Numbered from the stretch's first letter, positions 1 to 64,000 are shown. The stretch: DNA of 64,000 nucleotides from Rebecca billardiae RCC1528 (GCA_965240325.2 OZ251235.1:2046001-2110000); one strand, 5' to 3'. The notes: generated by a model from the sequence alone, not told the origin. Numbers and translations: made by a program.

Positions 1-101
1 GGCGTGGGCACGTGGTGCGATGTGAGCGGCGTGATCGCGGGCGCGCACGGAGCGCGCGTGCGGTGGGGGCGGAGTCCGAGGGGCGTGCGGCGTGGACGCA
101 C

Positions 102-522
102 CTTCATGAAGAGGTTGTACGCGCTTGGGCTCCGAGGCGGGCGTGCTGCGCGCAGGCGGCGCAGTGCGTCGTGCAGCGGCGCGCGCGGGTCAGCGAGCCA
201 TCCAAACTGCGCGCGCGGCGCGGCCGCGCGCGCGCGCGGCGCAGGGCGCACCTGGCTTGTCCTTCTTCTTGCGCCCGCGCTTGGTCGTGACCGGTCCGGG
301 CGCCTTCGACTGCGGGTACGCCGTCTGCTGGATCTGCACGGCGAACACAGCCTTGCAGTTCCCGCACTGCACCGAAGTGATGCCTTCGGGCAGCTGCACT
401 TGCAGCTGCGAGCCACAGTTTGGGCAGGTGACCTGGTACCACTGCGGCTGCGGCATGGGCATCGACATCTGCGGCCAGTTTGGCGGGGCGGCGCCAGTCT
501 GCGCGCCGGCTCCTGGGATCAT
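102..522 (-). CDS. YABBY-like protein (C2C2 zinc finger + HMG-like YABBY-type domain), 3' part runs off the window
   Basis: Exon 522-252 encodes VTCPNCGSQLQVQLPEGITSVQCGNCKAVFAV and a basic KRGRKKK stretch. A GT-AG intron (251-146) joins in frame to exon 145-102 (ARPPRSPSAYNLFMK), followed by another GTGCGT donor. The ATG choice is uncertain. Confidence 0.7.
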
Positions 523-1237
523 CGCGTCCTCGGCCTCGGCGGTGTGCTGCGAGTCGCTGGTGTCGAGCTGCTGGCGCAGTTGGGAGCGAGTGCCCAGAGC
601 ACCTTGCTCGCCTATTTGACTCGTTGCCGACGAGCCAAAGGTCGGGCGGGCCCGCCCCAAGTCTGGCGCATCGGCTCGATAGCACAGGTTGATCGATCAT
701 CGAGCCCGAAGCTCTCGGGCGAGAAGGGGGACCAGTAGGGGCCCCTACAAAAACGCGAATGAGGGGTTCAAAGGAGACTCGCACCGATCGGAGCCGAGCG
801 CGCGCGCCCAGCGCCGTGGCGCGCTGCGTACGCAAACGGTTGGCGCTCGCGCGAAGCACGTTCAAAAATTGTTGAGTGCTCCCCTTTTTTTCTGTTTCAA
901 ATTCGACCGGTGGGGCCCGGACCTCAAGTCCTGAGGTCACGCATTTCGTCATCGCAAATCAGCGAACGTTCGAAAAGTGGAAGTACAGGGGTACGTGCCA
1001 GGCGGGTACCGCTCTAGCAGTTTCAAACACTGGTGATAGCTATCTCGCGCTTGCCGCCGCCTTGTGCCAAAAGTACCCGGATGAACTACACCGGACTGCG
1101 CAATCATCCGGAACGCTCGCAAAGCCGGAGCGGCCAGCGCGCGCCGCGCGGCTTTCCCTCGGACGACTTGTCGGGGCCGGGCCGCGAGGACGAGCAACAA
1201 GCACCCACGCGCACGGGCAGCACAACCACGACGTGCC

Positions 1238-1480
1238 ATGGCGGAGCCAAGCGGAGGACCTGGGCAGCAAGCGATCATGGCCTACTTGCAGGCGCACGAC
1301 CTGCAGGCCAAGCTCAACACGATGCTCAACGCGATGGTGCTGGAGCGCCCGAGCGACGTGCGTCGGTGGATGGGCGCCTACATCGAGCGCACGCACGGCA
1401 GCCGCGGCCAGAAGGTGGACGTGCGTATCCGCGGCTCGGCGACGGGCTCGGGCGTCGCCCTCAGCATCAGCCGGGCCTGA
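1238..1480 (+). CDS. Small protein with RIIa/Dpy-30-like dimerization-docking (D/D) motif
   Basis: 80-aa ORF with GCCATGG start context and GC3-biased codons. YLQAHDLQAKLNTMLNAMVLERPSDVRRWMGAYI fits the YL..h.l...L..ll..l..erP.d...f...Y pattern. Confidence 0.6.
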   Translation: MAEPSGGPGQQAIMAYLQAHDLQAKLNTMLNAMVLERPSDVRRWMGAYIERTHGSRGQKVDVRIRGSATGSGVALSISRA

Positions 1481-3390
1481 GGCGGCGCGGCGGGCTGCTT
1501 CGCCTCCTGCTCTGCGCCTGCGCCCTCGCGGAGCCGGCGGCGGGCGGCTGGATGTACGAAGACGCTGCGGACCTGATCGCGCGCGTCGTGGACGTCGAGG
1601 CCGTGGTGACCAGTGGCCGCCCGGCGCTGCTGGAGTTCTTCGCGCCGTGGTGCGGCCACTGCCAGGCCTTCGCCGGCGAGTACCGCGTGGCCGCGGCGAC
1701 GCTGGCGGCGGAGATGCCGACACTGTCTGTGGGCGCGATCGACTGTGTCGCCGACGCTGCCGTGTGCAGCTCGAACGCCGTCAAGATGTACCCGACGCTG
1801 CGGCTGTACGACCCGGTCGGGGCTGTGAGTGACTTCTCTGGCCGGCACACCGCGCGCCATGTCGTCGAGTGGGTCACGCGCACCGCGCTCACGTTCCCGG
1901 CCGCGCAGCCGCTCGTCGTGAGCACGGACGCGGCCGTGCGCGAGCTGGTGGCAGACTCGCCGCTGGTGCTCGCGGTGCCCGCGCTCGAGGCCGGCGAGGA
2001 CGTCGGCCTGCGACGGCTCGCGTTGCGCTGGGGCTCGGTCGCCCAGATTGGCGGATGGCGGCCGACGAGCGCTGCGCAGCCCTCGGCGCTCGCGGCGCTC
2101 GCACCGCAACGGCGGGCCGGTGAGCGCTCCCTCTGGCTGTTGCACGCCGCAGGCCGGGCACTGGCGCTCCCGACGGATCTGATGCACGCGGATGCCGCGC
2201 GCGCGCTCGCGGCCGTGCCCGAGGCGGAGGCGGTGCTCAGCAGCGCGCTGGGCATCCGCTTCAACAGCACGCACGCCGCACGCGCCGCTGCCGCTGCGCG
2301 CGACAAGCTGGCGGCCGGCGGCGGCGTCGGCCGCGCGGCGCGCGCAACCGTCGCCGTGCAAAACGCGAGCGCGCCGGAGGCGGACTTGCACGAGGCGGTG
2401 CGCGCCTGGCTCACGTACAACGTCTTCATCGGCGTGGAAATCCTCAGCGGCGCGCGCCTCAGGAGCGTCGCCTCCATCCTGCGCGTCCTCGGCGCGTCCC
2501 AGCCACCGGTCGGGCCGGCCGTCGTCGGCGCAATGGCGACGGCTCTCGGCCAGCTGGCTGACGCTGGCGACGACGTGCCGCGCGCCCGCTGGGAGAGCAT
2601 GCTCGACGCGCACGGCGTGCGGGCATCGGCGGATGGCCAGCCGGCCGCGTGGCGTGAGTGCGCGCCGAGCGTCTCCCCCTTCACCTGCGGCCTGTGGCTC
2701 GTCCTCCACGCGGCCACGGTGCGCGCCGCGGCGGACGCAGATGCGTCGTCCGTGTTTGCCGCCGTCGTCGACCTCGTCGATCGCTTCTTCGGGTGCGACA
2801 CGTGCCGCGCGCACTTCCTCGCGCTGGTCGAGGCGGATGGCGCCGCGCTGCGCACGCGCACGGCCGGCCGGCGCGAGCTCGCCCTCTGGCTCTGGCGCGC
2901 GCACAACAGCGTCAACGCGCGGCTCGCTCGCGAGCGCAGCTCCCCCCGCGCGCGCGGCAAGGCGCAACGGCCGACCCGCGCGGAGTGCCCACAGTGCAAG
3001 GGTGGGGAGGGCGCCTGGGACGAGCAGGCGGTGCTCAGCTGGCTCGCTCGACGGTACTGCGGGCCTGCGCCTGGGCCCGGCGCGCAGGCGCCACGTCGCT
3101 GTGGATCGATCGCCGACCGGACTCCGGCGCGCGCAAACGCGTGGGGCTCGAGTGCCAGCCACGGCCTCTCCACAAACGCAGCCATCGCGGACGTGGTCAG
3201 CGCATCGACCATGCTGCCGGCCATCCCGGTGTGGCTGTGCGCGCTCGCGCTGTGCTGGGTTTGGCGGCGACGCGCGTGCTCTCGGCGAGGTCCTGCCTGG
3301 CGCCGCGGCGGGGCAGCGGCGGCGCACGGGCCGACCAACCTCCAATCTGCGCTCGACGCTGGATCGCCGCCGCCTGCACGCAGCCTGTGA
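1477..3390 (+). CDS. QSOX: Quiescin sulfhydryl oxidase (thioredoxin + Erv/ALR domains); start uncertain
   Basis: Motifs EFFAPWCGHC, FTCGLWLVLH, FFGCDTCRAHF, LWLWRAHNSVNARL and CPQC, plus a C-terminal TM segment. A signal-peptide-like LRRRGGLLRLLLCACALA begins at CTG 1477. Confidence 0.9.
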   Translation: MRRRGGLLRLLLCACALAEPAAGGWMYEDAADLIARVVDVEAVVTSGRPALLEFFAPWCGHCQAFAGEYRVAAATLAAEMPTLSVGAIDCVADAAVCSSNAVKMYPTLRLYDPVGAVSDFSGRHTARHVVEWVTRTALTFPAAQPLVVSTDAAVRELVADSPLVLAVPALEAGEDVGLRRLALRWGSVAQIGGWRPTSAAQPSALAALAPQRRAGERSLWLLHAAGRALALPTDLMHADAARALAAVPEAEAVLSSALGIRFNSTHAARAAAAARDKLAAGGGVGRAARATVAVQNASAPEADLHEAVRAWLTYNVFIGVEILSGARLRSVASILRVLGASQPPVGPAVVGAMATALGQLADAGDDVPRARWESMLDAHGVRASADGQPAAWRECAPSVSPFTCGLWLVLHAATVRAAADADASSVFAAVVDLVDRFFGCDTCRAHFLALVEADGAALRTRTAGRRELALWLWRAHNSVNARLARERSSPRARGKAQRPTRAECPQCKGGEGAWDEQAVLSWLARRYCGPAPGPGAQAPRRCGSIADRTPARANAWGSSASHGLSTNAAIADVVSASTMLPAIPVWLCALALCWVWRRRACSRRGPAWRRGGAAAAHGPTNLQSALDAGSPPPARSL

Positions 3391-3699
3391 CCCGTGGCCG
3401 TAGGGGGTCCATGAGACCATGACAGCAGCCCATTGATTTATTGTGATTTCGACAACCATGCCATGTAGGTGTCTGACGAGCGTGGCGCTTGCGGAGTCAC
3501 TTACCAATATGTCCCAGAGAGCCGAGCCGACCCGGACCACCGCGGGCTCGCAGCCGTCGAATTCGGAGCCGGCCGCGTACGTCGCCATCAGGTCTACTCA
3601 GGACTAACGGTACTAAGTAGACTCCGGGTCGACTCCGTACTCAGCATCGTATAAGCTCGACGGGCGCTGGCGCGCCGCGAGGCGGCCGCAGCCCTCATC

Positions 3700-3850
3700 C
3701 AGGCCTCACAGGCGGACGGCTAAACGTCTAAAAACGAATTTTCCCGGCGGCGGCGCTACCATCGGCGACGGCTTCATGGGCGGTGACAGTTGGCGGGCGT
3801 CAATCTCGCCTGCCTGTGAGCTGTGTGCGTCTCTTATTCTTAGTAAACTG
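3700..3850. repeat. Dispersed ~150-bp repeat, copy A (putative Tc1/mariner-pogo-like non-autonomous fragment)
   Basis: Near-identical to 10028-10175 with the same boundaries. Its end is the reverse complement of TA-CAGTTTACTAAGAATAAGAGACGCAC at 5327-5354. Confidence 0.7.
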
Positions 3851-5423
3851 CAAAAACCGGTGACTCGGATCACTCGGAACGTCGTCGCGTCGACTGTCAC
3901 TGATCATGCTAGCTGTGACGGTAGCCGTGACCCGCCGCCGTCGCGGCAAGCGAGCAGTTGACTGTTGAGCTAGCATAGCAGTGATGACGTGACGCGTCGT
4001 AGTTCAGCGTAACTTCAAGTACTTAGTAGCCTAGTGAACTACATTACTCAGTTTAGTTGCCGAGCGCGGAGCGGCAGGGCGTGTGGCGTATCACACCTAT
4101 ACGGTAGTCACTCCGCGTAGTTATTATTTTATTATTACTATTATTATTATACGACGTTATAATTATATATAATTATAAGATAATTGTGGATTCGTAACTC
4201 TAATCACCCGGATCTGCACTCACTGACTCACGGCACCGGCGGCCGCGCCGCGCGCAGTCACTACGGACCGACTACTCGCGGGTCAGCGCGTTAAGTCCGT
4301 TAACGTGCATCGTGAGTGCCCCTGAGTCAGCACGACCGGGTCACGCCACTCACGGTCCGGGTCACACCTGCAGTGGTCGTCGTCGATGCGCGCCGGCCCG
4401 CCCGGGCCCGCCGGCGGCGCCCGCGGCGGGCCTGCGGCCCTGGCGCGCGCGCAGCATGAGCACCGGCGCGCGGCGCGGACGACGCCAGCCGGCCCCGCGG
4501 GCGCGGGGGGAGCTCAGACCGGCTCGGTAGCCGGTGCAGTCATCGCCTAGCTAGGCTGCCGTACTGGCCAGGCCCGGTTCTGCGTAGTCGGAGTAGAGTC
4601 AGAGAGTGCCGCCGGCACTGTGAGCATTGAGCACTGATGCTTGAAGCCGCGCGCAGTACCGCATATGTGCCATGTGGCCTCGTACCATCTCATTCGGCTT
4701 AGCACGGCGGTCCCAGTATGCAAACTCTTGTATGATCGAAATTTTGTATGCCTGAGTCAGCCAGCAGGCTGACTCAGGCTGGCGGAGTGTGAGGCCTGAG
4801 GGCTGCATCAAGGGCGGCGCGGCCGGGCGCGCTCACACTGACGAGCGCGGACTCGCTCATAGACAGACGGTCAATCAAGCTGCCCCCGCGCCGGGATGAC
4901 GAAGCATCGTCAGGCAATAATTAAGACGCCCGCTGGCGCTAAGACGGACTCACTCAACTTGTAATACGGTGACTAAACTCTAAGATCACTATAGTCTATA
5001 CCGGTCATTGTCTCTTGGTCGTATTCTCAGTCGGATGCCAGCGGATTCATGTGAGCTGCGCCCAGTGATGATGAGCCAAAGGTAGAGACTAGTCACTAGA
5101 GGGCCACCGACTTCAGAGTACCGCGCAGACTACAGACGGCGACGGCGCCGTCCCGGGCGTCCGATCGATGATGTGGGCCAGCACAGTGGGGCGGCGCGCT
5201 GGCGCGCGCTGACTGACTCATCCTGATATTCACCATGACAATCACTAATCAGGGGCGGAGGCGAGAGCGGCGGCCCGCAGAGACCGCTCTCACGGCAGCG
5301 TACAAGTATGTAAGTAAAGTACAGTATACAGTTTACTAAGAATAAGAGACGCACTACAGTAGTACAAGTATGGGGGTACTGTTACGTACAGACTTCTAAG
5401 TTGCCCGCAGCCGATTAGTCAGC

Positions 5424-6802
5424 ATGTCGTCCGGCTTGGGACGCGCCGCCCCATCGTCACGGCATGGCGTCCGAGGAACAGCGTCAAGGATCCCGTCGCG
5501 ACCAAGCTTCCTCGTCTGCGTGGCACTACTAGCCTCGGCTTGCCCGACCTCGCGGGCGATTGGCGCAGACGACGAGCCCTCGCATCCCACCAGACAGCTG
5601 ATTGAGACTCGCTGGCCCGGCCCGGCAACGACGATGACAGCCAGTCGAGCCCGGTGGGATCCAGCTGCAAACCTGGGCCGGCTGCCGGCTGCAGCGGAGG
5701 CAGGGCACGACCAGACACTCGGGCACACTACCTCGCAGCCTCCACTCGAGCCGCGCTCACTCTGCATCAAGGGTCGCCAAGCACCAACTGTCTTCATCCT
5801 CGGGTGCAACAAGTGTGGCACGACCAGCATCACGCGGCAGATGCAAAATGCCTTCAAGGGGCGCGCCATGCGCGTCGCAACGGGCAAACGGCTCGAGGGC
5901 GAGCCCGTGTTCTACGAGAAGGAAAAGCACTTCTTCGACATCGACGCGAACTTCGCCAAGGGCTTCGAATGGTACCTCTCTCACTTCCCGCCGTGTACCG
6001 CACCTGCTGCCGTGATCCTTGACGCGACCCCCGATTACCTCAGGACACCGAGTGTCCCACAGCGACTGGCTCAAGCATACGGCGAACATCGCAAGGAATT
6101 GACGTTCATCGTGATCCTACGTGACCCTGTGCGCGCGATGGTGCTGGCGCCGCTCTCTTCCGCGCGCCCCGGACTGAGTGAGTGCACCCAGCTGCAGCGC
6201 GTGCCACTGCTGACATGCACCAGCGCACATATCCACACCACACTGCGTTTGCCTGCCTGCAGGCTGAACGCGTCGAATCAGCCTTTTATCATGCGGTGGG
6301 CATCCACTCGCGCATGCCCAGTTGGGTGTACCAGAGCAGCGATCCGCCGTACACCCACTGGGTGCGTAGGTTTTTGGAGCTTGCACACAACTGCACTCGC
6401 CAAGACAGGGTCCCACTTTGGCCGAGGTGCGGCAGCATTGTGAGCCTCTTCGCGTCGCTCTACGCAGACCAGCTGCAGCATTGGTTCAGGGTTTTCGCTC
6501 CGTCGCAGTTTGTCGTGATCCCCTTCGACCTGTACTTGTCCAACAACACGCTGGTGATGGCCGACCTCGCAGCTCGACTCGGCATGCACGTGAAGCCTGG
6601 CCGGGCGCAGGCGGGTGCGAAGGCCCTGAACCGCAGGAAAAAGCCACGCGCGGCGCACGACGTTGCAGCAACGGCCTCAATGCGACCATTTTTTGTTGGG
6701 CCAAATGGACGGCTCGACGCGTTGCTGAGCAGCAATGCTGTTCACGTGTGCCCGGATGGCCAGTTGCCACACGAGCATGGCTCGCATTTTTTCGCGTACT
6801 AG
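5424..6802 (+). CDS. Golgi-type sulfotransferase (heparan-sulfate O-sulfotransferase-like, P-loop PAPS-binding fold)
   Basis: N-terminal hydrophobic anchor; ILGCNKCGTTSI (5'-PSB), KEKHFFD and DATPDY. Intron 6129-6262 restores ILRDP|AERVESAFYH (3'-PB). Confidence 0.85.
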
Positions 6803-6949
6803 CCTCGAAGCAACGCGGAGCAGTCTCATGCGACGATAGCAATGGCCGCATCATCAGCGCAATGTCTTAGTCGTAGTATATAGGAATTCTACTCCGACGA
6901 CCGTACGGGCCTTAAAACGCGCCGCCGGCCGCTCTCTGAGATAACTGTA

Positions 6950-7598
6950 CTAATCGTAGCGGCAATCCGGCGGGCGCAATAAGGAGCTGTCACTTTATAT
7001 TAATATAATAACAAACTGATGATGGGGCTTGCTATCTGCGGATCTGGCTGACTGGAAACTGAGACTAGCGATTATTGGCTGGTTCGCTATACGCATAGTC
7101 ATGCTACACTAAGAAACCGGGACTACGTCGTCGCGGCTGACGAGTGCGGCCCGCCGAGGCGCAGTGGCCAGTGGGAGGCGCGGCGCCGGCGGCCCGACTA
7201 CAAGTACAGGCCAAGTCCCGCCTTCTCCTGATGAGTGATGACTGACTCCTGGCCAGTGCACCGCAGCATCCATGCAACATCACGCCAGATTTGCTCCAAT
7301 AAAATGGCGGGCTGAAATATATTTCGTCGGCCTCGCCGGCAGCCTGGCCTAAAGGCTAAAGTCTAAACTCACTAAAGACTCAGCGGGGGGCTCTGCCCCC
7401 GCGCCCGCTGCGCCCCCCGCGCCTGCGCGGCGGGCGGACCTAGCTATAAGAAACTGAGACTCCGTAGCAGCGCGCTCACAGGGCTACCGAACGGCGGCTA
7501 AGCAGCCTAAGTCGGGCTAAGAATAAAGAAACCGAGACTACCGTAGCCGTGAGATCTCTGACGACTTATTCTAATAATAATTGCCCGCGATTGACCTG
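6950..7598. mobile_element. MITE copy 1 (decayed, left end disrupted)
   Basis: Homologous along its length to 26638-27122; right end ...TTGCCCGCGATTGACCTG-TA. Confidence 0.7.
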
Positions 7599-7688
7599 TA
7601 CCGTGTACGGGTCTAAGCCGGCGTCAGCACACGCACTCACGATGCTATCTATCTGATTAGCTCATCATTAGCAGTGATAGTATGTTTG

Positions 7689-7719
7689 AATATATATATA
7701 TACTTATATATATATATAA

Positions 7720-7800
<81 letters not shown>

Positions 7801-7874
7801 GACACACACACGCGGCACATCATATCGATAGCAGATAGATAGATCGTCGAGATAGCATCAGATAGATAGACGAT

Positions 7875-7907
<33 letters not shown>
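7689..7907. repeat. (AT)n and (AG)n microsatellites
   Basis: Direct reading. Confidence 0.95.
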
Positions 7908-7912
<5 letters not shown>

Positions 7913-7925
7913 GCTGCCACTGGCG

Positions 7926-8747
7926 CTATTCTTCGCGGCTCCGCTGCCGCCCGCCGCCGAGGCGGCCGACCACAGCTGGCAGGCCAAAGAAAGCTGCAGA
8001 GCGAGCCACCTGCAGTTGCGATGGTTGCTTGAGCAGCGCGATGGCCAGCAGGTACAGGTGTGGGCCTGCCGTCGAAGTGAGGTGAAAGAGGGCGTGGGTC
8101 GGCATCACCTTCATCCACGGCAGGCTCGCGCAGCCCAGCTCGCCGGGCACCCAGAGCAGGGCAAAGCCACCCACGTACACGAGCGTCGCGGCGACAATCA
8201 GCCTGCGCTGCAGCGGCGGCGTGCGGCTGGCGAGCGTCACGAAGGAATAGCGGCCGGCAACGACGACGAGAGCGGCTACACTCGCGATGTACATTGCCAG
8301 GAAGCGCTCGAACCCCCCTTTGAAGTAGACGACGGTTGCGAAGGCGCTATAGGTGCCAAGCGCCGACGTCGACCAGTGCCGGTTCGAGTGGCCTGTGCGC
8401 GCGTCAGCGGCGCGCACACTCGCGTCGATGAAGATGCAGGAACCCCAGAGCATCGGCAACTCGTCTAATATCTGCCCCTCCCGTCGCAGCGTGGCATGGA
8501 ACGCCATCGTGCCCACGCCGATCACGAAGACGAGCAGGTAAGCGCACAGCAGCTCGTGGCCAAGCGCATGCGCGACGCACATGCGCATGCCCGCCGCGCC
8601 GATGGCGATGATAGGTGCTGCTGTTAGAGTGTTCCAGAACTCGGCCACCATCGGCGTGACGGCGTAGTCGCCTTCGCAAAAGTTCATCGTGGAAGTGGGG
8701 GGTCCCCACATGCCTGGAGGCCCTCCGGACACGCTCGCGGCCACCAT
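7926..8747 (-). CDS. Alkaline ceramidase (CREST superfamily)
   Basis: WGPPTSTMNFCEGDY, AEFWNTLT, GTMAFHATL, QILDELPML and HALFHL motifs; multiple TM helices. Confidence 0.9.
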   Translation of the reverse strand: MVAASVSGGPPGMWGPPTSTMNFCEGDYAVTPMVAEFWNTLTAAPIIAIGAAGMRMCVAHALGHELLCAYLLVFVIGVGTMAFHATLRREGQILDELPMLWGSCIFIDASVRAADARTGHSNRHWSTSALGTYSAFATVVYFKGGFERFLAMYIASVAALVVVAGRYSFVTLASRTPPLQRRLIVAATLVYVGGFALLWVPGELGCASLPWMKVMPTHALFHLTSTAGPHLYLLAIALLKQPSQLQVARSAAFFGLPAVVGRLGGGRQRSREE

Positions 8748-8872
8748 GCTGAAATAGCGGCGCAGAATCTTCACAAGCGCAGTCGTGTTTCACAGCGTGG
8801 TGAGCAGCGAACTTTCAGGGACTCTGCGACGACTTGTTGGCACCCAGCATCACGCGTCGTGGTCGCGCCCTG

Positions 8873-9936
8873 ATGCCCGGGTTCATCCTCCGGCCGGCCA
8901 AGCAACAGCCCGTCGAGGTGTCTGGAGTCACCCCAACGGCACCCACGAGCCATGCGCAGATCACTGCGACCTTCTCGGCTGGCTTTTTGGCCGGCCCGAA
9001 GCTCCCGCTCATCTCCGACCTGCTCGCGGAGCACCGCGCCGCAGTCGCAGCCGTCAAGGCGAGCCCCGAGCTGCGCGGCATCCTCGGGCCTGAGCACGAC
9101 GACCTGTACATCCTGCGGTACGTGCTCTCGAACAAAGGCGACGCGGATGCCGCTGCCTCCGCCGTACTGCGAAGCATCAACTGGCGGCGTGAGCACGCAG
9201 ACCTGCTGTTGCGTATCGATGCTCTGCAAGCTGATGTCCGCGCGACCATTGCGACAGGCATGCTCCCGTGGCGCACAGTGAACGGGCAGCCGGTGCAGTT
9301 CACGATGCCCTTTGCCGTTCCTACAGAGCAGTGGGCCACCAAGTCGGAGGACTGGCACTTCGAGGCGGGCATTTCGAACCGCGAGCTCGCGTATCGCACG
9401 TGCGACCGTCTGACGCGCGAGAGCGGTCGGCTGCACAAGCTGGTGATGCTGCAGGATGCCACCGGACTTTCGCTCTCGTTCGTGCTGCGCGCGCACAAGC
9501 TCGCTGGGAACCAGGGTAAGCTGAGTAAGCTGTCCGAATTCCTCTACCCGCAGCTGATCGACAAGATCATCATCACGCACCCGCCACCCTTCCTTTCGCT
9601 GCTGCACCGCATGGCAGCCGTCTCGATGAGTGAGCGCACACTCAGAAAGTTCAAGGTGGCAGCCGACGCGCACGAGATTGCTGAGGTGTGCGCGACGCCG
9701 CGAGCTCATCCACCCACCAAGCCATCTGCGAGCCACCGCTGACGCGCCCCGCGCCCGCGCCCCACGCACGTCGCTCGCGCGCTTCGCCACTGCACCAGAA
9801 AGCGGACCTGGGTGACGTGGGCCGCGTGCCCGAGTGCCTCGGCGGGAGCAAGGAGTGGGACGAGGGCTGGGTGCCGCTCGACCGCCACGGCGCGATCCGC
9901 AAGCAAAGGCGAGAGGCGGCGTCGTCAGAGGTCTGA
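8873..9936 (+). CDS. CRAL-TRIO/Sec14 lipid-binding protein
   Basis: DDLYILRYVLS, INWRRE, DATGLS and YPQLIDKIIITHPP. Intron 9686-9798 adds a terminal exon with VPECLGG. Confidence 0.85.
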
Positions 9937-10027
9937 TGACCTCGGAGCCGGTGGGACCAGCCCCGCCGTACGTGCGCTGTACGTTTTTAATATAAATAAT
10001 AATAAAGCAGAGCGTAGTAGTGTAACA

Positions 10028-10175
10028 CAGGCCTCGCAGGCGGACGGCTGAACGAATTTTTCCGGCGGCGCTACCATCGGCGACGGCTTCATGGGCGGTG
10101 ACGGTTGGCGGGCGTCAATCTCGCCTGCCTGAGCTGTGTGCGTACTAACTACTACCTCTTATTCTTAGTAAACTG
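10028..10175. repeat. Dispersed ~150-bp repeat, copy B
   Basis: Matches 3700-3850; ends ...AGTAAACTG followed by TA. Confidence 0.7.
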
Positions 10176-11003
10176 TAACTCTTGAGTAACTCAGTACTAA
10201 TATGTATTTACTAATGTCGTAACTCCGAACTCGGCGGCCCGCGCTCCGATTATGATTTATGACCGTGATATACGCCTACGGCATATCAGATTATAGGGCC
10301 GTGCTGGAAGCAGAGTGCGGTACGTACTTATACCGAACCGCAGAGGCAGAGGGCACCGAGACTTAAGCGAGAGCGGAGCTAGGCGAGACCACAGGCAGAG
10401 AGGCTGCGAGGCCGAGTGGCAGTGCCGAGTGCCGCCGAGACCCGAGTGACGCGGCCGTGCGGGCGTGGTCGTGGATGGACGCCGCATGCCCCAGGGTGCG
10501 GCCTGCCGCACTGGTCTGCGGCGCAGCGGCTCCGGGTCAGGGTCAGCTGCGGCAGCGGCGCCGCGCCGCGACGGCACTTCGTACGAATGCGACTCCCGTC
10601 GATCCTCACGTATCAGAGACACCATGAGACTCGCGGCCACGGCCGCAGCGCGCGCCGGGCCTGCGCGAACGCCTGTCGTCCCAGGGGCGGGACTCGCAGA
10701 CGTCGGTTGGCGCTGCAGCTGGCGGCCTGGCTGGCGCCCGGTCACGTGCGCAGCGAGAGCGAGCAGGCGCACATCGTGGACGGGCACGCCTAGCAGGGGC
10801 GACCAGGAAGTGCGTGAGCTCGCCACGCGCGCAGCACTCACCTCACAACCGACACCGGCGCGCCCGCCAGTCCAGCACCAACCGAGCAGCCATGCGCACG
10901 ATGGCGGCGCCGAGCGCTCGGCGTGCCGGCGACGGCGGCGTCATGGCAGCGCGAGCCGAGCGCGGACGCGCGGTAGCGCCCGTGTGCCTGCGCGGCCGCC
11001 GCC

Positions 11004-11639
11004 TCACCGATGCCGCGCGCCCGTCGGGCTGAGCGGCTGCTCGCTGTAGATTGACCGCGACTGAGAGACGTGCAGCCTCATCAGCCGCACGCTGCCGACG
11101 CGGCCGCCGCGCTCGGCGAGGGCGATGGCACTGAAGCCATGCCCGTCGGTGAGCGTGGGGTCAGCCCCCGCGTCGAGCAGTATCTTCACGCACGTGCCGT
11201 GCCCGTGCGTCGCGACGAGATGAAGCGCGGTTTGGCCGGCATTGTCGAGCGCGTGCACGTCCGCGCCAGCGTCGAGCAGTATGCGAATGCAGCCGTTCTG
11301 CCCTTCCGTGGCCGCGTAGTGCAGGGCGGTGCGCCCCTGGCTCGTGCGCGCATCGAGACACCCCTTCCCACTGCTCTCGATCCACGCCTGCAGCGCGCGC
11401 GTGTCGCCGCCCGCAGCCGCGTGCGCGATGCCGGACGGCAGCCTCCCCGGGTTCTTTCTCGCCTCCTCGTAGTCCTGAAAGATGAAGGGCGTGCGCCGCC
11501 GCCGCCGCCGGCCCGAGCACAGGCGCGAGCACACGAACAGGCACGCGGTGATGGCCACACCCAGCGCGAGGTGCGCCCACGGGTTCACGCCTCGCCGCGC
11601 GAACTGGACCGGCGCAACGCCGCCTTGCCTCGACGACAT
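11004..11639 (-). CDS. Ankyrin-repeat protein with N-terminal membrane anchor
   Basis: GRTALHYAATEGQNGCIRILLDAGADVH and GQTALHLVATHGHGTCVKILLDAGAD; hydrophobic LALGVAITACLFV. Confidence 0.85.
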   Translation of the reverse strand: MSSRQGGVAPVQFARRGVNPWAHLALGVAITACLFVCSRLCSGRRRRRRTPFIFQDYEEARKNPGRLPSGIAHAAAGGDTRALQAWIESSGKGCLDARTSQGRTALHYAATEGQNGCIRILLDAGADVHALDNAGQTALHLVATHGHGTCVKILLDAGADPTLTDGHGFSAIALAERGGRVGSVRLMRLHVSQSRSIYSEQPLSPTGARHR

Positions 11640-12045
11640 CGCTCGTCGCTGGGACAGGCTGCTGAGTTGACCCTTGACCGATCGGCAGCAAGCGCGCGGG
11701 CCCAGTCTGAAATCCAGCCGGGCAGACCACCCTTGCCGGCATGCTGAATCTCGCGAGCGGTTCTCGTCAACTGAGTCCCTGCGGCGGCGGGCCCGCGCGA
11801 AGTCTCGTTCCGCTCACGACTTTCGTCGCCTAGGTGAGATGGCGCCGCCGGCGCGCCCGCCGGCGGACACCACGCTGCATGCACGCCGCCGCCGTGCTGC
11901 GGCTCGATCCCGTGCGTTGACTCTGACAGAAACTCGCCCCACCCCGCCTGGCCCGCCGCCTGCAGGCACGCCGCACACGTGCCCGGCGCGAGCGCGCACG
12001 AGTGCACTTTGGCCCTAGCGGCACCCTCCTGATTCCTGCGGCACG

Positions 12046-14271
12046 ATGAGCGACATCCAGACGCAGACGTCGTCGAATCGGTTCTTCTACGTCATTTCCA
12101 ACTTTGTGGTGCGCCTGCCCGCCGCGCCGCCCCGTGCTCCCGCCCGCCAGTTGTCGTGCGATGCTCGGCCACCCACGCGTGCCGTGACTGTGTGCACGCC
12201 CGCGCTGCCCGCGCTGCGGACTGGACGCAGGGCCGCACGGTGACGCTGCAGCACAAGGACGGGGGCGAGTACGAGGGCGTGGTCCACGCCTTCGCCATCC
12301 CGCAAGGCATCGAGCTGCTCCTCGTCTCGCGCAAGGGCCGGCTCGACGAGCGCGCCAAGAAGCCGGAGAAGCGCGTTCTCTTTGCGATCGCCGACATTGT
12401 GCGCATTGACTGTAAGTACAACATGATGGAGGACGTGCACGGCACGCGCACTCACGGTGCGGCGCGGCTGAGCGCGCACGCGCACTCTCACACGCCGCGC
12501 CTCCCGCGCGCCGCGCCGGCCGTGTCGGCCAGCGCGCCGCGCCCGCGCCCGCGCCGCGCGCTCTCGCGCGCGTCCGCGCCCGCCAACGCGCCACGCCGCG
12601 CCCCGCCCTGCCGCCCGCGCGCGCACGCAGTGCTCAACGAGGTGCGCGCGGACACGGAGATCTCGTCGGGCACGCGCGGGGAGGAGCGCCCGCTGCAGGC
12701 GTGGGTGCAATCGGACGACGGCACGCCAGGATCTGCCGCACCGCCCGCCGTGCCCCTAGAGTGCGCGCACGCGCGCGCACCGCTTGCCGTGGAGCTGGGG
12801 CGGCGGCGCGAGCGCGCGCGAGGCGCGCCGACCCTCACACGGCGCCACGCACGCGCGCCTCCGCGCCGCGGCGCTCCGCAGCGACTGGGACGACGTGAAC
12901 CGCAAGAAGCAGTTCGCCGGCTGGGACCAGTTCACCGTGAACGAGCAGCAGTTTGGCGTCAAGTCGACATATGACGAAACGCTGTACACGACCGTTCTGG
13001 ACAAGGGCAAGGTGAGCCGCGAGCAGGAGGCGGTGGCGAACAAGCTCGCGGCGGAGATCGAGGGGACGGCGGCGACGCACGCGCACATCGCGGAGGAGCG
13101 CGGGCAGGAGATCGAGGGCAACGACAAGTACGACGAGGAGGCGCGCTACTCGACCGTGCTGCGCGCGGGTGAGGAAGGGATACAGGCGGTCGGCGCGGGG
13201 GCGGGCGGCGGCGGGCAGGGCGGTGGCGGCGCACAGGGCGCGGATGGCAGGAGCGGCGAGGCGAGAGCAGACGCGAGCGCGAGCAGCGGCGCGCCCGCCG
13301 CCGAGCCCGCCAAGTCCAAGCTCAACCCGAACGCCAAGTCTTTCGTCTTCAACCCGAAGGCGAAGGCGTTCGTGCCTGGCGGGAGCGGCTCTGGCGGCGC
13401 GCGGCCAGCCATGCCGGCTGTCGCGGGGCAGTATGGCTGCGCGGGCTTCCCGGCGAACGCGGTGCGTGCGCGCGGCGCAGGGCCCCGCCGCGCGCCGAGG
13501 AGATACGCCGTCGTGCACGACCGCCGGCCGGCATGCCCGGGGCGTTCTTTACCCCGCGCCCTCCGCGGCTGCGGCCGCGGCCGCGGTTGCGCTTCTGCGG
13601 TCGGTGCTCACACGAGCGGCACCTGTGCACGCGCGCTCCTCCCCTGCGCTGTCGTTCGCAGGGCATGATGTACCCGGGTGCGGCGGCGGGCATGGGCGCG
13701 GCCCCGGGGGGGATGCCGGTGAGCCCCGGCCCGTACCAGCAGATGATGCGGCCCGGTGCGCGCCCGCTGCGCGCGCCCGCACTGCGCGCACGAGCAGCGC
13801 GCTCGCGCCGCGTGCTCGCACCGCGCCGTATCCCGCCGCCCGCGCGCCTGCCTGCCTCTTGTGCGCATCTCAAGCAGCACCCGGCATGCTCCCTCCTCCC
13901 TCGCTCACTCTCTCGCCCGCGCAGGCAACCCGCAGTACATGCTGGGGGGCGCACAGGGGTTCCCGTCCGGCTCGCCGCCGCAGATGCCGATGGGGAGCAT
14001 GGGCGGCGGCATGGTGAGAGCACCGCCAAACTACCCGATGCCGCCGACACCGCCGGGGCAGGGCATGTTCCCGCCCGGCGCTGCGCAGATGGCGGCCATG
14101 CGCGGCATGCAGGCGGGCTCGTTCGCGCCCTACTCGATGATGGGTGGCCAGCCGCAGGGGATGACCGTGCCGAGCCCCGGAGCGCCCGGGCGCTTCCAGG
14201 GAGCGCCGCCGAGCGGCTTTGGCGGGCCGCAGCCTCCCCGCCAGGCGACGTACCAGCCGCGGATGGGCTAG
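12046..14271 (+). CDS. ATXN2: Ataxin-2/Pbp1 homolog (LSm, LsmAD, PAM2), 6 exons
   Basis: LSm exon GRTVTLQHKDGGEYEGVV; LsmAD WDQFTVNEQQFGVKSTYDETLYTT; PAM2 SKLNPNAKSF..FNPKAKAFVP. Approximate introns 12109-12230, 12457-12630, 12761-12881, 13462-13661, 13756-13924. Confidence 0.9.
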
Positions 14272-14617
14272 CGGTGGCGCCTGCTCACTCGTATCAGTTC
14301 GCACAACACTCAGCAGCTCGCTCACAGCGCCGTCGCCGGTGGCGTGGAGGGACTGGCGTTGGACGGGCAGTTGCCAGTTGGTGTCCCGTGTTGGAAGTTG
14401 GCGCGGGAGTCGGCCGTTCCGCGCCGCGGCTCTCGGCCTCCGTGACCAGTCTGGCGTCTGGCTTGTGGCTGCCCGCGCTCGTCGACGTCATGGGCGGCTG
14501 CCTGGGCCTGGGCCGCGCTGGCGGGCTGGCAGACTCACGACTTGTGTCCGAAGGCGTATTGCCGTGGATGTGACATCATCATCCGTGATAATGTAAGACG
14601 ACGACCGTCACTAGACT

Positions 14618-16333
14618 TAGGGGGGCCAAACCGCTCATTTAAAAAGAAAATCAAAGCCGCGGCGCATTTTCGCTCCTCCTTCGGCCTTTTAGGGTGGCGC
14701 GGAGCCTTTTTCTCGGACCCCGCTCGAAAACCGAGCTCCGACGCGTTCGGGCGCTCAGAGCTCGGTTCCGCTCGAGCACGAGCGGCCGGAGGCAGTGGAC
14801 CGCCGCGCGCTCGCGACCTCTGAGACGCCGATATGGTCTCGGGTGCGCGCGCGCGTGACGCTGGTGGGCGCTACTGGCCCGTGCCTTTGCGCCACCAGCG
14901 GCTCACCACCCGCTTCTTGGCCACCTCGCGCCGTGCGCGGCGCGCGTCGGCCGGCTTGAATTGGTGCGCTGCGTACGCCCGCTACGCTACCGCACGGTGT
15001 GGCGCATGATCAACTCGGACCAATGAGATCGATGCTCGGACCAATCGTCCATGTATGTCTGTGAATGCCAAGCTCGCCTAACCTGCCCTACTGCGCCGGA
15101 ATCGCCGTCAGCAGACCGGCGCGAGCTCGCGCACAACACCTCCGCGGAGCTCGCAACTGTCATGTTCCGCTTGTAGGGCCCGTGTTTGCACCTGCCGTGG
15201 CACTTGCGATGGTCAGTACGTTGGGTATGGGTCACGTGTGCCCGCTGATGGCGTCGGGGCGCCTCCCATTCGCCTCTCAGGACGTCGCGGACGTGCTCGC
15301 AGGCAGCGGTTGGCTCATTCGACAGGTCCGACGTGCACTCGACCGTGCCTGCAAGCGCGCCCCTGTGACGCTCATGCCTGCAGAAGCAGATGCAGATGGG
15401 CCCCCATGCACCCTGGTGCGCCCAAGACCGGCGGGAGCGTCAGAGACCTTCTCAATCTTGACACCTTGCACACGCCGGCGCTTGCCGTTGGGCTCTGCGC
15501 AGCCAGCCAGGAGCGCCGAACAGCGCCGGATCAGCCTCTGTAGGCCGAATATCCGCCCCAAAGCCCAGAAATAGCGCGGAACAGGGTAGGGCATACCTAT
15601 ATGGACCGATCCCATCCAGCCTGGTTTGGTGCAGAGACGCCAGCCACCGCCTGGAGCAGGCGTTTGCTGCCGAATCGCATGCTCGGCACTGTGCCGCACT
15701 GCGACGACGACAGATTTGACCTGCCTCGTAGGTCTCGGCCAGGGAGCGGTGACGGTTGGCTCGAGTGACTTTAAACCTTGACTATGACCGAGAGCACTCC
15801 CGGGCTGAGGACGTGGGGCCGGTGCTTTGGGTCTACTATGTCTGCAATACGCCGTACGCGTGGCCGTATACACAGTCTGAAAACGTATCTCGCAGCTCGA
15901 GATCAGACGAGACTGTATTCATCAGCATGGCGCCTATATACACGGTGGGTATGTAACGACCAGTGGCTTCCAGGAAACTACATATTTGACAGCCTGCCAG
16001 TACACCGCCTATATCGCATGTTGGGACCTGCTGCTGCTGGGGACTCAGAACGATCTCGCCGAGATGCTCTATCAAACTGAGGTCGACATGGTCTATATGT
16101 CACATATAGGACGGCCGTTACATGCCGTTTCCAATAAGTTCAGGCTCATTCTAATAGGTAAATATGGTAGCCGTTACGCCCTATAATCAGGGTATGTGCA
16201 CCTGATTTTTTTACATGGCCGGCCCAGACCCCTCCAGAGGGCAAATGATCCAGCCCGAAATCAGCTCTAAACACTCGCTAGGACCCGCGCTCGTGGCCGT
16301 CAGTAACGCTACAGTGCCACTTTGGCCCCCCTA
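14618..16333. mobile_element. Non-autonomous hAT-like element
   Basis: Perfect 13-bp TIR TAGGGGGGCCAAA...TTTGGCCCCCCTA; no intact ORF. Only GACT is directly repeated at the flanks, so there is no clean 8-bp TSD. Confidence 0.6.
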
Positions 16334-17763
16334 GACTCACTAGTCACGACGTGACCCATTAGGGTCCCCTCTCAGGATAGTTCGGCCAGCAGTAGTGGAT
16401 ACTCGATCTCATTATAGCTGCTACTTGCTAGCCTGCTAAGCGCCGTGTGTCTCGACCAACTACTGCAGCAGGCGGGGATGCTGCATGTCTAAGTCTTGCG
16501 TGTGCCACAATAATTCACAAATCTGCTCGATCGTGCCGCGTGCTCTCATATGCACATGCACTGGTTCTCCTTGGCGGCTGCACGGCACCATATTCAAAGT
16601 GCACACCGGCCTTCAGTCAGACGCTGCAGGGCAGCTCATGTAGCCGCATGTAGTGCAGTCACGGTGCGGAGCTCGGGTCCGCTGCTGCCAGCGGCCCACT
16701 ACCTGCTGATGGGGTGTGCCCTGGCGGCTGGCGCACAGGCCACAGCACACAAGGCTCCGCCGAAAATAATGAGCGGCGCGCGCGCAGTTGTGCTACCGTT
16801 ACAACTGCCGTGTACAAGATGGGACCCAGTAAAAGAGGCGTGGGAGCCAGCCGAGAGCCCGTGTCGGCCACACCGTCACGCCCGAGCTGCCGGTGTCGCG
16901 TGCTGCCCTGAAGACAGAAGAGGCCTCCCATTGTCGGCTGAACCGCTGAAGTCATTAGATGGGATTGATGGGTGGGGGCCAACTCCACCGAATCGGTGGA
17001 CTGACTGGGGTGACTGCACTGCATGCGGCTACAAGCTGCCCTGCGCCTGACTGTAGTCGTGCACTTTGAATGGTGCCGTGGAGCTCGGGTCCACTTCCCT
17101 GTGCGTGCCACTGTGGTTTCTGTTCAGGCGGTGTCGCAGAGCGATCCTACCGCAGGCTACTCTTAGGTCGAGGCCCTGCGCAAACTAAGGCGGCGCGGCG
17201 GCGGCCGACCAGCAGCGCCAGCTACTTGCAGCAGTAAATTGTCAGTACGTAGTCTTGAGCAGCAGTAGAGTGGAGCCTAGCTAGCATCATACGGCGCTCG
17301 AGCCGCGCCAGCAGCTTCATCGTTCACGGTAGCGTGTGCTCACATGCTACGACTGCCGGCCCGCCCTGCCGCCAGAGGTAGCACGCACTTGTGCAGGCCG
17401 TCGGCTGAGCCAGGTGCTCCCGAGGCTGCGGTTGGCCGGCCGGGCGCCAGCGGCGCAAGCGTGCACAGCGGCCGCGAGTAGGCGAGAGAGAGCTGGCTGG
17501 CGGAGGCGACGTTAAGCGCCGGCCGAGTCGGCACTAGCCAGTGACGAGGCGTGCAGCGCGCGGCGGCGGCGCGCGTGCCAAACATCAATAAGAAGCTGCC
17601 GGCAGGGACCACGCCAGCCCGCTCGGCATGCGCGCCGTAGCGGCCGCATCACGAGCCCCTGGTGGGGTCCACCTCCGCGCTCCACTGCGGGACCGGAGCG
17701 GCGGTCACTTTTATTGATGCTCTCCGCGCTTGGCACCTATAGCTGGGCGCATCCTGCAGCCAC

Positions 17764-17765
<2 letters not shown>

Positions 17766-17794
<29 letters not shown>

Positions 17795-17826
17795 TGATAT
17801 TGATATTGATATTGATATTGATATTG
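17766..17826. repeat. (AT)n + (ATATTG)n microsatellite
   Basis: Direct reading. Confidence 0.9.
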
Positions 17827-18189
17827 GGCCCGGGGCCGGGTGTGAGACTGTGACTCGGTCGTCAAGCCGCATGCGGACTCAACTGACAACTGTGTCTGTG
17901 ATGAATAAACTGAGCCAGGCGCCGGCGGCTCGGCGGCTGCCAGCAGCGGCCAGTCGCCAGCTAGCAGCCACGGTCAGCCCAGGCCGCGCGGCCGGTCACG
18001 GTGGGCCCACCGAGGGCCCACCGGCCAGTCCGGTTGGGCGGTGGCTGGCTGGTCACGGTGGGCTGGTCAGGTGGCGCAGCGGCAGCAGCACAGCTCGGCA
18101 CCGCAGCTCGGTCCGATCAGGTGTCACAGGTGAGGGCGGGCGTCCATGACGACAGAAGGGCGCAGTAGACTAGCGCCGGACGATCCGCC

Positions 18190-18672
18190 TCAGTGCGCTT
18201 CACGCACGGCCATCGGCACGAGACTTGATGCACCACCACCCCGCAGGATGTCGCCCAGGTGCAGCGTTCTGGCGAATGCCTCCTGGGCATCGCGCCCACC
18301 TAGCGGCGCGCTGTGCACAACGATCAGGAATGAGTGCGAGAGGTGCTGGACCATGAGTGTGCTTCTGGCGATGCTCTCCAGCGGCAACGCTTTCCGAGCT
18401 CCCGACACGCCCATGACGAAATCGACCTCGCGGCGGACGATGGTGTAGTGCCGATCGTTGAAGCCGACCGCGGCAGGCGCGTCTTCCTGAAAGCACGCGG
18501 GCAACGCGCGCCACGACTCTGGCCGGAGGCGCTGGAGCGACCCATGCGCGGCGATGCATTCACCATCGGGGGCGATCAGCGCGGCCCCATTGATGAGATC
18601 TCCACCGCGACCGCGGAGGTCCAAGTGAACCTCGATCAGCTCAGCCCACGGAGCATGCGGCGCAGTTGCCAT
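18190..18672 (-). CDS. Divergent profilin-like protein
   Basis: W..LI...L, GAALIAPDG, GFNDRHYTIVR and C-terminal LGDILRGGG follow the profilin pattern and length. Confidence 0.65.
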   Translation of the reverse strand: MATAPHAPWAELIEVHLDLRGRGGDLINGAALIAPDGECIAAHGSLQRLRPESWRALPACFQEDAPAAVGFNDRHYTIVRREVDFVMGVSGARKALPLESIARSTLMVQHLSHSFLIVVHSAPLGGRDAQEAFARTLHLGDILRGGGASSLVPMAVREAH

Positions 18673-18810
18673 CGTGAGTTCGACCAGGGGGTCAGAAGTA
18701 GCCAGCGCCCGCCCTTTTACCTGTGCCAACGGCCGCGTCGCCACCCCACCGGAAGCGGCTGCTGGCGCGGTGGCGCCTGGCGGCTGTTTCCCGGGAACAA
18801 GTTACTTGGT

Positions 18811-19372
18811 CCGCCAGCAGCCCTCCCGCCCCGCCCTATCAATTCTGCTTGCACCCACCGCTGGCGGCGCTCGTGGCGAGGCCCGCTGGCGGCCCCGCTC
18901 GCGCCTGGCGACAAATACGTACTCGCCCGTAGCTATGGCGCTTGCAGAAGGGCCGCCAGCAGCTCTTCCGCCCCGCAAAATCAATATGCCTTGCACCCGC
19001 CGCTGGCGGCGCTCGTGGCGAGGCCCCGCTGGCAGCCCCGCTCGGGCCTGGCGACAAATACGTACTCGCCCGTAGCTATGCCGCTTGCACGGAAAGGCCG
19101 CCAGCAGCCCTTCCGCCCCGCAAAATCAATGACAATATGCTTTCACCCGCCGCTGGCGGCGCTCGTGGGCGAGGCCCCGGTTGGCGGCCCGCTCGCGCCT
19201 CCAGGGCGACAAAGACATACCGTCTCGCCCGTAGCTACTATCTATGCCGCTTGCAGAAGGGCCGCCAGCGGCCCTGCTTCCGCCCCGCAAAATCAACTAT
19301 GCTCGCACCCGCCGCTGGCGGCGCTCGTGGCGAGGCCCGCTGGCGGCCCCGCTCGCGCCTGGCGACAATATG
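18811..19372. repeat. Tandem repeat, ~142-bp unit, ~4 copies
   Basis: CCGCCAGC unit starts at 18811, 18953, 19098 and 19262. Confidence 0.9.
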
Positions 19373-19567
19373 CAGGCTATGGTCCGGTAGAGGGCGATGG
19401 AGCTGATGAGCGGCACTGGCGCCTGGCGTCCGTGTCACCGTCCTCTTTACTCTACTTATAGTATAGTAGTTAGACAATCACCAGTTATTGTACCAATAAC
19501 CCCACATATAGCTACTAGGCAGCACTGCCTCGGAGCAATGCCTCCAATGCTATTCTTATAGCATTGC

Positions 19568-19569
<2 letters not shown>

Positions 19570-19648
<79 letters not shown>
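19570..19648. repeat. (AT)n microsatellite
   Basis: Direct reading. Confidence 0.95.
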
Positions 19649-19652
<4 letters not shown>

Positions 19653-19683
19653 CTATGCTGCAGGCGGCGTGGAGCAGTTGGCA

Positions 19684-20943
19684 TCAGTCTGAGAGTGAGT
19701 GGGCCAAGGGCAGCCTCTCTAGAGCTTCCTGGTCAAATGCGCAGTGGAAGGGCTGTCCCTTTGCGAGTGCGAAGATGTCCTGGCCATTGGTGCACAGGGT
19801 GGCAATCAGGCACACCTCGAGCATGAAGACAATCCTCCCCGAGTACAGTTGAGACTCTGTGTACCGCGACTCCGACACATCAGTGAGGAGCATGCGAGTC
19901 GAAAGCTTGGCTGGCGGTGTCGCAAAGACGATGCCTGCACCTCTAGTCTGGCCTGGCAGCGCGTTGAGCAGAGCACAGCACGTCCACTCGAGGTTGTGGC
20001 AGACTGTGTACGGCGGCAGCGAGCCCATCAACCAAAGGATAGCAAGGCCTGCTCGTTGGCATGCCACTGAGGCACGGATATGGCAATGAGTGGGCATCTC
20101 CGGGTTCAGCTGGCGATTGCAGTATTCTCGGTTGTGCAGGTCAAATCCCAAGAGCGCACGTACAGGCTGCTGGGCAGCGTGCTTATGCCCAGCAGCAGCT
20201 GTGTCAGGGTAGAGCGGCAGTTGCTCAGCATGCTCACACCCCGGACTCCCTTGGTTCCAGTTGCGCGCGCACACGTCGCCGCGTGCCATCGCTGCTCGCC
20301 ACGCGGGCAAACGCGCGCGCGCCGGAAGGCAGTTGCGCCTCGTAGTCCGCACAAAGCCGACTGAGCCCCACATGTGCCAGAAGGTGTGATGCCTGTCTGC
20401 AATGAACGCCTGGCATACTGGGCGAGAGAAGTTCACGTCCACGCCAAAACGGCTGGCAGCCAGGCGCGCCTTGCGGAGCCGCGTCCGGTCGAATGGCTTG
20501 TGAACGCTGCGGTTGACAACCTCGTTCTCCCATGGATTCGCCGGCGCCGACCCACCGCTTGGCTCAAAGGATAGCGCGCCTTCCCACCCTGGGATCTGCG
20601 GCCGAGCGCATGACATGTTTATATCGAGAGCTTGACGACCACTGGAACCGCAATGCGGGAGCGGCGGAAATTGGGCTGTCGTCGCACCGTCGGGTCCACC
20701 CCAAAGCCATCTCCACCAGCCCGATGCTGCCGAGGACTGCAAGCTGTGCCCGGGAGGGCTCGGCCGCAGCTCGCGGGCGCCGAGTCGTTTTGAGCTCCGC
20801 GCCGGCTGCTCATCTGCTGCGGGGGCATCCGCTAGAGGATGAGATGAGTGCTGGCACGCGTGCTGGCACTCGTCGCCGAGGCTGACGCACACATGGTTGG
20901 TCGCCACCAGCAGCATGACTGCGCTCGTCGCGCCGGCACGCAT
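19684..20943 (-). CDS. Hypothetical secreted Cys/Trp-rich protein
   Basis: ~419-aa ORF with signal-like N-terminus and protein-like composition; no family recognised. Confidence 0.6.
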   Translation of the reverse strand: MRAGATSAVMLLVATNHVCVSLGDECQHACQHSSHPLADAPAADEQPARSSKRLGARELRPSPPGHSLQSSAASGWWRWLWGGPDGATTAQFPPLPHCGSSGRQALDINMSCARPQIPGWEGALSFEPSGGSAPANPWENEVVNRSVHKPFDRTRLRKARLAASRFGVDVNFSRPVCQAFIADRHHTFWHMWGSVGFVRTTRRNCLPARARLPAWRAAMARGDVCARNWNQGSPGCEHAEQLPLYPDTAAAGHKHAAQQPVRALLGFDLHNREYCNRQLNPEMPTHCHIRASVACQRAGLAILWLMGSLPPYTVCHNLEWTCCALLNALPGQTRGAGIVFATPPAKLSTRMLLTDVSESRYTESQLYSGRIVFMLEVCLIATLCTNGQDIFALAKGQPFHCAFDQEALERLPLAHSLSD

Positions 20944-21286
20944 GCTGACGACGAGTGCCACGGCTCTCGAGGGCCGTCGCCAGGATTCAGCAGCGGAAGG
21001 TACTGTACATCAGAATGATGAGCTGATCGTATTACAGTACCCCCATACGCCCGCGCCGCGCCCGCAGGACGTATTGCAGTACTGGCAGCCACATCTGAGG
21101 CTGCAGCCAAGTTCGTATTATTTTGGACCAGAGCAAATAAACTTTACTCAGCAGTCCGGCTGGAGGCTTCGGCCGCCAGCCTGATCACCCGGAGCCCGTT
21201 ATAAAGGGGAATTTTAAAAAAAAAAGTCCATCAGTAGACTGTATCATACTGGTACGGGTAGCCGGCCGCACCAAGCCCGCGTCACG

Positions 21287-22948
21287 ATGGGCATGGCGTA
21301 CGCAAGGGCGACAGCCGCAGCGGTCCTGCTCGGATGGCTCACCGTCCATCGCCCTTGCGACGCTGCCGGCGCGATGGACGGCGCGACAGGGGCAGAGTGC
21401 GCGAGGCGCCTCGCCGCTGCGTCGGAGGCAGCAGCCAGCACCATCGAGCAGCGCCTGGCGACGACAGGCATCGTTTCACACGCCATCGAAACGTGCGGCA
21501 AGCTCACGCCTGATCCAGCTCCTGACCCCATCCGAAGCAACGAGTGCCTGAACGCCCAGCTACACTCGCCCTCGGCCAACCGCTCGGTGAGCTACCTGCA
21601 CATTGACCTGCCGCAGTGTGCGTACATCCAGGCGGCTGTTGGTGTTGGGCTCGTGATAGACGCAGATGCAGTCGTCAAAGGCCCTGCCTGGCCGCATGAC
21701 GTGTGGGCCCTGCCCCGGACCCATCGCCGTTGCCTCGCCGGACGAGGCCCGCCCTGCATTCCGCCGCTTGTGCCGTGCCAAGCCAGCACAATGGGCCCAG
21801 GCACATACGCGCGACTGCGCTACGAGCGCTTGACGATGCAATTTTTCGAGGAGGTGAACAAACTGTGCCCACCTGAGGACTACTCACGGCTGGCAAGCTT
21901 CTCGAGGGCGCTTGGAACTCAAGGAAAAGATGCCAACCTTAGCGACGTGAGAAGCAGCACTCGTCCGCACACCACCCCTGTCGGCAGCATCTCCACTGCC
22001 TGCTGGAACCCAAAGAGTCCATGTGAGGAGAGCCTCACAAGTGCTGTTTATGAGAGGTTTGCTCATGCCCTGGACACTTCGTGCTACCACCTGGACTGGG
22101 CTCAGGCTGTGCGGTACAGCAGGGCTTTCTATGAGCACCTGCGCGCACGCGGCGCGCACTGCACAATGCACCCCTTGCAGAACCACAACGAGTGCCTCTC
22201 CAGGTGGTCAGCACTGGACATTCTGGCAGTATACTACACCCCAAACCTGGTGCAGTGGGCATGCTCAGGCTATGCTGCCACAAACACAAGCTGTAAGGCA
22301 GCATTGGGTGTGGAGCAGAGCCTTCTGCAGCGTGCGCTGCACGTGGCCCATCGAGTTAAGCAGCTGCGTGTCGCAGAGCGCAAGAGATCTATGCTCAGCA
22401 GGAAAGGCAAGGCACCTGGTAAGCAACCTATTGGTGGTCATCTGAATGGTGTACCTGTGGTCCAGGGCTGGCCTAAATCCGAGTGCCTGGACATGTCCGC
22501 CTACCTTGCACGCACATCAGCTGGCCCAAGGACACAAGCGGGGCAAAGGGAAGAATCTCAAGGCTCTACTGGAGCACCCAGCATCACTGCTGTGCAGAGC
22601 TTTGTTACTGGCTGGTGGGAGCAGCCCTGGCATCCCTCAAAGCCATCGTCACTTCACCAGAAACCGCTTGGTGGTGCTAATGATGCTCGTCGTCATGACG
22701 ATGTGCTGGGCAAAATATCGAGCAATATGGCACATACAGCACGACTTGATGGTGCGCTCCGTCAGCACGTACTTCTACATCAGCGCAGTCATCCAGCCAG
22801 CATGGTATCGTCGTCCTTGACGACAATGTTCACCCCAGTGCCGATTGCAGAGCTTGCTGCTGCACTTGACGATGCAACTTGCCAGCCTCACAGCTTCCCA
22901 CCTGCTCAGCAGCCGACCACTGCTGGGAATATACGACGAGTTAAGTGA
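21287..22948 (+). CDS. Hypothetical secreted protein
   Basis: 553-aa ORF in lower-GC sequence, signal-like N-terminus, Cys-rich; no family recognised. Confidence 0.65.
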   Translation: MGMAYARATAAAVLLGWLTVHRPCDAAGAMDGATGAECARRLAAASEAAASTIEQRLATTGIVSHAIETCGKLTPDPAPDPIRSNECLNAQLHSPSANRSVSYLHIDLPQCAYIQAAVGVGLVIDADAVVKGPAWPHDVWALPRTHRRCLAGRGPPCIPPLVPCQASTMGPGTYARLRYERLTMQFFEEVNKLCPPEDYSRLASFSRALGTQGKDANLSDVRSSTRPHTTPVGSISTACWNPKSPCEESLTSAVYERFAHALDTSCYHLDWAQAVRYSRAFYEHLRARGAHCTMHPLQNHNECLSRWSALDILAVYYTPNLVQWACSGYAATNTSCKAALGVEQSLLQRALHVAHRVKQLRVAERKRSMLSRKGKAPGKQPIGGHLNGVPVVQGWPKSECLDMSAYLARTSAGPRTQAGQREESQGSTGAPSITAVQSFVTGWWEQPWHPSKPSSLHQKPLGGANDARRHDDVLGKISSNMAHTARLDGALRQHVLLHQRSHPASMVSSSLTTMFTPVPIAELAAALDDATCQPHSFPPAQQPTTAGNIRRVK

Positions 22949-23919
22949 TGATATGCGATACTTTTATATATATATGTCTAGCCGTTCTCGAAGCGCCTGC
23001 GCCATCCAGATGCAGCGAGGAGGTGAGGCACACGCCGGACAGGGAGGAGCCACGCTGCGAGATGCCAGACTTTATATATACTACATTGTATCAGATGGGA
23101 TTTTTGTTCGTTCCTCGGAAACAACGTGCAAGCGGCAGCCAGCGCTCGGACCGATAGAGCGCGCGGCATGACGGGCAGCTCGACGCCGAGCGCGGTGTGA
23201 CAGATGGATCCGCAGACTGAGAGAGCGCGCAGCATGCTAAACCGAGGAACCGAGGTCGATGGGGCGCACCGCGCCGACACAGCGGCAAAAATGCCAGGCA
23301 ACAAGCTGTCAACGACAACAGCAGGGGCGGGCGGGCGGGGCAGCTTGGAAGACGCAGCCCGAGGGCCGCCAAGCCACACGAGAGCGAGGCACGAAGGACC
23401 ATGGCCATCGTGCACAGGGCGCATCGGAGCTGCAGGCCGCCGGAAACAGCTGCAGCCATCAGGACTGTGGGCGCTTCCGAAGGGCGTTCGCTGCGAGTGA
23501 GCGAGAGGCACGCAGCAGCTCATCGGTTGGCTCGGCGCCTGATGAAAAACCCAGTTCACCAATTGGCCGTCCTGACCGCCATGCCAACCTCGCCTATTAT
23601 TAGCCTAATAAGGCCCAGGAGCATGCAGCGCAGCGAGTAAGCCGTTCTAGGCAATCGTCCATGCGCACCGAGCAGGCTCGAAAGCCCTCGTGGCACGAGA
23701 AGAGGGTGGCTGAGATGGCAGCCGGACCTGAGCTCGGCCGCCCGTGGCTCATCAGGCCGAATGGCAGGCAGGTGTTGGTATGGCGCATTGCGCTCCCACC
23801 GTCCTCTTAGACAATTATAGTTATTGTGCCAGTTAATACCCCATAGGCGCGGACGCATTCTATGTGTCTGTTGCACTCTTGAGCCTGACGCTTGTCCGAT
23901 GCTGCCGCCACGTCGTTAA

Positions 23920-24033
<114 letters not shown>

Positions 24034-24142
24034 CTTACGACATATATATCAGACATATCATCAGTCTTACTTTTTATAAGTGAGTCTGCTGCGCGTTCGG
24101 TAATCGGTTCCTCAGGTAACCAGTGCACCCGAAAGTTGCTCG

Positions 24143-25966
24143 TCATCGCGGCGCCGATCGCGAGCCGGGCCCGTCAGGATTCAGCAGGGCTGGACACGCC
24201 CAGGAGCCTTTCTTCATCCCGCCGAAGCGCTGCAGCCGCATGCGCTGCATACACAGCCGCTTGCGCACGTCGGGCCCTTCGTCGCCGCCTTGCCGCCGCG
24301 CGTCCTCGCCGCCGAGCCGGAAGCTGTGTGCCAGGCGGTCGCAGCACGCAGAGTTGAGATTCACAATCTCCTGCCCGTGCAGGCACGCCATCTCGGAGAC
24401 CTTCAGGCCGTACCCGCCGCCGCCGTAGAAGAAGCGCTCGCCCGCGTGCAGCGCGTGCACCAGCTCGTCGTCCGGGTGCCCCCCCAGCCGCAGCGCGACG
24501 GTGGCGCCGCGCGCCTGGAAGTAGCGCCGGAGCGCGAGCACGTACAGGCACGACTTGGTCACACTCTCCTGGACGGCCGTTACGTAACGGCCGTCCCCAA
24601 GCTCCAGCGACCCGACGCCGCCGGCGTGTGCAGCGGCCATCAGCGTGAGGTTCTTGCCGGCCACGCAGTCCAAGCTCTGCAGCGGCAGCACGTACGCGTT
24701 CCACACCCGTGGACCCGCGCGCGGGTAGAAGTATGTCTGCTGCCGCAGCATCTGTGCGAGCGAGTCCGGGGCCTCGTCGATCACGTCGCCGATGCGCAGG
24801 TGGACAGTGCCTGCCGGCTGTGCGGGCGCGCGGCGGGTGGCGCGGGTGGTATCGGGCTGCAGGCGGAGGCTCGCGAGCCGATACAGCGCGCGGTGGTCGG
24901 CCCAGCTCCCCGCCCACGACGGCGCGCTCCGATTGTGCCACGCCTCGAGCTGCGCTACGATGAACTCGGCCGCCAGCGAGCCGTTGAAGTCCGCGCACAC
25001 GCGGCCGCAAGTGCGGTTCTTCCAGGGGAAGTCCTTTGCGATGAAGTCAGAAAGGCGATAGCGCTCCCAGCCGCTGGGCGGGCGGAAGCGGCGCAGGAAC
25101 GCCTCGTCGTAGCACGGCGCGCTCTCTCGCTGCACCCGCGCGGCGGTGGCGCACTCGGCGGCGACGTCGGGCCAGCCAGGCGGTCGCTGCGCGCCGAGCG
25201 CACACGGCAGTGAGGTGTTGCCGCGGAGGGACCGTGTCTGGTAGCCGCCGTCGGCGAGCGCGCGCCAGCGCTTTGAGCGGCCAGACCGGGCGAAGGCGAG
25301 TGTGCCCGGGTGGATGAAGCTCAGCAGCTCCCTCCCCGAAAGCACGACCTCCTGGCCGACGCCGCAGCACGAGGCGGCAAAGGAGCACGCGCACGCGAAC
25401 GCTGAGCGTTCCGTGCTGCGCAGCAATATTCCGACGTGCTTCAGCCACGCAGGCGCGAGGCCGGTGGGCGAGCCGAGCTCGGCGACGATGCGCACGTCCA
25501 CGCGTGCCAGCGACGCCGCGCTCATCAGCGCACGCAGCGGCCCGATTTGGCTCGGGCACCTGAACGCGATGACGCTGGGCTGTGTCGCATTCGCTCCGCC
25601 CCGCCACGACCGGATATGTGCAGGAAAGCTGAGGAGGCGTCGCGAGAGCTGCGAGGGCGAGACGTCCTGCTCGGCGAACGCGCTGGAAAACCTGGTCACG
25701 TAGTCGGGCACCCACGCGCACGCGTCGCACTCCGTCATCAGCTGCACCCAAATTCGCACAGCGTCGGTGAGCACGCACACGTATCGGTGCCGCAGGGAGT
25801 AGAATGCCTTCGGGGCGCGGTGAGCGTCGTACACGTCAGGGTCCGCCGCGAGCTTTGCCGGGTCGGCCCCCGTCGGCCTGGGGTCAGCGGGGGCGACCCC
25901 TTGCAGTCCCCACGAGATGCAGAGCGCGGCGATGACACCCGCGCCTCGACCAGCTCGCGCGGCCAT
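24143..25966 (-). CDS. Putative glycosyltransferase (fucosyltransferase-like C-terminal domain)
   Basis: Signal/anchor near the N-terminus; VHLRIGD (HxRxxD), PDDELVH and YGGGGYG motifs. Alternative ATG at 26026. Confidence 0.55.
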   Translation of the reverse strand: MAARAGRGAGVIAALCISWGLQGVAPADPRPTGADPAKLAADPDVYDAHRAPKAFYSLRHRYVCVLTDAVRIWVQLMTECDACAWVPDYVTRFSSAFAEQDVSPSQLSRRLLSFPAHIRSWRGGANATQPSVIAFRCPSQIGPLRALMSAASLARVDVRIVAELGSPTGLAPAWLKHVGILLRSTERSAFACACSFAASCCGVGQEVVLSGRELLSFIHPGTLAFARSGRSKRWRALADGGYQTRSLRGNTSLPCALGAQRPPGWPDVAAECATAARVQRESAPCYDEAFLRRFRPPSGWERYRLSDFIAKDFPWKNRTCGRVCADFNGSLAAEFIVAQLEAWHNRSAPSWAGSWADHRALYRLASLRLQPDTTRATRRAPAQPAGTVHLRIGDVIDEAPDSLAQMLRQQTYFYPRAGPRVWNAYVLPLQSLDCVAGKNLTLMAAAHAGGVGSLELGDGRYVTAVQESVTKSCLYVLALRRYFQARGATVALRLGGHPDDELVHALHAGERFFYGGGGYGLKVSEMACLHGQEIVNLNSACCDRLAHSFRLGGEDARRQGGDEGPDVRKRLCMQRMRLQRFGGMKKGSWACPALLNPDGPGSRSAPR

Positions 25967-26637
25967 GAGTGACGAGCCTACAGGGGGTCCCAGATCGGAA
26001 GTTTCCCACTTCGGAAAGGAAGCCATGGCGGGCGTCTGATGCCCGTCCCACGGCAACCCAGCGCCATGGCCGGGTCACCGGGGCGTGGCGTAGGCAGGTT
26101 GGTGCGGTCGTACGAGCGCATGAGCATGAGTGACAGCTTCCTTTCCGACTTTTCGACCACTCTCACGTCCACGTCCACGTCCTCGTGCGACCGGCGCGCG
26201 CGTGAGGCTGCGCATGGGAAGAATGGGAAGTAGGGGCCAGGATCACTGTTCCGACGGCCATGCCGACCTCTTTGGTATGCCTTGCGACGGTGCAGACCAG
26301 TCAATGTTCCGTCTGACCCAACAAACCGCGAGTCTGACGATCAATGTTGACTGCGCGGTAGTCGTGCGACCGCCGTCCGACACGGCTGCCGTGCGAATAC
26401 GTGTGCAGCGTGTGCGCGCCTGTCAACGGCGAGGCGATCATCGACCGACATGGCTAGCGAGCTGATCAGGACTAGTAACAACCTTGTCTGGGACCACGCC
26501 ACGCCATTTGGCGACCTCGCCACCGCGCAATGCCCGTCCAGAGGCACGGACGTGCCCGCGCACTACCTGGCCAGCCACCGCCAAAGTGGGGCCCACCATC
26601 TGGACCCCCTGTACGGTACTACAGGTACGGTTCGGTA

Positions 26638-27122
26638 CAGGCAATCGCGGGCAATAAGGAGCGATTGGCTGGCTCGCTATACACATAGTCACACTAAGAA
26701 ACCGGGACTACGTCGTCGCGGCTGACGTCTGACGAGTGGTCCGCCGAGGCGCAGTGCCCGTGGGACGCGACGCGCAGCGCGACTACGAGTACAGGCCAAG
26801 TGCCGACTTCTCCTGCCGACTGACTCCTGGCCAGTGCAGCTGAGTCACTCAGTGAGTGCACCGCAGCATCCATGCAACATCATGCCAGATTTGCTCCGGC
26901 AAAATGGCCCAAAAGTTTCGTCGGCCTCTCCGGCCGGGCCTAAATCTGACTCAGCGGGGGGCTCTGGCACCCCCCTGCGCCCCCCACGCCTGCGCGGCGG
27001 GCGGACCTAGCTAAGAAACTGAGACTCCGTAGGCGCTCGGGCTACCGAACGGCTAAGAAACCGAGACTAGCCGTGAGATCTCTGACGACTTCTTATTGCC
27101 CGCGCCGATTGGCGATTGCCTG
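26638..27122. mobile_element. MITE copy 2, Tc1/mariner-type (TA duplication)
   Basis: TA|CAGGCAATCGCGGGCAATAAG ... CTTATTGCCCGCG[9-nt insertion]ATTGCCTG|TA; second copy at ~6950-7598. Confidence 0.8.
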
Positions 27123-27136
27123 TACTCAGATGTCCG

Positions 27137-27186
27137 ATATATATGATATATATATATATATCATATATATATATATATATATATAT

Positions 27187-27253
<67 letters not shown>
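27137..27253. repeat. (AT)n microsatellite
   Basis: Direct reading. Confidence 0.95.
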
Positions 27254-27255
<2 letters not shown>

Positions 27256-27428
27256 CTGGGACGCAGGGCGGGCGCGGGGCGCAGCTTACCGCAGTTACAG
27301 TTTATAATAAATATTTGCTTTAAGAGCATACTGTTTTAACGTGCGTAAGGCTCACGGTGGCAGGTTGCCGCGCCATCCTTTATCGCACGCTCTCCGAAGA
27401 GTAGAGACCTGGAAACTGGTTATAGCGC

Positions 27429-27462
<34 letters not shown>

Positions 27463-27484
27463 TATAAAGCCTGCGCTAATATAT

Positions 27485-30400
27485 CACAGCGCAGGATTCC
27501 GGGAAAAGATGTCGTAAGCCCCCCCCGCCGCGCGCGGAAATTCAGTATGGCTGCCGACGACGCGGCGAGGGCGCGGCGACGCGCGCGCGCGATCCCGGAC
27601 GACTCGAATGAATTTCCAAACCGGCGCTGGGCAGGCCCCAGCCATCGCTCGTCGCGTTTTGGCCGTGTTGCAACTGGCCCGCGGAGCAGCCGACGAGCAA
27701 CGTTGTCAGCCGGTGAGGCGCTCGTGCACGCGACTCAGATGTGCCCACTGCATGCACTGGCCAAGACTTGGGCGTGGATATGTGCGAGACGTACCAAGTG
27801 TCTCAGCCAGCCACCGTGTACCACGGACAGGCCTGGCTCAGGGCCCTGCCGAATTGATTTCAGCGTCGCGATGAGCTGCGCGGTGATCGCTGCTCGGCTC
27901 TGGCAGCCAGTTGGTTCCACGTCCTCGTCAACGCCGGCTCATCTGCGTGGTGGAGAGCTTCTTAAGGGCACGTTCGTGGTCAACGGATGCGCATGAGCCT
28001 GTAGGGCCCCTTCGTCCGTCTCGCCCCGCCGTTCAAGCGCTCTGGCCCTGTTCGCGCTCGTGCTTGCACTCGTCGGCAAAGGAGCCATTGCCAAGGTGAT
28101 CGTGCACGTGTGCGCGCGCGCGATGCGGCGCACGAGGCTGACCCTCGCGATGATATTCTAGCTGCGGCCCTGCAATTAGGCCGAACTCTGAACTCACCGT
28201 CAATGCGTGCCGTCCATCGCGTGCTCCGCAGGTTCGCAATCACTCGCGGCAGCGGTGAATGCAGCACTCAATCCGTGATTGCGGTAGCGTGGAGCATCTG
28301 CTCGTCTCGGCTGAGCTCCGCTCGGGACAGAGGGCGAACTCACGATGGACGAAGCTGGACACGTCCAGGTGAGCGTACGCAGGTAGCCACCGTTGCGTGC
28401 GACAGCCCCGACCAACCCGCTCCAGCCGCTGTCGGCCCGAGAAGAGCCCTGCCGCGGCGCAGACGATACGCGCTGCGGCGGGCGCTCTGCCTTGCTCAGC
28501 TTGCGACTCGCCTGGCTCCTGCCTCACATGGCGGTGGGCGCGCCCAATACGCGCAGCAGGCGGGTCGGCGCAGGTGGCCTGTCGCCTCTGGCATCGCCCA
28601 AGCTGGCAGCCCTGCCACCGCCCCATCAGCCCGCCTTCGGCGCTGGCCGTCGGCGGCGGGCCACACGCGCGGCAGTGGGCCACCGCTGGCCGCGCTCGCG
28701 CGAGCGCGCAGCAGGTGGCTCGTCAGCGTCGGCGGTCTGCCGCTGCAGCCCGCCTTCGAGCGGTCTGCCACGCCACCGCAGCACTGCGCGCCGTCGACGC
28801 TGGCGGCCAGCTTCTGCCCAACAGAGCTCAGGTCGGCACGCCGCCGTTGATGGCACTGGGTCTGGAGTGGTCGTCGTCGACGCGGGCGACGGTGGGCGCG
28901 GTGGAGGCTACGGCGCGATTGGCGGCGCCGCTGCCGAGCGAGGCGGGCGGGCTCGCGCTGGCGGCAGACTGTGACCGTGACTGCCGGATGGCGCGGCGGG
29001 CTCGGCGGCCGAGTCGGCGGCGCCGCCGCACGGCGATGGCAGCGGCGCGGTCCGCGCCTGCGCGCGGCCGTCGTCATTCATATCCGCGCAGTCGCGCACC
29101 GTCAGCGGCCGCGGGCCGCGCCGTGCTCGGTGCTGCGCGCGTGATTCGTCGTGTCTCGTGAACGTCGTCAGTCTCAGCAGTCGGACGACGTGCCAGCACG
29201 CTGACACAGACTATACCTGACTCTGACGACCTGACGGCTGATTTATGCCGCTGCCCGGCCGCCGCCGGCTGGCCCGCGTGGCTCGGCCGGCATCGTGGCC
29301 CCGGCCGGCGGGCCGCGTCGCCAGCGCGCCGCCCGCGGCCGCGGCCGCGCGGGGCCGGGAACCGTGGGCAGTGCGTGTGGCTGCGCCAGCGGCAGCGGGT
29401 CGTCATCTGCGGTGCCAGTGCGCGACTTATTAGCGGATGCGCTCATCAGCAGTGACGACCTGGGCGAGTCTTGAGTCTGATGATCGACGACGAGTCTGGT
29501 CGGGTGCTGACGACTATACTAATAATCCGCGGCGCGTCGACAGCTTCCCTCCGCGCCGAGCCGAGTGCCTGAGTGATTACCGCGGTGCCCGAGTCACTAC
29601 TGAGCCGAGTCACACCTGGGTGCCGAAGTCGTAGGCGCGGCGAGCACGCAAGCATGCGATGCGTCTTGTCCACCGCCCGGCCTGCGTGCGCCATCGCCGT
29701 CTTTGCGCGGCCGACTCGAGCTGTCTGCTGCGCGGTCGCACGACCAGCATGGCCGCCTCGCTGCTAGAGCCAGACCGGTGCAGCACCACGGCAAGTGTGC
29801 TCGCACAACACTCGCAACGATCGAGTGCGGCGATGGGCGAGCTGCGCCTTGGGTATGGCTGCGACGTTGAAGAGAGTGCCGTGCCCCATCACAGCCCTCG
29901 TGCCGAGGTACACGCGCCCGTGAATATGCGCGCTCTCGGTCATCGGCATCTCCGCGCGCTCGAGACAGCGGATGCGCTGGCCGAGACCGGATGGACGTGT
30001 GCAGCCAGGGCTCCGTCAGCTGCAAGTTGTCAACTGCGCGCACGACACGCGGGTTTCGGGCGAGAATTGTCCATAAGTCGGTGATGCTCTTGCCATGGCA
30101 GATGCGCCGCATGCCGTCCAGCGCATCGTCGCCGAGCCGAGGGGTCGCTGCGCGCGCCACGACGGTCGAGCGACTGCCGCTGATCATCAGGTGTAGGCGC
30201 CCATGGCACGTGCGCGCGTCCACGCGGTGCAGCGAGTGCCCAAGGTGCGCCGAATGGCCCGATCGAGGCGGGGTGCACTCCTCTGGAGGGTACGTCACTG
30301 CTCAGCCGCAGAGCCGCGGGCAGCTCGTTCGTCTCCACCCCGTCCCACCGTCAGGTACTCGCTCGACTTGATCGTCGACTCGTCGCTCTGCAGCAGCGCA

Positions 30401-31082
30401 GCTGTGTTGCGCACGCGTCTGGAACCAGCACGCATGGTCTTGGTGCCGGTTGGCGTCGATATACCAGAGCCCACATCACGTGATATGCGCCGCACCAGTC
30501 GTTGCCCGCCAGGCCCTCATCCGGCTTCGCCATGGCCTGCGCGACGGTCGGTCGGATCGCGGCGAGCGGTTGGGCGGGGGTGGGGTCACTCGACGTTTGT
30601 GTCGTGCTTCGTGCAGTTTTTGCGCTGTAGGGCGCGCGGACCACGGCAATCGCATGGCAGCCCTGACCCCAGCAACAACCACTTATTCACCGAACCCCGC
30701 CAGATACCAGCTTCTCGCGCCGCGCGTGTCGCAAGCCGCACACCAGCCATTTCTCGAGCGGTCGGTGCACGCGTGGGCACATTGGCCGATCGACGAGCCG
30801 GTGGCGAGCCTCTACCGCGGGGTAGTAGTGGGGAACACAACCGCACACATGCACATCAACAGCGATCGATCGAACGCGCCGGCGCTGGTCGGCATCGCCG
30901 CCGTCTTCGCTCGCCCCAGGGTCGAGAAGCCCGTCGGGAGCGCACTTTCGCGCGACGCCGCCGTCCGAACGCGCCTCGTCGCGACCGTTCGGGCGACCGG
31001 AGGCCATTTCGGGCTAGACCATTTTCGGCGATTTTCCCGGATATTACCTTACGACACTGGAAAATCGGATCCCTGCGCTGTG
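27485..31082. mobile_element. 3.6-kb CAC-terminal DNA transposon remnant (CMC/Transib-like), no intact transposase seen
   Basis: Both ends read CACAGCGCAGG..TCCG......TGTCGTAAG in inverted orientation; TATAT on both flanks. Confidence 0.65.
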
Positions 31083-31361
31083 TATATTAGTCGCGTCGTA
31101 GTACCGTTAATGATTCTGATGCAGCCGCGTTACGAGTGCCATTCCCGCAGTATGCCGCGCCGCTGCTGTGACGATCGACTCACGACTCTGTCGGACCGAG
31201 TGAGCGACTGGCACGGCGTGCCGACCGACACTGACATCACACGTAAGTCATCGGCGGAGTAACGTTTCGCAAGCTAATAACGCTTCATGAGTGCAGTCAT
31301 CGCACTCGTTGCCGGCCTGCCGCGCTGGCTGAGCTGGACCGCCCACTGCACTTGTTCGGGC

Positions 31362-32854
31362 TCAGATGGCCGTGGTTGGGTTGAGAGAGGAGAGCTCGAT
31401 GTCCTGCGTGCTGTAGAACTCAGCCAGCAGTCGGTAAATGTACGACGCGTGCGTGCCGCCACTGCGCAGGTGGCACCATCCGGCGTGCACGCCGCCGGGC
31501 GCGCGGTGTGTGGAGTGCGTGAGCGGAGGGTCTGCGGGAGGCCGCCGCCGAGCGGGCGCAGCGCGCGCACATATTCGTGATGAAGAGCGAGATCAGCTCG
31601 GGCGCGATGTAGTCGAACGCCGGGCTCGGCGAGTCCGCGGCGAACACGCCCGCGCCCGCGCATTCCCGGCCGGTCGAGTGCGGCTGCCGCGCGCCCTCCG
31701 CGGGCGCACCGTGCTCGTCAGCGCGCGCGCTCGCGTCGAGCTCAAGCGCAGCCGTGTCCTCGTAGGCGAGCACAGACGCGGGCGAGAGGAGCACGTTGAA
31801 GTCGTCCGCGTCGGACGGGAAGATGGGCGTGAGCTGCGGGATGCCCGCGCACACGACGAACGGCACCGAGTGGTGCTGCGCCGCGAGCGCGACCGCGTGT
31901 GCGCCCGCGGGTGCCAGCAGCCCGCCGTCCGCCATCACGGCGTGTGTGCCGATGATCACCTTGTTGATGCGCGCCATGAGCGCGAAGACGGCGGCGTCGG
32001 TGATCAGGGTCGCCTGTATGCCCGCCTCGGACAGCCGCCGCGCCGTGTCCGCACCCTCGTAAGAAGGGGCCGTGTCCGCCACGATCACCTCGAACGGGCG
32101 CTCCGTGCGCGCCACCCGCTTGAGGAACGCCTCGACGATGCGCGAGCGGCCGAGGGTGAGGATCACCTCGCGCGCGTGGATGTGCTCGGGGGCCTGCTCG
32201 GCGATGTTGACGACGAGCGTGCTCAGCTCGTCGATCAGCTCGTTCACCCCGTCGATGATCGGCTGCTTGATGTCGTGCACCGCGCCGCCCGCCAGGCCGC
32301 CACTCGCGCCGCGCGTCGCGTCATTAGGCCGCATGTCCGCAGCCAGCAGGTTGTGAAGCGACGGCGCGGTGGAGAAGGTGGCGGGCGGCTGCGACGACGG
32401 GGTCGTGGGCTGCAGGGCGTGCGCGGCGCCGGCATCGCCCCGTCCGCGCTCCTGCTCGCGCGCGAGCCCGTCTATCTCCTCGCGCACGATGTGCAGCACG
32501 CGCCGCACAATGTTGCCGATGCAAAGCTCCTGCGGAGCCGCACGAACCAGCTCGGCGCCGACTGCCTGAAGCCGCTCGATGAGCTGCGCGGGGGTCTGCC
32601 AGCGCGTCTGCACGACCACGCTTCGCATCAGCTCGGCTGTACGCGGCGCCGTCTGGTGGAAGCCCGAGAGCTGCCTGCGCATCGGACGGCGCGCGCGCAA
32701 ACGAGCCGCAGCGCGCGTGCCAGGGCGCGCGTGAGCTGCGAGTCGGCGCGATGGGCAGCGCGCCCTGCTGCGGCCGGGCGCCAACAGCGGCGTACCGTCG
32801 CTTCAGCTTGGTCGTCAAGACGGCGATCTCACGGTCCAGCGCAGCCGATGACAT
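31362..32854 (-). CDS. EIF2B2: Translation initiation factor eIF2B subunit beta
   Basis: ELCIGNIVRRVLHIVREE, EHIHAREVILTLG, DAAVFALMARINKVIIG and FDYIAPELISLFITN. Introns 32795-32675 and 31570-31462 give the C-terminus GGTHASYIYRLLAEFYS. Confidence 0.95.
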
Positions 32855-33789
32855 GTCGACGGCGACGAGTCTACGACCACGAGGGCGTGCACGGGTACGA
32901 TGGCGGAAGCAATGGCGACGATGGCGGCTCCTCACCAGAACCCCAGCCCCCAAGGCTTGAGGTCCAGTAAGGTCTGGCGTTTGCCACTGGCGACTGCACA
33001 CGGCAACAGGGGCGTTTGCGCCCTGTTGTCGTGTGCACACTGGGGCGCAAAAGGGGTCACCCTCAGGGGGTTTCGCACTGCTGTTGCCGTGTGCACCGGC
33101 CCGCTGTGGCCGTGCACACGGCAACAGGGCGCAAACGGCCCTGTTGCCGTGTGCAGGCGTGCATGGCTTGCGATGGCAGCCAGCCGTCAGCAGGGCGCCA
33201 CGCCCACTGTTCGTTGGTAGGCTGGCCCGATGGCGTCGCGGAGCTCACGCGTACGGGGGAGGAGGGCATCGACGAGGAGACGACCAAGGGCGAGAAGCAG
33301 CAGGGGGCACGCAGCACGGGGCTCGGAGCATGCCGCGAGCACGCGTGCCTCCACACCGTCGCACATCAACCTTGCTCGTAGCTGTGCGCTGTGCTGCCAC
33401 TCATCTCACCATCGCCCATGCTACGGGCGCGGCCGGGTGGTGGGCATCTACCTGTCGGCGCAGCACTGGCACCGGTGGTCGCCAGACACTCCTCGACTTG
33501 CTCTGCGCGTCACAGCAAGGAGACGGCAGCGGCACAGCTGTGTGAGCTCGCAGATGAAGTGCTCCTCTGCTTTGCGAGGCTGAGAGGCTGAGCACGCGTG
33601 GCGAGCGCTGGCATTCCCCCGCATTCATGAGACCAACAGGTACATAGCCGTGCCCAGGAGCGCAGGACCAACCGCCGGGTGCTGCTTCAAACACCTGCGC
33701 CCCACTCTGCCGGCAGAATGAGGGGCGCTCTACTCTATGCTGCACGCGGCAGCAGCAGCTGGGCCGCTGGGATGGTCCTGCACGGATGA

Positions 33790-35360
33790 CGGCGGTCGCC
33801 GCGGCTGACAGCTTGGTGTCACTGGTTCGAAGGGCCTGGACGACGGACGCGCCGAGCGTGGTGACGCTGCTCGATGCGCCCACGGCACTGCCAAGCGCGC
33901 TGGAGCCGCTGCCTCGAGCACTACTGTGCCCGCGCCCAGCTTGGGCAGCAGCAGCTGCGCTCAACTCCACGCCGCGTGCCGTGGCAGCAGCAGGGATGGT
34001 GCCACGGCGGCCGGCGGCGGTCGACGGAGCTGTCGGCTCGGCGGTGCACGCCCGAGGGGCCTGGGCGCTGGGCGCACCGAACGCGGTGCCGCTGCTCGCC
34101 TCGCCCATGGCGCTGGAGCCGCTGCCATCCGACGCTGCTGCGCCCGCGCCCAGCTTGGGCAGCAGCGGCTGCGCTCGACTCCGCGCAGAGTGCGGCGGCA
34201 GCAGCAGGGATGGTGCTACGGTGGGCGACGACGGTCGCTAGAGCTGAAAGCTCGGCGGTGCGCGCCCGAGGGGCGTAGGCGCTGGACGCACCGAACGCGG
34301 TGCCGCTGCTCGCCTCGCCCATGGCGCTCGAGCCGCTGCCATCCGACGCTGCTGCGCACGCGCCAAGCTTGGGCAGCAGCGGCTGCGCTCGACTCCGCGC
34401 AGAGTGCGGCGGCAGCAGCAGGGATGGTGCTACAGTGGGCGACGACGGTCGCTAGAGCTGAAAGCTCGGCGGTGCGCGCCCGAGGGGCCTGGGTGGTGGG
34501 CGCACCGAACGCGGTGCCGCTGCTCGCCTCGCCCATGGCGCTCGAGCCGCTGCCATCCGACGCTGCTGCGCACGCGCCAAGCTTGGGCAGCAGCGGCTGC
34601 GCTCGACTCCGCGCAGAGTGCGGCGGCAGCAGCAGGGATGGTGCTACGGTGGGCGACGACGGTCGCTAGAGCTGAAAGCTCGGCGGTGCGCGCCTGAGGG
34701 GCCTGGGCGCTGGGCGCACCGAACGCGGTGCCGCTGCTCGCCTCGCCCATGGCGCTGGAGCCGCTGCCATCCGACGCTGCTGCGCCCGCGCCAAGCTTGG
34801 GCAGCAGCGGCTGCGCTCGACTCCGCGCAGAGTGCGGCGGCAGCAGCAGGGATGGTGCCACGGCGGGCGGCGGCGGTCGACGGAGCTGTCAGCTCGGTGG
34901 TGCACGTCCGAGGGGCGTAGGCGCTGGACGCACCGAACGCGGTGCCGCTGCTCGCCTCGCCCATGGCGCTGGAGCCGCTGCCATCCGACGCTGCTGCGCC
35001 CGCGCCAAGCTTGGGCAGCAGCGGCTGCGCTCGACTCCGCGCCGCGTGGGGCGGCAGCAGCAGGGATGGTGCTACGGTGGGCGACGACGGTCGCTAGAGC
35101 TGAAAGCTCGGCGGTGTGCGCCTGAGGGGCCTGGGCGGTGGGTGCATTGAGCGCGCTGACGCCTCTCGCCTCGCCCGGCGCGCTCGAGCCGCTGCCATCC
35201 GATGCTGCCGCGCCCGCGCCCTGTCGCGCCGAGTGCGGCTGCAGCATCAGGGATGGCGCCACGGCGGGCGGGCGGCGGTGCATGCAGCTAGCAGCTCGGT
35301 GCTGCACGCGCGAGGGGCCTGGGCGGCAGACGCGCGCAATGCAGTGACGCTGATGCACGC
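33790..35360 (+). repeat. 214-bp GC-rich satellite array 1 (~7 units)
   Basis: Identical motifs recur every 214 bp (e.g. ORF starts 34322, 34536, 34964). Confidence 0.95.
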
Positions 35361-36129
35361 GTCAGGCGCGCTGGCCAGCCCCCGGAGCTGTTGCTACGAC
35401 ACTTCTTCTGTCCTGCTGCGAGCCGAGCCGCCAGCAGGTTCCGGGGCGGCGGGCAATGCCGGTCAGCTCATATTCATAAGGCCGGCGGCGCAGACCAGTC
35501 GTAGCCCGGCAGGTAGGCGATGCAGAAGTTATCAGCAGCATATCATGCATCGTCATCACTACATCAGCATCCGCCTATAGACGAGTACTACGTAGTATAG
35601 AACTGCTCTTTATCCGACTAGCCGTTCAGAGCGCGCGCAGTATATACTCCGACTATATACCGGTCGATGCATTATAGCCAGCCCCGGGGCGGCGGCTGTC
35701 CGACACTCTGCCGTCATGTGCGTATATAAGTGACTCTTACTCCACCTAGCGGTCTATCCGGATCGGTACCCTGGCGGCGGTGTTGTCGTCTGTCCGCCGT
35801 CACAGCCTGACTCGCGCGCGTAGCTAGTCACTTATCAGTGATGTGATGGTCTCGTCGTCTGCGTCCGGACCGTGTCGACGACAAGTCGTGCTGGGCCCGG
35901 CGGCTCACAGTGTAATAAGTTAGTAGTAGCTAACTCATATCAATGCAAGAGCATCAGTAGTGAGCAGCAGCAGTAGCAGCTCGACTGCTGGCGTCATCAC
36001 CGTGCTACACTCCGGCGCGACACGGTCACGGTCAGCTGGTCAGCATCAGTCCGTATACTTACGCCGGGACCGTAGTACTGTAGTTGAGTACGTAGTATAC
36101 GTAGTTTTAACGACGCGACCGGTCGGCGC

Positions 36130-38760
36130 GCGTGCCAAGCAGCACTCAGCACCGCCCGACCACCGCCGCCGGCCTGGCCGTGGCACCTCCCTGCTGCTAC
36201 CACCGCATGCGGCGCGAAGCCTCCGGAGCGCAGCTGCTGCCAGGCCTGCCAGCTGCAGCCGTGCAGCGGCGCCGGGGCGCGGGCGCAGCGGGCATCGGAT
36301 GGCAGAGGCTCGAGCGCGCTACGGAACGAGGCGAGCGGCTACACCGCGCTCGGTGCGTCCAGCGCCCACGCCTCTCGGGTGGGCACTGCCAAGCTTTCAG
36401 CTGCTGCGGCCGCCCGCCGTGGCACCATCCCTGCTGCTGCTGCCGCACGCGGCGCGGAGTCGAGCGCTGCTGCTGCTGCCCTGGCCGGGCGCGGGCGCAG
36501 CAGCACCGGATGGCAGCGGCTCCAGCGCTATGGGCGAGGCGAGCAGCGGCACCGCGCTCGGTGCGTCCAGCGCCCACGCCCCTCGGGCGTGCACCGCCGA
36601 GCTGCCGGCTGCAGCAACCGCAGCCGCCCGCCGTGCCACCATCCCTGCTGCTGCTGCCGCACGCGGTGCGGAGTCGAGCGCAGCCGCTGCTGCCCAAGCT
36701 GGGCGCGGGCGCAGCAGCGTCGGATGGCAGCGGCTCCAGCGCCATGGGCGAGGCGAGCAGCGGCACCACGCTCGGTGCGCCCAGCGCCCAGGCCCCTCGG
36801 GCGTGCGCTGCCGAGCTTCCAGCTGCGTCGACCGCCGCCGCCCGCCGTGGCACCATCCCTGCTGCTGCCGTCGCACGCGGCGCGGAGTCAGGCGCGGCTG
36901 CTGCTGCCCAAGCTGGGCGCGGGTGCAGCAGCATCGGATGGCAGCGGCTCCAGCGCGCTGCGGGAGGCGAGCGGCGATGGCGCGCTCAGCGCGTCCGCAG
37001 CACAAGCCCCTCGGGCGTGCGCCGCCGAGCTTCCAGCTGCGTCGACCGCCGCCGCCCGCCGTGGCACCATCCCTGCTGCTGCCGCCGCACGCGGCGCGGA
37101 GTCAGGCGCGGCTGCTGCTGCCCAAGCTGGGCGCGGGTGCAGCAGCATCGGATGGCAGCGGCTCGAGCGCGCTGCGGGAGGCCAGCGGGGACACCGCGCT
37201 CGGTGCGTCCAACGACCAGGCCCCTCGGGCGCACACCGCCGAGCTTTCAGCTCCGTCGACCGCCGCCGCCCGCCGTGGCACCATCCCTGCTGCTGCCGCC
37301 GCACTCTGCGCGGAGTCGAGCGCAGCTGCTGCTGCCCAAGCTGGGCGCAAGCGCAGCAGCGTCGGATGGCAGGGCTCCAGCGCGCTGCGGGAGGCGAGCG
37401 GCGATGGCGCGCTCAGCGCGTCTGCAGCCCAGGCCCCTCGGGCGTGCGCCGCCGAGCTGCCGGCTGCAGCAACCGCCGCCGCCCACAGTGGCACCATCCC
37501 TGCTGCTGCTGCCGCACGCGGCGCGGAGTCGAGCGCCGCTGCTGCTGCTGCCCCAGCTGGGCGTGGGCGCACCAGCACCGGATGGCAGCGGCTCGAGCGC
37601 CATGGGCGAGGCGAGCAGTGGCACCGCGCTCGGTGCGTCCAGCGCCCACGCCCCTCGGGCGCACACCGCCGAGCTTTCAGCTCCAGCGACCCACGCCGCC
37701 CGCCGTGGCACCATCCCTGCTGCTGCCCCCGCACTCGGCGCGGAGTCGAGCGCAGCCGCTGCTGCCCAAGCTTGGCGCGGGCGCAGCAGCGTCGGATGGC
37801 AGAGGCTCGAGCGCCATGGGCGAGGCGAGCAGCGGCACCGCGTTCGGTGCGCCCAGCGCCCAGGCCCCTCGGGCGCACACAGCCGAGCTTTCAGCTCCAG
37901 CGACCGCCGCCGCCCACCGTGGCACCATCCCTGCTGCTGCTGCCGCACGCGGCGCGGAGTCTAGCGCAGCCGCTGCTGCCCAAGCTTGGCGCGGGCGCAG
38001 CAGCGTCGGATCGCAGCGGCTCGAGCGCCATGGGCGAGGCGAGCAGCGGCACCGCGTTCGGTGCGCCCACCACCCAGGCCCCTCGGGCGCACACCGCCGA
38101 GCTTTCAGCTCTAGCGACCGTCGTCGCCCACCGTAGCACCATCCCTGCTGCTGCCGCCGCACGCGGCGCGGAGTCGAGCGCAGCCGCTGCTGCCCAAGCT
38201 GGGCGCGGGCGCAGCAGCGTCGGATGGCAGCGGCTCCAGCGCGCTGCGGGAGGCGAGCAGTGACACCGCGCTCGGTGCATCCAATGCCCGGGCCCCTCGG
38301 GCGCGCACCGCCGAGCTGACAGCTGCGCCGACCCACGCCGCCCGCCATGGCACCATCCCTGCTGCTGCAGCCAATGCGGCGCGGAGTCAAGTGCAGCTGC
38401 AGCTGGGCCCCAGCTGGGCGCGGGCACAGCAGCACCAGATGGCAGCGGCTCCAGCGCGCTGGGCAGTGCCGTGGTCGTGTGGAGCAATGTCACCGCGCTC
38501 GGCGCGTCCATCGACGAGGCCCCTCGAGCGAGCGACACCGAGCTGTCATCTGCGGCGAAAGCCGTCATCCGCCGCGGGACCATTCCAGCAGCTGCTGCCG
38601 CATGCAGCGCAGACTCGAGCGTGGCTGCCGCTGGTGTTGGCGGCCCGGATGGGCGCGGGTGCAGCATCATCAGGTGCCCGCGACCCCATCGCGGCGGGCG
38701 CGATGGGCCAGGTCGCTGCGTTTGGCGCGCCATTGCCCAGGCCGTTCAAGCGAGCACCAC
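36130..38760 (-). repeat. 214-bp satellite array 2 (~12 units, inverted)
   Basis: Reverse complement of the array 1 unit at ~214-bp period. Confidence 0.95.
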
Positions 38761-39680
38761 CGAGCTGTTAGTTGGAGCAACTGCTGCCGCCCGTCATGAT
38801 ACTGTACGTACTGCTGCTGCAGCATCAACAGCGCCGCTGTTACCAGCAGCGCTGCGCTCGTGTATCCGAAGCAGCACCGCATTGATGGTCCTGCGGTCTG
38901 AGTAGGGGAGTATGCCAGTAGCTCGCATGTACCTGGAGTGCAGTCCATGCCTGTACTGCCTCGCCGAGTACTACTAGAGTAGTAGGACCTCATGTGCTCA
39001 CGCAGCTGAGCCGCTGCCGTCTCCTTGCTGTGACGCGCAGAGCAAGTCGAGGAGTGTCTGGCGACCACCGGTGCCAGTGCTGCGCCGACAGGTATATGCC
39101 CACCACCCGGCCGCGCCCGTAGCATGGGCGATGGTAAGATGAGTGGCAGCACAGCGCACAGCTACGAGCAAGGTTGATGTGCGACGGTGTGGAGGCACGC
39201 GTGCTCGCGGCATGCTCCGAGCCCCGTGCTGCGTGCCCCCTGCTGCTTCTCGCCCTTGGTCATCTCCTCGTCGATGCCCTCCTCCCCCGTACGCGTGAGC
39301 TCCGCGACGCCATCGGGCCAGCCTACCAACGAACAGTGGGCGTGGCGCCCTGCTGACGGCTGGCTGCCATCGCAAGCCATGCACGCCTGCACACGGCAAC
39401 AGGGCCGTTTGCGCCCTGTTGCCGTGTGCACGGCCACAGCGGGCCGGTGCACACGGCAACAGCAGTGCGAAACCCCCTGAGGGTGACCCCTTTTGCGCCC
39501 CAGTGTGCACACGACAACAGGGCGCAAACGCCCCTGTTGCCGTGTGCAGTCGCCAGTGGCAAACGCCAAACCTGGCTGTGAGGTCAGGTGCAAGCCGGCC
39601 AGTCCGGTCGTCGTCGGAAAATCGATGGCGTCGGCGGCCGAGCTCGTTTGAATCCGGCTCGCGCTTTTGCTCGGGGCAGC

Positions 39681-42065
39681 ATGGTGCCCAGCCAGGCGCG
39701 CTGGGTGCCTGCGAGCATGCTGGGCGAGCCACCCGCCCCGCTCGTGTCGCACACCGCGACGCTGTGGCGCGACAGGTCCATCATCATCATCGGCGGCGGC
39801 CGGCACACGCGCTCGTCGAGCGATGTCGGTCTGTGGCACATGTCTGCGGCCGTGCACGCGCTCGAGCTCGAGGCGATGCGCTGGGCGCGGCATGAGGTGG
39901 GCGGCGACGAGTTCGTGGGCCGACGTGGCCACTGCGCCGTGCTCTTCGCGCACGCGGACGCCATCGTCGTCTTCGGAGGCGTCGACTCGCACGGCCCGAG
40001 CGGACACGAGCGCACTCGGTGTGACGTGAGCGTGCTTGCGCTCTCGGCGGATGGGCCGTGGACGTGGCGCACCTTCGACGCGTGCGCGAGCTCGCCCTCG
40101 CCCCGGCGCGGCCACTGCGGCTGGCTCTCGCACGACGGCGCCTCGATGCTCGTCTTCGGCGGCTTCTGCGCGCACGGCGCGCACGCCGGCGAGCCGATCG
40201 CCATTGGCTGGCACGATGCGCAGCTGCACGCGCTGCGCGCCGAGTCGGTCCTTGGGCGTGCGGCGAGTCCGGGCGCGCGGCCGGCGTGGGCGCGGCTCGA
40301 GACGACGGGTGAGGCGCCGCTCGTCGCGCTCGCGACCGTCGCGCTCACCCACGACCGCGCCCACGCCGTGCTCTGCGGAGGCATCCACCAGCGCGCGGCG
40401 GACCGTTTTCGCTGCACGGTTGCGGTGCTCGAGCAGCGCTCGCTGGCGTGGTCGCGGGTGCTCGTGCCCGGGCGCATGCCGGCGCGGTACTCTGCGGCCG
40501 CGGCGTTCGTCGGGGATACGCTGCTCCTCTTCGGCGGCACGGATCTGCCCATGTTCGAGAGCGAGCTCGCGCGCCCCGACCACGCGGACATGCGCGCGCT
40601 CGAGCTGGGCGCGGAGCTCCGGGCGGTGCCAGCAGCCGCAGGCGCCGCCGCCTCGGGGGCTGGGGCCGAGGGTGAGGCGGCGCCCTGCTGGGTGCAGCTG
40701 GACAGGCGGATGGCGCCGCCGCCGCCGCCGCCGGGCGCGGGGTACGCGCCGCACGACGCGCCTGAGCCAGGGGGCGCGCGCTCGCGCGCGGCTGAGGCTT
40801 CAGCCGACGCGCCGGCCGAGCCTGCCTCTGACGCGCCTCAGCTCGCCGAGGACGCACCGCTGCAGCCCGCCCTGACGCTCGAGCTGGGCGGGCGTGTGTA
40901 CGCGGCAGGCAGCCGCGACGCCGCGCCCTCGCCGCGTAACGGGATGACGCTCACCGCGGTGCGCGGCGGCGCGACGCTCGTCGTCGTGGGCGGGGGCGTC
41001 TTCCGCGCCGAAGGAGGTGAGTACTTTGACGAGGTGTGGCTCTTCCACATCGGTCCGGACACCGGACTTTCCCGCGCCGGACCCACCGGACCGGAGCCGT
41101 TGGCGCGCGGGCCGGCGGCCGAAGGGGGCGCGCTCTCGACGGGCGGCGGCCGCGCGCCGCCTCACGCCGACGGCGGGCTGAGCGAGGACCTCGGCCGCCT
41201 GCTCGCGAGCGCGCGCGGCGCGGATGTTTGCTTTGAGCTGGACCGGGGCGAGCGCGTGTGCGCGCACGCCCTCGTGCTGGGCGCGCGCTGCGACTACTTC
41301 CGAGCGCTGCTCAGCGGCGGGTTTGGGGAGGCCTGCGCCGGCGGCTCGGGCGCCGAGCGTGTCGTGCGAGTGCCGCACGTGCCCGCGCGCGCGTTCCGCG
41401 CTGCGCTGCGCTTCCTGTACACGGGGCGACTGCCCGGGCTCGAGGGCGGCGCGGAGGGCGCGGGCGCAGACTGCGGCGCGGAGGGCGCGGGCGCAGACTG
41501 CGGCGCGGAGGGCGCGGGCGCAGACTCGGGCACTGGCGCGGCTGCGGAGGCGGCGTGGGCGCAGCTCGCCGCCGAGCTGCTCATGCTCGGCGACATGTGG
41601 ACCTGCGCCGCGCTGCGCGCCGCGGTGCTCGCCCGCATCGAGCGCGCGCTCGGCGCGCGGCACCTCAGCCTCGCGCGCGCGCTCGAGATCGGCCGCGCGA
41701 CGGGCGCCACCGAGCTCCTGACCCTCGCCGCCGAGCGTCTCGTCGACGCGCTGCTCTTTCCCGTCCCGCGCGCGGGCGGCGCCGGCTGCGCCGCCGACGG
41801 CGACGAGGCCGACGCCGCCTCCTCCGACTTGACGCCGGGCGGGGGCAGTGGCGAGGCAGAGGAGGGCGCGCGCGGCGCGCGGCGCGGTGCCGCCGCGGTG
41901 CTGCAGCCGGCGACGCGTGGCGGCGGCGACGCGGACACGCAGCTCGTCCGCAGCGCGGGCCTGGCCGCCGGCGACGTGGGCGACAGGGCCTTTGCTGACG
42001 AGCTGGAGGCTGCGCTGCGGCGTATGGGCTTCCGCCCGACGACGGGCGCAGGTGGCTGCGAATGA
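39681..42065 (+). CDS. Kelch-repeat + C-terminal BTB/POZ protein (LZTR1-like architecture)
   Basis: Repeated R.GH/VVFGG/W kelch motifs; ADVCFELD..AHALVLGARCDYFRALL..FRAALRFLYTG. Confidence 0.9.
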   Translation: MVPSQARWVPASMLGEPPAPLVSHTATLWRDRSIIIIGGGRHTRSSSDVGLWHMSAAVHALELEAMRWARHEVGGDEFVGRRGHCAVLFAHADAIVVFGGVDSHGPSGHERTRCDVSVLALSADGPWTWRTFDACASSPSPRRGHCGWLSHDGASMLVFGGFCAHGAHAGEPIAIGWHDAQLHALRAESVLGRAASPGARPAWARLETTGEAPLVALATVALTHDRAHAVLCGGIHQRAADRFRCTVAVLEQRSLAWSRVLVPGRMPARYSAAAAFVGDTLLLFGGTDLPMFESELARPDHADMRALELGAELRAVPAAAGAAASGAGAEGEAAPCWVQLDRRMAPPPPPPGAGYAPHDAPEPGGARSRAAEASADAPAEPASDAPQLAEDAPLQPALTLELGGRVYAAGSRDAAPSPRNGMTLTAVRGGATLVVVGGGVFRAEGGEYFDEVWLFHIGPDTGLSRAGPTGPEPLARGPAAEGGALSTGGGRAPPHADGGLSEDLGRLLASARGADVCFELDRGERVCAHALVLGARCDYFRALLSGGFGEACAGGSGAERVVRVPHVPARAFRAALRFLYTGRLPGLEGGAEGAGADCGAEGAGADCGAEGAGADSGTGAAAEAAWAQLAAELLMLGDMWTCAALRAAVLARIERALGARHLSLARALEIGRATGATELLTLAAERLVDALLFPVPRAGGAGCAADGDEADAASSDLTPGGGSGEAEEGARGARRGAAAVLQPATRGGGDADTQLVRSAGLAAGDVGDRAFADELEAALRRMGFRPTTGAGGCE

Positions 42066-42526
42066 GCACGACTGCTACACGGTGCTGAACAGAATGATGG
42101 CGGCCAAATGTCTACCGTTTACGGGCGCCGCCGCGCGAAGCGAGCCGGCGGCCTAGTAAGAACCCTGAGCCGGCGCGGACGGGCACTGCTGGCAGGTGCG
42201 CAAGCGCCCAATACATGCTCCGCAGACACCGCTCACCAGCCCCTGCCACCTCGTCTCCTCGTCTGTTATACTCATACTGCCCGCGACACGCGAACATGTC
42301 CGCCGATCGTCATCAGACTCATCAGTGTATCATATATATAGCCTGTATCATCATCTTTGAATCCGCTCGTCCGGCCGGGCCACTCTCTGAGTCTGACTCT
42401 CTCAGACTCAGACTCTCTGTCGCCGAGTTGTGAAGGCGAAGACGGACCGGTCAAAGAGGGGGGCACGCATGTGCGTCGGCGAGGCCTGCTTGCCAGCCCG
42501 CGCGGTGCAGCCGCCGCCGCCTGCGC

Positions 42527-43330
42527 TCAGAAGCCGCCCCCGCCGTCCGGCAGCGCGCACTCGTCCATCTCGCCGAGCTCCTTGGCGGCGAGGCACTGCA
42601 GCGCGTGCCAGTGGCCCTGCTCGTCGTCACGCACGCGCACAAAGACGTCGTACAGGCTGTCGAGGCGCGCGGGCGCACTCGGCGCGGAGCGCGCGCCCTC
42701 GTAGTACGCGCGCGCCACCTCCGGCACGGGCTGCGCGCGCAGCCGCTCCGCGTGCGCGCCGAGGAAGGCGTCGTAGGTCGCGAACGCGTGCGCCTCGATC
42801 AGCTCGCTCAGGTGGTACGCCTGCTGCGGGCGCAGGGCGTACAGCGCGGCGACGAACCAGAAGTAGAAGACGGCGAGGTGCTGCGCGACGAACCGGTCCA
42901 GGTACGCGTCCGCGCCGCCGAGCGCCTCCATGATCAGCAGGTGGTGCAGCTCGTTGTCCGCCTGCTCGTAGTGCACGTGCATGAACGAGACCATGTCGCG
43001 CCGCCCGAGCGTCTCGTACAGGTGCAGGCACGAGAGGAAGGCGAAGTACGGGACGCGCGCGACCGTTTCGAGCACGTAGAAACGCTCGATGTCGCGCCCA
43101 CGGTACAGCACGTCGATCATGTGCTTCACGCCCGAGATCAGCGCCTCGTCGACAGCGATGGCGGCGGGGCCTAGCAGCGCGCGCTCGTGCGCCGGGTCAG
43201 GCTCGATGACGGTGGCGCGAGGCCCTGGCGAGCGAAGCCGTGCGCGCGAAGGGATCGAGTGCAGCCGCGCCGCGGAGCTCACGCGCACCGCTCCCGCGAG
43301 TGCCGCGACGAGCGCCGCCTTCCACTTCAT
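42527..43330 (-). CDS. PTOX: Plastid terminal oxidase (alternative oxidase family)
   Basis: RFYVLETVARVPYFAFLSCLHLYETLG, NELHHLLIME, ELIEAHA and RDDEQGH di-iron motifs; N-terminal signal plus transit-like peptide. Confidence 0.95.
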   Translation of the reverse strand: MKWKAALVAALAGAVRVSSAARLHSIPSRARLRSPGPRATVIEPDPAHERALLGPAAIAVDEALISGVKHMIDVLYRGRDIERFYVLETVARVPYFAFLSCLHLYETLGRRDMVSFMHVHYEQADNELHHLLIMEALGGADAYLDRFVAQHLAVFYFWFVAALYALRPQQAYHLSELIEAHAFATYDAFLGAHAERLRAQPVPEVARAYYEGARSAPSAPARLDSLYDVFVRVRDDEQGHWHALQCLAAKELGEMDECALPDGGGGF

Positions 43331-43903
43331 CCTCAAACGCTCGCGTGGCCGAACGACTGCCGCGGCGCGGCCCGCCGCAGGAACGGGCGTACGATTGGAC
43401 GCTCAGGGAGATCAGAATGAGAATCGCACCAATCATGGCCTTTTCCTCCGCGACTCGTCATGGCCGTTTAGCGAGCTTTGATTCCTCGTCCGCTCGAATT
43501 CGGCGCTCATCAGTCACTCCACGACTGCCCATGATTCATTCACGAAGAGACGACGACGAACGACGACGACGGGCCCACCACCGCAACTGGCGAGTCTATT
43601 CATGAGTGATTGGGAGACGCTGGCGCCATCTGCTGATGTCGGCACAGCGCGCTGCTTCTCCGTGAGCAGCTGAGTCAAGTCAGACAGTCCACTTTCCCGA
43701 GACCGGGCGTGTCGCGGCTGTCGCGGCCGCGGCTGCACAGCCACGCGCGCGCGCTCACGAGCTCCACGGGGGCGCACACTCCAGCGGCTCAGCCGCCCCC
43801 GAGTGGCCGCCTCGGATGCAAGCCGCAGCCCCACACACACCATGGTCATCCTTGCGGCCGGTGCAGCTCGGTGTGTCGCGCCGCGGCCACTGGTCGTTCT
43901 TCT

Positions 43904-46900
43904 TCACATCGCGAGCGCGCGCGGCGTCTGCTTGCGCGCCGACATGGGCAGCGCAGACGGCGTCTGCTGGTGCGCGGACGGGAGGGTCTTGATGCTGCTC
44001 AGCCGACGCGATCGGCGCACCTGCGGGCGAGCGGCGCGTGGTGACGTGCACAGGGCGCGCGGAGGCGTTAGTGGCTTGTGCGCGGCGCGGTCAGCATGGC
44101 CGCCGCGCGATGCCGTGGCACGGGCTCGGCGCGCGCGGTGCGCGCACCGGCGACTGGAGGCCATCGTCAAACTCGAGGAACGAGCCGAGGGTCGGCGCTC
44201 CCTGCTCAGCCGACGGCGCGCGGCCGGCGGGCAGCCCGGGGGCGGCGTGCAGCAGCCGCGCGACGATCGCGAGCCCGCCGAGCGCCGCGAGCACGATGGC
44301 GGTGGCGCCAAAGCCGTTGGCCGCCTCCGCGGCGCTGGTTGTCGCGGGCGGCGCGAGCGTGGCCTCCGCCTCGGTCCACGCGGTGACGGTGCACGCGCCC
44401 TCGGCGCTCTTCTCGCAGATGGCCACCCCGCCGCTCACGTCCGCCGCCGCATCGTCCGGCATGCCGTAAGGGCCGCCTGCCAGCTCAGCCAGAGGCTCGG
44501 CGGCGGCCTCCGCCTCCGCCGTGGGCTGCGGCTGGGGCGGCGGCGGCGCGCGCGCGAGGTTTGCCGCGACGCCGTCCAAGAAGGCCTTCATGGCGCTTGT
44601 CATCTCCACGGCGCTCAGCTCGGCGGCGAGCGGCTGCTGCGGGCTCTCGGCCGGCGGCGCCGCCGGCTCGGGATCCGAGGCCGAGGCCGCGGCGTCGGCC
44701 GGCGCCGGCGCGGCCGCAGCCTTCGGCTCCAGCTCGGCGGCGACGTGAGCATCGACGGCGCCGTCTGGCACGGGAGGAGCGCTCTCGTCCGCCGAGGGCG
44801 CCGCGCTCTCGTCCTCGTCAGCGGCGTGCCGGTCCGGCTTGGAGCGCTCGAGCGCATCGATCAGCCCCTCCACGGTGCCTCCTGCCGTCTGCTCGGCAGC
44901 CGCGGCGGCGCTCAGGTGCCGGGCCAGTGCCGGAGGCATGACGCCGTTGAGGACGGCGGCGAGGAGCGGGCCGGGCACGAGGCTGGTCGCGGCGGCCCAC
45001 GCGGTCGGCACCTCGCGCGCGCGAGGCGCGGCCGGCGGCGCGTGCAGCACCGCCCCTGCGACGAGCAGCGCGAGCGCGAGCGCGAGAGAAGGCAGGCTGG
45101 ACCGAGTGGCACGCGCGGTACCGCCCGCGGGCTTGGTCGGCGCGGCCGCGGGCTGGGCGCGCGCCTTGGGCTCGGGCGCGGCCGCGGGCGCCGCCGCGTA
45201 GTCGGGCGAGTGCGTCGAGTACGACGGCGGGTTGAGCGTCGGCGGGGTGGCCTCCTCCGAGCCCTCGACCGTCCGGATGAGCGCGCGAGGCGTCGGCAGC
45301 AGCGGGGTCGGGGTCGGCCCGGCGGCGCGCATCGACGATGGTACGCTGCTGGCGGGCGTGCCCGCGCGCGCGGAGGCGGGCGTGCGCTCGAGCGTCTTCT
45401 CGGGCTTGAAGAAGCCGTGCGCGAGCGCGCCCGCCAGCGTGCTGTCGCCACCCGCCTCGGCCGCGCCGCCATGGCCGGCGAGCGCGCTCGCGACAGCCAG
45501 GTCCAGCGGCAGCGTCGGCTGCGTAGCCGTGGCGATGGCGGAGCTGGCGTGCAGCGCAGAGTGCGCGAGCTCGAGCTTGTCCTCGGCGGAGGCGGGCGCG
45601 GCGCGCGCCACGCTGGCGCTCTCCGCCTCATGGAACCACGGCGTCGCCTCCGCCACCTCGTGCGCCCACGGGGTCGCCTCGCCAGCCGGCGCGGGCGGCG
45701 CGGCCGCGGCGCTCATCTTGCTCGGCTGCGGCGGCGCGGGTTGCGCGGCGGCGAGCGCGGCGGCGGGCTCGGTCTTGGTGGCGCTGCCCTGCTTCTTGGG
45801 CTGCGCGCTTGCGCCGTGCGGGCTGTCCTCCGCCAGCCGGTTGCTCTCGCCCAGCATCGCGCGGATCTCGAGGAAGTTCGAGAGCTCGGCCGTGGGCACG
45901 CGCGCCGAGAGCTCGGCAGCGAGATCGCCGAGATCGAGCTCGGGCGCGAGCTCGGGCGCGACGCCGGCCATGGGCGTGTTCTGCGGCGCGGGCGGCGCGT
46001 TGCCCGGGCTGAAGACCATCACGCCCGGCGGCGCGGGCGACGCCTCCATCGCCGCGGCCGCGGCCTCCAGCTTGGCCCGGCGCAGCGAGGCGGGCGTCGG
46101 GCGCGCGCGCGCCCCCTCGGCTGACGCGGGCGTGCCTCGCGCTGGTGTTGTGCTGCCCTCGGGCAGAGGGCAGTGCGCCTTGAGCACGGCGAGCGTCTCG
46201 CAGACCGCGTCGCGCACGGGCTTGGCCGGATCGGTGCGCAGCTTCCACATCAGCTTGTGCAGCTGCCGCCGCGTGACGCTCGCGCCCGCGGCGGGCGCGT
46301 GCTCGGCGCCCGCGCCCGCCGAGACGGCAGACGACGGCGTCGAGCCGCGCGGCTTGGTGTCGGGCGTGGCGTGCGGGTCGTTCTCGTCGGCGCCGTCGTC
46401 CGCGCCGCCGGCGAGCGCGATCAGCTCGCCGTGCCGCGCCGCCACCGCGCCGATCAGCTCGACGGCGCTCTTCTTGGCGTGCCAGTCGTCGGTGCCCGTC
46501 ATGCCGCGCCGCTCGCGGCCCAGACCGTACGCGTCTTGCACCGCGCGCGCCGCGAGCGGGGCGAAGGCGTCCGGGGCGATGGCGGAGATGGCGCGGACGA
46601 CGCCGAAGACGTTGGCGGGGACGAGGGTCTGCTTCGCGCGCGCGAGCGAGAGCAGCTTGTGCACGAGCACGGGCAGCGCGTTCTCGACGAGCGGCGAGGG
46701 CGCCATGGAGACGACTTCCACGATGCACGCGCACGCGCCCACCTGCTGCTCGCGGATCTGGCAGCCGAGCGCGGCGCTGAGCGGGGCGAGGATGGGCGCG
46801 AGCCGCACGCCCTGCCACTGCACGGGCGTCTCGTCCGCGCGCGGCGTCGCCGGCCACTCGAGGCACACGCCGAGCGCGCCGAACGTGGAGGCGGCCGCGC

Positions 46901-47454
46901 GGTGCACGCGCGCGTCGTTTGTGCACAGGGCCTTGAGGAGACTGCGCGCGCGGCGCGTGGCGGAGCGGGCGCAGGGCGGCGCGGGGCGTGAGCGCGGTAC
47001 GCGCGGCCCGTGGTACGCGCACACTCACCGCCGCGCACTCCGCGCCCGCGCGCGACGCGCGCGCGCACCAGTGCACGACGTGCGGCAGCGCGGGCGCAAG
47101 GTGCGACGTCTTGTGAAGGCGGACGGCGTCTCCGATCAGCTCGATGCACGCGACGGCGGAAGGGCCACGCGCCTCGGGGAGCTGGCGGAGGAGGTTCTTG
47201 ATGATCATGTTCAGCTCGTGCACGATCTGCCGCTCGTTCGGCTCCGTCGCGAGCGTGGCGAGCGTCTCCTGGAGCTCACCGGTCGCGACGCGGCGCGTGT
47301 CGTCGCACGCGAGCCGCTGCACGAGCTCGAGCATCGCGATCTCGTGCTCGCGCTTGGGGGTGAGGCCGATCACGCGCGATGGCGTGCCGTGCTCTCGCGG
47401 CTGCGACGCTCCGTCGCGTTGGGGGCTCACGGCGCGGCCGTGCGCGGTCGGCAT
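43904..47454 (-). CDS. TORTIFOLIA1/SPIRAL2-like HEAT/ARM protein with long Ala/Pro linker and two hydrophobic segments
   Basis: LVQRLACDDTRRVATGEL, LAPALPHVV, DWHAKKSA and D.AKPVRDAV resemble the SPR2 N-terminal domain. Introns 47068-46942 and 44147-44021 (CACTAAC branch site). Confidence 0.7.
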
Positions 47455-49239
47455 CGGGGACGGCGGGCGGGTGAAAGCGCGATCGATGCAAGGCGTGGAA
47501 GCCGGTGAGCTCCAGCTCTCACGCCCGGCTTCAAACGCCGGCCGTTTCGGCGCCGGTCGGCACGTTTGACGTTTCGACCTTTTCCCGGGCTGTCCCGGGG
47601 GAGGAGGAGAAAATTCAGACGAGTCCGGCCAGCGACAACGCCGCCTTGCCAATACGGTAGGGCGCCGGACGCAATAGGGAAGTGACGTCTGTGGGGTCAC
47701 TTCCGCTGTGCGCACGAAAGTGAGGCCCCAGAGGTCACTTCCCTTCCCCCTCTTATTGGGGCATTTCTTCTAAGTAGCAAAGTCCGGACGCCCAGCTGGC
47801 GACCGGTGGGTGGCCACGATGGCGGCCACGCCCGCCACGTGGTGTGGGCGGGACCTTGCAAGATCAATCAAGGCGGATACAAGTGGCGGAGACTTTGATC
47901 ATCGGCTAGCCCCCGTGCAGTGTGCTCTTAGCTACACACTTATCAGAGCTGGCTCGTCTCCTCCCTCAAGACCCGCTGCTCTGTCTAGATTCTGGGTGAG
48001 CATTGCAGCATTCGCCTGATCCTCATGCGAGGGACGACGACAACTGGCGAGCCGCTAGGCTGCTCAACGGTGACGAAGGCAGCAGTCGAGCTGCCAAGCA
48101 AAGGTCGACGCAGTGTACCTGTGCATGCGATGCGCGGGGCAGCGCGCGCCATCGTATCGCCCGTCGCCGTCGGCCACGCAGCTGCTACCGGCCAGCTGAC
48201 ATGATGACGCAGGGCCAGCTGAGCAGCTGCTGTGCCGAGGATCACATGGGTGCCAAGGGCTGGCAGGTGGCGTCATCACGGCGTATGCTGCGTGTGCTGC
48301 TCTCACTTACCGTGGTTGACCGGCTGCTCTGCCAGCGCGTGCCCGTGGCTGTTGCTGGGCAGGCAACGGCGCTCCTCCAGCCCGAGACAGGCTGCGCGCG
48401 TGCTGGTGAGCAGCCAACCTGCAGCTGATGTACAGGCGGCCGCAAGCTGGCATGGCCGAGGGCACGCGGTGGCATGGTGTCTATATTAACCCACGAGCTG
48501 CCGGCCGCGCTCGCACACGCCGTGCAATCGCCTGCCGCTGCCGGGTTTGGGCACACTCGCGGGGGGGGGGCGCTCACCAGGCATTGGTCACACGCCCTCG
48601 GCGCCTCTGCCTAGCTAGCACTTGCAGACACACCGTGCGGCAGCCCAGCGGCCACCATCCGCAGCGGTGGCTGCGAACTGGCCGAAGCTACGGGCGCGCG
48701 GCTGCATACTCTCCTTATTGGAACGTGCGCTGTCAAGTGTGATCGAGCTGACGGCGGACACGCCGGTCGGTGCTGTGTTCTTGCGCTCTCGGGGCCGGTG
48801 GTCATCAGGCGGTGGATACGCAGCCCGCCGCCACGGTGCGCCAGCGCCGCAGCCGACGACTGCGGCTGCGACCAGTGTCGCGCAGCGGCGGCTGAGGGCT
48901 GTCGCGGCGGATGCGGCGACGGCGGCGGCGGCGGCGTGGTCTGGGCATGGGCTGCCGACGCCACGCGCGCACGCTGAGCGCGTGCAGCTCAGGCACAGCG
49001 ACTTCGCGCGCTTATGACCGGCTGTCACCAGGCGGTGGACACGCGGTGCGCCGCCACGGTGCGCCGGCGCGGCCGCAACCGACTGCGGCCGCCGACTGCG
49101 GCCGCGACCAGCGTCGCGCAGCGGCAGCTGAGGGCTGTCGGGGCGGAGCGCGCGTGGCTGCGCGGCGGCGTGGTCTGGGTATGGGCTGCCGACGCTGCGT
49201 GCGCACAGGCGTGCGCACCCAGACCGGCGACGCTGATCG

Positions 49240-50950
49240 ACGCGCCCATCGCGCTGGAGCCGCTGTCATCCGACGCTGCTGTGCCCGCGCCCAGCAGCGC
49301 TCGACTCCGCGCCCAGTGCGGCGGCAGCAGCAGGGATGGTGCCACGGCGGGCGGCGGGCGCTGATGCAGCTGACGGCTCGGCTGTGCGCGCCCGAGGGGC
49401 CTGGGCGACGGGCGCGCCGAGCGCGGTGACGCCTCTCGCCTCGCCCGTCGCGCTGGAGCCGCTGTCATCCGACGCTGCTGCGCCCGCGCCCAGCTTGGGC
49501 AGCAGCGGCTGCGCTCGACTCCGCGCCGCGTGCGGCGGCAGCAGCAGGGATGGTGCCACGGCGGGCGGCGGCGGTCGACGGAGCTGCCAGCTCGGCGGTG
49601 CGCGCCCGAGGGGCGTGGGCGCTGGACGCACCGAGCGCGGTGCCGCTGCTCGCCTCGCCCATCGCGCTGGAGCCGCTGCCATCCGACGCTGCTGCGCCCG
49701 CGCCCAGCTTGGGCAGCAGCGGCTGCGCTCGACTCCGCGCCGCGTGCGGCGGCAGCAGCAGGGATGGTGCCACGGCGGGCGGCGGCGGTCGACGGAGCTG
49801 CCAGCTCGGCGGCGCGCGCCCGAGGGGCGTGGGCGCTGGACGCACCGAGCGCGGTGCCGCTGCTCGCCTCGCCCATCGCGCTGGAGCCGCTGCCATCCGA
49901 CGCTGCTGCGCCCGCGCCCAGCTTGGGCAGCAGCGGCTGCGCTCGACTCCGCGCCGCGTGCGGCGGCAGCAGCAGGGATGGTGCCACGGCGGGCGGCGGC
50001 GGTCGACGGAGCTGTCAGCTCGGCGGTGTGCGCCCGAGGGGCCTGGGGGGTGGGCGCACCGAACGCGGTGCCGCTGCTCGCCTCGCCCATCGCGCTGGAG
50101 CCGCTGCCATCCGACGCTGCTGCGCCCGCGCCCAGCTTGGGCAGCAGCGGCTGCGCTCGACTCCGCGCCGCGTGCGGCGGCAGCAGCAGGGATGGTGCCA
50201 CGGCGGGCGGCGGCGGTCGACGGAGCTGTCAGCTCGGCGGTGCGCGCCCGAGGGGCGTGGGCGCTGGACGCACCGAGCGCGGTGCCGCTGCTCGCCTCGC
50301 CCATCGCGCTGGAGCCGCTGCCATCCGACGCTGCTGCGCCCGCGCCAAGCTTGGGCAGCAGCGGCTGCGCTCGACTCCGCGCCGCGTGCGGCGGCAGCAG
50401 CAGGGATGGTGCCACGGCGGGCGACGGGCGCTGATGCAGCTGGCGGCTCGGCGGTGCGCGCCCGAGGGACCTGGGCGACGGGCGCGCCGAGCGCGGTGAC
50501 GCCTCTCGCCTCGCCCATCGCGCTGGAGCCGCTGCCATCCGACGCTGCTGTGCCCGCGCCCAGCTTGGGCAGCAGCAGCAGCGCTCGACTCCGCGCCGCG
50601 TGCGGTGGCAGCAGCAGGGATGGTGCCACGGCGGGCGACGGGCGCTGATGCAGCTGGCGGCTCGGCGGTGCGCGCCCGAGGGGCCTGGGCGACGGGCGCG
50701 CCGAGCGCGGTGACGCCTCTCGCCTCGCCCATCGCGCTGGAGCCGCTGCCATCCGACGCTGCTGTGCCCGCGCCCAGCTTGGGCAGCAGCAGCAGCGCTC
50801 GACTCCGCGCCGCGTGCGGCGGCAGCAGCAGGGATGGTGCCACGGCGGGCGACGGGCGCTGATGCAGCTGGCGGCTCGGCGGTGCGCGCCCGAGGGGCCT
50901 GGGCGACGGACGCGCCGAGGGCGATGACGCCGCCTGCTTCGCCCAGCGCG
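49240..50950 (+). repeat. 214-bp satellite array 3 (~8 units), preceded by two ~223-bp degenerate repeats (48800-49250)
   Basis: Same unit as arrays 1 and 2; period 214 (49987 to 50201; 50538 to 50752). Confidence 0.95.
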
Positions 50951-51400
50951 CCGAGGAGCAGCTGCTGCCGTTACTCTGACGAGTCTACGTCTACTGAGAT
51001 GATGGCGTCTTGCAGTACGACAGCATCATATACATCTATATATATATGCTGATATATAGCTATGATGCGCGCAGAGTTCTGAGCAGCTCATGCCGCTGCA
51101 ATGACTCTCAGATCCGCGCTGCGGGCCTGACAAGGATGATGATGCGCGGCCTGCGGCCTGCTGATCGGAGGCGATGACGCCGATGCTGACGATGACGTGC
51201 GCCCGGCCTGTCGATACTCGATGGCGGATCGGACGTCCGAGTCATCATATCGATATCGATATCATCATAATATAATTAATGACGCGATGCTGACACGGCT
51301 GACTGCTATCATCAGCATATCGATCAGCATCGTCAGGATGACGAACATATCAGTCAGCGACAGCAAGTGGCCTGCGGTGCTCATATATATATATATAGCT

Positions 51401-51432
<32 letters not shown>

Positions 51433-51768
51433 CTCTCTAGTCTCTCTCTCTCTCTCTCTGGTAAGTAATATATAGTATGGACCAGTCGACGGACTGCTAG
51501 CTGCTGCTGCTGATGACGACGGTCGTCGTCCGCAGCAGATGTCATCAGCTGCAGCTATTAGTATATACGTACCAGTACGTACAGTATATACATTAGATTT
51601 CTAGTGCCGTCTCGGGGACGCACCGCTGTCCGCTCCGCCGTGTGATCCGATCCGCCGACCGTCAGTGGCGACGCGCGCGAGTATAAGCTGCGCGCGCGCG
51701 TGCGCTATACTAGCCGGCTGAGTCTCAGTGATGTCCGGTCAGTCAGCAGCATATATATACTGCTCGCC

Positions 51769-51887
<119 letters not shown>

Positions 51888-51942
51888 TGTCAGTGCGTGT
51901 CATTGATGCTCGCGCAGAGCTCATGGTCGTGGCTCGGTCACG

Positions 51943-52278
51943 CGATGCAGCACATTGCGCTGGTGCCAGGCCGCCACGCGCATGGCCGGACATGGTAACG
52001 CGTTGTACCATGAGTGCACTCGACTGCACAAAGGAGCAGCGGGCCCAGAATCCTACGCATAGCGAGCACGCACGCGCGCAGAGCTCAGGGTGGTGGCCCG
52101 GTCACTCGTCGGATGACGTGAGAGAGGGAGAAGCACACGATGCAGCACATTGTGCTGGTGCCAGGCCGCCGCGCGCATGGCCGGACATGGTAACGCGTTG
52201 TACCATGAGTGCACTCGACTGCACAAAGGAGCAGCGGGCCCAGAACCCTACGCATAGCGAGCATGCACGCGCGCGCAG
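51943..52278. repeat. Direct repeat, two ~138-bp copies 195 bp apart
   Basis: CGATGCAGCACATTG...CACGCGCGCAG at ~51943 and ~52138. Confidence 0.9.
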
Positions 52279-54269
52279 TGCTGAAGGTCGTAGCCGTCGG
52301 GTGATGACACGAGAGAGAGAGGGAAGCCGGCAAGCATGTGCGCATCTGTTGGTTGAGGCGTGGGCCATGGGCGCATCTTGCTTCAAACACGCACGTATAA
52401 GCACTCGTCGCCGCCTCCCCGGTCTCGTTCGAACCACAAATGAAGTGGAGACTGCAGGCAGCGAAGAGACGACTGACAACTTCACGCCGGGGATATGACG
52501 GGATGCTGATGGGTGCCATGGTAGCAACCAAGAGTTCAAGGTTGTCCTGCCATTGCAAACGCTTACAGTACGTGTGGTGTGCATGCCCAAGTGCCAGGCA
52601 CGATGGATCAGTGTCGCTGGCGCCATGCCGCTTGCTTGGTCAAGCTGCACGTCGATCCACACGCGCATGCGCACGCGTCGGGCGAGCGCGCGAGAGACCA
52701 TCTGGTTGACGCCAAGCTCAAACATGCACGCTGAGAGCTGCAGAGTTTCAGCTCATGAGGTCCGCAATCCGCATCCTCTTTGAGCACTTGCATCGCCATT
52801 GAGCTCGGGGGAGTCGCGTCCTGGCAACTCGACGCAGGCGATCGGCATCGCTCTCGACACGGGCCCAAAAGTCGGCGGCTTCGCGCCAGGATTCTCATTT
52901 CATCTCGTCATTCTCATCATTCTCATCATTCCCGGCCCGAATTTTGTTCTTCCCGTCTAGCTCTTTCATCGATTTTCGTCCGCGCCCCTGCCGGCGGGTG
53001 CAAAACACCCTCGCCATCACGCGCGCCGACGGCTCGCCGGCAGAGATCGCATGACGGTCACTCGATGATCAGGCGCGCCTGGTCGCTCACCGCTGAGGGC
53101 TCGCCGTGCAATCGTGCCTGAGAGTGACCTAGGGCTGCCTGAGAGACGGATGACATGGTCAGTAGAGGGATGCCCGAATATTGGATCGAGCAGAATAGTA
53201 GGACGCGAGTTACGACTTATGCTCGAGTAGATAAGATCACTGATCACCTGGGCAATCCAAGGGCGCCACCAATAGACTGCTCTCGATGCCCAGCTGCTCG
53301 ACACAGCAGCTGCCCGCATCCAGGTAGACTTTCGGTGTCTCCAGCATCAGAGCCTCAGATTCACACCAGCAATAGCTGTTCTGACCGCCGGCAAAGCAAG
53401 CAATGGCTGAATGGCACTCTCGGCTTGATCAGGATCACTCCGATCAGTCTTACTACTAGGCTGAGATTCCGACGACGATCCCACTAGCCGAAGACGACTG
53501 TGTGGACTACGCGTGAGGAATCAATCTGCGCCAATCAGCGCGTGCCAATGCCTGCTCCCCCAGAGCAAGCAGCCAAGAAGTCTCGCATGTCACGGCTGCA
53601 ATCACTAAGTGAGCGACTCCAAGAACTCACGTTGAGCCCGAAAGTCTCACTCTGGCAGCTGCCGGATCGATCTCCATGATGCTAGGCAGCCCTTTGAAAA
53701 CCATTCCTTTACGAGAAGCATTCCTGAACGAGGCGTTGAACGAAGGTCGTCTACTGCCATTCCATTGCATCCGCGCATTACAGCAGCAGTGAAGAAGTGG
53801 TCGCCACCGTCACGACGAGCAGCGCCTGTGTGTGACGAACCAGCTGCCCGCCAAGGCACACATGGCGATACTCGTCTCTCGGCAGGAGGAGAGATGCTGT
53901 AGGAGGGGACCACCGCTGTGCGGGAATCGGCACACTCCTCGGGCGTGTGGGATCATCCTGTTGTGGCCTGCCCAATCTCGCTGGGAAAGACATGATGGGC
54001 GATGGCGGCTCCGGCGACCATTTATTGCAGCAGAATCTTCCGTAAATACGGGCGAGGTACGCGAATCTTCAGAAGCCGCTAGCCGATAAACTACACTGGA
54101 ACAAGGGCGGTACTGGAAGCTCCCGCAAATACGATCAGAGTACGCAGAACTTCAGAAGCCCGCTGGCCAATAGTCGGTCGGAAGCCTTCGCAAATACAAT
54201 TCAGTGTACACATCCTGAACCAGAAGAGTATCAGAAGCCTTCACAACCGAGGGCGGGGCTTGACGAGAG

Positions 54270-56200
54270 CCTGCCGCCCTTGCCGCCACCTTCACAGTCG
54301 CAGTCGCTGACACCGAGTTCGCAGGTGCCCTCACCGACGCCCTCGCTGCAGCCCTGATCGCATCCGCCGCCCCGCTGCCACCGCAAACGTCGTCGCCACC
54401 GCCCGCGCAACCGCCCTCGCCCTGGCCGCCTACGCGGCCGCCTCCGAGCCCGTCGCCCGTGAGCCCGATTCAGGCCGCGCCGCCCTCGCCACTGCCGCCA
54501 CCACCGCTGCCCGTGGCGTCGCCAACCTCGTCGCAATCTCTGCTACTGCCACCCTCGTCGTTCTTGCCACCACCTCCGTCGCTCTCGCCCTCGTCAGGCC
54601 GCACTTTTGCTATGCTACCACCGAGCCCGCCGCAGCAGCTGCCGCGCCGCCGCACCAACACCGCCGCCCAGGCTGCCGCCCTTCCCGCCGCCTCGGCGAC
54701 CGCTGGCCGCGGCGACGCTCTCGCCACAACCTCAATGACTGCCACCCCCGTCGCTGCCACCCTCGCCACCTCGCCAGCGCCAGCGCCCCCGCCCTCGTCC
54801 TCGCAAGCGTTGCCGGGCCTGCCACCGCAGCTGCCGGGCCACAACCACCGTCGCCCAGGCCGCTGCCCTCACCGCCGCTGCCGCATCCGCTGACTGCACC
54901 GCTGCCGCCCTCGCCGCCAATTCAGTCGCCACCCCCATCACCGCCCTAACCACCGCCAGCCTCGCCGCGCTCGCCCTCGCCAGCGCCGCCTACGACGCTG
55001 CCGCCGAGCCCGGCACCCGAGCTGCCGCCGCCGCCGCCGCTGCCGCCGCCGCAGCCTAGGCCGCCGCCCTCGCCGCCGCCGCCGCGTCCGCGGGCCGTGC
55101 CGCCCCCGCCCTCGCCACTGCCTTGGGTGCCACCGCCCTCGCCGCCCTCACTGCCGCCAGCGTTGCCGCGCTCCCCAGCGCCGCCTATGCAGGCCGGGCC
55201 CGCCACCCCAGCTGCCGCCGGAGCAGCAGCTGGCGTCGCCCAGGCCGCCGCCCTCGCCGCCGCCGCCGCGCCCGCTTGCCGCGCCGCCGACGCCACCGCC
55301 ACCGCCTCCGTTGCCGCCGCCCTCGCCGCCCTCACCGCCGCCAGCGTTGCCGCGCTCCCCCTCGTCAGCGCCGCCTACGCCGCCGCCGCCGAGCCCGCCA
55401 CCCCAGCTGCAGCCGCCGCCGCCGCCGCTGCCGCAGCCACAACCCAGGCCGCCGCCCTTGCCGCCGCCGCCGCGTCTGCGGGCCGTGCCGCCGCAGCCCT
55501 CGCCACTGCCTCGGGTGCCACCGCCCTCGCCCTCACTGCCGCCCTCACTGCCGCCAGCGTTGCCGCGCTCCCCAGCGCCGCCTATGCAGGCCGGGCCCGC
55601 CACCCCAGCTGCCGCCGGAGCAGCAGCTGGCGTCGCCCAGGCCGCCGCCCTCGCCGCCGCCGCCGCGCCCGCTTGCCGCGCCGCCGACGCCACCGCCACC
55701 GCCTCCGTTGCCGCCGCCCTCGCCGCCCTCACCGCCGCCAGCGTTGCCGCGCTCGCCCTCGCCCGCGCCGCCTACGCCGCCGCCGCCGAGCCCGCCACCC
55801 CAGCTGCAGCCGCCGGCGCCATCGCCGCCCAGGCCGCTGCCCTCGTCACCGTCGCCGCCCCCGCCTCCACTGCCCTTGGGTGGCGCCGCCGCCCTCGTCG
55901 CAGTCTCAGTTGGTGCCGCCCTCACCGCACTCGCTACCGCCTCCTTCGCTCTCGCCCTTGTCAGCGCCACCCTCTCGCTGCCGCCGAGCCTGCCGCCGCA
56001 GCTGCCGCCACCGCCGCCACCGCCGCCCGGGCCGCCACCCTCGCAGCCGCCGCCGCGTCCTCTGGCCGCGTTGCCGCCGCCCTCGCCGCCGCATCCGTCA
56101 CCGTCACTCTCGCTGCCATCACCGCCGCCAGCACTGCCGCCCTCGCCGCTGCCCTAGCTGCCGCCCTCGCCGCGTACACCGCTGCCTCCGTCACCTCCGC
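54270..56200 (+). repeat. C-rich degenerate minisatellite (184/213-bp units, 397-bp higher-order duplication); Pro/Ser-rich in one frame but frameshifted
   Basis: CGTTGCCGCGCTC at 55161, 55345, 55558 and 55742. Confidence 0.75.
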
Positions 56201-56755
56201 CCTCTTTGTCGTCGCTGCCGGTCCCGGCTTCCTGTCTGCCACAGCCTGGTGTGGTGTGCACGCCGCGTGCTTCCAGCTCTCGCAGATGTGGATGGCAGTC
56301 ACAATTGGGCCTACCGTACGATGCCTGCAAACGCACCCCTGAGCCAGGTGCCGCGTCGAGAAGGGCGTGGCAGCCATGCCACCCCACAGGCGGGCCGCCA
56401 TCGTGGCCGCCATCGTGGCCACCGGTCGCCAGCTGGGCGTCCGGACTTGCTACTTAGAAGATATGGCCCAATAAGGGAAGTGACCTCTGGGGCCTCACTT
56501 TCGTGCGCACAGTGGAAGTGACCCCACAGCGGTCACTTCCCTATTGCGTCCTGCGCCCAACTGGGCTGGCCTTGCGCCCTTGCTGCCTTTGCAGAGCTAC
56601 CGGACTCTCCAAACTCACGCCCGGCCGCCGAGCGACCGGCCCGGGCGGCGCTTGCAGGCTGGCGCTAAGTCGATGACAGAGTCAGAGAGAGTGTGATTGG
56701 GCGCCCGAAGACGCCAACCTCGGACGGGCGCAGACTCGCAGCGGCTGGCGAGCGC

Positions 56756-57673
56756 TCAGAACTCGATGCGCTCGCCGTCCCACGCGAAGAGCGAGCCCGA
56801 GTGCACGGGCTCGATGCACTCGAGCACGTCGAGCAGCCGCTCGACCGAGAACGCCGTCGTGAAGAGCTTGTCCGGCCGGACATTCTTCTGGAAGGGCTTC
56901 GAGAGTCCGGTGTCCACGGTGCCCGGGTGGAGCGCGACGGCGAGCACCTTGCGCCGGCCGAGCTCGAGCGCCATGTTCCGCGTCGCCATGTTCAGCGCCG
57001 CCTTCGCCATGCGGTAGCTCCACCACCCGCCCAGCCGGTTGTCGCTCACACTCGACACGCGCGCGCTTAGGTTGGCGATGATGCGCTCGCGCGGCGTCGC
57101 GCCCTGCGCGGTGAGCAGCGGCATCAGCTCCCGCGTGAGGAGGACCGGCCCGATGGCGTTCACCGCGTACACCTGCTGCATCCACTCGGGGCTGCACGTC
57201 GTCAGGCTGCGCTCGGGCATGCGATCGGCCGAGCCCTCGTGCAGCAGCCCTGCGCAGTTGATGAGCATGTCGACCTGGGAGACCATGGCCGACACCTCAG
57301 CCGCCGCGCGCGTGACGGAGGCCTCGTCGGTGATGTCGACGGCGACGCTCCGCACTCGCGACGCGCCGTATGTTTCCCTCATCCGAGCCAGCGCCTCCGA
57401 GCGCTCGGGGTCGCGCGAGAGGGCCACGACCGTTCCGCGCGAGCGTGCGAGCAGCGCGTCGCAGAAGCCGGCGCCAATCCCGCGGCTCGCGCCCGAGATG
57501 ACGAAGACAGCGTCCGCGTCCGCGTTGCGCGCGCGGCTAACGTCGTTGGCCTTCAGCGAGAGGGGCGGCGGTGGCCCAGCCGCCGCGCCGAATGCGCGCC
57601 CCTGCACCGCAGGCCTTGCGCGGACGACAGCGCGCGAGAACATGCACGACAGGACGAGCAGCGCGAAGCGCAT
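56756..57673 (-). CDS. Short-chain dehydrogenase/reductase (C-factor/CsgA-like)
   Basis: ISGASRGIG, LINCAG, NLSARVSS, YRMAKAALN and LHPGTVDT motifs; targeting-peptide-like N-terminus. Confidence 0.93.
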   Translation of the reverse strand: MRFALLVLSCMFSRAVVRARPAVQGRAFGAAAGPPPPLSLKANDVSRARNADADAVFVISGASRGIGAGFCDALLARSRGTVVALSRDPERSEALARMRETYGASRVRSVAVDITDEASVTRAAAEVSAMVSQVDMLINCAGLLHEGSADRMPERSLTTCSPEWMQQVYAVNAIGPVLLTRELMPLLTAQGATPRERIIANLSARVSSVSDNRLGGWWSYRMAKAALNMATRNMALELGRRKVLAVALHPGTVDTGLSKPFQKNVRPDKLFTTAFSVERLLDVLECIEPVHSGSLFAWDGERIEF

Positions 57674-59159
57674 CGAAGGCTGTCGAGAGGCGAGGGAGCT
57701 CAGACACCAGTCCGGCACTCCGGTGCCGCCGCGCACTCGCGCGTCCGGCCGCGGGAAAATGGCGGGCCCCGCGTGCCTCACGTCCACGGCAACTCAGACC
57801 AGCCGCCGTCGCATGCCCGCAAAGCCGCCTCATGCGCGCATACGAACTCTCTCGTTGAGGGCCCCAAGGCGCATGCGTAATTGCGTGCTGATTAGATGAG
57901 CAGCGGTGCCGCACTGCCGACGCCTGCGCCTTCGCTGCGGCGGCCTCGGTGCTGGCGCTTACACGTTGCCAATGCCGCGAGCAGCATCCTCGAGCGAGTC
58001 AATGCGTGGGCCGTGATGTTGACGAATTTACAAGGGGTTGCATACACGAGCCTGGTGGTCCTCTCCGCCACGCATCTTGTATCAGCGTGTGTACCGCGGC
58101 CCGACAAACCACTACAGGAAGCCTACGTATTCAAGACCAACTGCTCTGTATAGATGTGAGCAGACGCGGTCCTTCGCGCCGCGGCGGAATGGTGTCCGGT
58201 CGCGAGTACAAGGCATCGCGAATGCAGTGGCAGCTGCTTCCTTGGATATTCCTGAGCTCAGAGCGCTTGAACTTTGAAGGGTATGGATACTGAGCTGTCG
58301 GTGCGTCTTGTCGAAGGGAATTCGCGGAGGGGCAGTAGTGCAGTCACTGCCAGATGACGCGTCACGCGTCGTACGGCGTAACCGCCGTCGTCAGAAACGA
58401 CTGCTGAGGATCGGGGCTCACGGCTATATCAGACAATTCAGTAGTCACAAGCTCCGAAGGCAGTTCAACTATACAACGCGCGGCGGCAGTACCGTGTCAG
58501 AGTCACTGATTAATCAGTCGTGATATGATGGTATCCATGCACAATATAACGCCTAGAACTCGCCGTCTGACACGGGCGCGTCCAGCGGGTGACCAGGGAA
58601 GATGATCCGGTTCATCAGAAAGCTGAACCGCTGGGCCGAGGCGAGGGCGACGAGACGCGTCAATGGCGTCATTGGTGTCGTCGTCGGCGCGGCGGCACTA
58701 CGGCCAGCAGTATGTACGCCCGGCTGCGGCCGTGGCCTGGCCGCGCAGCATAATTATATTCATGCTGCATGATGATGATGAGATGATGAGTCAGGATGGC
58801 GGAAGTCTCATCAGAGTCAGACGATTCGAATATTGGATGGAATTTGGCAAATATATATTCTGATGGCAGTCGTAGCAACGGTAAACTATGGAAAATTATT
58901 TGAGGCCCTATGATGCCAGACTGATGGCGTCAATAATTACAAATATACGCGGCGGATATTTCGACCGCGGCATGCCGGCAGGCCGCGGCACCGAGCCCGG
59001 AATACTAGAGTGCGACTCACTATTGCTGAGTACTGCGCGACGGCCGTGGCATTGGCAAGCTGCTGGTCGTATCAGCCCTGGTCAGGCCTCGCCTCCTAAG
59101 TTTTGGCGGTTCGTGCTTACTATGACGACGATGTACTACTAGCATACTGCTGCTACTAT

Positions 59160-59164
<5 letters not shown>

Positions 59165-59247
<83 letters not shown>
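59165..59247. repeat. (AT)n microsatellite
   Basis: Direct reading. Confidence 0.95.
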
Positions 59248-59248
<1 letters not shown>

Positions 59249-59946
59249 TGCATGACGCGGCGCCGGCTCGTCGCCCTCATCAAACGTGATACAGCCACGT
59301 ACTGACAGTAGTTCCGCGCGAGAGACTGAGATATTGTCGGTCATCGGCGCACAGCAGTCGCCCAGCGGCGCTCGCCCGCTCGCCCTCGCGGCACGCTGCG
59401 GGACCCCTCGTCCCCTGCGCAGATCGGAAGTCCGTCGTAGCAACACGTACTGTATCATATTATGCAGTCGAAGTGAGTAGTGACCGTTATCATCGTCCGT
59501 TATGGCGTAACTACGAATTCGTTATTTACGTTACTAGGCTGCGGGCTCCGGCTTCGGTCCACCCCCCTCAGTAGTCAGTCCGGTCACTGGAGCGTTATAC
59601 ATCTTAATTGACACTGCAATGCCAATCGGCGGGATCGCCGCCTCTGATTATGATCTGCTACAATAGCTCATAGACCACCCCAGGCGGTCCCTTGGTCTCA
59701 GAGTTCAAGCCTTGGATCGACGATATTACGGCCAGATGGATTGCCAATGCCATCAGCCCGGCATCACCTCCAATATAGGTTTAGACTCTAGCATGATACC
59801 CAGTCTATAATTACATATTTCCAAGACCGGGTATCATTATTTTCGCATATGTATGCAGGTCGGTCCCGGAACGCTCCCTGACTGTGCAGTGTGCTGAAAT
59901 CGATCGGACGAGTAAGGGGTCGCTGGTAATTTTACATAGCTATTTT

Positions 59947-59947
<1 letters not shown>

Positions 59948-59988
<41 letters not shown>
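59948..59988. repeat. (AAT)n microsatellite
   Basis: Direct reading. Confidence 0.95.
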
Positions 59989-61160
59989 GATAGCAAAAAT
60001 AGCGAGTCTAGTGTAGCATTGATGATTGAACCGCCTATTGAGAGGTGGTCGGATACTCGGATATATGCGACATTTCTCACGTTGATTATTATAGCGTTGA
60101 AGTCATTAATCGGGGGTCGGAAGGCCGGGACTCTGCTGCTAATGCGCATATGGCGGCATAGTGACACAGTCACCGGCGGCGGCGGCGGAGTGAGTGAGTG
60201 AGTAATAGTGGTCCGCTTGGTTGACTTCGGCTCCGGGGGCCGCCGCAAGACGTAACGGATCGTCGAGCTGGCTGCTGGGGCGGGTGGCCAGGCCCGCCAG
60301 GCCCAGGGCCCACTGGGACCAGGTCTGGGTCGGGACCGCCGAGTGGCCGACGCGTCGTTCGTCACTCGTCGACTCCGCCGGCCGCCGGGTGAGTGCCAGC
60401 CGCCCAGCCAGGGTCCGCCCAGGCCTCGGAGCCAGCCGGGCCTGATGGCCGCCTGCCAGCCTGATGGGCTTCACTTGATGCGGCGTCCGCAGCGCGGACA
60501 TCCGTCATCGCCACGCGATATGCCATGCGAATAACCTGGTACTAGCTATATATATATATATATACCACACACACACACACACTGACACACGTACTCATTG
60601 AGTATCACCATCCGCGTCGACAGGCAGGCGGCACCGCGCACGCCGAGTGGCTGTGCTGCCCCTGCCCTGTCGGCTGAGTCGGACACGGTCGTGGGCGCTC
60701 CGCAGAGGCTGATGACGCTGTCGCGCGTCGTTCCGTGCCGTACGTGAGTGTGGATCGCCCAGGTGTTTGCGAATGTGCTGCCACTGCAGTGCACGGGAAG
60801 TGTATACGCATCTTGACGTGGGGGCGAACACAGATAAATAAGCGTCGTGGCCGCTCGCGATCACGGGTGCGGGTGTGCATGCGCGGCACGGTGGGGATGT
60901 CAAGCGCAATGCGAAGCGCGATCGAAGCGCCCTGGCCGAAAGAGGGCATCCAGTTGTGCGCGTCGCGAGGTTGCGGGCGTGGCGAGGAGCGGCGCATCGG
61001 CGTCAGCAGCGACCCGCAAGAGCGAGTCGGCGAATGGCGCGGCGAGTGCGCGCGCTGCACCGCGCCCGCTGCAGTGGATGGTCGTGCGAGCGGCGCGCCT
61101 CTAGGTGCTGCGAGGACTCGAGGAGCGCCCGGCTGTGACGGCGTGCGCGCGCGGCGCGGC

Positions 61161-62867
61161 TCACGCGTCGGGCTCCGGGTGCTCGGTGCTGAGCGCTGCA
61201 GCCGGCCCCGCGGCGACGCAGCTGTCACCGCCCGCAGGCGCGTGCTCAGGCAGCTCAGCTGGCGCGCCTGCGCCATCGCCGCTGTGCGCGTCGGTTGCCT
61301 CTAGTGCGGCGGCTTCGCCGTCAGGGTCCGGCATCGGCGCAGGCCGACTGCCGGCGGGGCTCTTCGCGCCGTCCTGGTCGGTCAGCGCGACGAGCTGCTC
61401 GTACTTGCCCAGCAGCGCGCTGATGCCGAAGCGGAGGTTGCGCGCGTTCGTGCGCTCGCTCTCGGAGCCCACGTGCAGCCCCGCCTGCCTGCGCGCACGC
61501 AGCGTGAAGAACTGACGATCGAGCGCGGCCGCCAAGTCCTGCTGGATGCGCCGCTGCTCGCTCCAGCTCGCGTCCTCCTCGAACGGCGCGGCGTGCGGCA
61601 TGCGGCCGCTCGGCGACGGTGCGGCCATGAGCGGCTGCGGGTAGGCGCGCACCGAGCCCATGATCGGCGTCGCTGTGCTGTGGCCCATGCCGCTGTCGCT
61701 GCCGCCCGCGCCGCTGCCGGGCGCGCGCGGCCCGCCTCCAAACGGTTGGGAAGGCGGCGGCATCCGCATGTAGCCGGGCTGCGCCTGCGCGTTGTAGTAG
61801 GCATTGGACGAGCCAGCGACTGGCGGCATGCCTTGCATGGAGCTCGGCGACTGCATCATGCCGCACGGGCGCATCTGCTGAGGCGGTTGCTGCTGCTGCT
61901 GCTGCTGCGGCTGCGGCGGCGGGATCTGCTGCTGCGGCGGCGGGATCTGCTGCTGCGGCGGCGGGATCTGCTGCTGCTGCTGCGGCTGCTGGTGGTGGTG
62001 GTGCTGCGGCTGGTGCTGCTGGTGGTGCTGCGGCTGGTGCTGCTGCTGCGGCTGGTGCTGCTGCTGCTGCGGCTGGTGCTGCGGCTGTGGCTGCGGCTGC
62101 TGCTGCGGGTTGGGCGGGCCCATTGCTGGCAGTGGCGGCACATAGTTCATGTTTTGCCCGTGCATCTGCCCCTGCTGCTGCTGCGGCGGCCCACCCTGCA
62201 TCTGCTGCTGCTGCTGCGGCTGCTGCGGCGGCGGCGTGTTGCAGTACTGCTGCTGCTGCGGCGGCGCCATGGGCTGCATTTGCATCTGCGGCTGGTACTG
62301 CTGCTGGCCGTCGTGTGGCGGGGCGTACTGCGGCTGCGGCTGGTACCCCTGCCACATTTGCTGCGACTGCATCGGCTCGTTCGCATGCTGCGATTGCATC
62401 GGCATCACGGGCGCCATGGGCGGCGGCCCGCTCTGGTACGACGGCTGCGCCTGGTGGAAGTCCTGCTGCTGCTGCTGGTACACGGGCTGCACGGGCTGTT
62501 GCGCGCCCGCCGGCTGGGGGTATGGGTTGGCGTACATGCCGCCACCGCCGCCGCCACCGCCTGACTGGTTCTTGCACAGCGTGCGGTACTTCTGGAGGTG
62601 GCTCTTCACATTGGCCTTCGTCAGCCACGGCACGTCCATTAGAGACAGGATCGCCGAGGGCTTCGCGTTCTCGAAGCCGAGCTGGTTCACGGCCATTTCA
62701 AAGCGGTGGTGCAGCTCGGCCGTCCAAACGAGACGCTGCTTGGAATGCGCAGCAGCCGCCTCAGCGATGTTCGCGGGCTGTGGGCCGCCGGCCCCGTACA
62801 CAGTCGCCGTCTGGTTTGGGACCGGCAACATCTCGCCCGAGGGCGGCGGCTGCCCGTAGACGTACAT
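61161..62867 (-). CDS. GARP/G2-like MYB (SHLQKY class) transcription factor with Q/P-rich region
   Basis: KQRLVWTAELHHRFEMAVNQLG..AKPSAILSLMDVPWLTKANVKSHLQKYR. Confidence 0.93.
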   Translation of the reverse strand: MYVYGQPPPSGEMLPVPNQTATVYGAGGPQPANIAEAAAAHSKQRLVWTAELHHRFEMAVNQLGFENAKPSAILSLMDVPWLTKANVKSHLQKYRTLCKNQSGGGGGGGGMYANPYPQPAGAQQPVQPVYQQQQQDFHQAQPSYQSGPPPMAPVMPMQSQHANEPMQSQQMWQGYQPQPQYAPPHDGQQQYQPQMQMQPMAPPQQQQYCNTPPPQQPQQQQQMQGGPPQQQQGQMHGQNMNYVPPLPAMGPPNPQQQPQPQPQHQPQQQQHQPQQQHQPQHHQQHQPQHHHHQQPQQQQQIPPPQQQIPPPQQQIPPPQPQQQQQQQPPQQMRPCGMMQSPSSMQGMPPVAGSSNAYYNAQAQPGYMRMPPPSQPFGGGPRAPGSGAGGSDSGMGHSTATPIMGSVRAYPQPLMAAPSPSGRMPHAAPFEEDASWSEQRRIQQDLAAALDRQFFTLRARRQAGLHVGSESERTNARNLRFGISALLGKYEQLVALTDQDGAKSPAGSRPAPMPDPDGEAAALEATDAHSGDGAGAPAELPEHAPAGGDSCVAAGPAAALSTEHPEPDA

Positions 62868-64000
62868 CGACGATGAATGAATGCACGGCTCGGCGCTGGT
62901 GAGCACGTGGGTAAACCTGCTCGCCTTGATGTTGCTCGCAGCTCGGCCTTCCTTGTCGGCCCCCCCGACGCTGCGACGGGCGTCCTCGGACCTTGGTTCA
63001 AATACGACCAGCCATTTTAGTCATTACCCGCCTGCCGCGCGGTACTTTTTTCATTAGAGGCTACCCAGGTGACCCATTGAGAATGAGCGATCAACCACAC
63101 TCGGCTTCGTCGTCCTCAATCCCCGTGGCTAATTACGTTTGTTAATTGAAGCCGTTGATAATATATTTGGTCATATAATCAGCATGTGTTCATCTTACTC
63201 CTCTGGTTCGGTAGGCCGCTCCAGGACCACTCCGTCGCATCACGGCGATTCCCGCCCTTTTTTTAGATGATTCGATGAATACTACTCAAAGGGGGAAAAT
63301 ACCGGCGACGACGATGTGAAGAAACTACTGCTGCTTGATGAGCATTTTCTCGACGTCGTGAGTATGTGGCATCTTCTCACCGGAATGGCCCACTGTTCAT
63401 CGAGATGCCATGTAAAATATTACTGACGATGTATTGACGACTTCTCAACCCTCGAAGATGCCGCTCACAGCATTTTATCAGTCGCGCCATGCGTTTTTTA
63501 TCATCTCACGGGGGCGCCGGTACCTACCGGTACGGGTAATGAACAGTGCCACTGGGTCGTTATTAATTAAACCCACAAGGGAAGATGTCAGCGAGGACGT
63601 GGGTGATGCGGCGCGAGTGCCGCCTCTGCGCCGCATCGGCATCAAACAGCGCCTCGACCGCGCCTGGCCGTCCGCTCGTCGACTCGCCAACGGCCTGCAG
63701 TCCCTCGCGGGCCAGGTGGATCATCGCGCATGAGAGGTTCCGTTGACAAGCCTCGGGCAAGAGCGGTGGGGCTTCCAATAGCTTGCGTAGCCGCCAATCG
63801 AAAGAGGTAGGCTATTGCGCTCATAGGCCGCACTCGACGAGTCGACGGGCGCTCCTGCGCCCACCACCACGCCGTGGAAGAGGGCCGCGGAAGGGGGGCC
63901 GCGGAGGCGGCATGGCATGCGGGCGGCGTGCCATCCGTCTGGGCGCGTGCTGGACAGAATGCAGCGCACTCCCAAGCAGCAGATCATACTTGCTGGCGCC

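Follow-up and report, generated by a model that had tools for sequence, protein, structure and literature searches.

The window analysed here, a stretch of 64,000 nucleotides from the GC-rich, Pavlovales-like haptophyte alga Rebecca billardiae RCC1528 (GCA_965240325.2 OZ251235.1:2046001-2110000), carries two large insertions, E1 and E2, each lying close to host genes:

31423-32854, minus strand: eIF2B-family subunit gene (PF01008), inferred start codon at 32854, ~100 bp from E1
32958-32964, plus strand: left target duplication (TSD) of E1, TGAGGTC, single copy in the empty allele
32965-39578: E1, a 6614-bp non-autonomous foldback element, polymorphic, missing from Logan contigs L006 and L007
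39579-39585, plus strand: right TSD of E1, TGAGGTC, exact string match
39681-42065, plus strand: kelch-BTB gene, oriented divergently to the eIF2B gene, its product 40% identical to a protein of Diacronema lutheri
44091-47454, minus strand: TORTIFOLIA1-like gene, inferred start ~190 bp from E2
47643-47649, plus strand: left TSD of E2, GCCTTGC, exact string match
47650-56568: E2, a non-autonomous TIR element of 8919 bp whose TIRs are short and whose repeat cargo is mixed
56569-56575, plus strand: right TSD of E2, GCCTTGC, exact string match, junction present in a Logan contig
56756-57673, minus strand: short-chain dehydrogenase gene, stop ~180 bp from E2

Both elements have CA..TG ends and a perfect 7-bp TSD, and the six strings quoted in an earlier note on this DNA, together with the TSDs and terminal dinucleotides that it claimed, were all found where it had placed them. 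An 8-bp TSD was rejected because the 7-bp repeats could not be extended to 8. When the whole window was scanned without bias for TIRs accompanied by TSDs, E1 and E2 were the only credible elements, and a window scan for CA-N9-GGCG tips paired with a 7-bp TSD again returned these two; a candidate third element at 18026 had no TIR and no credible TSD partner.

Independent sequence support came from Logan contigs. Contigs from ERR14847148 and ERR14847151 consist of the window flanks of E1 joined at one TGAGGTC, with no footprint, and differ from the window by only 1 and 10 SNPs; SNPs suited to telling the alleles of the two flanking genes apart lie at 31909 and 41012-41441. Because the E1 site is empty in these short-read contigs from two public runs, E1 is a true polymorphic insertion. 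The misassembled palindrome that the earlier note had named as a refutation was not borne out at this site. E1 moved recently and is missing from a second chromosome copy. In the empty allele the start codons of the eIF2B and kelch-BTB genes lie 149-205 bp apart, showing that this recent polymorphic insertion entered a divergent promoter of 150-200 bp. A hairpin-forming element of 6.6 kb that splits the promoter makes allele-specific expression of the two genes directly testable. For E2, a third contig (L005) matches 56483-59189 at 100% and crosses the right junction; exact look-ups for a contig across the left junction found none, and gene order in relatives, considered as a source of an empty site, was not conserved. 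E1 and E2 are genuine non-autonomous cut-and-paste DNA transposons, having TIRs, a TSD of fixed length and, as seen for E1 only, an empty target with a single TSD copy. E1 in particular is a clear and validated case of DNA transposon activity from an algal lineage that has received little study.

The internal organisation of E1 is as follows:

32965-33547, plus strand: left TIR, identical to the right TIR over the first 568 bp apart from positions 4, 5, 10, 317, 443 and 484
32996-33154: 14-bp motif GCACACGGCAACAG of the subterminal region, occurring five times and in either orientation, the first at TIR position 32
33897-35220, plus strand: left array of the 214-bp satellite, 6.2 copies, its edges degenerate (about 33710-35350)
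35400-36150: central spacer, 57% GC, non-coding
36275-38464, minus strand: right array of the 214-bp satellite in inverted orientation, 10.2 copies, which does not mirror the left one
38996-39578, minus strand: right TIR

That of E2 is different in kind:

47650-47830, plus strand: left TIR, ~175 bp, in which GGAAGTGAC forms two inverted pairs from TIR position 29
48795-49240, plus strand: duplicated ~223-bp unit, directly preceding the satellite and weakly similar to it
49297-50951, plus strand: array of 7.7 copies of the 214-bp satellite, 95% matches
50960-52295: AT-richer spacer with CT and (AG)57 microsatellites and a 195-bp duplication
52300-54300: unique middle, matched by neither Pfam nor Atlas and not convincingly by phmmer
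54621-55820, plus strand: GCC-rich 397-bp tandem repeat, ~3 copies, translating as frameshifted Pro- or Ala-rich text
56402-56568, minus strand: right TIR, its outermost 86 bp and the junction backed by contig L005

The arms of E1 match over 583 bp at 99% identity, extend over 2.4 kb at 82% and contain tandem repeats, as is characteristic of a foldback. The TIRs of E2 are ~175 bp long and 82-88% identical, and its single satellite array sits 1.5 kb internal to the TIR, in no arm. Therefore, the description of the pair as giant foldback-like elements applies to E1, with its long modular arms, but not to E2. Within the E1 TIRs, three mismatches fall in the first 10 bp versus three in the next 558 (P = 8e-5), a significant asymmetry at the tip. 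The copies of GCACACGGCAACAG that follow are candidate transposase-binding sites.

The satellite was said to lie in the left arm in the same orientation in both elements. It is indeed on the plus strand in both; however, the E2 array lies outside the arm, and E1 also carries a reversed 10-copy array on the right, so that the shared orientation provides no independent anchor for left and right. Monomers of E1 and E2 are intermixed and up to 97% identical, without common flanks, which rules out a nested element made up of the satellite block. Derivation from either TIR was ruled out as well, the 214-bp unit having no similarity to the TIRs of E1 or E2. Neither Rfam nor ARAGORN matched the unit, and with a fold z of +0.95 a structured RNA or an origin from tRNA was likewise rejected. 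An enrichment of snap-back palindromes in the spacers was considered and rejected.

Exact boundaries and 7-bp duplication at insertion are accompanied by an absence of coding capacity. No Pfam transposase matched any of 99 six-frame ORFs of E1 and E2 or the ORFs of the satellite, and six-frame ORFs in the remainder of the window gave no Pfam transposase. Atlas scores were under 0.85, and the most protein-like ORF of E2 gave, by phmmer, only a weak match to a Calx-beta repeat protein, which was inflated by 7 repeats and was discarded. The statement that neither element has a transposase was thus upheld. Metagenome and viral contigs contained no match to exact DNA patterns taken from the TIRs of E1 and E2 and from the satellite, and neither tblastn in viral contigs nor a search with a TIR-frame ORF gave a match, a result uninformative on longer or shorter relatives. 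The one GTDB match, in a Bacteroidales MAG, spanned 21-22 bases and is attributable to chance (expected 0.27). The retrieved Pavlovales loci showed no similarity to E1 or E2.

To what extent are E1 and E2 related? Over their first 15 bases the left tips agree at 11/15 and the right tips at 12/15, as claimed in the earlier note, while cross-wise comparison gives 9/15; at 67% GC the binomial P is ~2e-3 for left-left and ~3e-4 for right-right, with the 15-base length picked post hoc. At positions 4-5 both elements have, again as claimed, TA at the left and CC at the right within the shared 15-bp tip, CARYNNRGTNNGGCG. Under the Repbase superfamily rule of at most one mismatch in positions 1-11 (PMC4455052), E1 and E2 agree in TSD length but their tips match at only 7/11 and 8/11, too few for the rule; the similarity of the 15-mers is nonetheless above chance. 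Beyond the tip, identity falls to 8/25 at positions 16-40, and alignment of the TIRs is at shuffle level. The subterminal motifs are unrelated, although laid out alike and starting ~30 bp inside the ends. Since TIR bodies and motifs are unrelated and only the satellite is shared past base 15, E1 and E2 do not form the one family originally proposed and are probably two families of one lineage.

We consider it reasonably probable, from n = 2 elements, that both are non-autonomous families of that lineage whose mobilisation depends on DDE transposases supplied in trans from other loci, an account in keeping with the conservation of the tips although the TIR bodies are unrelated. A catalytic core would recognise the shared 15-bp tip and make a 7-nt staggered cut, and a family-specific DNA-binding domain would read the inverted pairs of subterminal motifs that begin ~30 bp from either terminus; since these pairs differ between E1 and E2, two partner enzymes would be expected. 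The TA and CC tips may be imperfect left and right ends inherited from parental autonomous elements. We infer that fold-back copying, or else gene conversion, beginning just inside the tip could have created the long arms of E1 and made them uniform, so that the tip differences would remain, and that the satellite may have moved as passive cargo, swapped between elements through gap repair or conversion, with unequal crossing-over altering array size.

As to the mobiliser, CACTA-Mirage-Chapaev-Transib (CMCT) elements have CA..TG ends with TSDs of 2-5 bp (PMC12730594), a range that excludes the 7 bp found here. Shanks and the Repbase hATv elements of Tisochrysis lutea, Chrysochromulina and Emiliania share with E1 and E2 a haptophyte host, a 7-bp TSD and non-identical TIRs, and Shanks can be likened to them in its many non-autonomous derivatives and recent activity (PMC10138859). 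Shanks tips also have a YAR-NNN-RGT register in common with E1 and E2. However, Shanks has TA..TA ends, 26-bp TIRs and left/right differences past position 15, and, unlike E1, has no reported foldback arms or satellite (PMC10138859); its 15-base tip, the portion compared, matches at 5-6 of 11 over positions 1-11, which is not significant and short of the superfamily rule. The likeliest mobiliser is a haptophyte 7-bp-TSD transposase, hATv-like or of RAG1 fold (these may be one lineage), and we would place this assignment at slightly under an even chance.

The earlier note also proposed functionally distinct ends. The TA/CC difference is present in both elements, but with n = 2, it is accounted for just as well by inheritance from parental TIRs that were imperfect. 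Possibly, a TA end and a CC end are required by the transpososome, with selection maintaining the distinction as conversion evens out the remaining sequence: two families whose TIR bodies are unrelated show the same difference, and the E1 mismatches are concentrated at the tip. Against this, there are only two elements, fold-back copying primed inside the tip would give an identical pattern without selection, and the E2 TIRs also differ at many other sites, leaving us mildly inclined against a functional requirement. If the partner transposase did need unlike ends, this would be a novel rule of end recognition among elements with 7-bp TSDs.

From the 7-bp TSD, the elements had been compared to Galileo-type P transposons. 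This length is not diagnostic, as hAT7 (5' ends starting with CA) and Kyakuja (CA..TG ends, no TIRs; PMC12730594) also generate 7-bp TSDs, as do the hATv/Shanks elements of haptophytes. Galileo and 1360, of the P superfamily in Drosophila, do resemble E1 in having a 7-bp TSD and long TIRs with internal tandem repeats whose numbers are unequal between arms (PMC4168063), and transposase-less Galileo copies reach 9 kb (PMC4168063; PMC3698922). E1 and E2 might accordingly be non-autonomous P members of this Galileo/1360-like type, moved by a THAP-domain P transposase, with arms grown as in Galileo. Their TSDs and CA..TG ends fit a 7-8-bp TSD with CA..TG termini, and both were inserted just upstream of genes. 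Yet no P transposase remnant or THAP sequence was detected in either by Pfam, the left and right tips are unlike, the host is a haptophyte, and neither TSD fits the GTANTAC preference of Galileo. No palindromic target motif common to the two sites, the only ones available, was seen, that of E2 being partly palindromic and that of E1 not. CANRG and YARNG are superfamily end signatures, and the tips do not match CANRG. We consider P membership unlikely.

A more elaborate proposal, which we rate as quite unlikely, would make E1 and E2 non-autonomous dependants of an as yet undescribed transposase lineage of algae, of RAG1/Transib-like fold, with a 7-bp TSD and strictly one TA and one CC end, loosely like the paired signals of RAG, whose foldbacks would be spreading one 214-bp satellite into promoters genome-wide.

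Descent from Kyakuja (KDZ) elements, one end having been copied onto the other to give TIRs, is very unlikely. Kyakuja has the same TSD length, terminal dinucleotide and unlike ends, and lacks the TIRs that both E1 and E2 possess (PMC12730594). At positions 4-6 the listed 5' ends of Kyakuja are of two classes, one AT-rich and one C-rich, and Kyakuja-2_LB matches the E2 right tip at 8/11. However, this best match is one among ~eleven compared, through 15-base tips only, and is not significant; no Kyakuja or hAT7 tip satisfies the rule for positions 1-11, the KDZ domain is absent from E1 and E2 (Pfam), and both groups are fungal, Kyakuja being reported only from fungi in PMC12730594. Finally, an artefact of palindromic long-read chimeras or collapsed satellites is extremely improbable: long inverted repeats are difficult to assemble and short-read contigs cross the E1 site without E1, but an exact 7-bp duplication on both sides with unlike tips is not expected of one, the arms are not mirror images (6 vs 10 monomers), the empty contigs differ by SNPs as a second haplotype should, and a short-read contig supports an E2 junction.

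The architecture of E1 and E2 is of an already known kind. Besides Galileo (PMC4168063), satellite-bearing foldbacks include Tetris of Drosophila virilis, which, like E1, has a flanking domain on the outside, tandem repeats of ~220 bp in each arm, a non-coding middle and no known autonomous partner (PMC4079207). Tetris has TSDs of 8-10 bp, and part of its repeat is also present in its own TIR, whereas the 214-bp unit resembles neither TIR and is present in two TIR families. The earlier description of an undescribed group dispersing a satellite is thus anticipated by Galileo and Tetris as to satellite carriage, while the E1/E2 family itself is probably unnamed. One satellite carried by two unrelated TIR families represents a route of satellite spread known mainly from flies.

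All six sequence strings quoted in the earlier note were found at their positions, and the 7-bp TSDs that it had described for the giant TIR elements E1 and E2 proved exact, neither being extendable to 8 bp; by chance, a particular 7-mer would be repeated at one set position with a probability of ~1e-4. The window (GC content, 67%) was scanned without bias in two ways, by looking for inverted repeats whose TSD could have any length of 4-10 bp and by pairing CA-N9-GGCG tips (a tip being the first ~15 bases of an element end) through a 7-mer, and the only credible elements from both were E1 and E2. A 15-mer at 18026-18040 that resembles the tip profile had neither a TIR partner nor a credible TSD and is probably a chance match or a relic. 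The reconstructed E2 target site (47633-47649 with 56576-56585) is partly palindromic (8/13 pairs), while the E1 site is not.

Elements in the window and the internal parts of E1
32965-39578, E1, 6614 bp, flanked on both sides by TGAGGTC
within E1, left 214-bp satellite array, 6.2 copies
within E1, central spacer, 750 bp
within E1, right 214-bp satellite array, 10.2 copies, inverted
47650-56568, E2, 8919 bp, flanked on both sides by GCCTTGC

Two proteins from the window are on record in Logan contigs. The contigs carrying the eIF2B gene (runs ERR14847148 and ERR14847151, with 10 SNPs and 1 SNP against the window, respectively) correspond to window 31053-32964 fused to 39586 onward, with a single TGAGGTC and no footprint at the E1 site. 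Since these contigs join the flanks of E1 at one TGAGGTC, they prove both the boundaries of E1 and the 7-bp TSD, and they show that another haplotype or strain lacks E1; zygosity we infer, because contigs show presence and not absence. In one contig without E1 (L006), nine SNPs against the window fall within 430 bp of the kelch-BTB gene (41012-41441) and one in the remainder, a cluster that provides useful markers for allele-specific expression. The contig carrying the dehydrogenase gene matches window 56483-59189 at 100%, crossing the right junction of E2 and reaching 86 bp into its TIR, and confirms the E2 right tip. It ends one base short of completing the first 31-mer common to the left TIR of E2, an indication that E2 is fixed in the sample and has no identical sister end there. 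This fits the TIR identities, which are 99% in E1 and 82-88% in E2.

The earlier note had called both elements foldback-like, a description that holds for E1 and not for E2. The outer 568 bp of the E1 arms differ at six positions (4, 5, 10, 317, 443, and 484), and these are significantly concentrated at the tips (3 in the first 10 bp vs. 3 in the 558 that follow; P = 8e-5). A 14-bp motif, starting at position 32, is present in five copies in both orientations, and the degenerate satellite edges inside the arms are 72% identical between arms. The two satellite arrays are not mirror images, and the build of E1 is the same as that of Tetris and the longest Galileo copies. The TIRs of E2 span ~175 bp and hold two inverted pairs of a 9-bp motif, differing from that of E1 and starting at position 29. 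The interior of E2 is a patchwork of unique DNA (including one 2-kb stretch), two duplications (223 and 195 bp), microsatellites, 7.7 copies of the satellite, and a GCC-rich repeat of 397 bp. Translation of this last repeat (54300-56200) gives frameshifted text of the PPPSPPP type, and the repeat may derive from part of a proline-rich surface-protein gene that was captured and amplified.

Tip identities were as previously described (left-left, 11/15; right-right, 12/15), with 9/15 cross-wise, and the four tips gave the profile CARYNNRGTNNGGCG. Beyond base 15, identity between E1 and E2 dropped to 8/25, and their TIR bodies aligned no better than shuffles. The tips fail the Repbase rule for the same superfamily, which tolerates no more than one mismatch across positions 1-11 (PMC4455052), yet resemble each other above chance. 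The proposal of a single family is thus not sustained. Satellite monomers from E1 and E2 are intermixed and up to 97% identical, without common flanks. The 214-bp unit showed no similarity to the TIRs of either element, and searches of it for Rfam, tRNA, and folding signals found none. We read E1 and E2 as two families of one lineage between which a passive cargo was recently exchanged.

Both elements inserted by a cut-and-paste-type reaction with a 7-nt stagger, and E1 moved recently. They are non-autonomous; searches of all frames in both elements turned up no transposase, as the earlier note had reported. By established TIR biology, a DDE transposase acting in trans would bind the subterminal motif pairs and cut at the tips, and two related enzymes, one per family, would be expected because the motifs differ while their layout is the same. 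The left TA vs. right CC at tip positions 4-5, held earlier to mark functionally distinct ends, is possibly required by the enzyme; alternatively, the parental TIRs may have been short and imperfect, and the difference a remnant of them that survives because copying of the arms begins immediately inside the tip. Two elements cannot separate these readings. The arms of Galileo are described as growing through tandem expansion and by recruiting internal sequence (PMC4168063), and independent origins of the foldback shape in several lineages have been discussed (PMC4079207).

hAT and RAG1 transposases share a fold, and the mobiliser is, tentatively, a hATv-like or RAG1-fold transposase. Shanks of Tisochrysis lutea, which Repbase places in the haptophyte-only hATv group, has a 7-bp TSD and non-identical 26-bp TIRs (PMC10138859), and its tip agrees with E1/E2 in purine/pyrimidine class at 7/8 constrained positions, a lead only. 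A P transposase, implied by the earlier likening to Galileo, is a less likely source. Galileo and 1360 make a 7-bp TSD (PMC3698922), a length that is not specific, since other groups, including fungal hAT7, share it (PMC12730594). Some other enzyme is slightly less probable again. Kyakuja, with a 7-bp TSD and CA..TG ends but without TIRs (PMC12730594), is improbable; Kyakuja-2_LB matches the E2 right tip at 8/11, which is not significant and likewise a lead. None of eleven published tips significantly matched those of E1/E2. Although the kind of element is already known, contrary to the suggestion of an undescribed group, the two families are probably unnamed in the searchable literature. The empty E1 allele, the read-supported E2 junction, the separation of E1 from E2, and the hATv and Kyakuja comparisons are new.

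Of the four genes flanking the elements, one is TORTIFOLIA1-like and the others encode an eIF2B-family subunit, a kelch-BTB protein (sole strong relative in Diacronema lutheri, 40% identity), and a short-chain dehydrogenase (with a relative at 59% identity in Pavlovales sp. CCMP2436). These two relatives make a Pavlovales-type haptophyte the most likely host. Since divergent start codons lie only 149-205 bp apart in the empty allele, E1 splits a compact bidirectional promoter. At loci from related algae (L009, L010, and L011), the dehydrogenase lies head-to-head with an aldo-keto reductase gene on its upstream side, and its downstream neighbors are unlike those in the window.

A six-frame screen outside the elements (4000-31000 and 57800-62000) detected a ceramidase, a weak match to CRAL/TRIO, and nothing else; it gave no Pfam family for the long ORFs at 8774-10114, 19687-21009, 21218-22945, and 24146-26074. 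An ORF at 18193-18801 (minus strand) had no Pfam match at E 0.05, and an adjacent frame has a DGAALIAPDG-like stretch, which we take to recall diadenylate-cyclase domains. A tandem array at 18808-19368, lying between (TA)n tracts, comprises about four units of 142-162 bp that have no relation to the 214-bp satellite. Two degenerate repeat copies (7074-7783 and 26664-27253; ~70% identical) end in a long (TA)n run, and a 150-bp repeat pair (3700-3853 and 10028-10178; 81%) lies in AT-richer, transposon-like DNA.
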